64,000 bases of DNA from an uncultured Planctomycetota bacterium (GTDB lineage: Bacteria > Planctomycetota > Planctomycetia > Isosphaerales > Isosphaeraceae), in the NCBI GenBank assembly GCA_963737655.1, contig CAVTTN010000002.1:6688001-6752000 (forward strand), in the 5' to 3' direction. This document shows, in pieces, positions 1-64,000 of this stretch (the stretch's first letter is position 1; the number at the start of each line of letters is the position of its first letter). The notes under the pieces were generated by a model. It had not been told where the DNA came from, made no database searches, and was given only the letters and a program-made list of their open reading frames with translations. The translations under genes and the position numbers were made by a program.

Positions 1-147
1 GTCGTGCGATTCCAGCACCTCGTTCAAGACTCCGAGGAGAATGCGTTTCGGATGGTCGAGATCGAACAACCGACGACGACGATCGACCGAGAACGTGACG
101 AAGTGGACGTAGAGCCGGTCGTCGAAGATGCGGCGTCGGGTCGCCAT
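1..147 (-). CDS. REP-associated tyrosine transposase (RAYT / Y1 HUH), N-terminal part, runs off the window start
   Basis: Manual translation from ATG at 147: [49 protein letters not shown]. 'HFVTFS..RRR' is typical of Y1/RAYT N-termini; GAGG RBS upstream; REP doublet adjacent. Not in the ORF track. Confidence 0.7.
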
Positions 148-197
148 GCCGCCTCGGACTCCCACGGTTGCACTCACGACCAGTCATGGACCAAACT

Positions 198-303
198 GGG
201 TGCCCCCGGTTCTTGAACCGGGGCGGCGCAGCCGCAAGAGGCCATCGTTCATCGACCGGCCTCTTGTCGCTTCGCGACCCCGGTTCAAGAACCGGGGGCA
301 CCC
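198..303. repeat. REPIN-like doublet: two inverted 26-bp palindromic REP units
   Basis: 198-223 gggtgcccccggttcttgaaccgggg is the exact reverse complement of 278-303. Each unit is itself a hairpin, and the inner caagaggcc/ggcctcttg also pairs. Confidence 0.85.
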
Positions 304-356
304 GAATACCTCGCCATCAAACCTCGATGGTCGAACTCATCGAACTCATCGAACTT

Positions 357-377
357 GGTGCATTTCATGCACCCTAC
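357..377 (-). repeat. GTAG-type REP element overlapping the fusA stop codon
   Basis: Minus strand reads GTAG-GGTGCAT-GAA-ATGCACC; near-identical copy at 12965-12985. Confidence 0.7.
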
Positions 378-2476
378 ATGCCTCCCAAAATCTCCAGCAT
401 GCTGTCGGGGGCGGCGGCGTATTCGAGGGGTTCCATGCTGTAGCTGGCCCGGCCCTGGCTGAGGCTTCTTACCGCCGTGGAGTAGCCGAACATCTTTTCG
501 AGGGGGGCGCGGGCCTCGATGACCTTCAGGCGGCCCCGGTCGAAGGTGTTGGTGATCTCGGCCCGGCGGCTCATGAGGTCGGCCATCACGTCGCCGAAAT
601 AATCCTCGGGCGTGACGACTTCGAGCTTCATGATCGGTTCGAGGAGGACCGCCCCGGCGTCGTGGACGGCCTTGCTCAGGGCGTCGGCGGCGGCGAAGCG
701 GAAGGCCAGCTCGTTCGAGTCGGTGTCGTGCGACTGGCCGTCGACGAGCGTGACCTTCAGATCGACCAGGGGGAAGCCCGTGCGGCCTCCGGACTTGGCC
801 TCCTCGCGGATTCCCGCCTCGATCGCCGGGAGGAACTCGCCGGGGATCACCCCTCCCTTCAGCGAGTTCAGGAACTTGACCGGCGCGGCCCCCTTGGGCT
901 GAGTCTCGGGTTCGAGGTCGATCGTGACCTTGGCGTAGAGGCCCGAGCCTCCGGTCTGGCGGATGCACGTCCCCTGGACCTTTTTGACCGCTTTTTTGAT
1001 CGTCTCCCGGTAGCTCACGCGGGGGCGGCCGACGTGGACCTTGAGGTTGAAGTCCCGGATCATCCGGTTCTTGAGGATCTCCAGGTGGAGCTCGCCCATC
1101 CCTGAGATCAACGTCTGGCCGGTCTCCTCGTTCACCTTGAAGGAGAACGTGGGGTCTTCGCGGGCCAGGGCGTTCAGGGTGTCGGCGAGCTTCCCCTTGT
1201 CGGACGAGCTCACCGGCTCGATCGACATCGAGATGACCGTCTCGGGGAATTCGATCTTCTCCAGGAGGATCGGGTGCGAGGGGTCGCAGAGCGTGTCGCC
1301 CGTGACCGAGTCCTTCAGCCCGACCACGCCGACGATGTCTCCGGCCGCCGCTTCCTCGACCTTCTCGCGGTCGTCGGCGCGGATGTGGTAGAGCCTGGAG
1401 GCGTTCTCCTTCTTGTCCTTGCCCGGGTTCAGCGGTCGGGAGCCTCCGGCCTTGAGCTTCCCGGAATAAATCCGGACGAAGGCGAGGTCGCCGTGGGCGT
1501 CGTTGGTGATCTTGAAGACCAGGCCGCAGAACGGTTCGTCGGGGTCGGGCTTGCGGACGATTTCCGTGCCTTTTTTCGGGTGATGGCCGACGATCGGCGG
1601 CTTGTCCAGCGGGCTGGGCAAGTAGAGCTTCACCGCGTCGAGCAGCTTTTGAACGCCGACGTACTTGAAGCTGGACCCGCAGAGGACCGGCTGGGCCTGG
1701 CCGGTCAAAGTGGCTCGCCTCAGGGCGTCGCGGATGGCCTCGACCGTCAATTCCTCGCCTTCGAGGTGGGCCATGTACTGCTCGGCGAACGGCTCGTCGA
1801 ACCCGGAGAGGGCGTCGAGCATCTTTTCTCGCCAGAGGTCGGCCTCGGGGCGGAGGTCGTCGGGGATTTCGGTCTCGGTGATCGTCGAGCCGAGGTCCTC
1901 GGTCTTGTAATAGAGGGCCTTCAGCTCGACCAGGTCGATCAGGCCCTGGAATTCGCCCATCGTCCCCTCGGGGCCGGCGCCGATGGGGATCATGATGGGG
2001 ATCGGGTGGCTTTCCAGGCGTTCGGAGATCTCGTTGAAGACGCGGTCGAACTCGGCGCCGATGCGGTCCATCTTGTTGATGAAGCAGAGGCGGGGGACGG
2101 AATACTTCGTCGCCTGCCTCCAGACGGTCTCGCTCTGCGCCTCCACGCCTTCGACGGCCGAGAACACGACGATGGCGCCGTCCAGGACGCGCAGGGAGCG
2201 CTCGACCTCGGCGGTGAAATCGACGTGGCCGGGGGTGTCGATGATGTTGATCGTCACGTCCTTCCACTTGCACGTGATCGCGGCGGCGACGATGGTGATG
2301 CCTCGCTCGCGCTCCTCCGGCAGGTAGTCGGTGACGGTGTTCCCCTTGTCGACGTCCCCCATCCGGTGGGTTTCGCCCGTGTAATAGAGGATGCGTTCGG
2401 TGGTGGTGGTCTTCCCGGCGTCGATGTGCGCGATGATGCCGATGTTGCGCAGGGAGCGTAATTGGGCGGGGTCCAT
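374..2476 (-). CDS. fusA: Elongation factor G (stand-alone copy)
   Basis: 700 aa; AHIDAGKTT, ERERGITI, DTPGHVDF, NKMD, GMGELHLE, LLEPIM motifs. Confidence 0.95.
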   Translation of the reverse strand: MDPAQLRSLRNIGIIAHIDAGKTTTTERILYYTGETHRMGDVDKGNTVTDYLPEERERGITIVAAAITCKWKDVTINIIDTPGHVDFTAEVERSLRVLDGAIVVFSAVEGVEAQSETVWRQATKYSVPRLCFINKMDRIGAEFDRVFNEISERLESHPIPIMIPIGAGPEGTMGEFQGLIDLVELKALYYKTEDLGSTITETEIPDDLRPEADLWREKMLDALSGFDEPFAEQYMAHLEGEELTVEAIRDALRRATLTGQAQPVLCGSSFKYVGVQKLLDAVKLYLPSPLDKPPIVGHHPKKGTEIVRKPDPDEPFCGLVFKITNDAHGDLAFVRIYSGKLKAGGSRPLNPGKDKKENASRLYHIRADDREKVEEAAAGDIVGVVGLKDSVTGDTLCDPSHPILLEKIEFPETVISMSIEPVSSSDKGKLADTLNALAREDPTFSFKVNEETGQTLISGMGELHLEILKNRMIRDFNLKVHVGRPRVSYRETIKKAVKKVQGTCIRQTGGSGLYAKVTIDLEPETQPKGAAPVKFLNSLKGGVIPGEFLPAIEAGIREEAKSGGRTGFPLVDLKVTLVDGQSHDTDSNELAFRFAAADALSKAVHDAGAVLLEPIMKLEVVTPEDYFGDVMADLMSRRAEITNTFDRGRLKVIEARAPLEKMFGYSTAVRSLSQGRASYSMEPLEYAAAPDSMLEILGGM

Positions 2477-2684
2477 AAGCCGGGTCCAGTTCCGAGGAGG
2501 GTCCGCGCCGGGGAGGGCCCGTCGGAGGAAAGCGTGCGGGTTCCGTGGCCCTGTATTGTATCGAGGTGGACCCGATCAGGGAATTGCCCGTGAATCGGAC
2601 GGCCCCGGCGGGGAAAAAATCGAACCGGAACCCCTCGCCGTGGCACTATGAGGCGATCTCACGAGGGTTCGAGGAGGCCGATCG

Positions 2685-3956
2685 GTGGAGATAGGTCGTC
2701 GGGGGGACGTGGCGAAGCGGTTCCGGGCCCTGTTCGAGGCCGGCTCCGCGTCGGGCTTGAGCGATCCCGAGCTGCTGGATCGCTCGCTTTCGGGCGGGGT
2801 GGCGGCGGAGGTTGCCTTCGCGGCCCTGGTCGAGAGGCATGGGCCGATGGTCCTCCGCGTCTGCCGGCGGGCCCTGGGAGACGTTCCCGACGCCCACGAT
2901 GCGTTCCAGTCCACGTTCCTGATTTTGGCCCGCCGGGCGGCCTCGATCCGCGATCGGGGCTCGGCGGCGAGCTGGCTCCATGGAGTGGCGCTTCGGGTGT
3001 CGCGAACGGCCCTGGCGAACGAGGCGAGGCGGAGGCGTCACGAACGGGCCTCGGCCCTGGGAAAGTCCTCCGTGGCGACGGCCGAGATGCCCGACGACCT
3101 CGGCTCGGCGCTCCATCAGGAGGTCGGCCGCCTGCCGGGTCGGTTCCGGGAGCCGGTGGTGCTCTGCTATCTCGAAGGCCGGTCGTGCGAGGAGGCCGCC
3201 GAGGCGCTGGCCGTCCCCGTGGGGACGGTCAAGAGCCGATTGGCGACGGCCCGGGGCCGGCTCCGGGATCGCCTGACCCGGCGTGGCCTCGCGCCGTCGG
3301 CGGCCGGGGCGGTGGCGACGCTCCTGGCGGCGGAGGGCGCCTCGGCCTCGGCGGCGCCTCTGCCGGGCCTCTCGGTCGAGACGACGACCGAGGCCGCCCT
3401 GCGATTCTCGAAGGTTCCGGCGATGGCGGGCTCCGGGATGGTCCCGGATCGGGCCCTCGCCCTGGCGAAAGGGGTGCTCCGAGCCATGATGATGAACAAG
3501 CTGAAGGTCGCGGCGGTCGCCCTGAGCGGCGTCCTGGTCCTCGGCTCGGGCCTCCTGGCCCAGCAGGCCCCGCCGGCCGGAACGACCACGACCCAGGACG
3601 ATTCGGTCCGCCTCCAAGAGATGGAGAGGAAGCTCGACCGCCTGTTGCGAGCCGTCGAGGGCCCGAAAGTCGGGGTGACGGCGACGACGGTCCGGACCAC
3701 CGAACAATCGGCCACTCCGCCCGTCGCGATCCCCGCTCCTCCCATGGTCCCGGCGGTCCCGGAGGGGAGCATCACCGTCAAGAACACGTCCGCCCCGTTC
3801 CCCTGGCAGCACACTCAGGCGAGCGTCGATCGGATCACCGCCATCGAGCAGAAGCTGCAACGGCTGGAGGAGCGGATCGGCCGGCTCGAAGCGAAGGTCT
3901 CGGGCGAGGGCCGGACGTCCGCCGAGGTGAAGACGGTCGTCGATCCGTTGAAGTGA
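2685..3956 (+). CDS. ECF sigma-70 factor with transmembrane segment and C-terminal extension (planctomycete type)
   Basis: HGPMVLRVCRR..DAHDAFQSTFLIL (sigma2), VLCYLEG..EEAA..GTVKSRL (sigma4), hydrophobic stretch and coiled-coil tail. Start approximate. Confidence 0.9.
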   Translation: MEIGRRGDVAKRFRALFEAGSASGLSDPELLDRSLSGGVAAEVAFAALVERHGPMVLRVCRRALGDVPDAHDAFQSTFLILARRAASIRDRGSAASWLHGVALRVSRTALANEARRRRHERASALGKSSVATAEMPDDLGSALHQEVGRLPGRFREPVVLCYLEGRSCEEAAEALAVPVGTVKSRLATARGRLRDRLTRRGLAPSAAGAVATLLAAEGASASAAPLPGLSVETTTEAALRFSKVPAMAGSGMVPDRALALAKGVLRAMMMNKLKVAAVALSGVLVLGSGLLAQQAPPAGTTTTQDDSVRLQEMERKLDRLLRAVEGPKVGVTATTVRTTEQSATPPVAIPAPPMVPAVPEGSITVKNTSAPFPWQHTQASVDRITAIEQKLQRLEERIGRLEAKVSGEGRTSAEVKTVVDPLK

Positions 3957-3961
3957 TCGAT

Positions 3962-3996
3962 CGACGGGGAGGGCCGCGACCCGGCCCTCCTCGTCG
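3962..3996. terminator. Hairpin between convergent genes (possible bidirectional terminator)
   Basis: cgacgggagggccg...cggccctcctcgtcg imperfect inverted repeat, no U-tract. Confidence 0.4.
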
Positions 3997-4001
3997 CTTG
4001 C

Positions 4002-5419
4002 TCAGCCCTCGAGAAAGCCCGCTTTCGATGAGGAGGAGCCGTCCTGGTGCTGCAAGGCCCCCATGTCGGCGAACCCTCCGGTCGACAGGCCCGGGATCGG
4101 GCCGGGCGTGCCGAGTGCGCGGCACGAGGCGCCTCCCCCGAACGCGTTGTTCAGGCTCCAGTCGCCGGCCGAGGGATTCGTGAACGGGCTGGCCGTGAGG
4201 ATCACGTCCAGGACGTTCGCATACGGCGCCACCCCGTTCACTCCGCTCGTGTCGTCGCAGTTGAATCGGCCTCCCCAGGCGTTGTTGTAATAGGCATTGC
4301 CGTCGTATCGGGGATCGGCCGGGAGGCCGGAGGCGCCTCCGCCCACGTAGCCGTAGCCGCCATTCTGGCTCATCAGGTTGTTGCGGACCTGGCCGTTGAT
4401 CAGGTTGCTATCGACCTTGTTGATCCCATGACGGCCGCTGTTGTGGATCGTGTTGAACATCGCCACCGTGCCGTAGCCGATCCTCACGCCGTCGGACGAC
4501 GATCCCGAATTGTTGACCACGACGTTCCACGCCACGGCATCGTCGTAGGTCGCCACGATCCCCACCCCGGCGTTGTCGTGGACGTGGTTGCGGAGGATCT
4601 TCACGTTGGCGCTATTGGTGTAGATCGCCGTGCAGCCCGAGAGGCCGCCGGTGACCTGGCAATCGCTGATCGCCGAGTCGCCCACGGTCGCGGCGATGCC
4701 ATACTGGGCGAAATTCGCGACCTTGCACCGCCGACAGTCGGAGAACTGGCCGGCCAGGACGACCCCGCTGGACATCGCCATCCCGACGCAATCGATCGAG
4801 GCGCCGTCGAGGATCCAGCCGGTCCCGGAGAAGTTCAGGGCGGTGATCGGCGAGGGATCGGTGCCGTTCGCCCCTCCGGCGGAGAGCTTCAGCGAGAACA
4901 TCCCGCCGTCGCCCCGGCTCGTCGAATAGCCGAGCACGCGGCTGGGCGGGACCGAGTTGCTCGGGCTCGGCGAGATCGACGCGGAGAAGTTGATGGTGGT
5001 CGTCGTCGAATAGGCCGGGCCCGACCCCCGGACGAACGCCTTGTTCGAGGCGATCATCGCCGCCGCCAGGGCGTTCAGCGTCGCCAGGGCCCCGCCCACC
5101 CGGCCGGTCGTCCCCGATCCCGAGCCGGCCGAGCGATCGAGCGTGACGTCCTGGGCCCCGACATATCCGGTGATTTCGTAGAAACCGGCCGAGAGCGGAC
5201 CGCCGCTTAACTGGATGAGGTTGCCGACCATCGCCGGAGTGAACCCTCCGGAGGCGGTATGGAGGTTCGTCGTCCCCGAGGCGGAGAGGTCCGAGAGCGT
5301 CAACTGGGGCGAATCCTGCTGAGAATAGTCCGTCCCGGGGGCCCGGCGCGGAACCCCCCGCCGTTGCCATCGTTGCCGGTCGAGCGGCACTCCCACACGG
5401 TCGCCGAAGACAAGGCCAT
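4002..5419 (-). CDS. Right-handed parallel beta-helix protein; one frameshift near 5345
   Basis: Likely start ATG 5419 (MALSSATVWECRSTGNDGNGGGFR) joins the long ORF at GTDYSQQ via an indel in a G/C run; Asn/Gly-rich beta-helix repeats (NHVHDNAGVGI, NTIHNSGRHGI). Confidence 0.6.
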
Positions 5420-5559
5420 GACCAGTCACCCCCGATCGATCGGTACAGACACCGCCCGCCCCGCCTCGCTGGAGTCCGGGTCGGGCCCTGACCTGTACCA
5501 TCGCGACCGGGAGCCACCTCGATCATGCGATCCCTCACCATCCCAGATTGTCTCCGGGT

Positions 5560-7470
5560 TCATCCCCGGTCGAGATACCGGCGAAACCACAATTCCAGCA
5601 TCAGGAGCGCCCACAACCGATAGGCATGATCGCGGAGCCCCGACTCGTGCTCCTCGATCAGGGTTCGGACCGCCTCGGGCCGGAAGATCCCGCGATCGAG
5701 GCTGATCGGGTCGAGCAGGACGGCGCGAAGCTCGTCCTTGAGCTCGCCCCGGAACCAGCGGTCGATCGGCACGCCGAACCCCATCTTCGGCCGGGTGCGG
5801 ATCGGGGGCGGGAGCAGGTCGGCGAAGGCCGCCTTCAGGGCGACCTTCGACCGCCCCCCCCGCAGCCGGAGCTTGCGGCCGACCGGCAGGGCCAGGGCCA
5901 TCTCGACCACGCGATGATCGAGGAACGGCCCCCGGCATTCCAGCGAATGGGCCATGCTCGCCATGTCCACCTTGACGAGCAAGTCATTGGGCAAATACAG
6001 GAGCAGGTCGGCGACCTCGGCCCGCGTGACCGGATCGCGCCTGGAGGCGACTTCCCAGGCATCGAACAGGAGAGACGCCGGATCGGGCTCGCGGATGTTC
6101 ACGAGAAGATCCAGGAAATCGTCGGAGAACAGGGAGGCCCGGCTCGATTCGTCGAATGTGGTCATCCAGCGGAGATAGCGGGCCTGGGGCGTCTCGGTAA
6201 TCCCTTCCAGGAGTCGCCGGATGCGCCTCAACCGGGTCTTTGCCCGGGACGATGCGGGAATCGCCCTCGCCACCGGACCGGCCAGGACGCCTCGGGGGCC
6301 GTCGGGCAAGCGGTCGAGCATCGCCGCCAGGGCCACGGCCCGGTAGCGGTCGTACCCGCCGAACAACTCGTCGCCCGCGTCGCCGGTGAGGGCCACCGTC
6401 ACGTGCTCTCGGGTCATTTTCGACACGAACCACGTCGGCAGGGCCGAGCTGTCGGCGAACGGCTCGTCGAACTGGTCGGCCAGCGAGGGCACGGTCTGCC
6501 ACGCCCGGGGCTCGAGTCGGAAGGCGTGGTGCTCGGTCCCCAGATACTTCGCCGCCATCTCGGCGTAACGCGTCTCATCGAACGCCGGGTCGTCGAAGCC
6601 GATCGAGAACGTCTTGACCGGCCCGCTCGCATACTTTTGCATCAGGCCGACGATGATCGTCGAATCGATCCCGCCCGAGAGGAACGCGCCCAGGGGCACG
6701 TCCGCCACCATCTGCTCGCGGACGGCGTCCCCCAGGAGTTCGCGGAGCTTCTCGGCCTCCTCGCCCGGAGGCTGGGCCTTCTCGACGTTCCACGCCGGCT
6801 CCCAGTAGCGTTCGAGGGTCATCCGGCCCTCGTGCCAGACCGCCAGGTGGGCCGGGGGTAGCTTGAAGACGCCGTCCAGGATCGTCCCGGGATGCGGGAC
6901 GTATCCATACGTCAAATACCGATCCACGGCCGACGGATCGACCCTTCGAGGGACGTCCTTCTCGGGCAGGGTCAACAACGCCTTGAGCTCGCTCGCGAAG
7001 CTGATCCGCGACGGATCGACCCGATAGATCAACGGTTTCTGGCCCAGGCGGTCGCGGGCGAGGACCAGGACCTTCTTGACCGAGTCCCAGATCGCCAGGG
7101 CGAACATCCCCCGGAGGAGGCGGACGAACCCCGGGCCCTCGTCTTCGTACAAATGAACGAGCACTTCCGTATCGCCCGACGAGCGCAAGGTATGCCCGGT
7201 GGCCTCCAATCGGCGGCGGAGGCTGGGGAAGTTGTAGATCTCGCCGTTGAAGGCGGTCCAGATCGTCCCGTCCTCGTTCGAAAGCGGCTGATGGCCGCCG
7301 GAGAGGTCCACGATCGAAAGCCGACGGAAACCCAGTGCGGCCGAATCGTCGCGATATGTCCCCGAGTCGTCGGGCCCGCGGTGGCGGAGCCGATCGACCA
7401 TCCCGCCCAGCTCGCGCTCGGAGATCGCCCGGCCCGGGTCGTTCCAGGCCGCCCCGCAGATCCCGCACAT
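5560..7470 (-). CDS. asnB: Asparagine synthase (glutamine-hydrolysing) family amidotransferase
   Basis: MCGI N-terminus, HRGPD, NGEIYN, LSGGIDS, LTGDAGDELFGGY, PFLD motifs. Confidence 0.95.
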   Translation of the reverse strand: MCGICGAAWNDPGRAISERELGGMVDRLRHRGPDDSGTYRDDSAALGFRRLSIVDLSGGHQPLSNEDGTIWTAFNGEIYNFPSLRRRLEATGHTLRSSGDTEVLVHLYEDEGPGFVRLLRGMFALAIWDSVKKVLVLARDRLGQKPLIYRVDPSRISFASELKALLTLPEKDVPRRVDPSAVDRYLTYGYVPHPGTILDGVFKLPPAHLAVWHEGRMTLERYWEPAWNVEKAQPPGEEAEKLRELLGDAVREQMVADVPLGAFLSGGIDSTIIVGLMQKYASGPVKTFSIGFDDPAFDETRYAEMAAKYLGTEHHAFRLEPRAWQTVPSLADQFDEPFADSSALPTWFVSKMTREHVTVALTGDAGDELFGGYDRYRAVALAAMLDRLPDGPRGVLAGPVARAIPASSRAKTRLRRIRRLLEGITETPQARYLRWMTTFDESSRASLFSDDFLDLLVNIREPDPASLLFDAWEVASRRDPVTRAEVADLLLYLPNDLLVKVDMASMAHSLECRGPFLDHRVVEMALALPVGRKLRLRGGRSKVALKAAFADLLPPPIRTRPKMGFGVPIDRWFRGELKDELRAVLLDPISLDRGIFRPEAVRTLIEEHESGLRDHAYRLWALLMLELWFRRYLDRG

Positions 7471-7642
7471 GATGGAAGGCCCTCATCGGATGGGTCGTGG
7501 CCACCACTCTAGCATGGGGGCGGTCGGCTTTCAGCGGCCATCGCTCCACACCGCCCACTGCCCACCGCCCGGCGGGAGTGCTAGGATCGATCTACCTCTC
7601 CCGCCTCGGCCCCCTGAATCCTCTCGCCTCGGGCGGTGATCC

Positions 7643-8455
7643 ATGCGCATCCGGATCGGCTACGACATCGTGTTCGACGTCCCCCATCCTACCCCCGTCG
7701 TGATGCTGTTGCGGGTCCACCCTTCGGCCCAATCCCTGCTGATCGGCCCGGAGGCCCCTCGCCTGGAGCCGGATTTGCCCACGTCGAGTTATGGCGACTC
7801 GTTCGGGAATCGGGTCGATCGGATCGTCGCTCCGGCGGGGCGGCTCCGGCTGACGAATGACGCGATGGTGGAAGTGGACGGTCGGCCCGACCCGGTCGAG
7901 CCCGGGGCCGAGCAGCTCGCCGTCTCGGACCTCCCGCCCGAGGCGATCCCGTTCCTCCTGGCCAGCCGCTACTGCGAGGTCGATCGGCTCGGCCAGGTCG
8001 CGTGGGACCTCTTCGGCTCGGGCCCACGAGGCTGGGGCCGGGTCCAGGCGATCTGCAACTGGGTCCACAACCATCTGACCTTCGACTACATGTCCGCTCG
8101 ACCCACCAAGACGGCGTTTGACGCCTACCACGAGCGCCGGGGGGTCTGCCGGGATTTCACCCATTTGGCCATCACCCTCTGCCGATGCATGAACATCCCC
8201 GCGCGGTACGCCACCGGCTATCTCGGCGACATCGGCGTACCGCCGTCGCCGTCCCCGATGGATTTCAGCGCGTGGTTCGAGGTCTACCTGGGAGGCCGAT
8301 GGTGGACGTTCGACGCCCGCCACAACGTCCCCCGGATCGGCCGAGTCCTGATGGCCCGGGGGCGAGACGCCGTCGATGCGGCGCTGACGACCTCGTTCGG
8401 GCCGACCTTCCTGGCGAAGTTCGAGGTCTGGACCGACGAGATGCCCGGATCTTGA
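7643..8455 (+). CDS. Transglutaminase-like protein
   Basis: SRYCEVD, GVCRDFTH, IPARYATGYL, DFSAWFEVYL, GRDAVD motifs. Confidence 0.9.
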   Translation: MRIRIGYDIVFDVPHPTPVVMLLRVHPSAQSLLIGPEAPRLEPDLPTSSYGDSFGNRVDRIVAPAGRLRLTNDAMVEVDGRPDPVEPGAEQLAVSDLPPEAIPFLLASRYCEVDRLGQVAWDLFGSGPRGWGRVQAICNWVHNHLTFDYMSARPTKTAFDAYHERRGVCRDFTHLAITLCRCMNIPARYATGYLGDIGVPPSPSPMDFSAWFEVYLGGRWWTFDARHNVPRIGRVLMARGRDAVDAALTTSFGPTFLAKFEVWTDEMPGS

Positions 8456-8559
8456 GGCGGAAGAGTGCGGGGAGAGGAATGATCGACCCTCGCTTGAGGA
8501 ATCCCGAAGGGTCGGGTATCCTCGGGATGTTAAACAAGGTTCGACCACGCGGATCGGGG

Positions 8560-11521
8560 ATGGCCGACACGATGCGGATCGGGATCGCGCTGATGCTCGG
8601 GATGCTCCTCGTCGCCTCGACCGCCGCCGGGGCCGACCCGTCGCCCCTGGACTCGGGGCCGATCGCCGAGCGGTTCCGCGACGAGGTCCGGCCGTTCCTG
8701 AACACCTACTGCCTCAAGTGCCACTCGGCCGAGAAGCCCAAGGGGGACATGGACCTCTCGGCCTTCGACTCGCCCGCGAAGGTGGCCGCCGACCTCGCCC
8801 GCTGGGAGCTTGTCCTGGAACAGCTCGAAGGCAAGACGATGCCTCCGGCCGAGGCGAAGCTCCACCCGCCGGACTCGGCCCGGAGCGGCGTGATCGCCTG
8901 GGTCCGCGCCGTTCGCAAGGCCGAGGCCGACCGAAACGCGGGCGATCCCGGCTCGGTCCCGGCTCGGCGGTTGAGCAACGCCGAATATGACTACACGATC
9001 CGAGACCTCACCGGCCAGGACATCCGACCGACCCGCGAGTTCCCCGTCGATCCGGCGAATGAGGCGGGCTTCGACAACTCGGCCGAGTCCCTGACCGTCT
9101 CGCCCTCGCTCGTGAAGAAGTACCTGGAGGCCGCCCGGAAGGTCGCCGATCACGTCGTCTTGAGGCCCGACGGCCTGGACTTCGCCGCCCACCCCGTCGT
9201 CGCCGATACCGATCGCGACAAGTACAGCGTCCGCCGGATCATCGATTTCTACAAGAGTCAGAAGCTCGACCTCGGCGACTTCGTCTTCGCCGCCTGGCAA
9301 TTCCGGAATCGCGAGGCGCTCGGCAAGCCCTCGGCGACCCTGGACGACCTCGCCGCCGATCGCGGGATCAGCCCGAAGTACCTCAAGACGGTCTGGGCGA
9401 TCCTGAATGATCCTACGGCCGATTCCGGGCCGATCGCGGCATTGCAAGCGATGTGGATCGACCTCCCCGGGCCGACCGAGCCGGGCCTGGCCTTCCTCGG
9501 ATGCGAACGGATCGGCGGGTTCCTGAAGGAGCTTCGCCTGAAGCTCTCGCCCGAGGTCAAGAACCTCCGGGTCCGGGGGATGGGGGACGGGTCCCAGCCT
9601 CTTGTCCTGTGGAAGAACGGCCAGTTCGCCGCCACTCGCCGGCGATACGTCGGGACCGCCGCCCAGGTGAAGCCCGACGACCTCTCCGCGGGCACCTCGG
9701 GCGACCGCCGGATGGCGTTGCCCGCCGATCCCGAGTCCTTGAAGCGGGCCGAGCCGGATTTCCATCGCTTCTGCTCCGTCTTCCCGGACGCCTTCCTCGT
9801 CTCCGAGAGGGCCCGGGTCTTCCTCGACCCGAAGGCCGACAAGGACAACACCGGACGCCTCCTGAGCGCCGGTTTCCACAGCATGACGGGCTACTATCGC
9901 GACGATGCGCCGCTCTCCGAGTTGATCCTCGACGAGGCCGGGCGGGCGGAGCTCGATCGACTCTGGATTGACTTCGACGTGGTGACCGGGGCCCCGGCCC
10001 GCCAGTATTCCAGCTTCCTCTGGTTCGAGAGGGCCGAGACCCGGTTCCTCTCCGGCACGGAATTCGACTTCGCCCGCGCCGAGGACAAATCCGCGAATTC
10101 CGAGCCGATGATGGCCCGTTTCGCCGCCGTTTATCTCGCCAAGGCCGAGAAGAACGGCGGGAGCGAGGAAGCCCTGAAGGCCATCCGCGACTTCTTCGCC
10201 ACGATCTCCGGCCAGCTTCGCCGGGTCGAGCGGACGAAGCTCGAAGCCGAGCCCCGGCACCTTGAGGCCCTCCGCAAACTGGCCGAGAGGGCCTATCGCC
10301 GACCGCTCTCGAAGGCCGAATCCGACGGCGTGGAGCGGTTCTATCGCATCCTCCGCGACGAGGACGGCCTTTCCCACGAGGACGCCGTTCGCGACTCGGT
10401 CGTCGGCATCCTGATGTCGCCGCACTACCTCTACCGGGTCGATCTGCCGTCGCAAGGCACGGGAGTCCGGCCCCGGTCGGATCACGACCTGGCGAGCCGA
10501 TTGAGCTATTTCCTCTGGTCGAGCCTGCCGGACGACGAGTTGCTCGCCCTCGCCGCGAAGGGCGAATTGCACCGGCCCGACGTCCTCGCCAGGCAAGCCC
10601 GGAGGATGCTCCGGGACGACCGCGCCCGGGCCCTGGCCGTCGAGTTCGGCGGCAACTGGCTGGATTTCCGCCGATTCGAGGAACACAACAGCGTCGATCG
10701 CGGCCGGTTCCCCGCGTTCAATGACACCTTGCGCCAGTCCATGTTCGAGGAGCCGATCCGCTTCGTCGTCGATCTGATGAGGCGAGACGGTTCCCTCGAC
10801 GAGTTCCTCGACGGCACCCACACGTTCGTGAACGCGCCCCTGGCCCGACACTACGGGATGCCCATGCCGCCGGCCGGTGCCGACGGCTGGGGCCGCATCG
10901 ACGACGCGAGGCCGTTCGGCCGGGGCGGCCTGTTGCCGATGGCCGTCTTCCTGACGAAGAACTCGCCCGGCCTGCGGACCAGCCCGGTCAAGCGAGGGTA
11001 CTGGGTCGTCAAGAGGCTCCTCGGCGAGAACATCCCTCCCCCTCCGGCGAACGTCCCCGAGCTCCCGGCCGACGAATCGAAGCTCGGCGACCTGACCTTG
11101 CGCGAAGCGCTGGCCCGCCATCGCGCCGATCAGAGCTGCGCGGGCTGTCATGAGCGGTTCGACGCGGTCGGCCTGGCCTTCGAGGGGTTCGGGCCGGTCG
11201 GCGAGTCGAGGAAGCTGGACCTCGGCGGCCATCCGGTGGACGTCCGCGCGACCTTCCCGGGCGGGATGGAGGGGCTCGGGGGTGGAAGGGCTTCGCGACT
11301 ACCTCCGCGACCGCCGCCGCGAGGACTTCGCCGACAACCTCTGCCGAAAATTGCTCGCCTACGGCCTCGGCCGGACCCTGATCCCCTCCGATGACGCCAC
11401 GATCGCCGCGATGAAGTCCCGAGCCGCCTCCGAAGGGGGCCGATTCGGCGCCCTGATCGAGGCGATCGTCACCAGCCCGCAATTCCTGAACCGCCGGATC
11501 GACGCCGGACCCTCGGAGTGA
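8560..11521 (+). CDS. DUF1592-family protein (planctomycete PSD/PSCyt, cytochrome c motifs); frameshift near 11280
   Basis: Signal peptide, CLKCH and CAGCH motifs, RRLSNAEYDYTIRDL, LASRLSYFLWSSLPD, TSPVKRG. The C-terminus (KLLAYGLGR..IVTSPQF) continues in another frame after a G-run. Confidence 0.85.
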
Positions 11522-11529
11522 GGCCCCAG

Positions 11530-12858
11530 ATGAGCGAAACCAGCGCTTCGAGGCATTCGCGACGGACGTTCCTCCGGGGGGCGGGCGTGACGATGGCGCT
11601 GCCCTGGATGGAGTCGTTGCCGGTCTGGGGCGACACCACGCCGGCCGTCGATTCGGCGTTCCCCAAACGATTCGCCGCCCTGTTCATGGGCTGCGGAGTG
11701 AACCCCAACGGCTGGTGGGCGAAGGGCTCGGGCGCCTCGATGGAGCTCGGCCGATGCCTGGAACCTTTGGCGACATTGCGGAGCAAGATCAACGTCGTCA
11801 ACGGCCTGTTCAACAAGAACGCGCTGGGCGTGGGCATCCACCCGGGGCAGACCGGCAACATCCTCTCCGGCGCCGCCCTGCAGAAGGGGGCCGAGCTGAA
11901 GGGCGGGATCAGCGTCGATCAGGTCCTGGCGAACCACCTCGGCGATCAGACCGTCCAGCCGAGCCTGGTCCTGGGCTGCGAGCAGCCGATCACCGGGTAC
12001 CACGAGACGAATTTCTCGATGGCGTATAGCTCGCACATCTCCTGGCAGAGCGCCACCAGCCCCGTTCCGATGGAAGTCTACCCGTCCCTGGCGTTCGACA
12101 GCCTGTTCGACAACAAGGGCACGAGGCGAAACAAGAGCATCCTCGACCGCGTCCGCGACGAGGCGACGGACCTGGGCCGAAAAGTCTCGGCCGGGGACCG
12201 CGCGAAGCTGGAGGAGTACCTCACCAGCGTCCGGGAGGTCGAGAAGCGGGCGGCCTCGGCCCGCCAGGCGAAGGACCAGGCCGACGAGCGGGCCCGGGGC
12301 GGCAACACCCCGGCCCCGTCCATGCCCCGGCCCGACAACGGCTTGCCCGAGGACATCCGCGAACATATGCGGCTGATGGCCGACATCGTCGCCCTCGGCT
12401 TCCAGACCGACAAGACGAGGGTCGCCACGCTCCTCCTCTGCCGGGACATCTCGGGCCTCTTCTACCCGTTCCTCGACGTCCGGACGGCCCACCACGGCGC
12501 CTCCCACGACGACAAATCGGCGGCCTACGAGCGGGTCACGCGGTTCTACGTCGAGCAGCTCGCCTACCTCGCCTCCCGGCTCGACGCCATGCCCGAAGGG
12601 CAGGGGACCGTGCTCGATCATTCGTGCCTTCTGTTCACCAACAGCCTCTGGTCGGGCACGCAGCACGACGCGACCAAGCTGCCGGTGGTCCTCGCCGGAG
12701 GACTCGGCGGGACGATCGGGACCGGCCGGGTCCTGGACTATCGCGACAAGGGCAACGCCAACCGCAAGCTCTGCTCCATGTACCTCTCGATCCTCGACCG
12801 GATGGGCGTGAAGCTCGACCGCTTCGGCGACGCCGACGCCCGGCTGGCGGGGTTCTGA
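11530..12858 (+). CDS. DUF1552-family protein with Tat-like leader
   Basis: SRRTFLRGAGVTMALPWMESL, ISVDQ, DRAKLEEYLTSVREVE, TDKTRVAT; usual partner of DUF1592 genes. Confidence 0.9.
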   Translation: MSETSASRHSRRTFLRGAGVTMALPWMESLPVWGDTTPAVDSAFPKRFAALFMGCGVNPNGWWAKGSGASMELGRCLEPLATLRSKINVVNGLFNKNALGVGIHPGQTGNILSGAALQKGAELKGGISVDQVLANHLGDQTVQPSLVLGCEQPITGYHETNFSMAYSSHISWQSATSPVPMEVYPSLAFDSLFDNKGTRRNKSILDRVRDEATDLGRKVSAGDRAKLEEYLTSVREVEKRAASARQAKDQADERARGGNTPAPSMPRPDNGLPEDIREHMRLMADIVALGFQTDKTRVATLLLCRDISGLFYPFLDVRTAHHGASHDDKSAAYERVTRFYVEQLAYLASRLDAMPEGQGTVLDHSCLLFTNSLWSGTQHDATKLPVVLAGGLGGTIGTGRVLDYRDKGNANRKLCSMYLSILDRMGVKLDRFGDADARLAGF

Positions 12859-12886
12859 GATCGGGACGAGTTGCTGCTCCGGGTGG

Positions 12887-12910
12887 CATGCCCACGTCTT
12901 CGTGGGCATG
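12887..12910. terminator. Perfect 10-bp hairpin (terminator or REP-like) between convergent genes
   Basis: catgcccacg-tctt-cgtgggcatg. Confidence 0.5.
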
Positions 12911-12964
12911 TCTCCTCCCGAGCACCAAATCGAGGAGGATGGCGGGTCTCGTCCGCCGCCGGTT

Positions 12965-12985
12965 GGTGCATTTCATGCGCCCTAC
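12965..12985 (-). repeat. GTAG-type REP element overlapping the phosphodiesterase stop codon
   Basis: Minus strand GTAG-GGCGCAT-GAA-ATGCACC; 20/21 identical to 357-377. Confidence 0.7.
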
Positions 12986-14648
12986 AGGTATCCGAGATCC
13001 GCCAGGCGTTGCTGGATCGCGGCGTCTTCCTCTTCGGAGTACGCCACGCCGACGGGGGCGCCGGACGACGGAAGCGGCTCGGGCGATTCGGAGGCCGGCG
13101 GGGGGACGACCGCCGGGTCGAGGATCTCGTCGAGGACCCGACCGTCCATGTCTCCGGGCACCGGCACGCCCAGGAGGTGGAGGACCGTGGGCGCGATGTC
13201 CAGGAGCGTGGCCCCCTCGGGCCTGGAACCCGGGCGGAACGCCGGCCCGAGGCGATCAGGACCCCTTCCATCCGGTGGTCCCCCGTCGGGCCGAACGCCG
13301 GGGAGATCGTCTTGTGAGTGGTGAAGTCGTACAGGCCGATCGTCCGGTATTTCCAGTCCCCCAGGACCACCGTGAGGTCCGGCCCCAGATGCGCATGAGG
13401 CCCCGAATAGAGGTCGTCCCGCTCGAAGACCCGCTCGATCAGGGGGGCGCCGGTCTCGGGATGAGGGATCGCCAGGAGACGGGCCTTGAGGTCGTCCAGG
13501 ACGCTCCGGGCGTCGGCCGGCTCGACGCATCCCCGGGGCTGTCGGCCCTTCAAATTCAGGAAGATCTGGCCGAAGTTCCCCTGGGCATAGGCCCTGGTTC
13601 GTGACCAGTCGATATGCCGTCGAGAGAGGAACGAGGCGTCGGCCAGACGGTCGAGCCAGTTCATCTGCTTCCCTCGGAAGCGATCGACCCGGTTCTTCGC
13701 CAGCCCGAACTTGCTGATCAGCCCATAAAACCATTCGGGGGTGACCCCGCGGTCCCAGAACCAGCGCTTCTGCTTCACGTAGAGCGAATCCTGGAGCGCG
13801 ATGAAGCCCTGCTCCAGCAGCCAGACGTTGAAATTCACGTACTGTTCGATCGGCCCGAAGCCGTGGTCGCTCATCAGGATCAGGGCGGTCCCCGGCGGCA
13901 GCGCGGCCTCGATCTCGCCGATCCCCCGGTCCAGCCGTTCCCAGAACGCGCGGAACCCCTCGCGGACGGCCGAGAGGTCCCGCCCCCTGGCCTTCGCATG
14001 AGACGGGTCCCACGCATGCCAGAGCTCGTGCTGGATGCGGTCGGTGGCCATCAGGTCGAACATGAACAGGTCCCACGGACACCGATCCATGAGGAACCGG
14101 ACGGCCTTCAGGTGGTGGTCGAGGAAGTCGGTCAGATCGGCCAGAGCCGCCGGCTCCTTGCCGCCGTCGTGGACGGCCGCCGACCACGGCCGATAGGGCG
14201 TCCCGAGGGCCTGTTCCAGCTCCGCGAGCAAGGCCGGGTCGCTCGAAAAATCCTTCGCGCCGGCCGGGCTCAGGAAGTCGCCGAGATAGAAGCCCGGGGC
14301 CTTCCGGGGCGGGTAGCTCATCGGGACGCCGCCGGCCACCGTCGTCTTGCCATGACGCCCGGCGATCTCCCAGACCAGCTCCGCCTGGATCGCCCGGGAC
14401 GAATTGACGCGCCCGCCCATCGGGTCATGGCCGAATTCGAGGAACTCGAACACCCCATGCTTCCCCGAGTTCTTCCCCGTCATCACGCCGGTCCAGGCCA
14501 CCGGGCTCAGAGGCGGGAACACCGAACCCAGCAATCCCGACGCCCCAGCCGCTCGGAGCCGGGCCAGGTTCGGCAGCGACCCGGCCTCGATCAAGGGAGC
14601 CAGGATGTCCCAGGTGGCCCCATCCAGGCCCAGTACAAAGACCTTCAT
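12982..14648 (-). CDS. Alkaline phosphatase superfamily / nucleotide pyrophosphatase-phosphodiesterase; frameshift near 13250
   Basis: MKVFVLGLDGATW, SPVAWT..TGKN..KHG, DRIQH, SDHGFG, GDHR. The tail (LLDIAPTVL..RLADLGYL) lies in another frame. Confidence 0.85.
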
Positions 14649-14944
14649 CCATCCGCCCTCACATGCTTCAACAACCTCGCCACCGACCCGACGCCCGGCT
14701 CCGAGTGTACTCCAACGGCGCGAAACCTGTAAGGTCGGACGGACCCCACCGATCGCCCTGACCCACACTTCTTGCGCCTCGTCGTGCCATCAACTTCGAC
14801 GGTCTTGCCTTATCCCTAAGCAAGACCTCCCGGGCCGCAAGATCGCCGACCCTTCGCCTCAGCCTGGCAGATTTTTCGCAAGTCCTTGGCTTATGAGTAG
14901 TTAGTATCAAAGCCCTGGATCAGTTCTAGGCATTTTTCGCACAC

Positions 14945-14960
14945 TGGCACGTCTCCTGCT
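14945..14960 (+). promoter_or_regulatory. Sigma54 (-24/-12) promoter
   Basis: TGGCACGtctcCTGCT: GG 14946-47 and GC 14958-59 separated by exactly 10 nt; AT-rich IHF-like tract (tatcaaagccctg) upstream. Confidence 0.7.
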
Positions 14961-14970
14961 TTATTCCTAT

Positions 14971-15081
14971 TTCGTGAATCGCGGGTGACCGCGAGACGGT
15001 CTTCCGGGACCGATTGAATCACGAGCAAGCGTCGTTCTCCCTGGCTGTGCCCGGCTCCCTCGGGGGGAGCCGGGCTTTTTT
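14971..15081 (+). ncRNA. Candidate ~110-nt structured small RNA
   Basis: Starts at the predicted sigma54 +1; closing stem tcgtga/tcacga encloses hairpins gcgg-gtga-ccgc and cggtc-ttccgg-gaccg; ends in an intrinsic terminator; no credible ORF. Confidence 0.6.
15049..15081 (+). terminator. Rho-independent terminator
   Basis: gcccggctccc-tcggg-gggagccgggc (11-bp perfect stem) followed by T6. Confidence 0.9.
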
Positions 15082-15129
15082 CGTTATTGCCCTGCGCCAT
15101 AACGGTTACAAGAATGGAGGTGAACCCCG

Positions 15130-15150
15130 GGGCACACAAAGGGCACACAA
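15130..15150 (+). repeat. Tandem GGGCACACAA repeats (putative integrase arm-type sites)
   Basis: Exact 10-mers at 15130-15139 and 15141-15150 at the integrase start; inverted TGTGCCC at 15046-15052. Confidence 0.5.
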
Positions 15151-15905
15151 TGCGGCGGTCCAACTCGAGTCCCTTCTGGCGCGAATCCAAGGGCGCCTTC
15201 TACTGCTGGATCGACGGCCACCAGCGGTCCCTGGGCAAGACCAGGCGGGCGGCGGACGCCCGGTACCGCGAACTCCTGGCCGACCGCGAAAAGCTGGCCG
15301 CCCGGCGGCCCTGGACGGTCCGCGAGTGCTTCGACCACTACCTCGAGCACGCCGCCACCCTCAAGCCCAACTCGTTCCGCAATCGCAGGCAGGCCCTCGA
15401 CCGCTTCTGCGCCGAGGCCGTGGTCGGGCGGCTGCCCTATTACGACCTGACGGTCGACCACCTCGAGGCCTGGGTCCGGCGGCACCCCGGCTGGTCCGCC
15501 TCGATGCGGCGGACCTGCATCGATCACGTCATGGCGGCCTTCAACCACTGCCTGAAGCGGAAGAAGATCCGCGAGAACCCGGTCCTCGGGGTGGAGAAGC
15601 CCCGGTGGGAGCGGCGCAAGGCCGTCCTCGGCGCCGAGGACGAGCGGAAGGTCCACGAGGCCGCGAAGGGGGAGTTCCGGGACATCCTGACGGCCCTCCG
15701 CGAGACCGGGGCCCGGCCCGGCGAGCTCTGCTCGGCCCGGGTCGAGCACTACGCCAAGGGCGTGATCACCCTGTCCGAGCACAAGGAAGACGCCTCGGGC
15801 GAGCCCCGGACGATCTACCTGAGCGACGCGATCGCGGCCCTGGTGGAGCGCCGGATCGCCGGGCGGGCCGAAGGCCCGATCTTCCTCAACGACCGGGGCA
15901 AGCAG
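15150..15905 (+). pseudogene. Tyrosine recombinase/integrase, C-terminally truncated
   Basis: N-terminal arm-like region, AAFNH..IRENP, catalytic box I 'ETGARPGEL', 'KEDASGEPRTIYL', 'PIFLNDRGK'. HxxR and catalytic Tyr regions are missing. Confidence 0.85.
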
Positions 15906-15977
15906 TCTGGCCGGGCGGCGACCACTCCGACGACTCGGGGTCCGTGCGGCGGAGCCGGCCTCGGCGCGGGCCGCCTA

Positions 15978-17134
15978 GTGCAGATTCAAGGCTGATCCTT
16001 TTCGAAGGCATCGTCGTAGAGAGGGTATGAAGCCACCCCTGTTCGTCCGCCCGTTGTCCCCCGAGGAGCACCGGGCCCTTAGGGACGGCCTGCGCTCCCC
16101 CTCGGCCTTCACCCTGCGGCGCTCCCAGATCCTCCTGGCCAGCGCCGAGGGGCTCAAGCCCGCCCTGATCGGCGCCCGGCTCGGCGGCTCGGCGCAGACC
16201 GCCCGCAACGCTATCCGCGCCTTCCACGCCATCGGCACCGACTGCCTCAACGAGGGCTCGCATCGCCCCAGGTCCGCCCGGCCGGAGATCGACGACGCCG
16301 GGTGCGAGCGGCTGCGGGCCCTGCTGCACCGCAGCCCCCGCGACTTCGGCAAGCCGACCTCGCTCTGGACGCTGGCCCTGGCCGCCGAGGTCGCCTTCGC
16401 CGAGGGCCTGACCGCGCGGCCGGTCAGCGGCGAGACGATCCGCCAGGCCCTGAGGCGCCTCGGAGCCGGCTGGGAGCGGGCCAAGGCCTGGATCACCAGC
16501 CCCGACCCGGCGTACCTGCGAAAAGAAACGCGCGCGACCGGCTGATCCGCCTGGCGGCGTCGCACCCCGACTGGGTGCTCGGCTTCCAGGACGAGGTCTG
16601 GTGGAGCCGGCTGGCCCGGCCGGCGCTGCATGCCTGGGCCGGCGGCCAGCCGCGGCGGCTGCGCGAGCCGGCGGCCGACGCCGCCGACACCGACCCGAAG
16701 GCGCCGGCCTGCTACGGGCTGCTGCGCGGCGACACCGGCGGGATGCTGCTGCGGTTCGTCCGGGGCCGGCCGGTCAGCCAGGTGACCGAGGACTTCCTGG
16801 CCTGGGCCTGCACGCGGCTGCCGGCCGAGGGGAAGCGTGCGCCGTTGCTGGTCTGGGACAACGCCGCCTGGCATGTCAGCGCGCGGGCGAGGGCCTGGAT
16901 CAAGGCGCACAACCGCCGGGCGAAGGCCGAGGGCGGGGTGCGGATCATCGCCTGCTACCTGCCGGTGAAGGCGCCGTGGCTCAACGCGATCGAGCCGAAG
17001 TGGGTGCATGGCAAGCGCGCGATCATCGAGCCGGACCGCAAGCTGACAGCGGCCGAGGTCATGGAGCGGGTCTGCGGCTACTACGGTTGCGAGCAACTCG
17101 ATCGACTCACACAACAAGCCGCTTGAAAATGCAC
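15978..17134 (+). mobile_element. IS630-family insertion sequence
   Basis: Imperfect terminal IRs (GTGCAgaTTCAAG / GTGCAttTTCAAG), TA on both sides (15976-77, 17135-36) in a CTAG context. Confidence 0.9.
16027..17126 (+). CDS. IS630 transposase split in two frames (HTH 16027-16545; DDE to 17126)
   Basis: SPRDFG..WT HTH; FQDEVW, VWDNAAWH, APWLNAIE triad; -1 junction at aaaagaaa (16521-16528). Confidence 0.85.
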
Positions 17135-17136
17135 TA

Positions 17137-17260
17137 GGTCTTCCTCCTCCCGATGCGAGAAGTCCGCGGCCCGGCCCTGGGCCGGGCCATGGTCCACGTC
17201 GTCGACCGCGAGGCCGACTCCGTCGCCCACCGGCGGCAGTGGTCGGCCGACGGCACCTGG
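17137..17260 (+). pseudogene. IS4-like transposase fragment interrupted by the IS630
   Basis: VHVVDREADSVAHRRQW carries the IS4/Tn5-type 'DREAD' motif; the fragment probably continues at ~15906-15975 left of the IS630. Confidence 0.55.
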
Positions 17261-17994
17261 CCCTGGTCTTTGCCGAGGGCTGCAAGATCCTTCGGAAGGA
17301 CGAGGCGGCGGCCGAGCACGCCCTCGAGGATCGATACGGTGCGGCCCTCGCCGACCCCCGGCCGTCGACGACCCCCGGGGAGGAGGCAGGGTGTCCGGCC
17401 GGGCCCGCTGCCCTGCCCTCCCGACCCGCGAGGAGCGATCACCGATCCGCGCGGGTCGGGGGCCGAGATCGGGCGTCCGTCGCGAGGGATCCCCGGTTGA
17501 GAGGCCGTCCCCCCGCGTCGGTCACGCCGTTCGGGGCGTCGGCCGGGCCTTCCGATCGGCCGTGGCGGACGCCATCGGGGTGGACTCCCCCGGCCCATCT
17601 CCCCGCGATGAAGCCCTGGGACCCCGAGGCCCCTCCTCGGTCGACGAGGGATCCCGGCGGTGGCTGGCGGCGGTCCCCGGACCGACTCGGTGTCGACGAC
17701 CCGACCGCGTCGAGCGGGGCGGATCTCCGTCCGGGTTACGATCCCCAGGGCGGCCGGCCACTCGTCGCCCTTCGGAGGCCGCCGTCGACGGCGTCTCCTC
17801 CCCCCTCCTCGCTCTTTCGGGGTCCGGGACGAGCCACGACGAGGGACCCCGCGGCGGCAGGGCGGCCCCTTCGGATGTTTCGTAGGACGGCGAACTGGGA
17901 AGTAACCGGCCGGCGACGCGGGGGCCTCGCGAGCCGGTGACGATGGACGCGGCCCGGGTGGGCCGGGCAAGAACCCAAATGAGGAGGTCCAGCC

Positions 17995-18477
17995 ATGGCG
18001 ATGAAGGACGAGGGGCCGATCGGGCCCGAAGGCGACCTGCCCGCGGAGGTCGCGGCGGCCCTGGCGGGCGTCGATCGCGCGATCGGCCGGCTCGTCAAGC
18101 TCCTGGCGACCGGCGACCCGGCCACGCTGGCCGGGGCGTTGGGGGTCATCGAGCGGCCGGGCACGGCGACGATCCCGGCCCTGGCCTCGGCCCTGCGGCG
18201 GGCGACGCCCGACCAGGGCCTGATCATCATCGCCCTGCTGCACGTGCTGGAGGCCCCCCTGGGCGGCCCGGCCGGCCGGGCCCTGGTGGAGGTCGTCCGC
18301 AGGCCCCGCGTCCCGGAGATGCGGACCCTGGCCCAGATGACCATCTCGGCCAGGAAGATGGCCGAGCTGAAGGCGGCCGCATCCGCGACGCTGCCGGTCG
18401 CCGACGGCCCCGCCTCGCCGTCGCGGCCCGGCCGGCCGCGACGCCGCCCCCGCGCGACCCCGGCCGACCCCGCCTGA
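17995..18477 (+). CDS. Hypothetical protein
   Basis: GAGGAGG RBS, GC3-biased helical ORF. Confidence 0.55.
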   Translation: MAMKDEGPIGPEGDLPAEVAAALAGVDRAIGRLVKLLATGDPATLAGALGVIERPGTATIPALASALRRATPDQGLIIIALLHVLEAPLGGPAGRALVEVVRRPRVPEMRTLAQMTISARKMAELKAAASATLPVADGPASPSRPGRPRRRPRATPADPA

Positions 18478-18565
18478 GGGGCCACGCCCGGGGGATCGCG
18501 CCGGCCCTCCCCCCGGGTCATCCCCCCGAACCCCCGACCGTGCGGCCCCCCGAGCGGAGGTGACG

Positions 18566-19138
18566 ATGAGCCCTGACCCCGACCCCTCGATGGACGCCGT
18601 CGGCGACGCGGCCGATTGCCCGACGCCCGAGCCGCCCGACGCCCCGGCCGGGGACGGCCCCGGGACCCAGGCGGGCCTCCTGCGCCGCCAGCTCGCCGGC
18701 CTGGACCTCCACGGCGCCTCGGGCCTCCGGCCGCTGATCGAGGTCGACGACTTCGTCGCCTACCTCGACGGCGCGGCCCGCGACGCCGGCGGGCCGGCCG
18801 ACCCGGTGGAGCGGATGCTCCTGGAACAGATGGTGGCCGCCCATCACGCCGTCGGGCGGGTGCTGGTGGAGGCCGCCAGCACGCGGGCGGTGGAGGCGGC
18901 GACGGCCTACCTCGGCGCCGCGGCCCGGCTGATGGCCGAGCACCGCGAGACGGCCCTGGCCCTGAGGGAGTACCGCTCCGCCGGGGCCGCCGGCCTCGCC
19001 CGCCCGGGCCAGGGCGACCCCCGCGTCGCGGCCGCCGGCCCGGAGGCCCTCGGGCCCCGGCTGGTGGAGGCCGGCGGGACCGACGGGCCGCCCGCTTCGA
19101 GGGGGGTGGGCCGTGGCCGAGCCGGCCGGGCCGCCTGA
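18566..19138 (+). CDS. Hypothetical protein (mobile-element associated type)
   Basis: GGAGG RBS; DPVERMLLEQMVAAHH...RLMAEHRETALALREYR. Confidence 0.6.
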   Translation: MSPDPDPSMDAVGDAADCPTPEPPDAPAGDGPGTQAGLLRRQLAGLDLHGASGLRPLIEVDDFVAYLDGAARDAGGPADPVERMLLEQMVAAHHAVGRVLVEAASTRAVEAATAYLGAAARLMAEHRETALALREYRSAGAAGLARPGQGDPRVAAAGPEALGPRLVEAGGTDGPPASRGVGRGRAGRAA

Positions 19139-19472
19139 GCCGCCCAGGGTCCGGGCCGGGCGGAGGAACCGGGCGCTGCGGGTGGGGCTGACGCCCGGGG
19201 GCCGGGAACGCCTGCGGGAGGCCGCCCGGGCGGGCCGGCCGTGGGAGCACGCCACCGGGCCGAGGACGGCCGAGGGCAAGGCCCGCTCGGCGGCGAACGG
19301 CCGGGCCGGGCAGTCGGGCGAGGCCTCCGCCCGCGGCCTCCGCGCCGAGCTCGCCGGGGTCCGGGCGCTGCTGGCCCGGATGCGCGAGGCCCGCCGCCAC
19401 CTGGCCCCGGCGCCCGGGCCGCGAGCCGACGACGACCGGCCGATCGCGGCCGAGGGCGCCCCCGAGGCCTGA
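19113..19472 (+). CDS. Small protein with 'TGPRTAEGKARS' motif
   Basis: PWEHATGPRTAEGKARSAAN resembles HGGxSTG/TGPRT small proteins recalled from integrated elements. Confidence 0.6.
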   Translation: MAEPAGPPEPPRVRAGRRNRALRVGLTPGGRERLREAARAGRPWEHATGPRTAEGKARSAANGRAGQSGEASARGLRAELAGVRALLARMREARRHLAPAPGPRADDDRPIAAEGAPEA

Positions 19473-20040
19473 GGCGAGGCCGGCCCCGGGGACCCTGCCG
19501 GCCCCGGCACCGGGCCGGCGGTCGGCTCACGGCCTCGGGGCGGGACGGCCCGCCGCTGGGGCCTCCGCCCGGGGAAACCGCCTCCTGTCGGCATGCTGGC
19601 GGGACCGCGGACGTCCGGGTGAGGCGTGGGCCGGGGCCGCCCGGCCCTCGATCCAGGAAGTGGCGAGGCCCGCCACGCCGCGAGGCCCGGGCCTCGCGGA
19701 CGGGAGCCTTGCCGCTCGTCGGTCGCGGGTTTGGCAGGGGGGCCCGGCCGGGCCTCCTCCGGAGGCCCGTCGGAGACACGTCGCGGTTTCTCGTCGTCTT
19801 TCCGCACTTCCCCGCCGCCGCCGGATGGGGCCGGGCGAGGGCTGCCGGGGTCCTGGCGACTGCCACGACGGCGCCCGAGGTCGTGGCGGGCGGGGCGATG
19901 ACTGCGCCCCCGGAGAGGTCCCGGCCCCCGGCTCGTGCCGCCGGCCCCCGGCGACCCGGCCGGCGAGCGTTCTCGGGGTTCGGGATCGCCCATCGGTCGC
20001 CCAGGCCCCGGGCCCTGTCCGGTGAACCGCAAGCGGGACC

Positions 20041-20200
20041 CGCAGTTCGACGGGGAGGCGTACCGGCGGCGGGACGTGGTGGGCGATGCGCCATGTGGCT
20101 GAAGGAGAGCCGCCGGCTGGCGACCCGCCCCGAGGAGCCGGCGGTGGACTCCCAGGCGATGGTCGGACCGGCCATGATCCGCCGCGGCTTCAAGGCCCGC
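20041..20200 (+). pseudogene. Degenerate IS5-family transposase C-terminus
   Basis: QFDGEAYRRRDVV.../WLKESRRLATRPE..AM...AMIRR matches the Y-RR-xxVE-R..WLK..RR.ATR signature, with an indel. Confidence 0.6.
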
Positions 20201-20664
20201 GGATCACCGGACGGGAGCTGGCCGAGTGGCCGGAGGCGAACGGGCCGTAAGGGCTTGCGGTCTTCGCCCCGCCGGTGGCCCCGCCCCCGATAGCGGCGGG
20301 TGATGACCGAGCCGAGGCGCCCGAACGAGGAGCCGGGGCCGCGGACTCGTTTGGCGGGGCCGTTCCCGCGCTGGCCGGCGGCCCTCCGCCTGGTCGGCGT
20401 CGTGATGCCGGAGATCGGCGACGAGCGGGAGGGGAGCCGCAAGCGGCTCGCGATGAAGCCGGACCGGCCCGCCGCCGGGCCGGGAATCCGAAGGATCGGA
20501 GTTGCACCACCCCGAAACTTATCGGCAACGACTCAAACACCCACAGCCCCTCTCGCCCCTCCTCGACCCCGGGCGCGTCGGCCCGTCCCTTGAGCCGCCG
20601 GCCGGGCGGTGGCATGATCGAGCCAACCCCACCCGGCCGCCGATCTTCGGAAGAAATTCCGGGC

Positions 20665-20694
20665 CGGCGCGCGCCCGCGACGTCGCGGGCGTCT
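20665..20694 (+). promoter_or_regulatory. Putative ECF autoregulatory promoter CGGCGCGCGC-N13-GGCGTCT
   Basis: Same boxes and spacing at 24968-24997; CGTC is a common ECF -10; A-tract upstream of both copies. Confidence 0.6.
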
Positions 20695-20712
20695 CTTCCA
20701 GGGGAGGCACCC

Positions 20713-21270
20713 ATGCCCTTCGACGACGACGCCGGCCGGCCGATGGAGAACTTCCGCGAGTACCTCCGCCTCCTGGCCAGGGGCGGGCTGGACCCGAAGC
20801 TCCGCGGCGCCCTGGACCCTTCCGACCTCGTCCAGCAGACGCTCCTGAGGGCGCACCGCCAGAGGGACCAGTTCCGCGGGTCCACCGACGGCGAGCGCGC
20901 CGCCTGGCTGCGAGCGATCCTCGCCCGCCAGATCGCCGACGCCCTCCGCCGCCACGGCCGACGCCCCGAGGGCCGCGCCCGCTCCCTGGAGGCGGCCCTG
21001 GAGGCGTCCTCGGCGCGGCTCGGCGACTGGCTGGCCGCCGAGGCGCCCTCGCCCAGCCGCGTGGCGATGGGCCGGGAGCGGCTCCTGGCGATGGTCGAGG
21101 CGCTGGCCTCGCTGCCCGAGGACCAGAGGACGGCCCTGGAGCTGCGCCACCTCCGCGGCCTGTCGGTCCCCGAGGTCTGCTCAGCGATGGGCCGCACCCT
21201 CCCGGCCGTCGCCGGGCTGCTGCATCGCGGCCTGAAATCCCTGCGCGAGAGGATGGAGGAGGAGCCATGA
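20713..21270 (+). CDS. ECF sigma factor (planctomycete kinase-associated type), ECF-1
   Basis: YLRLLAR..LDPSDLVQQTLLRAH..QFRG, LPEDQRTALELRH..AVAGLLHRG; ATGA overlap with the kinase. Confidence 0.9.
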   Translation: MPFDDDAGRPMENFREYLRLLARGGLDPKLRGALDPSDLVQQTLLRAHRQRDQFRGSTDGERAAWLRAILARQIADALRRHGRRPEGRARSLEAALEASSARLGDWLAAEAPSPSRVAMGRERLLAMVEALASLPEDQRTALELRHLRGLSVPEVCSAMGRTLPAVAGLLHRGLKSLRERMEEEP

Positions 21271-24200
21271 CCGACGCCCCCGCCGCCGACGTCCCGGACC
21301 GCGAGCGACGCCTGTACGAGGCCCTGGGCGACTACTTCGCCGCCGTCGAGGCCGGCCTCGACCCCGACCGCTCCGCCCTGATCGCCCGCCACCCCGACCT
21401 CGCCGACTCGCTCGCCGAGTTCTTCTCCGGCCAGGACCGATTCCACCTCGCCGTCGGGCCTCTGCGCCCGTCGTGGGCGACGACCACGACGGGCCGTCCC
21501 CCGACCCGGCGCACACCGACGGCTCCGGGGGGATGGCCCCGCGTCGGCCCTCGCCAAGCGCCCGGACCTCGCTCTGGACCGACGGCGAGCGGCCGCCCGG
21601 GCTGGCCCTCCGCGACCCCGACCCGGCCGACGGCCCGCCCGGACTGCCCCGCCCCGGCCCCCTGCCAAGCTTCGCCGACGACGGCCGGCCGCCCCGCTAT
21701 CAACTCCTGGGCGAGATCGCCCGAGGGGGCATGGGGGCCGTGATCCGCGGCCGGGACGCCGACCTCGGCCGCGACCTGGCCATCAAGGTCCAGCTCGAAG
21801 CCCACCGCGACGACCCCGAGATGCTCCGCCGGTTCGTCGAGGAGGCGCAAATCGGCGGCCAGCTCCAGCACCCCGGGATCGTCCCGGTCTACGACCTCGG
21901 GGCCCTGGCCGACCGCCGCGCCTTCTTCGCCATGAAGCTCGTGCGAGGCCGCACGCTCTCGGCCCTCCTGCGCCAGCGCCCCGAGCCGTCGGCGGACCTG
22001 CCCCGCTACCTCGGCATCTTCGAGCAAGTGGCGCAGACGCTCGCCTACGCCCACGCCCGGGGCGTGATCCACCGCGACCTGAAGCCGTCGAACGTGATGG
22101 TCGGCTCGTTCGGCGAGGTCCAGGTGATGGACTGGGGACTCGCCAAGGTCCTCAAGGAGGGCGGAGAGGCCGACGACGATGCGGCCTCGCGGCCGGACGC
22201 CGGAGCCGGCGCCGTCCGCACCGTCCGCAGCGGCTCGGACGCCGCCGACTCCCGGGCCGGCTCCGTGCTCGGGACGCCCGCCTACATGCCGCCGGAGCAG
22301 GCCCGAGGGGAGATCGACCGCCTCGACGAGCGCGCCGACGTCTTCGGCCTCGGAGCCATCCTCTGCGAGATCCTGACCGGCAAGCCGCCGTTCGTCGGCG
22401 GCACGGCGGCCGAGCTTCGCGACCGCTCCGCCCGCGGCGACCTCGCCGACGCCCTCAGCCGCCTCGATTCCTGCGGCGCCGACGCCGAAATCCTCGACCT
22501 CGCCCGCTCCTGCCTCTCGGCCGACCCGCAATCTCGCCCTCGGGACGCCCGCATCGTCGCTGGGCGGATCACGGCCCATCTCGTGGGCGTCCAGGACCGC
22601 CTCCGAGCCTCGGAGCTGGCCCGCGTCGCCGCCCAGGCCCACGCCGAGGAAGAGGCCCGACGACGACGCCTGACCGTGGCCCTGGCCGGCGCGATCCTCG
22701 CCCTCGTCGTCGTCGGCGGCGGGGCCATCGGGCGGTCGATCCAGCAACGCCGGGTGCGCGACACCCGCATCGTCGCCCTCCTGGACGAGGCCGGCCGCGC
22801 CCTGGACCGCACCGAGAGGGCCGCGGGGCCCCAGGCGACCGCCGCGCGCGAGGCGGCGCGGACCGCCCTCACCACCGCCGAGGAGCTGCTCGGGCGGCGA
22901 TCCCGGGGGCGAACTCGCGGGCCGCCTCGACGCCTCCCGACGGAGGCTGGCGGCCACCGATCGCATCCGGCGCCTGGTCGCCGACCTGGAAGCGATCCGC
23001 GAGGAGTTCGCCGACATTCGGGACGCGGCGAGGTTGGAAGCCGCTTTCTCTGGGGCGTTCCGCGACTTCGGGTGGGACCCGGACCATCCCTCGAATCTCG
23101 ATGCCGGATTGGACCTCGCCATGGTCAGACGACAGGCCGGCGCCGAGATCGCGGTGGCCCTGGACAATTGGTCGAGCTTGCGCCGCGCCTGGGCGCGTGC
23201 GAGCGTAGCCTCGCCGCTGCGATCGCTCGCGGCGGCCTCGCACGCGCTCGATCCCGATCCCTGGAGGGACGGACTCCGAGCCGTGCTGGATCGTCCCGCA
23301 GACGAGGCCCGGGAGGCCCTGCTGCGGCTGGCCGACGACGAGGCCACGTTGCGACGCCAGCCGGCCGCGAGCCTGGTCCTGCTGGCCCAGGAGATCCGGG
23401 CTCTGCCTGACCGGGACCGCTCGGCGGCGATCCTTCGGGCCGCCTGGTCTCGGTTCCCCGGAGACTTCTGGATCGCGCACGACCTGGGGACGATCTCGGG
23501 GGCTCATGGACGATATAACAACCCCGAGGAAGCCGTCCGCTTCCTGACCGCCGCCATTGCGATTCGCCCCGGAAGCAGCGATGCTCACTTCGACCTCGGC
23601 CGAGTCTTGCATAACAAGGGGGACCTCGACGGCGCGGAAGCGGAGTGTCGCGAGGCGATCCGACTCAAGCCCGATCACTCTGGGGCTCACTTGAACCTCG
23701 GCGTCGCCCTGCGCCACAAGGGAGACCTCGACGGCGCATTAGCGGAGTATCGCGAGGCGATCCGACTCCAGCCCGATGACGCAGGGGCTCACAGGAACCT
23801 CGGCGGCGCATTGCTTGGAAAGGGGGACCTCGACGGCGCATTAGCGGAGTGTCGCGAGGCGATCCGACTCCAGCCCGATCTCGCAGACGCTCACAGCAAC
23901 CTCGGCGGCGCCCTGCAGGACAAGGGGGACCTCGACGGCGCATTAGCGGAGTATCGCGAGGCGATCCGACTCAAGCCTGATCACGCAGGGGCTCACTTGA
24001 ACCTCGGCGACGCATTGCTTGACAAGAGGGAACTCGACGGCGCGGTAGCGGAGTATCGCGAGGCGATCCGACTCAAGCCCGATCACGCAGGGGCTCACAA
24101 CAACCTCGGCCAGACGCTCCAGGCGCAGGGTCGCTACACCGAAGCCCTCGCAGAAATCCGTACCGGTCACGCGCTGGGCTCCCGACTTCCCGACTGGAGA

Positions 24201-24761
24201 TATCCATCGGCTCAATGGGTCGCCGAGGCCGAGCGAATGGTGGCCCTGTCCTCACGGCTTCCGACCGTCTTGCGGGGAGAAGACCGGCCCCGCGATCCCG
24301 CCGAAATCTTCGTGCTGGCCACGATCGCCTCTCAACGATCCCTCTATATGGGCGCCGCCCGGCTCTACGCCGGGGCACTCGACACCAACCCCAAGCTCGC
24401 CGAGGACCGCACCGCCCAGCACGCCTACAACGCCGCCTGCTGCGCCGCCCTGGCCGGATGCGGTCGGGGGAAGGATGACCCCCCGCCCGACGAGGCCGCC
24501 CGGGCGAAGCTGCGGGCGCAGGCCCTGGGCTGGCTCCGCGAGGAGGCGTCGGCCTGGAAGCGCGCGGCCCTGACCGCCGGCGATCCCGACCGGCCGAGCG
24601 TCGCCCCGACGCTCGCTCACTGGAAAGTCGATCCCGACCTCGCCGGTGTCCGCGACCCGGACGCGCTGGCGAAGCTGCCGGAAGCCGAGCGGGCCGCCTG
24701 GAAGGCGCTCTGGGACCACGTCGAGGCCCTGAGGAAGAAGGTCGCCCCGATCGGCCGTTGA
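21267..24761 (+). CDS. Ser/Thr protein kinase with TM segment and TPR repeats; frameshifts near 21475 and 22900
   Basis: ARGGMGAV, LAIK, HRDLKPSN, MDWGLAK, GTPAYMPPEQ; TPR array; C-terminal YNAAC..DPDLAGVRD. Confidence 0.85.
23580..24110 (+). repeat. Five 102-bp in-frame tandem repeats (34-aa TPR)
   Basis: KGDLDGA(L)AE(Y/C)REAIRL(K/Q)PD recurs with 102-bp period and high DNA identity. Confidence 0.9.
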
Positions 24762-24967
24762 CGGATGGGGCTCGTCCGCCGACGGGGGCTCCCGATTCGG
24801 GGAGCCGCCTCGCGGCGGGCCAGGCCGGGCACGGTGCGCCCATCTCTCCCGCCCGCCCGATCCGGCGAGGGAGGCGCTCGCCCGGGCGTGGATTGGCCGC
24901 GATCGGGGCGAGTCCGGGCCGACGGGCCCCGCTCCGCATCCGACCTTGTGGAAAAAAATCTCGCCGT

Positions 24968-24997
24968 CGGCGCGCGCTGGATGCGGGGGCGGCGTCT
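24968..24997 (+). promoter_or_regulatory. Putative ECF-1 target promoter CGGCGCGCGC-N13-GGCGTCT
   Basis: Identical boxes and spacing to 20665-20694; preceded by ggaaaaaaatc. Confidence 0.6.
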
Positions 24998-25177
24998 GGG
25001 AGGGTAGACGACGGCGGCGGGGCATGGGGCCCGGCCGCCCAGGGGCTCGCGAGGTCCGGCGATGTCTTCGCCCGGCACGCTCGCGAGCCGACCGACCCCC
25101 TCGGGCGACCGGCCTGCACGCCCGGGGCATCCTGCGACCCACCCGACGCGGGCCGGGATTCGATGGAGATTCCGACC

Positions 25178-26806
25178 ATGACGCCCTTCCGCAACCCCCT
25201 GGCCCGATTTCGCACGACCGAACGCCTCCCCCGCCGCGGGCGCCGGGAGCTCCGATTCGAGGCCCTCGAAGGGCGCGCCCTGCTCTCGGGGATCGCCACC
25301 ATCACCGAGTTCCCCGCGGCGAGCGTCAACGCCGCGACCGGCGGGATCGTGGCAGGCCCCGACGGAAACCTCTGGTTCACCGAATCCGCGACCAACGCGA
25401 TCGGCATGATCAACCCGACCACTCACGCGGTCAGTTCCTTCGCCACTCCCACGGCGAGTTCGGACCCATGGGGAATCACGGTGGGAGCCGACGGCAACCT
25501 CTGGTTCACCGAACAGGGCGCGAACAAGGTCGGCATGATCAACCCAGCAACTCACGTCATGAGCGAGTTCGACACTCCGACCACCAACTCGGGTCCCAGG
25601 GCGATCACGGCAGGCCCAGACGGCAACCTCTGGTTCACCGAGATCCATTCCTACAAGATCGGGGTCATCAACCCGACGACCCATGCCATGAGCGAGTTCG
25701 CCCTGACGAACTCGGCCGTCGTCATGGGCGACGGAATCACCGCGGGCTCCGACGGCAACATCTGGTTCTGCGACCAGGGCTGGCAGGAGGTGGGGATGAT
25801 CAGCCCGACCACCCACGCCATTTCGTTTTTCGGGGTCGGAAAGTCAGCTTGGGGAATCGCATCCGGACCCGACGGTAACCTTTGGTTCACGGGGAATGGG
25901 TTCAACGGCACACCCAGGGGCATCGGCACCATCAACCCGACCACCCACGCCGTCTCTTCCTACACCACGGTTCCGATACCGCGGGGCATTACGACAGGCT
26001 CCGACAACAACCTCTGGTTCCTGGAGCCGAATAATGGCCAGATCGGCCGGATCGCTCCGACCACCGGCACCATCACCGAGTACCCGATCCCTTCGGTCAG
26101 CACGACCGGTGACAGCCTCACGACTGGCCCCGACGGCAACCTCTGGTTCATTGATAGCAACAACAACGCGATCGGCGAAGCCACCCTCACCACGTCTCAA
26201 CTCGTCGTGACGCAACGGCCGAGCACGGTCACCGCGGGCAACCTGTTCGGGCTCACGGTCGCGGCGGAGGATTCCTCGGGGAACCTCCTGACCTCGTACA
26301 ACGGCCCCCTGACGGTGTCTCTCGGGAACAACCCCGGCGGTGGCACGCTCGGCGGCACGCTCACGGCGACGGCGACGGACGGCGTGGCCACGTTCTCGGG
26401 GCTATCTCTCACGACGGCCGCGACGGGCTACACGCTGGGGGTCTCCGGCGGCGGGTTCGGGATCGGGACGACGTCGGCCTTCGCCGTGACGCCCGCGGCG
26501 GCCACGCAGATCGTGGTCACCTCGCAGCCGCCGTCGAGCGTCGCGACCAACACGGCGTTCACCGTCGTCGCGACCATCGAGGACCAGTACGGCAACGTCG
26601 TGACCTCGGCCAACAACTCGGTGACGGTGTCGCTGGGGAGCAACCCGGGCGGCTCGACGCTGGGCGGGACGACGACCGCCACGGCCGTGGACGGGGTCGT
26701 CACGTTCTCGGCCCTGAAGCTGAACAAGAAGGGCAAGGGATACACGCTCCGGCTCGCCTCGGCGGGGCTGACGGGGGCGACGACCTCCGCGTTCAACGTC
26801 TCCTGA
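25178..26806 (+). CDS. Extracellular Vgb-like beta-propeller plus two Ig-like domains, with planctomycete LEPRxLL-type leader
   Basis: LRFEALEGRALLS; seven G(P/A/S)D(G/N)N(L/I)WF blades; two '...GVATFS.L.L....GYTL' domains. Confidence 0.85.
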   Translation: MTPFRNPLARFRTTERLPRRGRRELRFEALEGRALLSGIATITEFPAASVNAATGGIVAGPDGNLWFTESATNAIGMINPTTHAVSSFATPTASSDPWGITVGADGNLWFTEQGANKVGMINPATHVMSEFDTPTTNSGPRAITAGPDGNLWFTEIHSYKIGVINPTTHAMSEFALTNSAVVMGDGITAGSDGNIWFCDQGWQEVGMISPTTHAISFFGVGKSAWGIASGPDGNLWFTGNGFNGTPRGIGTINPTTHAVSSYTTVPIPRGITTGSDNNLWFLEPNNGQIGRIAPTTGTITEYPIPSVSTTGDSLTTGPDGNLWFIDSNNNAIGEATLTTSQLVVTQRPSTVTAGNLFGLTVAAEDSSGNLLTSYNGPLTVSLGNNPGGGTLGGTLTATATDGVATFSGLSLTTAATGYTLGVSGGGFGIGTTSAFAVTPAAATQIVVTSQPPSSVATNTAFTVVATIEDQYGNVVTSANNSVTVSLGSNPGGSTLGGTTTATAVDGVVTFSALKLNKKGKGYTLRLASAGLTGATTSAFNVS

Positions 26807-28286
26807 GGCGTCGCCGACGGGGCGAGTCCCCGGGGCGACGGCGGCCCCTCGGCCGCGCCCCCGGGCCGCCCCGCCGGTGGGGATCGGCCCGGCCGTCGCC
26901 GGTGCCGAAAGGCACGGCCCTCCGGGCTGCCGATGCGCCGGGAGCGGTGCGAGTGCTCGGGATCTCGGCCGGGTCGCCGGGATCGTCGCGACGGCCCCGG
27001 CACCGGCGACGAGGTCTCTCGCCGATGCTGACCAGGCCCCGGGCGTCCCCCTTGCGGTGCCGGCCGGGCGGACGGACCCACGGGCCGACCCGCTGGGTGC
27101 TCGAGTGCCGGGGCCGCCTCGGGACGAGGTCGGCGGCCGCCGGCGGCCTCGCCTCGGCCTCGCCGGCGCGCCGGTCGGAAGGCGTGGGACATCGGTGAAG
27201 GGCATCGGGCGGGTACCGGAGGTGGAACGTCCCCGGCCCGTCGCCGTCGATCTGGAGGGCGGCGAGGTAGGCGGCCGCGGGCCCGGAACGGGCGGCCGTG
27301 ACGGGGCCTGTCCCCGGGATCAGTCACGTGTCCGAATGGCCCCTTGGCGGCGAGGCGGATCCACCCGGACCGAAGGGGGACGCCTGCGGCGGGCCCGGCC
27401 GGCCCGGGCGCGTCTCGGCGCCAGGAAAATGCCCTCGTCGCCCCCCGGGTCGACCCGGGGGGCGACGAGGCGGGGGTGGTTTCAGGGGGTCGCGGTCCGT
27501 CCGCCTCACCGCCGGGCGACGAGCAGGGCGAGGGCCCCGCCGGCCGTGGTTCCTCCCGGGGTTGCGACAAAACCCAGGGGCCTGTAGGGCGGACCCGGCG
27601 GGGGTGGCCCTTCGGCGCTGGTCGAGCCATGGATCGGCGGTGGGGCCCGGCCGGGCCCCCTTCGCGGCGAAGGTCCGGAAGGATCGAGGGCGGGTCCTCG
27701 ACGACGCTCGTCGGCGAATCCCCCGACGGGCCGGTCGTGATCGAAGGGCGATCGGCCACGTCGGCCCTGGACCATCGCTCGGCGGATGCCCTCGCGGGGG
27801 GCGGGTACTCAGTCGTCCGAAGACCCATATCTGCCTCCGCCGCGGCCGCCCGCGCCGGTCGGCCCTGGGCCCCTCGACGAACTTCAGGACGGGAGGGCCG
27901 GGTGTGGCCTGGTGGCCTCGGTCATCTTCGAGGGACCTGAAGACCGCCCCGTCGGCGCCGGGGTCGGCCCCATCCGGCGAGGCCGCCGTGCGAAGGGGGC
28001 CATCCGTGGGATCGACGTCGCGGCGACGCTGCCCGCCCGGCCGGGGAGCCCGCGTGGGATGCCCTCGGTCGGCTCGTCGGGGCGGGCCTGACGGGCCGGC
28101 CGGTGCCGGGGACGCGCCCCTCGGGGGTCCTTCCGGCCCCGCCCTCGCGGCCGCGGCTGACCGATGAGGCGGGCTTTCGGCGATCCCCGGCCGGCCGGCA
28201 CGACGGTTACGGAGGACGGCCCCGACCGGGGCACCTCGGGCGTCCCGGCTCGGCCCGCCCCGGCGCTGTCTCGCCCGGGCCGGGCC

Positions 28287-31200
28287 TTATCGACCCTTCC
28301 TTTTCCCTCGGGCGCGGGCGGCATCGAGGTGCCCCGGGGCGGGCCGGGCGGGCCCGTGGATCGCCGGGCGGAGCCTCACGAGCGTCTTCCTCGTGATCGC
28401 AGTGGAGAAATCGGTCCCGGGCGCCCCGGAGCCGGCCAGGGGGAGGCCCGAGGGGCCGGCGATCCCCCCGGGCGGCGTGCCGACGACCGTCAGCCGATAG
28501 GCCCTGTGGACGTCCAGGAGCCGCCTCGGCGTCAGCAGGACGGTCCTCCCGTCCGAGGCGAGCTTGACCGAGGCCAGGCCGATCGGCCGGCCGCCCGGAT
28601 CGGTGATCCGGTAGTTCGCCGGGTCGGTGGCGCGGGCCGGGTCGACCGCCTCGCTGAAGGTGACGACCAGCGTCGTCGGCTCGGCATGGAAGCCGTAGCG
28701 CGCCACGCCCGACACCGTCGGCGCCTCGGGGGCCGGGGACCCAATGGCCGGGGGCGTCGAGGGGGCCGCGACGAGCAGGACGACCGGGGCCGAGGCGGCG
28801 GCCCTCAGCGACGCGTCCCCTCCGAAGATGGCGCTCAGGGTGTGAGACCCCGGGGACAGGGTCGAGACGACGACCGCGGCCCGGCCGCCGGGGCCCAGCG
28901 GGGCCGTAGCGATCGGCGCCAGGCCGTCGTAGAACGTGACCGTCCCCGACGGCCCCACCGGACCGGAGACCGAGGCCGACAGCGTGACTGGCGCCCCCGC
29001 CTCCGCCGGGTCGGGCGAGGCGGAGAACGCCGTCGAGGCCGCCGCCCGGCCCACGTCCACCGAGGCCGAGGAGGCGCTCGGCGTCGAGGTCGAGTCGCCC
29101 CCGTAGGCGGCCGTGATCGTGTGAGGGCCGGCCGGGAGCGAGGGGTCGGTGAGCGAGGCGGTCGCCGACGATCCGCCGGGCGCCTCAACGAGCGGCACCG
29201 TCGCCACGGCCGAGCCGTCGACGGAGAACGTCACCGCGCCGCCCGGGGACGCCGGCCCCGTCACCGAGGCCGTGATCGTGACGGGCTGGCCGACGGTCGG
29301 CGCCTCGGGGGAGGCGGCCAGGGTCGTCGTCGTGGCCGCCCGGGCGACCTCCTGGGCGATCGCCGCCGAGGTGCTGGGGGCGAGGTCGGCGTCTCCTCCG
29401 TACGAGGCGGAGATCTGATGGCCGCCGACGCCCAGCCCCGAGAGGACGAACGAGGCCGACGCCGAGAGCCCGTCGGCCGAGGCCACGACCGGCACGGCCG
29501 CAACCTCCTGGCCATCGACCGAGAAGGCCACGGAGCCGCTCGGCCCGCCCCGCGGCGAGTTCCCCGAGACCGTCGCGGTGAGCGTGACGGCCTGCCCCAG
29601 GGACGAGGGATTCGGGGAGGCGGCCAGGGAGGTCGTCGTCGGCGCGGCGGTGACGGTCGTGGACGCGGTGGCCGAGTCGTCGGTCGGGTCGGGGTCGGCC
29701 ACCGGAGAGGCCGCCGAGAGCGTGTCGACGACCGCCCCGAGCGCCGTGGCCGTGCCCGAGACGGTCACGGTGAACGACGCCCCGGCCGGGAGGTCCGGGA
29801 CCAGGACGGTCAGCCTGCCGCCGACGATCGAGAGATCCCCCATCGAGGCCGCGGCGGAGGCATCGGCCAGCGAGGGGGGGAGGTCGTCGGTCGCGACGAC
29901 GCCCGAGGCGGGGTCGGGGCCCCGATTGGTGATCGTGAACACGTCGGAGATCGTCCCCCCGATCGCGACCGTCCCGGAGGGGGGAGCCGCCGAGGCCGAG
30001 AGGTCGGCGACGAGGAGGGTCCCCTTCTGGACGTCCCGGGCGAACTCGGAGGTGTTGCCGTCGGGGTCGGTGGCGGTGGCGGTGAAGAACCGGCCGCGGA
30101 GGTCGCCCGGGGCGACGAACGAGAAGCTCGCGTCACCGTCCGGGTCGGTCATCACCGAGATCTGGCCCAGGTAGGTCCGGCCCTGGCCGAAGCCCGAGGG
30201 GTCGGGCAAGGGATCGGCGAAGAACTGGACGAGGAACGCGGCGCTGGCGGCGCTGTTCAGGGTGCCGAAGATTGTGGACGAATCGGCCGAGGTCGCGGCC
30301 CCGATCAGGACGGGATAATTCTGGAGGTCGTTGGCCCCCTGGTGGGGCCCTCCCGGGGTGTTCGGGGTCACGCCGTCGCCCCCGAGGTCGATGCCGAGCT
30401 TCGCGTTGTCGTGGATCGAATTCGAGAGGATCGAGTTATCGTCCTGGGGCCCCGGCTCGACGAGGACTCCGGCCCCCCCGTTGTAGGCGATCACGTTGGC
30501 AGAATCGCGAGAGCCGCCGATCTGGTTGCCGGGGCCGCGATAGGTGGAGGTGGAATCCTCGCCCTGGATCAGGATGCCGTCGACGGCGTTGCCGAAGGCC
30601 CGGGCCCCGGAAGAATCGGTTCCGAGGAAATTGCCCTGGACGAGCGTGGGCCGGTACTGACTGGGGTCGCCCAGGACGAGCCCGTTTCGTCCGTTGCCCG
30701 AGATCACGTTGCCGGAACCGGCGACCGTCCCCCCGATCGTGTCCTCGTTCCCGGCCTCGTCGTAGCCCCCGACCGCGTCGAGCCCGTCATCGGCGTTGCC
30801 CAGCGCCGCGGTCTGGTCGCGGTTCAGGCCGATGATATTCCCCTCGATGAGATTCGCGCCGGTTTCATGGAAGAGGAGGCCATCGGCCAGGTTGCCCGAG
30901 ATGATATTGCCGGCGCCGACGACGGTCCCGCCGATCGTATTCGTCGAGGAGAAGAAATCCTGGATGCCGCTCCCCCCGTTGCCCAGGGCGATCATCCCGG
31001 AGACGTCGGTGCCGATCTCGTTGCCCTGGATGACGTCGTCGGTGGCCCCCTCGGCGTCCATCGAGATCCCGTCCATGAGGTTCGCCGAGATCACGTTCCC
31101 CTGGCCGGGGGCTGTCCCGCCGATCAGGTCGAAGGCCCCTTCGAGACGGAGCCCGTCGCCCCCGTTGCCCAGGGGCTTCGTGCCGCCGATGTCCGTGCCG

Positions 31201-34200
31201 ATCCTGTTGCCCTGGATGATGTTCTTGTTCGCGTACAGGGTGATGCCGGTCCCGCCGGACTTGCCCTCGGAGATCACGTTGTCGAGGATGACCATCCCGC
31301 CCTGGGCCACGACGCCGCTGCCGGTGTCCCCGTCCAGGACCTTCGTGCCGGTGGGGTCGGTGCCGAACAGGTTGCCCTGGATCAGGCCGGCCGCGTCGGT
31401 CATCACGGCCGCGTTGAAGGCCCCGCTGATCAGGTTCCCCGACCCGGCCGCCGGACCTCCGATGGAGGCGTCCGGGGAGGCCGTGAGGCGGATGGCCATG
31501 TTCGACTGCCCGAGGCGGGCCGTCCCCGAGCGATCCGTCCCGTAGTAGCTCCCGAGGAACTGGGCGCCGGGGGAGTTCGAGCCCATCACCTCCTCGCCGA
31601 CGTCTGCATAAAGCCCGTTGTCGGACAACAAGTCGCGGTCCCCGGGGCCGGTCCCCCCGATGGTGACCCCGCTCACCCCGTCGAGGAAGACCCCGGCGGA
31701 GGTGTTGCCGTCGGCGGTGGTGCCGTCGGGATCGACCCCGAGGAAATCCCCAGCGACCTCGTCGTCGGCCGCCCCTTCGAGGTGGATCCCGTCGCGGAAG
31801 CCGGTGATCGAGAGCCCTCGGATCAGGCTGTCCCCCCCGGCGACTGCCAGGCCGTCGACCGTGCCCCCGAGGGAGGCCCCGCTCAGGTGGACCCGAAGGA
31901 CCGCGTCATCGCCGGTCGCCAGGTCGTTCGGCGAGGCGGAGGATTCCGTGTCGCCGTCGAGGACGACCGGCCAGGCGATGGCGGGCAGGGGCGAGGTCGG
32001 CACGATCGTGAACGGTCCGGGCCCCCCGGGGATGGAGAACGCGATCAGGTCGGGGGTCGGGCTCTCGGCCTGATTCAGGTCGAGGATCGCCTGGCGGAGC
32101 GACCCCGGGCCCGAGTCGTTCGTGTTGGTGACGGCGAACGTCGTGGCGTAGATCGTGATGGTCGACGTCGCCACGTTGGAGGTCTGCGATCCCAGGGTGT
32201 CCTCGTACGTGAACGAGTCGGTCCCGAGGAACTCGGGGCCCGGGGCGTAGGTGAATGAGCCGTCCGCGTTGAGCTGGAGGCGGCCGTGGAGCGGGCCGGA
32301 AACCAGCGACGCACGGAGCGGGCCGCCCCCGTGGACGTCGAGGTCGTTGCCCAGCACGCCTGGGGCCGCGACCGTGAGCGCCGTATCCACGTCGTCCTTG
32401 TAGGAGTCGTCGGCTGCGAACACGGGAGTCGTCGCCGCCCCGATCGGCAGGTCGTTGGAGAATTCGGAGGTGTCGAAGAGCGAGTTGGTGGCCGTGGCGC
32501 TGGCGAGGCCCGAAGCCGCCCCCGGGAGGACGGCGAGGAAGCTGGCGACTCCCGAGTCATCCGTCGTCACGGTCGTCTGGCCGAGATAGGTCCGGCCCTC
32601 GCCGTGACCTGAGGGATCGGCCGAGGGGCTCGAGAAGAACTGGATGGTGAAGGGGGCATCCGCGGCCGAGTCCAGCGCCCCTTCGATGTAGGTTTGCCCG
32701 TCGAAGGACGCGACGGCCCGGAGGACGGGATAGGGTTGGCCCGCGTTGGGCCCGTGCGAGGGCCCGTTGGGGGTCACGCCGTCGCCCCCGAGGTCGATGC
32801 CCAGGCCCGCGTTGTCGTGGATCGAGTCGAACAGGATCGAGACGCCGGTCGGATTCCCGTAGTTCGGGTCGGCGACCAGGGCGACGCCGGCCCCCCCGTT
32901 GTCGGCGATCACGTCGGCCGCCGCGGGCGATCCCCCGATCGAGTTGCCCGGGTTGGAGATCGTCAGGCCGTTGCCACCGTTGCCCAGGGCCGGGAACCCC
33001 GAGGCGTCGGTGCCGATGTAGTCGCCCTCGATCAGGTTCCGCCCGCTGCCGGACTGGCCCTCCATCAGGATGCCGGCCCTTCCGTTGCCCGCGATCACAT
33101 TAGCCGCCGCCGTGGTCCCCCCGATCGTGTTCAGGGCGCCAGAGAGGTTGATCCCGTCCTGGCCGTTGGGAAGGGGCCGGGTGCCGGAGTAGTCGGTTCC
33201 GATCTCGTTCCCCTGGACGACGTTGAAATCGGAGTCCGTCAGGTCGATCCCGTTGGCCGCATTGCCCGAGATCACGTTGCCGGCCCCGGGCGACGACCCG
33301 CCGATGGTGTTCGACGTCTCCTCGATCATGTAGATCCCGTTTGAGCCGTTTCCCAGGGCCTTCGTGCCGGTGGCGTCGGTGCCGATCTTGTTGCCCTGGA
33401 TGAGGTTGTATCCGGTGAGCTCCGAGGTGAATATGAGGCCATACCCTGAGTTCCCCGAGATGACGTTGCCCAGGCCCGGCGAGGTCCCCCCGATCGTGTT
33501 TCGGCCGTCTCCCGAGAAGATCCCCTCGCCGTTGGGGATGGCCTTCGTGCCGCTGACGTCGGTTCCGATCTCGTTGCCCTGGACGAGGATGCCCTCGCCC
33601 CGAAGGTCGATGCCCGAGCCCGCGTTGCCCGAGATGACGTTGCCCAGGACCTGCGATCCGTCGCTAACCACGACCCCCGAGCCGTTGCCGACGGCGATCG
33701 TCCCGGTCGGGTCGACCCCCACGAGGTTGTCCTGGACCAGCGCCGAGGAGTCGGTGGACACGCCATGCCCGTCAGACCCCGCCCCGCCCAGGACGTTGCC
33801 GGAACCGGCCGAGGGACCGCCGACGGTCGCCCCCGGCGACGACGAGAGCTGGAGGTCGGTGGCCGTATAGCCGAGCCGCGCCGCCCCGGAGCGATCCGTC
33901 CCGTAGTAGCTGCCCTGGAAGACGTCGTCGGGCGAGTTGTTCACGAGCACCCCGCCGCCGGCGTCGACGTACGGGCCGGTCCCCCGGCCGTTGTCGGCGA
34001 TCAGGAGCCGGTCCCCGGCCGACGCCCCTCCGATCGTGACGGCCGGGGCGCCGTCGATCAGGATGCCGACGCTGCCATTGCCGTCGGCGGTGGTGCCGTC
34101 GGGGTCCACGCCGAGGAAATCGCCGGAGATCGAGTCGCCGCCGGCCCCCTCCAGGTGGATCCCGTCGGTGAAGTCCGTGATCGCCAGCCCCCGGACCAGG

Positions 34201-34676
34201 CTGCTCCCTCCCGAGATCGCCAGGCCGTCGACCGACGCCCCGGCCTTCGCGCCGTCGAGGTGGATCGCGATCGTGGCGTTGTCGCCTTGCGCCAGCGTAT
34301 TCGGGCTCGAACCGGGCTGCGAATCGCCGTCGATGACGACGGGCCGGGTAATCGTCGGCAGGGCCGAGGCCGGCGAGATCGTCCACGTCCCGGCCTCCGC
34401 GTCGAAACCGGGGTCGGTGGCGGGGACCGCGAAGGCGATCGTGTCGGGAGTGGCGGATGTGTCGGTCGCGTCGGCGTTGACCCGGCCGATCGCCCAGCGG
34501 AGCGAGCCGGGGGCGTCGTCGTCGAAAGTGTCGAGGACCGTGAAGGTCGTGCTCAGGAGCGTCCGGATCTCGAGCACCTCGACCGGGGCGCGCGGGGTCG
34601 CGGCCGTCGGCCGACGTCTCCTCCTGCCCGCGCCACCCCGCCCGGCCCGCTTGGCCCCGAAGATCGGCAGGTCCAT
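28287..34676 (-). CDS. Giant extracellular protein (2129 aa): LEPRxLL-type leader, duplicated beta-helix blocks, cadherin/Ig-like, DUF11-like and Ig-like repeats
   Basis: [23 protein letters not shown] repeats; [12 protein letters not shown] and TSEF each twice; [19 protein letters not shown] Ig repeats. Confidence 0.9.
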
Positions 34677-34940
34677 CGGCTCCGTCCCCCTCCCGTCGTC
34701 CCGACGTCGGCGATCCTTGCAGGGAGGGCCCCGGCCGGCTTCGTAGAATCTCCTATTTTGACATGTAAACCGCGTTCGTGCAACCGATCCCAGACGTGCG
34801 TACAGGTGCGACGGGCGGGGACGCCGCCGCGGTCGGCCGGGGCCATGCCCCGAGGGGTGGATCCGCGACGGGCCGGGGGGCCGGCCCCTCGACGGGTTCG
34901 GCTCTCGGGTCCGGGGCTCGTCCCCGGGCGTCCCCCCGGT

Positions 34941-35510
34941 TCATTTCGACCCCGCGGGGCCCCGTTTCCAGATTTCCATCAGCGACTCCGAGCCGCGGCT
35001 GGGGATGCCGTGCTCGGCCATCAGCGGCGACGTGGCCTCGTGGATCGCCCTGCGGCGGAAGACCATCGTCTCGGACGGCTCGCCGTGGAACCGGATCGTC
35101 AGGAACTCGCCCGAGCCGTCGCGGAGCACCTCGACCAGGTGCCGCAGGTTCCTCACGGGCACGCCGTCGACGTCCTTGACCACCCGGCCGAACGGGTCGG
35201 CGTAGCCCCGGGCGATCCGGTGCGGCAGGAGCGGCGAGGTCACCGCCACCAACTCCTCGCCCGGGGACGCGGCCCGGTTGCCCATCCTCGTCATCGGCGG
35301 GTTGCCGAGGGGCGAGGACGAGCCGCCCCGGACGTACAGGCCGACCGCCTCGGAGACCACCGGCGAGAACACCAGAGGGCCGAGGACGAAGTATTCGGGG
35401 CCCGGCCCTCCAGCGGCCGGATCAGGCGGTCGTCGTCCCGGGTCACGGGCACGGCCGAGTCCATCGGCTGCCCCTGACGGATCAGCCGGACCGGGAGGCG
35501 GCCTTCCCTT
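34941..35510 (-). pseudogene. C-terminal PDZ remnant of an HtrA/Deg-like serine protease
   Basis: RLIRQGQ..VPVTRDDDRLIRPLEG /frameshift/ PEYFVLGPLVF..VVKDVDGVPVRNLRHLVEVL; no protease domain or start. Confidence 0.6.
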
Positions 35511-35558
35511 CGGGCCATCATGGGCGCCTCGGGGCCGAGGGCGCGAGGGGGTCGGGGC

Positions 35559-36131
35559 ATGGCGAGCGAGGATCGGCCGCCAGCGGGGGCGGGGCCGCCG
35601 GAGCGGTATCGAGAGTTCCTCCGCATGGTCGCCGGCGCCCCGCTGCGGTCGCTCCCGCCCCTGGGCCTGGACCCCTCCGATGCCGCCCAGCGGGCCCTGC
35701 TCAAGGCCCACCAGAACCGCGAGCAATTCCGGGGGGCGAGCGATGCCGAGTACCTGGCCTGGCTCCGACGGGTCCTCGTCCACGACCTCCGCGACGCCGC
35801 CCGCCGCCACGCCCGCGAGGCCGGCGCCCTGGGCGTCGAGGCCGACCTCGAGCGGTCGGCCCTCCGGCTGGAGGACTGGATCGAGGCCGGCGACACCTCC
35901 CCCCCGGCCCGGGCCTCTCGCGCCGAGTCCCTCCTCCGCCTGGCCGGGGCCCTGGCCGGGCTGCCCGAAGACCAGCGCCGGGCCGTCGAGCTCCGCCACC
36001 TCGTCGGCCTGGCCGTCCCTCAGGTCGCCGCGAGGATGGAGCGGACCGTCCCGGCCGTCGCCGGGCTGCTCCGCCGAGGGCTGGAGGCGCTGCGGAGGGC
36101 GGTCCCCGACCTGCTCGACGGCCTCGCCTGA
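35559..36131 (+). CDS. ECF sigma factor, ECF-2 (paralog of ECF-1)
   Basis: LDPSDAAQRALLKAH..QFRG, LPEDQRRAVELRH..AVAGLLRRG. Confidence 0.85.
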   Translation: MASEDRPPAGAGPPERYREFLRMVAGAPLRSLPPLGLDPSDAAQRALLKAHQNREQFRGASDAEYLAWLRRVLVHDLRDAARRHAREAGALGVEADLERSALRLEDWIEAGDTSPPARASRAESLLRLAGALAGLPEDQRRAVELRHLVGLAVPQVAARMERTVPAVAGLLRRGLEALRRAVPDLLDGLA

Positions 36132-36158
36132 GCCGACGCATCCCCCCGAGACCCGGCC

Positions 36159-38921
36159 ATGAACCCCGAGGATTCCACCCGGGAACACGGAGGAGGCGAC
36201 CGGCTCGACTCGGCCCTGGCCGCCTACCACGAGGCGGAGGCCCGCGGCGAGGCGCCGGGCCTCGACACATTCCTCGCGTTGCGGTCCGACCTGGCCGACG
36301 GGCTCCGCGCCTACTTCGGCGTCGGGAGGAGGCTGGCGGAACTGGTCGGGGCGCCACGGGGCGACGGGCTGGACGACTTCGAGGTCTTGGGCGAGCTGGG
36401 CCGGGGCGGGATGGGCGTGGTGTTCGAGGCCCGTCAGAGGAGCCTGGGGCGGCCCGTGGCCCTGAAGATGATCCTGGGCTTGGCCGGCGGCGAGGAGGCC
36501 CGGCTGCTCCGCCGCGAGGCCGAGGCCGCCGCCCTGGACCACCCGGGGATCGTCCCGATCTACCTGGTCGGCGAGCACGACGGCCTCCCCTTCTTCGCCA
36601 TGAAGCTCATCCGGGGGGCCTCGCTCCGCGACCACCTGGGGCGGCTCCGCGCCGACCCCCGGGCGGCCTCCGCCACGCTGGCCGCCGTGGCCCGGGCCAT
36701 CCACCACGCCCACCGCAGGGGCGTCCTCCACCTCGACCTGAAGCCGGGCAACGTCCTGATCGACGAGGACGGCCGCCCGGTGGTCACCGACTTCGGCCTG
36801 GCCAAGAGCGCCGGGTCGGAGACCGGGCTGACGGCCCTGGGCAGCCCGGTCGGCACGGCCGAGTACATGAGCCCCGAGCAAGGCCGCCGGCCGTCGTGAC
36901 GCGGTGACCGTCGCGGCCGACGTCTACGGCCTGGGCGCCACTCGCTACGCCATCCTGACCGGCCGCCCCCCGCACCCGGGGGACTCGCTGGCCGAGACGC
37001 TGAGGAAGGTCCTGGAGGAGGAGCCGGCCCGGCCCCGGGCGATCGACTCGGGCGCCGACCGCGACCTGGAGGCGATCTGCCTGAAGTGCCTGGAGAGGGA
37101 CCCGAGGCGCCGCTACCCCTCGGCCGAGGCCCTGGCCGAGGACCTGGAGCGGAGGCGCGACGGCCTGCCGATCGCCGCGAGGACGCCGACGGCCTGGACC
37201 CACCTCGACCGCTGGCGACGGCGTCGCCCGGCGCTGGCGGCGATGCTGGCCCTGATCGTAGTCGGCACCCTGGCCTCCTTGGCCGTGGTCACCCGGCTCT
37301 GGCTCGACTCCGTCGCCGCACGGGCCGCGCTGGAGGAGGAGGCCTACGCCGACCGGATCGCCCTGGCCGACCGCGAGATCGCCGCCGGCCGGGTCGGCCG
37401 CGCAGAGGAGCTCCTGGAGGAATGCCCGGACAGGCTCCGGGGCTGGGAATGGCACCACCTGACCCGCCGGGGGGAGGCCCAGACTCTCCCGAGACAGGGC
37501 CCGCCGTCGATGATCGCCGTCCTGGCCTACAGCCCCGACGGCCGGTGGCTGGCCTCGGTCGGGGAGGACGGATGCCTGATCGTCCGCGACTCCCGGGCCG
37601 GCGCCGTGCGATTCTCGGCCCGCGACCCCGGCCTCGTCCCAGCCTCGAGCGTGGCCTATCGGGAGGATGGGCGGTCCCTCCTGGTGGGGACCTCCGGCGG
37701 AGACCTGATCGAGCGGGACGCGACGACCGGCGCCGAGACCTCGCGCCGGCCGCTCCACGTCCGCGCCATCCGCCGGATCGCCCCGAGCCCCGACGGCCTC
37801 CGGGTCGCGACCGCCGGGGACGATCGGACCGTCCGCATCCTGGACGCGACGAGCCTGCGGGAGCTGCTGAGCCTGGAGGGCGCCTCGCGGAGCATCCGGG
37901 CCGTGGCCTTCTCGCCCGACGGGCTCCGCCTGGCCTCCGGGGGGCTGGACGGCCAGGTGGTCCTCCGCGACGGAGCGCCCTGCCGGCGCCCATGGACCGG
38001 GAGCCGAGGGTCCTCCGGGGCCACGAGGGGACGGTCTCGGCCGTGGCCTTCGGGCCCGGGGGCACGCTGGCGACGGCCTCGGCCGACGGCACGGCGAGGA
38101 TCTGGGACGCGGCGACCGGGCGGGCCGTCCGCACGATCCGGCCGGGTTCCGGGGCGCTGACGGCCCTGGCCTTCTCCCCCGACGGCCGCCTGCTCGCCAC
38201 GGCCGGGAGGGACCGGAAGGTCAACGTCTAGGACCCGGGCACGGGCCGCCTGATCGTCCCCATAAGCCCCCACAACGGGGTCATCACCGCCCTGGCCTTC
38301 CGCCCCGACGGAGGGGCCCTGGCCGCCGCCGGCGACGACGGGTTCGTCCGCATCAAGGACGCCAGGACGTGGGAATCCCTGGCCGTCCAGGGCTCGGTCA
38401 GCCTCCCGGGGGGCCCCGGCGTCCCGATGACCTCGGTGGCCTTCCGGCCCGGGGGCCGAGACGTGGCGATGGGGCTGGCCATACCGGCGGTCCTCGTCGT
38501 CGATCCCGAGGACCGGAAGGCACGGGTCCGGACCGCGGCCACTCCGGCGGCGACGGTCCATTGCGTCGCCTACAGCCCCGACGGCCGCGTCCTGGCGGCG
38601 GGGGACTCGACCCACGGGGTCCGGCTCTGGGACGCCAGCACCCTCCGCTCCCTGAGGGTCCTGGCGGGCCACGAGGGGGACGTCCTGGCCCTGGCCTACA
38701 GCCCCGTCGGCCGGCGGATCGCCAGCGGGGGCTACGAGGGGTCGGTGCGGATCTGGGACGCCGAGGCCGGCCGGGAGCTCCACGTCCTGAGGGACGGCGT
38801 CGGCCCGATCGCCTCGGTCGCCTTCAGCCCCGACGGCCGCCGCCTGGCCGCCGCCCGGGGCGACCGCTCGGTCCTGCTCTGGGACCTCGACCGACTCCCC
38901 CCTCTGGCCTCGGCGAAATAG
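36159..38921 (+). pseudogene. Ser/Thr kinase with TM and WD40 repeats, disrupted
   Basis: GRGGMGVV, HLDLKPGN, TDFGLAK, GTAEYMSPEQ, LRGWEW, FSPDG repeats; frameshifts near 36880 and 37980 and an in-frame TAG at 38229 where Trp is expected. Confidence 0.8.
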
Positions 38922-39103
38922 CCCCGGCGGGCCGTCCGGAAAAAATCCCGAGAAAGCGCGGTCGGAAAACCCGCGCCGATCGTCGTCCAGTCCTGAGGGA
39001 GCGGACGAGCCCTCTCCCGAGACCCACGATCGAGGCGGCCGAAAGGCCCGCCAATGTCCCCGATAAGCCCCGACGAAGGACACCCGGGAGGAACCCCACC
39101 CGC

Positions 39104-42100
39104 ATCGACCGCCTCCTCAACCGATTTCGAAGGACCACTCCCCACCGCCGGAGGGCCACGGACCTCGCCCTCCGCCCCGCCGGGCCTGATCGATTGGAGT
39201 TGGAGAGGCGACGGCTCCTGGCCATGTACGTCGTGACCACAACGATCGATTTTGGCGGTGTCGACCCCTCCGGCAAGGATTTCAGCCTCAGAGATGCCAT
39301 CAGTTTCGCGAACGAATCCGGGGAACCGAGCACAGTCCTCTTCAATTTCACCGGAGACACAACCAGGATCGACGGCCTCCCCACGATCACCGTCGATAAT
39401 CCCCTGCAGGCCATCACCGTCCCTATCGCGATCGACGGGACCAGCGGGTACGGCTCGGCAATCCATCCCGGGGTCCAGCTCCGTGGGGTCCCGGGCGACG
39501 GGACTGGAGATGGGCTGTTGTTCAGCGGAAGCGGAGCGACTGGTTCGGTCGTCCGAGGCCTCGCGATCGGTGGATTTCAGGACAACGGGATTAGCCTGTT
39601 CGACGTAAGCGGTGTCTCGATCCAGACCTGCTACGTCGGTACGAACGGAACAGGCGAAGCGGCGAATGGCAACGGGATCGATGGCATCGCGTTGCTGAGG
39701 ACCAGCAACATCACCATCGGCGGCTTCGCCACGGGCACCGCCAACGTGATGTCGGGCAACGCGGGCGACGGCATCGGCCCGGTGTCCTCATCCCAGACGG
39801 CCGTTGTGGGCAACCGCATCGGCACGAACGCGGCCGGGTCCGCAGCCCTGGTCAACGCGAGCAACGGGGTGGAGGTCGATGCCCCTTCCCAGGGAACGAC
39901 CATCGGCGGCACCGCGCCGGGCTCGGGCAACGTGATCTCGGCCAACGGGGGCAACGGCGTCCGCCTCGACGGCGGCGCCTCGCCCACCGCCCTGAACGCC
40001 GTGATCGCCGGCAACATCATCGGGCTGGACGCCACCGCCACGAAACGGCTGGGCAACGCCTATCAAAACATCTGCGCCTACGACGCGACCGGCAACACCA
40101 TCGGCGGCACGGTCGCCGGGGAGACCAACGTCATCGGCGCCAGCGGCCAGGTCGGCCTATGGATCGACACAGGATCGACGGGCAATCTCGTCGCCGGCAA
40201 CCTGATCGGGACCAACTCGGCCGGGGCGTCGGGGCTGGGCAAGTCGTACCAGGGGATCTACGACAACGCGCCGAACAACACGATCGGGGCCGTGGCCGGG
40301 CCGGCCCAGGTGATCGTCGGCAGCGGCAACAACGGCGTGGCGATCAGCGCGGCGGCCCCGGGGGCGCTGGTCCAGGGGAACCTGATTGGCATCGGCCCGG
40401 GCGGGTCGGCGATCCCGAACTCTCAGGACGGCGTGCTGGTCCTCGGCCCCGGGGCCACGATCGGGGGGACCTCGGCGGCGGCCCGCAACGTGATCTCGGG
40501 AAACGGCCAGGCGGGGGTCTCGATCTCGGGGTCGGCCGCCTCCCGGGAACCTGGTCGAGGGCGATTACATCGGCACGGATTTGACCGGGCCTCGGCCATC
40601 GCCAATCAAAACAACGGCGTGGCCATCACGGGCGGAGCGTCGTCGAACACCATCGGGGGCAGCTCGGCCGCCGGCGCCGGGGACCTGATCTCCGGCAATG
40701 CGCCCACCCTGTCCTCTGGTGACGGCGTGTACATCAGCGACGCCGGGACGACCGGCAATCTCGTCCTTGGCAACACGATCGGCCTGAACGTCTCCGGGGC
40801 CGTCCTTGGGAACGGATATGGAGGGGTGGATCTGAGGCCCGGAGCCTCGGCCAACACCATCGGCGGGACCTCGCCCTCAACTCGGAACATTCTTTCGGGC
40901 AACGTGATCGGCGTGTTGATCGTCGGCTCGGCTTCGAACCTGGTCGAGGGCAACTCCATCGGGACCGATCCGGCGGGGAACTCGGCCCGGCCGAATAGTT
41001 TCGGGGTCCTGGTCAGCAACGGGGCGACGTCCAATACGATCGGAGGGAATGCGGCCCTTGGCGCGGGGAACGTGATCTCGGGCAATAGCCTGGATGGCGT
41101 CGAGATCCGCAATTCGGGGGCGAACGGGAACGTCCTCGTGGGCGACCTCATCGGCTTGAATGCGATGGGCAACGCCCTGGGCAATGGCCGGACGGGAGTT
41201 CAGATCTACAACAATTCCGGCAACACCGTCGGCGGGAGTTCACCGGCGCTCCGCAACGTCATCTCGAGTAATTCGGCCGACGCCGTGGATGTCTTCGGCC
41301 TCGGGGCCTTTTCGAATGTCATCCTGGGCAATGATATCGGCACCGATCCCACGGGCACGACGGCGCGGGCCAACGGGGGGGTTGGAGTCGCTCTCTTCTC
41401 CTCGGCCCACGGCAACACGATCGGCGGGGCGTTGCCCGGCTCGGGCAATGTGATCTCGGGCAACTCGGGGGCTGGCGTCTCGGTCCTGGGCAGCCAGGCC
41501 GTGGGGGACTCGATCCTCGGCGACCTGATCTTCGCGAATGGGACGATCGGCATCGACCTGGGAGGCGATGGGGCCACTCCCAATCATCCCGGGGGCGCAG
41601 TGTCCGGGCCGAACTCGCTCCAGAACCATCCCGTCCTGACCTCCGCCTATAGCACCCCGATGACGACCATCCTCGGGGGCACCCTGGATAGCCTTCCGAA
41701 CTCGTCGTTCCGCGTGGAAATGTTCGCCGGGCCTCCGGGCGGTGGGTCCTCGGTGTTCCTCGGGTTCGCGACGGTGGCGACCGGCGGCTCGGGCCATGGG
41801 TCGTTCTCGTTCCAGACGGCCTTTCGGGTCGATCCGGGTTGGGTCGTGACGGCCACGGCGACCGACTCCTCGGGCGATACCTCCGAGTTCTCGGCCCCTG
41901 CGACCGTCTCGCAGACGACCGACGTGACGTCGTCGGTGACGGTCGTCCGAGGGGGGTTCGTGATCACCAACCGCAAGCTCGGGACGTTCAGCCAGGAGGT
42001 CACGATCCGGAACACCTCCGGCCATGCTCTCCTGGGGCCGATCTCGCCGGTCCTCGATGGCCTGGCCAACGCCTCGCTCGTCAATTCGACGGGCGTGACG

Positions 42101-42265
42101 GGCCCGGCCAATCCGCCGGCCGGAAGCCCTTATCTCGACCTGGTCCCTCCCCTCGGCTCGCTAGCCGACGGGGGCAGCGTGACGGTTTATCTCGTGTTCT
42201 CCGACCCGACCTTCCGGACGATTTCTTACACTGCCAAGGTCCTCGCCGGAGGAGGCCCCCGGTGA
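39104..42265 (+). CDS. Large extracellular beta-helix protein with LEPRxLL-type leader and conserved C-terminal ~115-aa domain
   Basis: LELERRRLLA; GN.IGT/NVISGN repeats; [17 protein letters not shown]. Start uncertain (GGAGGA precedes ATC 39104; ATG 39054 is out of frame). Compensating indels at ~40543-40590. Confidence 0.8.
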   Translation: MDRLLNRFRRTTPHRRRATDLALRPAGPDRLELERRRLLAMYVVTTTIDFGGVDPSGKDFSLRDAISFANESGEPSTVLFNFTGDTTRIDGLPTITVDNPLQAITVPIAIDGTSGYGSAIHPGVQLRGVPGDGTGDGLLFSGSGATGSVVRGLAIGGFQDNGISLFDVSGVSIQTCYVGTNGTGEAANGNGIDGIALLRTSNITIGGFATGTANVMSGNAGDGIGPVSSSQTAVVGNRIGTNAAGSAALVNASNGVEVDAPSQGTTIGGTAPGSGNVISANGGNGVRLDGGASPTALNAVIAGNIIGLDATATKRLGNAYQNICAYDATGNTIGGTVAGETNVIGASGQVGLWIDTGSTGNLVAGNLIGTNSAGASGLGKSYQGIYDNAPNNTIGAVAGPAQVIVGSGNNGVAISAAAPGALVQGNLIGIGPGGSAIPNSQDGVLVLGPGATIGGTSAAARNVISGNGQAGVSISGSAASREPGRGRLHRHGFDRASAIANQNNGVAITGGASSNTIGGSSAAGAGDLISGNAPTLSSGDGVYISDAGTTGNLVLGNTIGLNVSGAVLGNGYGGVDLRPGASANTIGGTSPSTRNILSGNVIGVLIVGSASNLVEGNSIGTDPAGNSARPNSFGVLVSNGATSNTIGGNAALGAGNVISGNSLDGVEIRNSGANGNVLVGDLIGLNAMGNALGNGRTGVQIYNNSGNTVGGSSPALRNVISSNSADAVDVFGLGAFSNVILGNDIGTDPTGTTARANGGVGVALFSSAHGNTIGGALPGSGNVISGNSGAGVSVLGSQAVGDSILGDLIFANGTIGIDLGGDGATPNHPGGAVSGPNSLQNHPVLTSAYSTPMTTILGGTLDSLPNSSFRVEMFAGPPGGGSSVFLGFATVATGGSGHGSFSFQTAFRVDPGWVVTATATDSSGDTSEFSAPATVSQTTDVTSSVTVVRGGFVITNRKLGTFSQEVTIRNTSGHALLGPISPVLDGLANASLVNSTGVTGPANPPAGSPYLDLVPPLGSLADGGSVTVYLVFSDPTFRTISYTAKVLAGGGPR

Positions 42266-42291
42266 CGAACCCTGGCGCGGGAACCCCGACC

Positions 42292-43071
42292 ATGCGCCTC
42301 AAGACGACGATGCCCCCGGCCCTGATGCTCGGGCTGGCCCTCGCCCTCCCGCCGGCCCCCTCGCGGGCCGACTTCGTGTTCGACGTGACCTTGGACACAT
42401 CCCCCCTGAACGCCCCGGGCGCGGCCTTCGGCGGCGGCGGGCCGTACTCGATCGACTTCACCCTGACGGGCGCTGACCCGGCCCAGGCGAACTCGGTGCG
42501 GATCGCCGCGATCGATCTCGGCGGGGGCTCGGCGATGGGGCCGGCGTCGACGATCAACGGGGCGGCCGGGGACCTGACCTCGGGCGTGATCCTGGACGAC
42601 TCCGGGGGGTGGTTCTTCAACGACTTCAATCAGGTCTTCCTGCCCGGGGCTTCCCTGAGCTTCGAGGTCGCGACGACGGCAGACTTCGCCGGGGTCGCCC
42701 CCGACCTCCTGTCGTTCTCGATCCTCGACGCGGGAGGCGACCCGATCCCCACGGGCGACCCGACGGGCGGGGGCGCCCTCTTCTTCGTAACGCTGGACGG
42801 GCCGTCGCCGTCGCTAACGGATGCCTTCTCGGGCACGGACTCGTCGGGGACCCTGATGATCGGCCCGCCGAGCCTGACAAGGGCGGTCCCCGAGCCGTCG
42901 AGCGTGACCCTGCTCGTGCTCGGGGGCGCGGCCCTGCTCCGAGGGCGTCGCCGGCCCCGGCCTGCGGACGCCCTCGAGTCGCCGCCGACGCGACCCTGGA
43001 GGTCGTCTCATCGACGTCCAGGTAGGGATGCCCTCGGGCTTCGGGACGATTCGGGCGGACCTCCAGGATAA
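42292..43071 (+). CDS. PEP-CTERM protein (resembles NF038129 family), partner P1
   Basis: Signal peptide ending RA-D, FVFDVTLDT, FSILD, VPEPSS + hydrophobic + RGRRR. Tail runs on, so the native stop may be lost. Confidence 0.85.
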   Translation: MRLKTTMPPALMLGLALALPPAPSRADFVFDVTLDTSPLNAPGAAFGGGGPYSIDFTLTGADPAQANSVRIAAIDLGGGSAMGPASTINGAAGDLTSGVILDDSGGWFFNDFNQVFLPGASLSFEVATTADFAGVAPDLLSFSILDAGGDPIPTGDPTGGGALFFVTLDGPSPSLTDAFSGTDSSGTLMIGPPSLTRAVPEPSSVTLLVLGGAALLRGRRRPRPADALESPPTRPWRSSHRRPGRDALGLRDDSGGPPG

Positions 43072-44191
43072 GGGCGTGGTCGATCGTGGAACTTCGGGGG
43101 GTGGCCTCTCGATCGTCGGGGGCTCGACCCGGGCCGCTTCGGGGGCCTGGATGTCGAGAGCGGTGGCGCCGGGGCGGGGAGGGGTCATGACCAGAGCCCG
43201 GTGAGCGAGGTCGAAACCCTCCATCTCTCGACCGTCGGGGGAAGCGATCGACAGCGAGGCCCCGGAGAACGGCCGGGCCTCCAAGCCGTTTTGTGGCCCC
43301 TTCGGCCTGGTCCCGCTCCTGTTAGGGGCCGGGTGAAGTCGTCGCGGGTGCGTTCTCGACGCGTCGCGGCCGCCAGTAGGGCCGTCGCCCCGGGTCGCCG
43401 AGCTGCCCGCGGCGGGATCCGTGGCCTCGAGCCCGCGGACTACGAGGGGCGCCGGCCCCTCCCTTTCGACCCGCCGCTCCGATCGAGGCCGAGACCCCGG
43501 GATGGGCCACGAAGAAGCGTCGCACCCGGCGATCCTCCTTCGTCGGGGATCGTTCGACGCTCGGCCCCAGGCCGGGCCGGCGGCCCGGTGGCGAAGGGCG
43601 TCGCGAATGATGCCTCGCCGGGCACCTCGGCCGAGGTGCCGTGCCCCAGCCCGGGGCGGGCCGCGGTCGGCGACGGCGTTCGTGGATGTCCGAGGGACCG
43701 GACCCGTGCCCTCCCCGGGTGTCCCTTTCTGGAGTGCCTCGGTCCCCCTCGTCCTCGTCCTTCAGCCCGTGCCTCCCGGTGGGCCGGAGGCCCGCCCCGA
43801 CGCGGGTGGCGGCCTCGGCCTCCCCCGACGGCCGGTCGATCGGGCTGCGCCCGCGGGTGCAATCCCCCGGGGGGCGGCCGGTCGAGGACACCTCGTCGAG
43901 GATTCGGACGCATGCCCGGCTCGTGATCGCAACGATCGCGGCTCTGGGCCTCGGGGCGTCCGGGTGGCCGAAGGCTCCGTCTCCGACCCGACGCGGGCCG
44001 CCGGGTAAAGCGGGGCGTTTGGGACCTCGGCCGTCCCCCGTCCCGCGCCCCAGGCCCATCCCCGGGGCGACGGCCCTGCCGGCCGTCCGTGCACCTTCGA
44101 GCGACCACCGGCGGCGCGAGGCGGCCCCTGAGGGCTAAGGAAAAGGCCTCGCCGGCTCCGGGTCCGCCCGGGGCCGGCGAGCCGTGTTACA

Positions 44192-45620
44192 TCAGCCCCG
44201 GCCGATCGACGGGGGGTGCCTGGCGGGGAGGGCCCGGAGCAGGATCGCGGCGAGCGCGATGAGGAGGACCAACGCCGGGCCGAGCCGCCGGGCGGCCGCG
44301 ACGGCGACGAGGCCGGGGGCTTCGACCAGGGGCCGCGACACCGTGTCGGCGGACGAGGCCAGGCCCCGGGCTCCGTCGAGGAAGGGGTCGGGGTCGGCGA
44401 GGAAGGCGGCCAGGGCGGCCGAGACCGCCAGGGCGCCCTCGTGTTTCCAGACGAACTCCAGCCCGGCGTCGCCCCGCCGGGCGACGACCGCCATCAGCTC
44501 GTCGGTGCGGCCGATCCGCGCCAGGGCGCCGGAGTCGGCCAGCGCCGCCAGACGCCGGGCGTTCGCCGGCCCCAGCGATTCCAGGGCCCGCCGACCGGCC
44601 GGGCCGAGGGCCGAAGGCACGACGAGGGCGGCTCGACGGGCCGCCGCGACCCCGACGCCCAGGGACCGGCTCGCCACCTTCGCGGCGGCTGATCCGGAGG
44701 GGCCGAGGCGGCGGGCGGAGGCCTTGGCGGCCTCGCGGGCGATCGTCCCGACCCCGGCCTCGGATAGAGCGGTCCCGAACCGCATGATCGCAATCGCCAG
44801 CAGGATTGCCTCGACGGTGGAGAGACGACGAGCGGGCGAGCACGCCCGCCCTGCGGGCCTCGGAACGACGGCGGGCGAACTGGCGGAGCCTCGGGCCCAG
44901 GCCGGGCGCGGAAGTTGTGCCCTCCAGGGTCGCGCGCATCGCCGCGAGGACGGCCGACGATGCCGATCGCGCGAGGTCGGCGCGGGGGTCGCCCAGTCGC
45001 GACAGCTCGGCGGCGACCAGGCGGTCGACCGCGGCCCCGGCGGCCTGGCCCACGCCGAGGGTCGCCAGCGGCGAGGCGGTCAGCAGGCCGGCCCGGACGC
45101 CGACCCCAGGGCGGCCCGGCCCAGCGCCTCGCCCAGCGCCAGGGCGGCCAGGGTCGACGCCGCGTCCCGGCCGAACGACGCGATCGCCAGGGTTGACGCC
45201 CGAGACGTCGCCGCGGCCAGCTCGGCGTGGAGCCCGGCCACGTGGATCGGTGGGAGGGCCGGCGAGGGGACGTCCAGGTCGGCCCGGAGCCGGGTCGCGA
45301 GGTCGGCCTCGGCCGACTCGACGGCGACGGCCGAGTCGATCCTCGATCGCACCTCGGCCGGGTCGAGCAGCTCCTCGGCGGCCACGCGGTCGAGGAAGGC
45401 GGTGTGGCGGCCCGAGCCGGCCAGGGGGATAGGGTCCAGGGCGAGCCGCCAGTGGCCGCCCGGGCCCTGGGCCCGGGCGGCGAAGGCCGGGGCGCGGCGG
45501 GCGGCGTGGTCGAAGGTCGCGGCTAGGCGGGAGAGTTGGGCGTCGATCGCGGGGCCGCGGGCGGGCGGCCGGGCGGACAGCACTCCCGCGACTCGACGGA
45601 GGTCAAGGCCGCCCATGCCC
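44192..45620 (-). pseudogene. Fragmented hypothetical helical/membrane protein gene(s)
   Basis: Coding-like segments in three minus frames, e.g. GLEFVWKHEGALAVSAALAAFLADPDPFL and a C-terminal TM. Confidence 0.4.
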
Positions 45621-45743
45621 GGGACCGTGGCCAATGCCGTCGATCGGAGGCCCTCGGCGGGGAAGTCCACCGACCCGGAGGTCTCTGCGAGCCGGGGCGG
45701 TCGCGCCCGGTTGCGACCGCCGGGGATTCCTGGGAAGATCGCT

Positions 45744-45767
45744 TCAGGTTTCGCCCCTCGACGGATA
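45744..45767 (+). promoter_or_regulatory. Putative ECF-3 autoregulatory promoter TCAG-N15-GGATA
   Basis: gcttcag-gtttcgcccctcgac-ggatagag just before the start codon; matched at 54597-54620 (-). Confidence 0.6.
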
Positions 45768-45780
45768 GAGACTGCCGGTG

Positions 45781-46407
45781 ATGCCCGATCGGGACCACGA
45801 CCCACATTCGACGAAGGCCAGCCTCCTCCTTCGCATCCGGGACCACGGCGACTCGGCCTCCTGGGCCGACTTCGTCAGCGTCTACGCCCCGCTGATCCGT
45901 GGCTATTGCCGTCGGAAGGGGCTCCAGGAGGCGGACTCGGCCGACGTGGAGCAGGAGGTCCTCGCCCAGGTCGCGCGCTCGATCGCCGCCTTCGAGTACG
46001 AGCCCGGCCGGGGCCGGTTCCGCGACTGGCTGGGCAAGGTCACGCGGAGCAAGATCGCCCGGTTCCAGGAGAAGGCGGCGAGGGGCGGGCGGGCCGTGGG
46101 AGGGGAGGACTCGGGCGCGATCATCGACCGGATCGACGGCCCGGCGGAGGACCCCGAATGGACCTCCGCGTTCCACTCCCGCGTCCTGGACGTCGCCCTG
46201 GACCGGGTCCGCCCGGGGTTCGAGCCCTCCACCTGGTCGGCCTTCTCCGGGGTGTGGTCCGAGGGCCGTCCGGCGCCCGAGGTGGCCCGGGCCCTGGGCC
46301 TGACGATCGACTCGGTCTACGCCGCCAAGTTCCGGGTGCTCAAGCGCCTCCGCCAGGAAGTCCTGACCCTGGCCGACGACCTGCCGTCGGCCCCGTTCTC
46401 GGCGTGA
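45781..46407 (+). CDS. ECF sigma factor (TxxSLL kinase-associated type), ECF-3
   Basis: STKASLLLRIRD..SWADFVSVYAPLI..DSADVEQEV..GRFRDWL..VYAAKFRVLKRLR. Confidence 0.9.
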   Translation: MPDRDHDPHSTKASLLLRIRDHGDSASWADFVSVYAPLIRGYCRRKGLQEADSADVEQEVLAQVARSIAAFEYEPGRGRFRDWLGKVTRSKIARFQEKAARGGRAVGGEDSGAIIDRIDGPAEDPEWTSAFHSRVLDVALDRVRPGFEPSTWSAFSGVWSEGRPAPEVARALGLTIDSVYAAKFRVLKRLRQEVLTLADDLPSAPFSA

Positions 46408-46435
46408 GGCCCCACGCCCCGGAGGCCGTCCCGCG

Positions 46436-49354
46436 ATGACCACCTGCCCCGCGACCGAGATCCTCGGCGCCCTGATCGGGGGCGACCTCCCGCCGGACCT
46501 GGCCTCGACGGTCCGGGCTCACGTGGAGGGCTGCCCCGAATGCCTGGGGACCCTGGACCGATTGACCGACGACCCGGAGCTGGCCTCGTGGATGGCCGAG
46601 GGGTCCGGCGAGCGCGCGACGCTCCCAGGGGCCGGCCCCGAGGCGGCCGCCCCGGCCCCCCTGCCCACGGCGATCGGCCCCTACGCGATCGAGGCCGAGG
46701 TCGGCCGCGGAGGGATGGGCGTGGTGTACCGGGCCCGGGACCCGGCGATGGGGCGGGTCGTCGCCCTGAAGGTGCTCCGGGCCGAGGGGATCGACCGGGC
46801 GGCCCGCGAGCGGTTCGTGAGAGAGGTCCGCGCCCTGGCCCGGGTCGAGCACGACCACGTCGTCCGGGTGTATACGACGAGCGGCCCGGACGAGCCGGTG
46901 GCCTACTTCGCGATGGAATACCTCGCCGGCCCGAGCCTGGCCGAGGAGGTCCGCGACCGGGGGCGGATCGACCCGAGGCGGGCGGCCCGGGTCGTGGCCG
47001 AGGTCGCCTCGGGGCTGGCGGCGGCCCACGCCTCGGGCCTGGTCCACCGCGATGTGAAGCCGGCCAACGTCCTGTTCGACGCCTCGGGCCGCGCCAAGGT
47101 CGGCGACTTCGGGCTGGCCCTCCTGGAGGGCGAGGCCTCGGGCCTGACCCGCGACGGGGTGATCGCCGGGACGCCCGCCTACCTGAGCCCCGAGCAGGCC
47201 CGGGGCGGGGCCGCCGACGCCCGGTCCGACGTCTACGCCCTTGGCGTGACCCTCTACGAGTGCCTGGCCGGCGAGAGCCCCTTCCGGGGGTCGCCGCACC
47301 GGGTCGTCCACCAAGTCCTCCACAACGAGCCCTTGCCCCCGCGGACGTTCCACGAGTCGATCCCGCGCAACCTGGAGACGATCGCGCTGAAGGCGATGGC
47401 CAAGGAGCCCGATCGCCGCTACCGGTCGGCCTCGGCCCTGGCCGACGATCTCGGTCGCTGGCTCGGCGGCGAGCCGATCGCGGCGCGGCCGGTCGGGACG
47501 ATCGAGCGGATCTGGCGGTCGGCCCGGAGGAGGCCGGCGGTCTCGGCCCTGGCCGCGGCCCTGGGGGCGGCGGTCGTGGCGGGGTTCGCCGGGGTCTCCT
47601 GGCAGTGGCGGAGGGCCGAGGCCAACGCCCGAGAGGCCAACGGCTATCTCCGCAAGACCCTCGAATCGGTGGACGCCTACTTCGTCAAGGTCAGCGAGAG
47701 CCGCCTCCTGGACGTCCCCAACCTCCAGCCCCTCCGCCGCGACCTCCTCGCCGCGGCCCGCGACTATTACGAGGCCCTCCTCCGCGACCGGCCGGGGGAC
47801 CCCGCCATCCGCCTCGACCTGGCCCGGGCCCGGGCCCAGCTCGCGGTGGTCGTCTCGACCGTCGGCACGGTCGATGAGGCGATCGGCCTGTTCCGGCAGG
47901 CGCTCTCGGAATTCGACCGGATCGTCGAGCGCTCCCCCGACGACCCGGCCGCGCGGTTCGCCCGGCTGTTCTGCCTGATCAACCTGGCGAAGGTGCAGAT
48001 CGGCAGCGCGCGATACGAGGACGCCCGAGCGACCTATCTCCGGGTCCTGGACGAGGCCGGGCCCCTGCGCCGCCTCCGGCCCGGGGCCGACGAGCCCCTC
48101 AAGGCGATCTACTCGGCCCGCCACGGCCTGGGCACGGTCGCCCTGTACCTCCGCGGCGACCTGGACGCCGCCATCGCCGAGTACGAGCGGGCGCTGGCGA
48201 TCAACCAGGAGCTGCTCGCACGCAAGCCGGACGACCGCGACTACCTGCGGAACGTCTCGAGGACGGCCGGGATGCTGGTGAACCCCTACGAGGGGAAGGG
48301 CCGGACCGCCGAGTCCCGCGCGGCGCTCGACCGGAGCTATGGGGCGACCCGGCGGCTGGTCGCCGAGCATCCCGAGGCCCAGGATTACCGGTTCGCCCTG
48401 GCGGCCCTGGAACGCTCCTACGCCCTGATCCCGTTCGCGCAGGCCACGGCGCTCCACGGCGCCGCGGCGATGGCGAAGATGGACGAGGCCCGGCAGCCCC
48501 TGGGCCGGGCCCTGGCCCTGGACCGCGACCTGGTGCGGGAGAACCCGCGGGTGGCCGTCTACCGCACCGACTTCCTCGGGTTGCTGTGGATCGCCGCCGC
48601 CCTGGAGTCGGCCTCGGGGCGGAACGACCGGGGCCTGGAGTTCCTGCGCGAGGCCCGCGAGGCCGCCTCCCCGGAGGTCGATCCGGACGCCCAGATGGGC
48701 TTCGATCGTCCGACCCAGGCGGCCATCCTGGGCACGACGGCGGTCGTCCTCGCCGAGGAGGGGCGAGCGGGCGAGGCCCGGCCGTTCCTGGACCAGGCCG
48801 ATCGCATCCTCGCCTCGCTCACGAAGGCGGAGCGGACGGCCTCCGCCCACATCGGGCCCCAGGCGATGATGGCCGCCTGCTACCGGGGGCAGATCCTCCT
48901 CGAAGCGGGGGACCCGGCCGAGAGCCTCCTGGCCTGGGACCGGGCATGCGAGCTGGCCCCCGCGCCCTGAGGCCCCTGATCGAATTCTTCCGGGAGATGT
49001 CCCGCGCCGAGGCCGCCCGAGGCCCCGACCCCGACCCGAAGCGGGCCCTGGCCGTGGCCCCCCTGGTCGATGCCATCTCCGCCGGGCAGCCGGTCCCCGG
49101 CGTCACGAACGTCTGGTACGCGAGGGTCCACGCCCTGGCCGCGTCCGTCGCCCCCGAGCCCCTCCGCCCGCGAGGCGCTCGACGCCCGGGCCGTCTTCCG
49201 CCTGGAGAAGGCGCGCGACGCCGGCCATTTCCGGGTCCCCGGCCGCACGGCCCGGGTCGATTCCGATCCCGCCTTCGCGCGGCTCCGCGACCGCGAGGAC
49301 TACCGAGGGTTCCGCAAGGCCCTCGGGGACCGGGCCGGCCGAGGCGATCGGTAG
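46436..49354 (+). CDS. Ser/Thr kinase with N-terminal HxxxCxxC (ZAS-like) motif, TM and TPR-like repeats; frameshifts near 48965 and 49165
   Basis: C..HVEGCPEC, GRGGMGVV, HRDVKPAN, DFGLA, GTPAYLSPEQ; tail DSDPAFARLRDREDY in another frame. Confidence 0.85.
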
Positions 49355-49504
49355 CCGCTCCCGACGGGGTCGCGGAGGCCGCCCGAAGGATCGCGATCGG
49401 GCCAGCCGGGACGAGACCATCGACTGGACGGCGGCCCCGCCCCCCGAAGTCTCGGGGGGCGGGGCCGCGCGGGGCCGGGGTCAGAAATGGAGCCGAGCGG
49501 CCGA

Positions 49505-50194
49505 TCACGCCGCCGATCGGCGCCGGCGGGCCCAGGCCGTGGCGGCCGAGAGGCCCAGGACGAGCATCGTCGCGCTGGCCGGCTCGGGGACGCCCTGGAG
49601 GGTCACGACCGGCGGGCCGATCAGGAATCCCGCCTCGCCGCCCGGGAAGGCCCGGCCCGGGTCGCTCGCGTAGGTGTTGATGAACGGCGACGGCCCCGTG
49701 ATGTCCGTGCTCAGGAGCGTGTCGGCCGAGCTCGGGTCGGTCGTGGGCAGAGCGAAGCCCGAGCTGTCCAGGATCGAGAACGAGAAGTTGTCGGGGGCCG
49801 GCGCGTTCGCCGCGGTCGTCAGGACGACGCGGAAGGTCAGGATGTCGCCGGGCGTGAAGGTCTGGTTGAAGTCGGTCAGCGGGGCGGAATCGACGAGCGT
49901 GACCCCGGAGGTCAGGCTCCCGGTCGCCCCGCCCGTCAGGCCGGGCGAGCCGGTGGCCGCGCCCCCGGTTCCCAGGCCGATCCGGGTGATCGTGGCGGTG
50001 TCGGTGTTGGGGCTCCCGCCGATGGCCGTCAGCGTGAAGTCGATCGCGTAGGGGGCGCCTCCGGCGTTGGCCTGGAGGGGCGTGGTGTCCAGGGTCACGT
50101 CGAAGACGTAGTCGGCCCGGCTCGCGGCGGGCAGGGCGGCCATCAGGGCGAGGCCCAACAGACAGCGGGGGAAGATCGATCGCGGAGTGCTCAT
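49505..50194 (-). CDS. PEP-CTERM protein (resembles NF038129 family), partner P2
   Basis: Signal peptide ending RA-D, YVFDVTLDT, DFNQTF, FSFSILD, VPEPAS + TM + RRRR. Confidence 0.9.
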   Translation of the reverse strand: MSTPRSIFPRCLLGLALMAALPAASRADYVFDVTLDTTPLQANAGGAPYAIDFTLTAIGGSPNTDTATITRIGLGTGGAATGSPGLTGGATGSLTSGVTLVDSAPLTDFNQTFTPGDILTFRVVLTTAANAPAPDNFSFSILDSSGFALPTTDPSSADTLLSTDITGPSPFINTYASDPGRAFPGGEAGFLIGPPVVTLQGVPEPASATMLVLGLSAATAWARRRRSAA

Positions 50195-50334
50195 GACGGG
50201 ACGGGCTCCGGTCCGGGAAGGGGTCCGATCGGGGTGCGGGATGTCTCGGGTTAGTCGGGCCTCCGGGGGAGGGCCGCCCTCAGGCGCCCCTCCCCGGAAA
50301 GTCGCGCCTCGGGGGCGGCCCCGAGGGCCGAGGG

Positions 50335-53300
50335 TCAACGGGCCCCCGCTCCGGCCAGGACTCGGGCGGAGTAGGTGATCGGGCTCACGAGGCCCGGGTC
50401 GTTGAACTCCAGGTAGATCGTCACGCTCTGGCCGGCGCCCGGCGCATTCCCGGCGCCCAGGGGCACGTTGAAGTACGGGCTGCCGGCCTGGCCCACCTGC
50501 TGGGTGGTCCCGCTGGCGTTCACGAGCGTGGCGTGGGTCAGGTCGTCGAGCACCAGAGAGACCGGGCCGGCGATCGCCGAGCCCGAGGTGTTCTTGATCG
50601 TCACGGCCTGGAGGAAGTGGCCGGTCTTCTTGTTGTAGGCGAATCCGCCCCGCGTGAAGGCGACCTCGGAGGTCACGTCCTGGGTGACGCCCAGTAGGAG
50701 GTCGTTCGCCTCGTAGGTGCTGGTCATCGTCTCGCCGTTGGAGAGCGTGGGGAGGATCTTGGTGGCGAAGTCGCCGACCCTCGAGCCGAAGGTCAGGGGC
50801 CGGAAGCCGTCGGAGGGCCCGGGGTTGTCATTGTTGATCGTGACGACCCGGAGCGTCCCGTCCAGGGTGGCGACCCCCATCACGGCCAGGCGGTCGTACT
50901 GCGTCCCGACCGAGGTCCCCGCCAGACGGATGAACAGCGTGCCGCCGGGGCCCTGGGCGTAGTTGCCGTTCACGGTGAGGATGCCCGTATTCGCGAGAGG
51001 GCTGGACGGGGCGACCGTCGCGGCGGTGTTCGCGACGTCGGAATGGACGGTCCCGGGGCCGTAGAGGCCGCCGCCGTTGAGGGCCACGCCGGAGGCCGTG
51101 AGGGTCCCTCCGCCGAGGATCGTCCCGGACGCGAGGCCCGATTGGGTGTACGCCCCCTGGACGGTCAGCGTGTCGGTCGCGCCGAGGCCCACGCCCCCGG
51201 CGTTGGAGAACGCCCCGGCCGTGGTGAAGTTCCGGCCGTTCTGGAGGAAGAACTGGGCGTTATTGGCGTTGGTGGCGAGGCCCGCCAGCGCGTTCCCGCC
51301 GTTCTGATCGACGATGCCCGAGCCGGGGCCGAAGAGGAAGATCGAGGCGGCGTTCGTCTGGATGTTCGCGCCGGGGAACTGGAGCGTCCCGTAGACGAGG
51401 TAGGTGCCGCCGGTCAGGGTCGTCCCGGAGAAGTTGGAGAAGGGGCCGGTGAGGTCGAGGGTTCCCGTGTCCACCTCGATCGTGCCGGTGTTGCTCAGGG
51501 AGTAGTTGATCGTGGAGGTGCCGGCGCCCGAGGACTTCTTGAGGGTGCCCTCGTTGGTGAAGGTCCCGCCGTAGTAGGAGCGGAGGTAGCCGTCCCCCTG
51601 GAAGTCGAAGGTGGCGCCGGCCTGGTTGTCGATCGCGGCGCCGCCGCTGTAGCCGTAGACCTGGCCGCCGGAGCCGACCAGCGCCACGGTCCCGGCGTTG
51701 GTCAGCGTCCCGGTGAGCAGCTCGTTGTTCGTCCCGTCGATGGTGAGGCCACTGCCGCTGGCGACGGTGACCGAGCCGTCGAGGTATCCGCCGTTCCAGC
51801 GGAACATCCCGGCGGGGAGGTCGAACGTCGCGCCGGCCGCGTCGGTCGCGAGGTGGCCGCTGCTGAGGTAGACGGTCCCGGCGCCCGAGCCGGTCTCGGT
51901 GCCGGCGTAGGTGTAGGTGTTGCCGCCGGTCAGGTCGTAGGCCGCGCCCGACGCGACGACGAACTTGACGCCGGTGGAGGTCCCGCCTCCGGTGGGGGCG
52001 AGCGTGCCGGTATCGACCTCGGCGGTGGCGGTGTTATTGAACGTGAAGCCGACGTTGGAGGTGCCGGCGCCCGAGGACTTCTTGAGGGTGCCCTCGTTGG
52101 TGAAGGTCCCGCCGTAGTAGGAGTGGAGGTAGCCGTCCCCCTGGAAGTCGAAGGTGGCGCCGGCCTGGTTGTCGATCGTGGCGCCGCCGCTGTAGCCGTA
52201 GACCTGGCCGCCGGAGCCGACCAGCGCCACGGTCCCGGCGTTGGTCAGCGTCCCGGTGAGCAGCTCGTTGTTCGTCCCGTCGATGGTGAGGCCACTGCCG
52301 CTGGCGACGGTGACCGAGCCGTCGAGGTATCCGCCGTTCCAGCGGAACATCCCGGCGGGGAGGTCGAACGTCGCGCCGGCCGCGTCAGTCGCGAGGTGGC
52401 CGCTGCTGAGGTAGTCGGTCCCGGCGCCCGAGCCGGTCTCGGTGCCGGCGTAGGTGTAGGTGTTGCCGCCGGTCAGGTCGTAGGCCGCGCCCGACGCGAC
52501 GACGAACTTGACGCCGGTGGAGGTCCCGCCTCCGGTGGGGGCGAGCGTGCCGGTATCGACCTCGGCGGTGGCGGTGTTATTGAACGTGAAGCCGACGTTG
52601 GAGGTGCCGGTTCCCGAGGACTTCTTGAGGGTGCCCTCGTTGGTGAAGGTCCCGCCGTAGTAGGAGTGGAGGTAGCCGTCCCCCTGGAGGTCGAAGGTGG
52701 CGCCGGCCTGGTTGTCGATCGTCGCGGTCGAGCTGTAGCCGTAGAGCTGGCCGCCGGAGCCGACCAGGGCGATCGTCCCGGCGTTGGTGAGCGTGCCTTG
52801 GAGGTAGTCGTTGTTCGTGCCGTCGATCGTGAGCGACCCGGCATTCGTGACCGAGCCGGCGAGGTAGCCGCCGGACCACTGGAACATCCCGGCCGGCAGG
52901 TTGAACGTCGCCCCGGCGTCGCCGGTGGTCAGGGTTCCGCTGCGGAGGATCACCGTCCCGCCGCCCGAGCCGGTCTCGGTCCCGGCGTAAGTGTAGGTGG
53001 TATTGCCCGTCAGGTCGTAGGCCGCGCCCGGGGCCACGATAAACTGGGCGTTGGTGGATGTCCCACTCCCGGTCGGGTCCAGCGTGCCGGTATCGACCTC
53101 GGCGGTCGCGGTGTTGTCGAGCGCGAAGCTGATCGTGGAGGTTCCGGTTCCCGAGGACTTCTTGAGGGTGCCCTCGTTGGAGAAGGTCCCGCCGTAGTAA
53201 TAGCGGAGGTAGCCGTCCCCCTGGAGGTCGAAGGTGGCGCCGGCCTGGTTGTCGATCGTCGCGGTCGAGCTGTAGCCGTAGAGCTGGCCGCCGGAGCCGA

Positions 53301-54390
53301 CCAGGGCCGCGGTCCCGGCGTTGGTGAGGGTGCCGACGAGGAACTCGTTCCCCGTGCCGTCGATCGTCAGCGACCCGGCGTTCGTGACCGAGCCGTAGAG
53401 GTTGCCGCCGCTCCACTGGAAGAGGCCCGACGGGAGATTGAAGGTCGTCGACCCGTTGGCGGGGGTGATCAGGGTCCCGCTGCGGAGCAGGACGGCCCCC
53501 GCGCCCGAGCCGGTCTGCGTGCCGGAGAACGTGTTGGTGGCGTTGCCGGTCAGGTCGTAGATCGCGTCCTTGGCGACCACGAAATGCACGCCGGTGGTCG
53601 TCCCGCCGCCGCCGGGATAGAGCGTGCCGGTATCGACCTCGGCCGTGCCGGTGTCGTTCAGGGTGAAGCCGACGTTGGAGGTGCCGGCGCCCGAGGACTT
53701 CTTCAGCGTACCCTCGTTGGTGAAGGTCCCGCCGTAGTAGTGGTTCAGGTAGCCGTCCCCCTGGAAGTCGAAGGTGGCGCCGGCCTGGTTGTCGATCGTG
53801 GCGCCGCCGCTGAAGCCGTAGACCTGGCCGCCGGAGCCGACCAGGGCCACGGAGTTCGTATTCGTGAGGGTGCCGAAGAGGTACTCGTTCGCCGTGCCGT
53901 CGATGGTCATCGACCCGGCATTCGTGACCGAGCCGTACAGGTTGCCGCCGCTCCAGGAGGACGTGCCGCCGAACGACACCGGGGCGGCGGCGTTGACGGC
54001 CCCGCCGCTGAGGTTCAGGCCGCCGGGCACGGTCGAGGCCGCGTCGATCTGGAGGCCACCGTTGGAGATGGCGATCGTCGTGTTGGCGTTGTCCGTGAGG
54101 TTCTGGATCTCGTTGCTGCTGCCGTTGGTAATTGTCACCGAGCCGGGGCTGGTCAGCTCGATCTCGGCGTTGTTGCTCGCGGAGGGGACGACGCCCTCGA
54201 CCCAATTCGAGGCGGTGTCGAAGTCGCCGCCGGAGGGATGGAGGGCGGCGTTCCAGTGGATGGTCGTGACGGACATCACGACCCGGCCTTCCAGCGATTC
54301 GAGATCGGGCCGGCGTCCTAGTCGGGGGCGGCGCGACGGAAGGGCGAGGGGGCGGCCCGGCAGGGCGCGCCCGAGGAAGCGACGGATCAT
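50335..54390 (-). CDS. Large extracellular repeat protein (1351 aa) with LEPRxLL-type leader, ~180-aa repeats and conserved C-terminal ~115-aa domain
   Basis: PDLESLEGRVVMS; EGTLKKSSG five times; autotransporter-passenger-like Gly/Thr/Asn composition, no beta-barrel. Confidence 0.9.
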   Translation of the reverse strand: MIRRFLGRALPGRPLALPSRRPRLGRRPDLESLEGRVVMSVTTIHWNAALHPSGGDFDTASNWVEGVVPSASNNAEIELTSPGSVTITNGSSNEIQNLTDNANTTIAISNGGLQIDAASTVPGGLNLSGGAVNAAAPVSFGGTSSWSGGNLYGSVTNAGSMTIDGTANEYLFGTLTNTNSVALVGSGGQVYGFSGGATIDNQAGATFDFQGDGYLNHYYGGTFTNEGTLKKSSGAGTSNVGFTLNDTGTAEVDTGTLYPGGGGTTTGVHFVVAKDAIYDLTGNATNTFSGTQTGSGAGAVLLRSGTLITPANGSTTFNLPSGLFQWSGGNLYGSVTNAGSLTIDGTGNEFLVGTLTNAGTAALVGSGGQLYGYSSTATIDNQAGATFDLQGDGYLRYYYGGTFSNEGTLKKSSGTGTSTISFALDNTATAEVDTGTLDPTGSGTSTNAQFIVAPGAAYDLTGNTTYTYAGTETGSGGGTVILRSGTLTTGDAGATFNLPAGMFQWSGGYLAGSVTNAGSLTIDGTNNDYLQGTLTNAGTIALVGSGGQLYGYSSTATIDNQAGATFDLQGDGYLHSYYGGTFTNEGTLKKSSGTGTSNVGFTFNNTATAEVDTGTLAPTGGGTSTGVKFVVASGAAYDLTGGNTYTYAGTETGSGAGTDYLSSGHLATDAAGATFDLPAGMFRWNGGYLDGSVTVASGSGLTIDGTNNELLTGTLTNAGTVALVGSGGQVYGYSGGATIDNQAGATFDFQGDGYLHSYYGGTFTNEGTLKKSSGAGTSNVGFTFNNTATAEVDTGTLAPTGGGTSTGVKFVVASGAAYDLTGGNTYTYAGTETGSGAGTVYLSSGHLATDAAGATFDLPAGMFRWNGGYLDGSVTVASGSGLTIDGTNNELLTGTLTNAGTVALVGSGGQVYGYSGGAAIDNQAGATFDFQGDGYLRSYYGGTFTNEGTLKKSSGAGTSTINYSLSNTGTIEVDTGTLDLTGPFSNFSGTTLTGGTYLVYGTLQFPGANIQTNAASIFLFGPGSGIVDQNGGNALAGLATNANNAQFFLQNGRNFTTAGAFSNAGGVGLGATDTLTVQGAYTQSGLASGTILGGGTLTASGVALNGGGLYGPGTVHSDVANTAATVAPSSPLANTGILTVNGNYAQGPGGTLFIRLAGTSVGTQYDRLAVMGVATLDGTLRVVTINNDNPGPSDGFRPLTFGSRVGDFATKILPTLSNGETMTSTYEANDLLLGVTQDVTSEVAFTRGGFAYNKKTGHFLQAVTIKNTSGSAIAGPVSLVLDDLTHATLVNASGTTQQVGQAGSPYFNVPLGAGNAPGAGQSVTIYLEFNDPGLVSPITYSARVLAGAGAR
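51480..53960 (-). repeat. Intragenic tandem repeats of 537-543 bp (~4.5 units)
   Basis: Anchor sequence at 51541, 52084, 52627, 53164, 53704; two units are nearly identical in DNA. Confidence 0.9.
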
Positions 54391-54596
54391 GTCATGCAGA
54401 CTCCGTGTTGGAAGAGGCCCTCGGCGGTACGGCCCGCCTCCGACGACCTCGGTGGATCAGCCCGCAGATCGAGCAGACACTCCGCGTCTCCTGGCCCGGG
54501 ACATCCCTCGCCCCCGGCCCCGACGAGTCCGCGAAATGCGGCCCTCCGTCGTCGGATCGGCTCGACCGGCTCGGAAGGAGCTCGTGCCCCCCTCTA

Positions 54597-54620
54597 TATC
54601 CACCGAGGGCGCGGATCTGA
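54597..54620 (-). promoter_or_regulatory. Putative ECF-3 target promoter TCAG-N15-GGATA
   Basis: Minus strand gcctcag-atccgcgccctcggt-ggatatag, ~200 bp upstream of ATG 54390. Confidence 0.6.
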
Positions 54621-55097
54621 GGCGAAATTTCGGAGATAATCGCACGTCTTGAGGGAGACCCCCCGCGTCAATCCTCGAACGTCACGCGCCCTTGCCCCGC
54701 CACTCCAACGAGGCCCTGGGTGTACTTGGAGCGGGGAGGAGGCCCCATCCCCAAGATTCACGGGTGGATAGAATGCGACCCGGTCAGCGTCTTTCCCGGT
54801 TCCCGGCGGAATCGCGCGTGGTGGGAGGCCGCCCCGTCTCGTCGCTGGGGATGCGGCCAGGGAATGACCTCTTGGGGGGCAGGAACGCCCTCCTCCCCTC
54901 CCGCCTTCGTCTCCGCTTCCCGCCGGATACTTGGGGTTCAAGCGAAGGTGAAGGCGCGGGTGACCCCGATTGCGGAGCCGGGGCCAACCCCGGTTCACGG
55001 CTTCGCGCCGACGGATTCCGCGGAATGAAGCGTTCACGGCCAGAACGCGGATATTGAGGTGCGGGGCAGGCCGAGAGGGGAATCGAAAGCCTGGGAT

Positions 55098-56628
55098 CGA
55101 AAAAAACTAGGGTGGCAAAGTTTCCTTGATCAAGGCATCTTCAAGTTCCCGGAGATACACGGCCGGGTCGCGGCGGAACCGCCGGCCCTGTGCCCGCACC
55201 TCCTGGCGCCGCTCCAATCTGGCGAGAAGCTTTCGCCAGGCCTCCAGGTCCGACGGCATCAGGTCCTCGCCTCGAACTTCCCCCCGCAGCCGCGTCGCCA
55301 CCGCCGCCGGAAGCCGCACCGACCCGCGCACCACAAGCCCAGGCGACGCGACCTTCCGGCCGCTGCACCGCCGCTCGTGATACCGGTGCGAGCCGAACGA
55401 CTGCTCCAGGTCGTTGTCCGTCCGCGGCAGGTCCGCCACGTCGTAGCAGTGGAACAACCCCGGCCAATCGCTCCGCGTCACCTTCCGGAAGTGCCCCGGC
55501 GCCCCGCTCAGATCCCCGGCATGCCCGGCGTTCCGTGCCATCGCGCCCAGCGAGCCCCTGCAGCGCGCCCTCACCGCCGCACCGGTAAGCCCGGCCACGT
55601 TCGCCGGGATCGCCGCGGCCCGGAACACCCAGTCGTAGGCCGCCTCCACCGGCGCCCGCAAGGCCGCCGTCGCCTCCAGGCCACCGGAGAGCAACGACCG
55701 TAACCGTCTCAGGTCGGGCGGGATCCCCCTTTTTCCTCGACCCGGTCGAGGCTCTCCACCACCGCTTTGAGCCGCCCCTTGAGCACCAGCCCCGGGGCCG
55801 ACAGCGGCGGCCGGCCGTCGTCGGTCAACGCGCTGCGGACCGCGGCGCAATACCCCCGGATCGCTTTCGCCTCCGAGTCGTCACGGCCCTCGGCCTTCCG
55901 CTCGATCGGCCGCACCCCGCGGACCTGCTTCTTCAACTCCTTCTTGGCGTGCCGGTCGGCCTCGTAGATCGGCCTGGCCGCCTCGCGGAGGTAATGGAAG
56001 AGGACCTCGCCACCGAGGCAGTCGCGGATCACCCAGAGGACCTCGTGGCCGACGTCGGGCCGGAGGCCGTCGATGGCCAGGATCACCCTCCCGGCGGCCG
56101 CCGTCACCCGGCGCAGGCGTTCGGTGTCGGCGAGCGACAGGGCGAGCCGCTCGTCGTAGCGGTCGAGCAGGTTGGTGACGGTGCGGAGGCAGAGGGGCAC
56201 GCCGCGCCGGGTCAGCTCGGCATGGATCTCGGGGGCGCTGCGGTGCTGGGCGTGCCGCAAGGTCCCGATCAGGGCGACGACGTCGAGGCCGAACTCGTGC
56301 TCCGGCAGGGCGTAACGGCCCTCCTGCTCGGGGCGGAGCGGGACGGCGCGTCGGGGGCATCGGGGGCCGCGACAGCGGCGGACCTGGAGCCGGAGCCGGA
56401 CCGTGCCGCTCAGGGTTGTGACGGACCGCTGGGTCATGTAGGCGGCCCAGAGCGGCGCGCTGCAGGCGGGGCAGGCCCGCGTCAGTGCGGGAAGCTCGAT
56501 GGTCTGATCGGGTTGAGGGCGGGCACTCCGTCGGGCCATGGCAGCACTCCTTGAAGTCGAATTGGCCCAAGGAGTAACAAATACGGGGATCGCCCATCAA
56601 GGAAACTTTGCCACCCTAGTTTTTCTCG
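55098..56628 (-). mobile_element. Insertion sequence (family uncertain) with 33-bp terminal inverted repeats
   Basis: 55098-55130 vs reverse complement of 56596-56628 differ at one base; no clear target duplication. Confidence 0.9.
55107..56539 (-). pseudogene. Transposase in two frames, probably internally deleted
   Basis: CPAC..C..C zinc ribbon, LAIDGL, FHYLRE, LPRTDNDLEQSFG; frame junction at GAAAAAGGGGG (~55730); stop codon lies inside the IR. Confidence 0.75.
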
Positions 56629-56735
56629 TTTGCGGTCTAAATCCCGGCCCCGCAACGAGTTTGAGTCGTCCACGATTCCATCAAATCCCCGCTTGGTATC
56701 CGTTGGGATCATTTCCGGTATCCGCCCGGTGTCCG

Positions 56736-57212
56736 TCAACGGCCGCCGCCCGACTCCGCCTTCGCGCTCGACTTGTTCTTCCGCAGGGCGGTCAACGGGT
56801 TGCCGTTACTGTCATAGAGCGTGACCTGGAAGCTGGCCTCCGAGCTGGCGTCGGCGGAGGACAGGGTCACGGTCAGCCCCAGGCTAACGCCGAAGGTGGC
56901 CGGGGCATAGGTTTCATTGACCTGCCCGCCGTCGGTCGAGAAGACGATCGGGGCGCCGGCGCCGGTCACGTCCCCCATCACGGTCGAGAAGCTCCCCAGG
57001 CCCGCATCGCCCAGGAAGTGATCGACCGTCGCCGTGACGACGCCCGCGCCGGCGGGATTGAGCTGGAGGTCGAGATAGCCCGGCGTCCCGGAGATCGACG
57101 AGGTGTCGATGCTCAGGTCATAGACGAAATCGGCCCGGGCCCGGCCCGGGGCCGCGACCAGCAGGAGGGCCAGCACCAGGGCGGGGCCGATCGTCGTGAA
57201 TCGAGGGGTCAT
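56736..57212 (-). pseudogene. Third PEP-CTERM-family homolog P3, truncated before the PEP-CTERM tail
   Basis: Signal peptide ending RA-D, FVYDLSIDTS..GYLDLQLNP..FQVTLYDSNGNPL, then an unrelated tail. Confidence 0.7.
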
Positions 57213-57300
57213 GGGGCACACGTCCTGTTCGGGAGGGGTCACTCAGGGGGATGGGGCGGCCCGAGGAGGGGCCGCCCGACGCGTTTCTCGGGCCGAGGTC

Positions 57301-60300
57301 TCAACCCCAACTGCTCGGGTTGAAGACGCTGCTCGATCCGAAGGCGTTGGTCACGAATGCGGAGTAGATCGTGTTCGCCTTGGAACTGAAGAAGGTCTGA
57401 ATGTCGCCGGCGACGTACCCCGCGCCGTGGAGGACGGCGTACAGGTCCGCCGGATCGACGAGGTTGAAGACGTCCTGGACGGCCGAGCTGACGGAGGTGA
57501 GGTCGTAGCTCAGGCTCTTGAGGATCTGGACGACCTGGCGGGCACTCTGGTTGTAGGCGGACTGGAGGGCGCCCGCCGCCTGGTCCAGGGTGTAGCCGGC
57601 GGACGTCAGGACCCCGACGACGTCCGAGGCCGCCAGGGAGAGGTCGGACTTGAGGGCGGCGGCGACGTCCCCGGCGAGGTATCCGGCCGTCCTGAGCGCC
57701 GAGGCGACCTGCACTTTCGCAACGAGGTACTCGTCCGTGAGGACGCCGGCGATCGTCGAGAGCGTCTGGCCGGCGTCTTGCAGGTCCGCGGCCACCAGGG
57801 CCTCGGTCTGATGGTACAGTTCATCCAGGACGCGACCGATGTCGGAGGCCCCGGCCAGGATGCCCGACTTGATGTCCGAGGTCCATTGCCCGAGGTTGTT
57901 CGTGTAGAAGCTCGAGAAGAGCGAGGTGGCATCGGCCGAGATGGCATCGACGGCCTGCCCGGCCAGCGCGGCGAAGGTGCCCGGGCTGGCGCTCAGGGGC
58001 AGGGTGAGGAGGGAGGGCACGCTCAGCCTGGTGCCCTCGAACGTGAATCCGCCGCCGAGGCCCAGGCTGAAGGAACCCGTGCCGTTGCCGGAGCCGGCGG
58101 ACACGGTGATCGTGCCGCTGAAGCCGGCCTGGAGGTGGATCGACCCCAGGTCCACTTCGACCGGCAGGAAATTCTTGCTGCCGGGGATGTCGATCGGCCC
58201 GACCTCGGCGTCGATCCCGAAGGCGATCGAGGACGTGCCGCCGAAGGCCCAGGACGGCGAGGACGTGTCGAGGCCCACGAGGTTGACATACAGGCCGACC
58301 CCGAGGCTGACCCCGGGGACGAAGACCTGCCCGGCGATGTTGAACCGCTCGGTGGACGGGCCCCAGGCCAGGGTCGTGACGATCGACGTTCCCAGGTCCA
58401 TCCCGAAGAGCGACCCGGAGGCCGTCAGCGACAGCCCCGAGGTGTTGAAGGAGAAGGCGCCGGTGAGATCGACCAGGGAGGAGGACGACGACACCTGGCC
58501 GAGGGTCAGCTCGGCGGACCCGCTCACGGTCGCGGTGCTGGTGGCGACGGACACGGTGCCGTCGAGCCGCCCCAGGCCGACCGGGAGTGCGGCGTCGAGG
58601 CCCATCCGATAGTTGCCGGCGCCCCAGTCGAGCGCGACGTCGAACGCGATGGAGCCGAGATTCCCGGTGCCCAATGTCCCCGTGGCGGAGAGGTCCAGGC
58701 CCTTCGAGTTGACGGACACGGCCCCGCCCGCCGTGATGAGCTTGGAACTCCCCGCCTTCGCGGTGAAGCTCGCCGTGCCGCTGATCCCCGCGCCGGCGTA
58801 GGCCAGGCTGCCGCTGAGATCCAGCTGGGCCGCGGCGCCGGTGCCGAGATTGTAGTCGAAGGCGACGGAGTCCGCGACCGTCGATCCCCAGTTCACGTCC
58901 AGGAAGCCCTGGCCGAGCGTGCCGCCGGCCACCGAGACATTCCCGGTCACGCTCATCAGGGAGCCGTTGATCAGGAGGGTGCCGTTGGCGTCGATCAACG
59001 GGACCGACACGCCCGGGATCCGGCCGAACTGGAAGTCTTCGGAGCCGCCGATGGAGTAGCCCGTCCTGGGGTCGTCCCTCAGGGTGAGGTTGCCGGAGAG
59101 CTCCGCCTGCCCCCCGAACCCCAAAAGATCGATCGTCATCGACGAGATGGCCGCGCTGCTCCAGCTCAGGTCCATCGAGGCGGTCCCGGTGCCGAGGAGT
59201 CCGCCGACCATGCTGGCGGTGCCGACGATGTCCAGCTCGGTCGAGGAGATGGTCACGGTCCCCACCTCGGTGAACAGCGCGTAGGTGCTGCCCTCGTACA
59301 GGACGCTCTCGCCGAAGGTCAGGCCGACGCTGGCGGAGACCACGACCGTCGAGGTACCGGGGTTCAGGATCGCCCCGGACAGCGAGGTGATGTAGAAGCC
59401 GGAGGCGCCGACGGGGATGCCCGGCGACTGCTCGTAGCCCAGCTCGATCTCCTGGAGGACGCCGTTGGAGAAGTCGAGCTCGCCGTTGACGACCAGGCCG
59501 GGTTCCAGCTGGACGCTGCCGCCCGCGTCAATCGTGATCGTCCCGGCGACGTCCCGGTACAGGACGCTCAGGGTCGTGAAATCGACGGCCCCGGGGGAGA
59601 CGGTCACGCTCAGATCCAGCCCATCGACCTGGACCGCGCCGGTCTTCGTGTTGATGGTCAGGCCCGAGTCGGGCAGCGTCACGGTGCCGGAGATCACCGA
59701 GCCCAGGCTGAGCGTGGCCCCACCGGTGACCTGGAGGTAGGAATGGGCCGGGTCGTAGGACACCCCCAACTCGTTGAACGCCAGGGACGTCGGCCCCAGG
59801 GTGATCCCCCCGCTGTGGAGGGTCAGGTTCAGGGTCTGGAGCGACCAGTCCTGGAGGACCAGCCCCGGACTGTTCGGGTCGTCGCCGAAGTCCGCCGCCA
59901 CATGATTGACAATCCCCCCGAGCGTGCTGACGGTCGCCGTCCCGAACAGCGAGAAGTGGGAATGGGGGTCGGTCGCCGTCGCGGCGAGGTAGCTCACGCC
60001 CAGGTCGGTGTCGTCGAGCGTGAGGCCGAAGCGCTGGATTTCCTGGGTGGACTTCACGATCCCGTCGAATTTGGTGAGGTCTCCGCCGGAGATCACGATC
60101 CCGGCGGTCTGATGGAGGACGGTGTCGATGGTGTCCTGGCCGCCGAGATCGACCGCGATTTCAACGCTGTGATCCTTGCTGCTCACGCTGGCGTTGCCCG
60201 CGACGCTGAAGAAGCCGCCGTTAGCCGGCGAGTACTGGAAATCGAGGTTCACGATCTGGATCGACCCCGCGCCGCCCGCCAGTTTGATGTTGGCGGACAC

Positions 60301-63300
60301 GCTGGCATCGAAATGCGTGAGCTGCCCGTTCCTGACCACGATCCCCGGGGTGGGGACGCCGTCCGCCGTGAGGCCGCCGAAGTCGATGTCGAGGTAGACC
60401 CCCGCGCTCCGGATCGGGAGGAAGGCGTTGCCGGTGATGGCGAAGGTGTCGTTACTCGCGGTGTAGACGAGTTGGAGTTGCTCGAAATTGAAAGTCATCC
60501 CGGCCACGGTGAAGCCGGCGATCACGGAGGCATCGAAGTGGTCGAGCTGGCCCGCGACGACCTCGAAGTCGAGGTCGGCATGGAACCCCTGGAGGCCCGG
60601 GATATTCAGGCCACTGTGCCCGGTCACTTCGTAGCTCCCGCCGTTGTCCGTCGCGTAGGCGAGGTTCAGGTTCGGATTGCTGACCGTGACCCCGGCGAGC
60701 ACGACGCTGGCGCCGCAGCCCACGCTGAAGGGCTGGACCACGCCGTTCTGGATCTCCAGGCTGGAACCCGCGATGTCGCTGCCCGAGCCGAGCTGGGCGG
60801 TGATCGTGAGGGTGGCGATCGACGGGGTGGTGAAGGTCGTCGAGCCGGCGATGGCGAAGGTCCCGCCCGCGGCCGTCGTGTAGGCCAGGGTCAAGCCCGA
60901 GGCGGCCACGGACATGCCTCCCAGGACGAAGGGGCCGGAGACCGACGCCCCCAGGGCCGAGAACGAGCCGCCCGAGATCATTAGTCCGGCCGTGGCCACG
61001 TTATTGACCTTGCCGCCCAGGACGACCGGCAGGGACGGGTCGGAGGAGACCGCCGGGTCGGTCAGGGTCGCGGCGCCGGTCACAGTGAAGGTCCCGGCGT
61101 TCGCGGGCGAGAACGCCACCGCCAGGCCCGCCGTGGAGAAGGTGTAGCCGCCCAGGCTCGGGGCGCCCACCGACGCGGTGGCCGTGGCCCCGAACGGCTG
61201 GGGCACGCCGTTCATGAGCTGGAGGCCCGCGCCTGCCGTCCCGAGCGTCAGGGGCAGGTCGGGGAGGCCGGCGAAGCTCGGGAACTTGATGTCGGTCTTC
61301 CCGGAAAGGGTGTAGGTGCCGTTGTTGGCCGGGGCGTAGACGATCTCCAGGGCCGAGGCGTCGAACGACGCACCGTCCAGGGTGAAGGAGCCCGTCATCG
61401 CCGAGTCCAGGGTCACCGTACTGCCCGAGATCACCAGCCCGGCCGTCGGCTGGCCCGCCCCCGGGACCGTCCCGCCCAGGACGGCCGTCAGCGACGGCCC
61501 GCCGGTCAGCGAGGGGTCCGTTACCGTGGTCGTGCCCTTGATGGTGAAGGCCCCCAGGGCCGGATTCGAATCGGTCACGGTCAGGGCCGAGGCGTCGAAC
61601 GCGAGGCCGCCCAGGCTGATCGAGCCGGAGAGGGTCCCTCCGACCTGGGTCAGCACCCCGTTCTGGATGGAGAGCCCGTTCCCGACCGAGGTCGGCAGAG
61701 GGATCGCGAGCGTGAGCGGCCCGGCCGTCAGCAGGGCGTCCCCGCTGATCGTGAACGTCCCGGAGTTCGCGGTCGAATAGCCCAGCGTCAGGCTGGTCCT
61801 GGCGGCGAGGCTCCCCCCGGGTACGGTCAGGCCGGTCAGGGTGCCGGCGACCGTGCCGAGCGACCCGTTGGTGATCACCACGCCGGCGTTGGCGGAGTTC
61901 GTGCCGAACTGGACGGTCGCGCCGGTGAGGTTGGCGACCCCGGAGATCACCGCGGCGCCGAAGATCCGGTAGCTGGCCTGGCCCGTCCCGCCCGGCGGCG
62001 GGGTGACGACGGCCCGGAGGTTCGTCGACGTGAACGTCACGTTCCCGAGGGTGAACGAGGTGAGGGTCGAGTTCGCGCCGAAGACCATCCTCACCCCGCC
62101 CGAGGTGACCACGGTCCCGATGGGGGGCACGGTGGTCGCGGCCGGGGCGTTGGGGTCGGAGAAGACCCGGGGCGAATAGGAGATCGCCCCGTTGGTCGGG
62201 TTGCTGGAGGTCAGGCCGATCTGGAAGGACCCGCCGGCGGCGAGCGAGGCGATCGACCCGGGGATCGCCAGGAGGGGGACGCCGCTCGGCGCCGTCTGGA
62301 CGGTCAGGGCCGTGGTCGTCCCGGCGTTCAGGAGGGTGGCCGACTGGAGGACGGCCGTCGAGGGCAGCCCCGCCAGCAGGACGCGGAACGGGCCCGAGAG
62401 CGGGCCGCTCGTCGTGTTGGTCAGGGTCAGGGTGCCGGTCGTCAGCCGGGTGATCGGATTGCCGTGGAACGGGCCCTGGGCGGCCGAGAGGCCGGTCGTG
62501 AGGTCGGCCGCCACGTCGATCGCGATGGCGCCGGGCGCAGTCGGGACGGTCGCCTTCAGGTATCCCAGCGTCACGACCGGATAGGCCATGCCCGGATGGG
62601 CCAGGCCCGAGGAGGTCTGGAAGACATGGTTGCCGGAGACCGTCACCATCCCGTTCGTCACGGCGATCGTCACCGGCGAGTTGGTGCCGCCCGAGGAGTC
62701 GAATTTGCCGTCGCCCCAGGAGACGGTCGCGCTATAGGCGGCGGGGTCCGTCGAGGCGCCGACGGCGCGGAAGGTCGCCAGGGCCTGGGTCCCGGTGGAT
62801 TGGCCCTGCATGGCCGAGAACGCGCCCGTGAGGCTCACGGTGATCCCGGGGGTCACGTCGAACGCCCCGGTCTTCGCGGCCGTCAGGCTGCCGGCGGAGG
62901 CGGCCAGCGTGTACGACCCGGCGGTCGCCAGGACCAGGTTGGGGAAGGTCGCGACCCCGTTCACGGCGTTGAGCGTGGTCGCGGCGCCCGCCTGTCCGCC
63001 AGAGGGGGTGGCCGTCAGCGCCACGGAGGCCGAGCTGGTGGTCACCAGGTTGCCATACAAGTCCTCCACGTCCACCACGACGGCCGGGTTCAGGGCCTGT
63101 CCCGTCGCGGCGGTCCCCGGGGTCGCGCCGAACACCAGTTTGTTCGCCGTGGTCGGCGCCACCAGGAGGCTGGTCGAGGGAGAATTGGCGAGCCCGGTCG
63201 AGGTCGCCGTGATCCCGTAGTTCCCCGCCGTGTTGAGGATGAGGCCCGAGAACTTGGCGTCGCCACTAGAGGTCATGGCCGTGGGCGTGCCGCCGACGAA

Positions 63301-64000
63301 ATTGCCGGGGCCGTTGAGCGTCAGGCTCACACTGGTCGAACTGGTGGTCAGCTGGTTGCCGAACTGGTCCTCCACAAGCACGTGGATGAGGGGGCTCAGG
63401 GAAATGCCGGCGGTCGCCGTCGCCGGGGCGGTGACGATCGCGAGCTGGCTCGCCCCGGCGGGCGCCTCCTTGAACGAGGACGAGGCCGGCGAGGTCAGAG
63501 AGGCGGTCGAGGCCGTCAGGGTGTAGCTGCCGGCGGTGTCGAGGACGAGGTTCGGGAACGTCACCACGCCCAGGACGGGGGCCGCGACCAGGACGCTCTC
63601 GGGCGTGAACGAGTGGGTCCCGTTGACCGCCAGGGACACCACGTCCGTGCTGGTGGTCACCACGTTGTTGTAGGCGTCCCACAGCGTGACCAGGACCGAG
63701 GAGGAGAGCGGCTGGCCGGCCGTCGTCGTCTTCGTCGGGACCTGCGTGATCCCGAGGGAGGCGACCGTCCCCGGCGAGACGACGACCGACAGGGGCGTCG
63801 CGGTCGTGATGCTGCCGGACCTGGCCGTCGGGGTATAGGTCCCCGCGGTTTGCAGGACCAGGCTGGAGAACGTCGCCACGCCGTTCACCGCATTGACCGT
63901 CGACGTGCCGGCGAGGACGCCGGGGCCGTTGACCGTGAGGGCGACCGACCCCGAGGCGGAGGTGATCAGGTTGCCGTAGGAGTCCTCCAGGCCGACCTGG
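57301..64000 (-). CDS. Giant extracellular protein (>2200 aa, 5' end outside the window)
   Basis: Ig-like repeats (NGVATF..L.L.TAG.YTL), PKD-like WGDG, internal copy of the ~115-aa domain, long beta-rich region, C-terminal helical repeats. Confidence 0.9.
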   Translation of the reverse strand, partial: QVGLEDSYGNLITSASGSVALTVNGPGVLAGTSTVNAVNGVATFSSLVLQTAGTYTPTARSGSITTATPLSVVVSPGTVASLGITQVPTKTTTAGQPLSSSVLVTLWDAYNNVVTTSTDVVSLAVNGTHSFTPESVLVAAPVLGVVTFPNLVLDTAGSYTLTASTASLTSPASSSFKEAPAGASQLAIVTAPATATAGISLSPLIHVLVEDQFGNQLTTSSTSVSLTLNGPGNFVGGTPTAMTSSGDAKFSGLILNTAGNYGITATSTGLANSPSTSLLVAPTTANKLVFGATPGTAATGQALNPAVVVDVEDLYGNLVTTSSASVALTATPSGGQAGAATTLNAVNGVATFPNLVLATAGSYTLAASAGSLTAAKTGAFDVTPGITVSLTGAFSAMQGQSTGTQALATFRAVGASTDPAAYSATVSWGDGKFDSSGGTNSPVTIAVTNGMVTVSGNHVFQTSSGLAHPGMAYPVVTLGYLKATVPTAPGAIAIDVAADLTTGLSAAQGPFHGNPITRLTTGTLTLTNTTSGPLSGPFRVLLAGLPSTAVLQSATLLNAGTTTALTVQTAPSGVPLLAIPGSIASLAAGGSFQIGLTSSNPTNGAISYSPRVFSDPNAPAATTVPPIGTVVTSGGVRMVFGANSTLTSFTLGNVTFTSTNLRAVVTPPPGGTGQASYRIFGAAVISGVANLTGATVQFGTNSANAGVVITNGSLGTVAGTLTGLTVPGGSLAARTSLTLGYSTANSGTFTISGDALLTAGPLTLAIPLPTSVGNGLSIQNGVLTQVGGTLSGSISLGGLAFDASALTVTDSNPALGAFTIKGTTTVTDPSLTGGPSLTAVLGGTVPGAGQPTAGLVISGSTVTLDSAMTGSFTLDGASFDASALEIVYAPANNGTYTLSGKTDIKFPSFAGLPDLPLTLGTAGAGLQLMNGVPQPFGATATASVGAPSLGGYTFSTAGLAVAFSPANAGTFTVTGAATLTDPAVSSDPSLPVVLGGKVNNVATAGLMISGGSFSALGASVSGPFVLGGMSVAASGLTLAYTTAAGGTFAIAGSTTFTTPSIATLTITAQLGSGSDIAGSSLEIQNGVVQPFSVGCGASVVLAGVTVSNPNLNLAYATDNGGSYEVTGHSGLNIPGLQGFHADLDFEVVAGQLDHFDASVIAGFTVAGMTFNFEQLQLVYTASNDTFAITGNAFLPIRSAGVYLDIDFGGLTADGVPTPGIVVRNGQLTHFDASVSANIKLAGGAGSIQIVNLDFQYSPANGGFFSVAGNASVSSKDHSVEIAVDLGGQDTIDTVLHQTAGIVISGGDLTKFDGIVKSTQEIQRFGLTLDDTDLGVSYLAATATDPHSHFSLFGTATVSTLGGIVNHVAADFGDDPNSPGLVLQDWSLQTLNLTLHSGGITLGPTSLAFNELGVSYDPAHSYLQVTGGATLSLGSVISGTVTLPDSGLTINTKTGAVQVDGLDLSVTVSPGAVDFTTLSVLYRDVAGTITIDAGGSVQLEPGLVVNGELDFSNGVLQEIELGYEQSPGIPVGASGFYITSLSGAILNPGTSTVVVSASVGLTFGESVLYEGSTYALFTEVGTVTISSTELDIVGTASMVGGLLGTGTASMDLSWSSAAISSMTIDLLGFGGQAELSGNLTLRDDPRTGYSIGGSEDFQFGRIPGVSVPLIDANGTLLINGSLMSVTGNVSVAGGTLGQGFLDVNWGSTVADSVAFDYNLGTGAAAQLDLSGSLAYAGAGISGTASFTAKAGSSKLITAGGAVSVNSKGLDLSATGTLGTGNLGSIAFDVALDWGAGNYRMGLDAALPVGLGRLDGTVSVATSTATVSGSAELTLGQVSSSSSLVDLTGAFSFNTSGLSLTASGSLFGMDLGTSIVTTLAWGPSTERFNIAGQVFVPGVSLGVGLYVNLVGLDTSSPSWAFGGTSSIAFGIDAEVGPIDIPGSKNFLPVEVDLGSIHLQAGFSGTITVSAGSGNGTGSFSLGLGGGFTFEGTRLSVPSLLTLPLSASPGTFAALAGQAVDAISADATSLFSSFYTNNLGQWTSDIKSGILAGASDIGRVLDELYHQTEALVAADLQDAGQTLSTIAGVLTDEYLVAKVQVASALRTAGYLAGDVAAALKSDLSLAASDVVGVLTSAGYTLDQAAGALQSAYNQSARQVVQILKSLSYDLTSVSSAVQDVFNLVDPADLYAVLHGAGYVAGDIQTFFSSKANTIYSAFVTNAFGSSSVFNPSSWG

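Follow-up and report, generated by a model that had tools for sequence, protein, structure and literature searches.

Three large exoproteins encoded in the window (the whole stretch of 64,000 nucleotides analysed here) carry a common domain, hereafter D, and the gene of each is followed by a gene for a signal-peptide protein, hereafter the partner. The question raised by this locus is whether D attaches these exoproteins, or cargoes, to the partner, as an earlier note on this DNA had proposed by analogy with cohesin-dockerin.

The coordinates previously assigned to the three D copies and the three partners all hold. Cargo A, a large exoprotein, has repeats resembling a parallel β-helix and a weak NosD match. 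Its open frame runs from 38369 to 42265 on the + strand; position 39104 is an ATC codon, so that the true start is uncertain and lies probably near 39100. D is the C-terminus of cargo A (41918..42262, +; hairpin from 41948). Partner P1 (42292..43071, +) starts 26 nt past the stop of A and contains a signal peptide, an NF038129 domain and a PEP-CTERM from position 42886. Cargo B (50335..54390, -) is a Gly/Thr-rich repeat exoprotein of 1351 aa, also ending with D (50338..50682, -), here modelled as a β-sandwich whose long hairpin corresponds to residues 7-31. P2 (49505..50194, -) starts 140 nt past the stop of B and is organized like P1, with a PEP-CTERM that starts at 49591. Cargo C (57301..64000, -) lies in an open frame of 3358 aa, of which only the 3' part is inside the window. 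Its D (62152..62508, -) is internal, 1616 aa ahead of the stop, and displays a divergent hairpin. P3 (56736..57212, -) starts 88 nt past the stop of C and has a signal peptide and an NF038129 domain. Its homology ends at 56790, where it is truncated (NF038129 profile covered from 3 to 136 of 194), and the PEP-CTERM is absent. Just beyond the truncated P3 lies an IS-like element (55098..56628) with a weak IS66-transposase match and 33-bp terminal inverted repeats identical at 32/33 positions. The lost end of P3 could not be located in the stretch from 54390 to 55110, and P3 is probably a pseudogene. C-P3 is the weakest of the three pairs, since 5 kb separate this D from P3, the hairpin of D departs from the usual form and P3 itself is broken.

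The description of one domain common to A, B and C is thus correct (D identity of 55% between A and B, 35% between A and C), as is that of a partner directly downstream on the same strand, ending in PEP-CTERM when intact. The two other exoproteins, at 25178 and 34676, contain no D and have no NF038129 gene nearby, in agreement with what had been reported.

The three partners are indeed homologous (50% identity between P1 and P2, 33% between P1 and P3), and their family proved to be already named. P1, P2 and P3 match the NCBIfam family NF038129 with 72, 74.1 and 82.7 bits, all above the curated cutoff of 65, and the family is also matched by 51 of the 56 partner domains in the alignment. P1 also matches TIGR02595, and P2 matches PF07589 above cutoff. 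Both proteins possess a signal peptide (those of the partners were read by eye), the PEP motif, a transmembrane helix and a basic cluster, the tail being composed of VPEP, a hydrophobic stretch and basic residues. PEP-CTERM is the substrate signal of exosortase. The genome of the window encodes an exosortase (PF09721, G000:C2:7440551-7441309, E 1e-63), and PF09721 was present in 5/5 other genomes checked. In the available portions of the literature, a structural role of PEP-CTERM proteins in floc formation is described and the final location of the processed proteins is only proposed. What is known is therefore NF038129 as a named PEP-CTERM family, for which the literature search returned no mention. 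What appears new is its pairing with D: as the earlier note had supposed, no description of it was found in the titles and first lines of abstracts surveyed, subscription journals and supplements being outside the search.

The linkage that the earlier note had suggested looking for in other genomes is strong in three phyla. In the window's own family, 39 of 46 non-self partners have an adjacent D, as do 22/22 partners in a family of Pseudomonadota (that of genome G761) and 5/5 in Armatimonadota. In the reverse direction, 30 of 31 D copies in the same Pseudomonadota family have an adjacent partner. This falls to 42 among the 110 D matches of the window's own family, about 60% of which have none, and to 5 of 26 in Armatimonadota, which indicates that D exists and persists without a partner. 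Partner-like matches in permuted order near locus L207 were left out of these counts. As a control, the 54 D-less exoprotein ORFs of the LExR-xLL type in the whole genome were inspected: none is followed by an NF038129 partner and one by another PEP-CTERM gene. Among the 56 PEP-CTERM-like ORFs of this genome, only the three intact partners follow a D gene. According to the available part of PMC1569441, most PEP-CTERM genes are single-gene operons, in contrast to the NF038129 partners, which stand beside a D-marked cargo gene.

The cargoes are unrelated to each other (endonuclease/exonuclease/phosphatase, GH39, GH98C-CBM35, FG-GAP, cadherin-like and Ig repeats), and signal peptides were observed on all six complete cargoes read. 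In nearly all pairs, D occupies the end of the cargo that points towards the partner. At two loci (L092, L093) and on plasmid CP157006 the gene order is reversed, D is N-terminal and adjacency is kept; the pairing therefore does not amount to a single frozen cassette. One polypeptide contains both D and the partner domain in the genome of the window (5348 aa) and in G306 (3863 aa). Several pairs may be found in one genome (five in G018, seven in G911), and G008 has eight unlinked D cargoes, all fitting the hairpin pattern (8/8), and one lone partner. Distribution is patchy: NF038129 was found in 0/250 further genomes of a Planctomycetota-wide sample (E 1e-10, at most 12 candidates scored in each) and in 1/101 genomes of the family of G591. 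The Atlas suggests that the family is common in Acidobacteriota.

The D copies were then compared according to the presence of a partner. Gly13 of the D hairpin is conserved in 59/61 paired copies, in 14/22 orphan copies from partner-bearing genomes and in 4/23 orphan copies from genomes scored as partner-less, which are often incomplete. The core residues L48, G67, Y70, G39 and P40 do not differ between paired and orphan D. Orphan D in partner-less genomes has kept its core and lost one β-hairpin. On a tree built from the core only, the Gly13 label needs 12 changes, of which at least eight are forced. Outside the training alignment, Asn/Asp17 is present in 11/12 paired and 3/20 orphan copies, a contrast confounded by phylum because the pairs are mostly from Pseudomonadota and the orphans from Armatimonadota. 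The canonical hairpin is absent in the D of cargo C and in that of the fusion from the window's genome. At the level of sequence, conservation of the hairpin where a partner exists supports a role as binding surface, for which this pattern would be expected.

From these data we infer direct binding between D and the partner. We somewhat favour the reading that D is a portable docking tag, bound by the adjoining NF038129 PEP-CTERM protein, which holds an anchorless cargo at the envelope. Cargo and partner would be co-expressed and both exported to the periplasm, where exosortase would process the tail of the partner, the latter staying envelope-bound. The β-sandwich of the partner would bind D at its first long hairpin (G-[LF]-x-[YF]-N-R-x-T), and the bound cargo would be displayed on the surface. 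A lone partner may act for several unlinked cargoes, and the D copies of partner-less genomes may have drifted to another use.

The gene linkage and the hairpin data apply equally if the partner, in binding D, served as a shuttle for export or as a chaperone for folding, the cargo then crossing the outer membrane and being released, with D as secretion signal. D ends at most seven residues from the C-terminus in 50/51 homologues, as do type IX CTDs, and the accessible part of PMC12618676 reports that the type B class of these CTDs requires a downstream-encoded shuttle. However, D is found N-terminally and inside cargoes as well, the partner appears to be a small and soluble, tail-anchored sandwich and no membrane barrel, and orphan D cargoes are maintained in partner-less genomes; we judge this alternative unlikely. 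The same type IX system nevertheless appears to be a closer working analogue of the docking pair than cohesin-dockerin. As far as the consulted sections of PMC9143113 and PMC12618676 describe it, the type B CTD is a terminal domain on diverse cargoes with the PorP/SprF partner gene directly downstream, orphan cargoes are served in trans, and surface anchorage via the partner is proposed. The differences lie in the domains and their distribution. D has no homology to the type IX CTD (TIGR04131, 0/56 sequences at E 0.05) and is N-terminal or internal in some cargoes; PorP/SprF is an outer-membrane β-barrel, whereas the NF038129 partner is predicted as a small β-sandwich followed by a PEP-CTERM tail; and type IX belongs to Bacteroidota, whereas the D-partner pairs were found outside this phylum.

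D (105-115 residues) fits no Pfam or NCBIfam family. Its model is all-β (pLDDT 92), and its highest-scoring structural neighbour is the CBM2 module of endoglucanase D (3ndy_E; Z 8.7, rmsd 2.8, 96 aligned). Other CBM2 chains match at Z 6.9-7.3, these scores being moderate, and the Atlas gives CBM2 look-alikes at 0.84. Weak sequence matches to CBM2 and CBM3 were also obtained, with CBM_2 (PF00553) in 7/56 members, the best at E 0.0018, under the family thresholds. The partner domain (151 residues, followed by the tail anchor) was modelled as a 10-strand sandwich-type fold. Its best match is weak (jelly roll 1ajo_B; Z 7.9, rmsd 3.5, 126 aligned), ConA-type lectins match at E about 0.01, Foldseek gave no match at E 0.001 and the partner profile found 0 matches among PDB sequences. 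The model thus hints at a jelly-roll-like sandwich, with no clear match. Both folds resemble carbohydrate-binding modules, which counts against docking.

Such folds are what would be expected if D bound glycans as a divergent CBM2-like module and the partner served as a surface lectin, the two being co-expressed without contact and sharing an exopolysaccharide or other substrate. CBM2 binding faces carry conserved surface tryptophans. In contrast, 45/56 D sequences have no Trp at all and no alignment column has it in more than 3/56, so that D folds, according to its model, like a CBM2-like β-sandwich without conserved tryptophans. D is further distinguished from CBM2/CBM3, with which it has the fold class in common, by its long hairpin, whose conservation goes with the presence of a partner. 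A common ligand would not need a partner gene for each cargo, as in the genomes with five and seven pairs, and would leave the hairpin loss in partner-less genomes unexplained. We regard this alternative as improbable, slightly more so than the shuttle.

Under the docking reading, the comparison with the cellulosome remains an analogy only. In the cellulosome, a small tag on varied enzymes is captured by a cell-anchored β-sandwich, and the likeness consists of a small tag on varied cargoes and an anchored β-sandwich that would capture them. However, the dockerin is calcium-binding and helical, with a duplicated loop-helix, D being an all-β sandwich with no dockerin match (0/56 members). Cohesin is not among the best 50 fold matches listed for D, although absence from such a list does not exclude a relation. 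No convincing cohesin match was obtained for the partner either: the profile search gave none for P1-P3, and cohesin-like chains reached only E about 0.03, with TM-scores of 0.14-0.23 and rmsd >14. The cellulosome moreover has a multi-module scaffold, whereas D and partner are mostly one gene to one gene.

The earlier note had also pointed to the parallel similarities of D and partner. This covariation holds up (rho 0.44 in a Mantel test in which no permutation exceeded 0.22; the nearest neighbour agrees in 18/56 pairs), but mirror-tree similarity was rejected as evidence of binding since adjacent genes are inherited together, which alone gives this result. Inter-chain mutual information (MI-APC, 56 pairs) reached a top z of 6.0, below the shuffle 95th percentile of 6.7, in an underpowered analysis. 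A hitch-hiking DNA cassette, in which D and the partner gene recombine onto exoprotein genes while being functionally uncoupled, would predict this covariation and the position of D at the partner-facing cargo end, but it is very improbable given the two opposite gene orders, the maintenance of pairs down to about 20% identity over three phyla, A-P1 and B-P2 junctions whose shared DNA was limited to 35 nt where the mature partner domain begins, and a hairpin conservation that follows the partner.

PEP-CTERM proteins are abundant in environmental Gram-negatives, mostly without an assigned molecular function, and NF038129 now has a specific candidate partner, an unnamed domain carried by nucleases, glycosidases and giant adhesin-like proteins. 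D and the partner domain are both small and fold well. If the binding is true, it would explain how cargoes without their own anchor are retained on cells, and the pair would parallel type IX type B CTD-PorP/SprF by convergence. Surface display could then make use of D and its partner as a small, orthogonal pair of tag and adaptor. More tentatively, and with the balance somewhat against it, D-NF038129 may represent an undescribed piggyback sorting route of diderms, in which the cognate adaptor recognises a 105-residue tag, brings large folded enzymes and adhesins to the surface and retains them. In that case D would be a portable display tag functional at either protein end, and the PEP-CTERM family would gain a defined molecular job.

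By translation and alignment, the domain (D, 115-120 residues) was found in the three copies where the earlier note had placed them, C-terminal in the large exoproteins A and B and internal in C. The homologous signal-peptide protein said to follow each of these cargo genes is also present, on the same strand and 26, 140 and 88 nt past the stops of A, B and C, respectively. All three partners (P1, P2 and P3) score above the NCBIfam cutoff for NF038129 ("NF038129 family PEP-CTERM protein"), and the partner belongs to this family and to the PEP-CTERM class. The homology of P3 ends at 56790, its tail being absent, and the gene adjoins an IS-like element (55098-56628; 33-bp terminal inverted repeats; weak IS66-transposase match, E 1.8e-4) that occurs only once in the genome; nothing else in the genome matches the 160 nt between the break and this element. 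The D copies of the window matched no Pfam or NCBIfam family, and 56 aligned homologues gave weak family matches only. The predicted structure of D is a β-sandwich (pLDDT 92, 56 sequences) where strands 1-2 (residues 7-17 and 22-31) constitute a long hairpin. The window also encodes two exoproteins devoid of D, one with a Vgb-lyase-like propeller (25178-26806) and one with β-helix, Big_9, DUF11 and Big_3 domains (28287-34676), and, scattered between the exoprotein genes, a Ser/Thr kinase with TPR repeats (46436-48970) and a TPR protein (23034-24761).

The whole genome (G000) contains seven copies of D, five partner domains and one exosortase. A fourth pair lies at C2:6146013/6145112 on contig C2; its cargo gene (L019, G000:C2:6146013-6150161, minus strand) is broken across several frames, by frameshifts or sequencing errors. 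Two tandem exoprotein genes (C2:3809488 and 3810666; L017:4489-6005, G000:C2:3809488-3812945, minus strand) carry a C-terminal D without partner, with Lys/Arg-rich loops in place of the hairpin; such basic orphan copies also occur in other planctomycetes and in Armatimonadota. A 5348-aa SBBP/DUF7948/PKD/FG-GAP protein (L018:1997-18040, G000:C2:783996-800039, minus strand) combines a divergent D with an NF038129 domain ~800 residues away and has no PEP-CTERM; a similar arrangement was seen in genome G306 (L043, L076) and, in frameshifted form, in G342 (L074). Among the D-less exoprotein ORFs of the type that we take to be LExR-xLL, picked by regular expression and composition filter, this partner comes next in 0/54 and another PEP-CTERM gene in 1/54. 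From the 56 PEP-CTERM-like ORFs of the genome, only the three intact partners are preceded by a D gene.

In 120 further genomes of the same taxonomic family, the partner search gave 54 rows corresponding to 51 loci, 46 of them outside G000. A same-strand D ends ≤600 nt upstream in 39 of these 46, and for two others it is situated 2.6-2.8 kb upstream within a giant gene (in frame in G306, apparently frameshifted in G342). D is missing for five partners: two lie ~200 nt or less from where the contig starts, another has the weak remnant of a broken D, and two, in G008 and G307, are lone. Both parts were found in 28 genomes, the partner only in three, D only in 22 and neither in 67, these kin not being independent. 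In the reverse direction, 41 of the 110 D matches are partner-linked according to the search tables. Of the other 69, all examined, three have a divergent partner, one fell below threshold and 17 are located inside giant proteins; a further 23 are orphans, mostly terminal, from genomes that do bear a partner, and the last 25 come from genomes that yielded no partner, including when a broader partner profile was run. A divergent internal class of D without partner (L181-L190, L206-L219, L222), found in giant proteins (open frames up to 11,156 aa) and on a Kovacikia plasmid, is probably a separate subfamily.

The linkage between D and its partner, for which the earlier note had proposed an adjacency check, is shown to be specific, independent of gene order and recurrent across three phyla. 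In a Pseudomonadota family centred on genome G761 (121 genomes), D adjoins 22/22 partner matches, being C-terminal in the upstream gene for 21 and downstream in the same frame for one, and 30/31 D matches have a partner; four loci come from the unpublished genome G963, without which the values are 21/21 and 27/28. Two of these partners, from the genus Massilia, carry the source label NF038129 protein. In Armatimonadota (101 genomes), a D gene precedes 5/5 partners; the 26 D matches consist of five paired copies, one copy in a gene lying in tandem upstream of a pair, and 20 orphans spread over 13 genomes without partner match. The 16 metagenome loci show D upstream in 12 (10 being close relatives of the query), reversed order in one and a D fragment downstream in one, two being uninformative. 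The system is patchy in distribution: it occurs in 2/401 Pseudomonadota genomes, in 1/101 in the family of G591, and in 0/250 genomes in a shallow search of other Planctomycetota.

The cargoes are diverse and sorting signals are present. Among 21 scanned sequences, we detected endonuclease/exonuclease/phosphatase enzymes, GH39, GH98C-CBM35, FG-GAP, and cadherin-like and Ig repeats; six complete cargoes have signal-peptide-like N-termini (read by eye), and D lies ≤7 residues from the C-terminus in 50/51 database homologues. The order is reversed in L092, L093 and the Methylomonas plasmid CP157006, which also bears a lone partner (L220): the partner comes first and D directly follows the cargo signal peptide. 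In L092:1333-3420 (G761), a single open frame of 1164 aa spans partner, PEP-CTERM helix and D-bearing cargo, through either natural fusion or loss of a stop; it would offer a natural construct to fold both domains together. The partner of L090:1210-2100 (G407) has as tail, instead of PEP-CTERM, a duplicated Asp-rich motif, presumably dockerin-like; this tail has no Pfam match at 1e-5 and suggests a possible anchor swap. In the G761 family, a response regulator that we take to be PhoB-like is repeatedly found downstream of the pair (L094, L136, L144, L147); this would be consistent with a surface nuclease that scavenges phosphate.

At the level of the alignments, the conservation of the D hairpin is shown to depend on partner presence. 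Gly13 is conserved in 59/61 paired copies, in 14/22 orphans of partner-bearing genomes and in 4/23 orphans of partner-less genomes (counting only rows that cover the column), and Asn/Asp17 in 50/61, 17/23 and 9/25, respectively; the core positions L48, G67, Y/F70, G39 and P40 display no paired-versus-orphan difference. On a poorly resolved hairpin-free tree of 104 terminal copies (from which 17 internal copies, L205, L218 and any row without Gly13 coverage were omitted), the Gly13 label requires 12 changes, at least eight being forced and two falling on paired tips. In sequences outside the profile, paired and orphan copies have Asn/Asp17 in 11/12 and 3/20, and Gly13 in 8/12 and 5/20 with an unchanged core, both comparisons being confounded by phylum. 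Two results count against the hairpin as candidate interface: the hairpin is non-canonical in the D of cargo C, and inter-chain mutual information between D and partner gave no signal above shuffles.

We consider it fairly probable that the partner binds D at the hairpin and, processed by exosortase and envelope-bound, would thereby retain the cargo. The earlier note had likened the pair to cohesin-dockerin; it is not one. The partner could also be a shuttle or chaperone, which seems rather unlikely to us. In the available text of PMC9143113 and PMC12618676, the type IX type B CTD has a cognate shuttle, PorP/SprF, encoded by the downstream gene, and orphans share one; the D-partner pair appears similar in working, with no component in common. 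That D and partner bind a common glycan without contacting each other is quite improbable. The closest fold match of D is a CBM2 (3ndy_E, Z 8.7, rmsd 2.8, 96 aligned), but Trp is not conserved in D, and the partner model (L035; ten-strand β-protein, pLDDT 90, 21 sequences) has weak jelly-roll matches only (1ajo_B, Z 7.9, rmsd 3.5). A neutral cassette is very improbable.

PEP-CTERM and exosortase were defined in PMC1569441 and bioRxiv 10.1101/2023.06.07.544157, whose available text mentions no such pairing. The pairing of D with NF038129 was not found in the open literature searched; subscription papers, supplements or the NCBIfam curator comment could already note the neighbourhood. With the retention of cargo by an envelope-bound partner as the probable role, D and its partner constitute a real, conserved two-part module with putative binding, apparently undescribed so far, of the tag-plus-anchored-partner kind.
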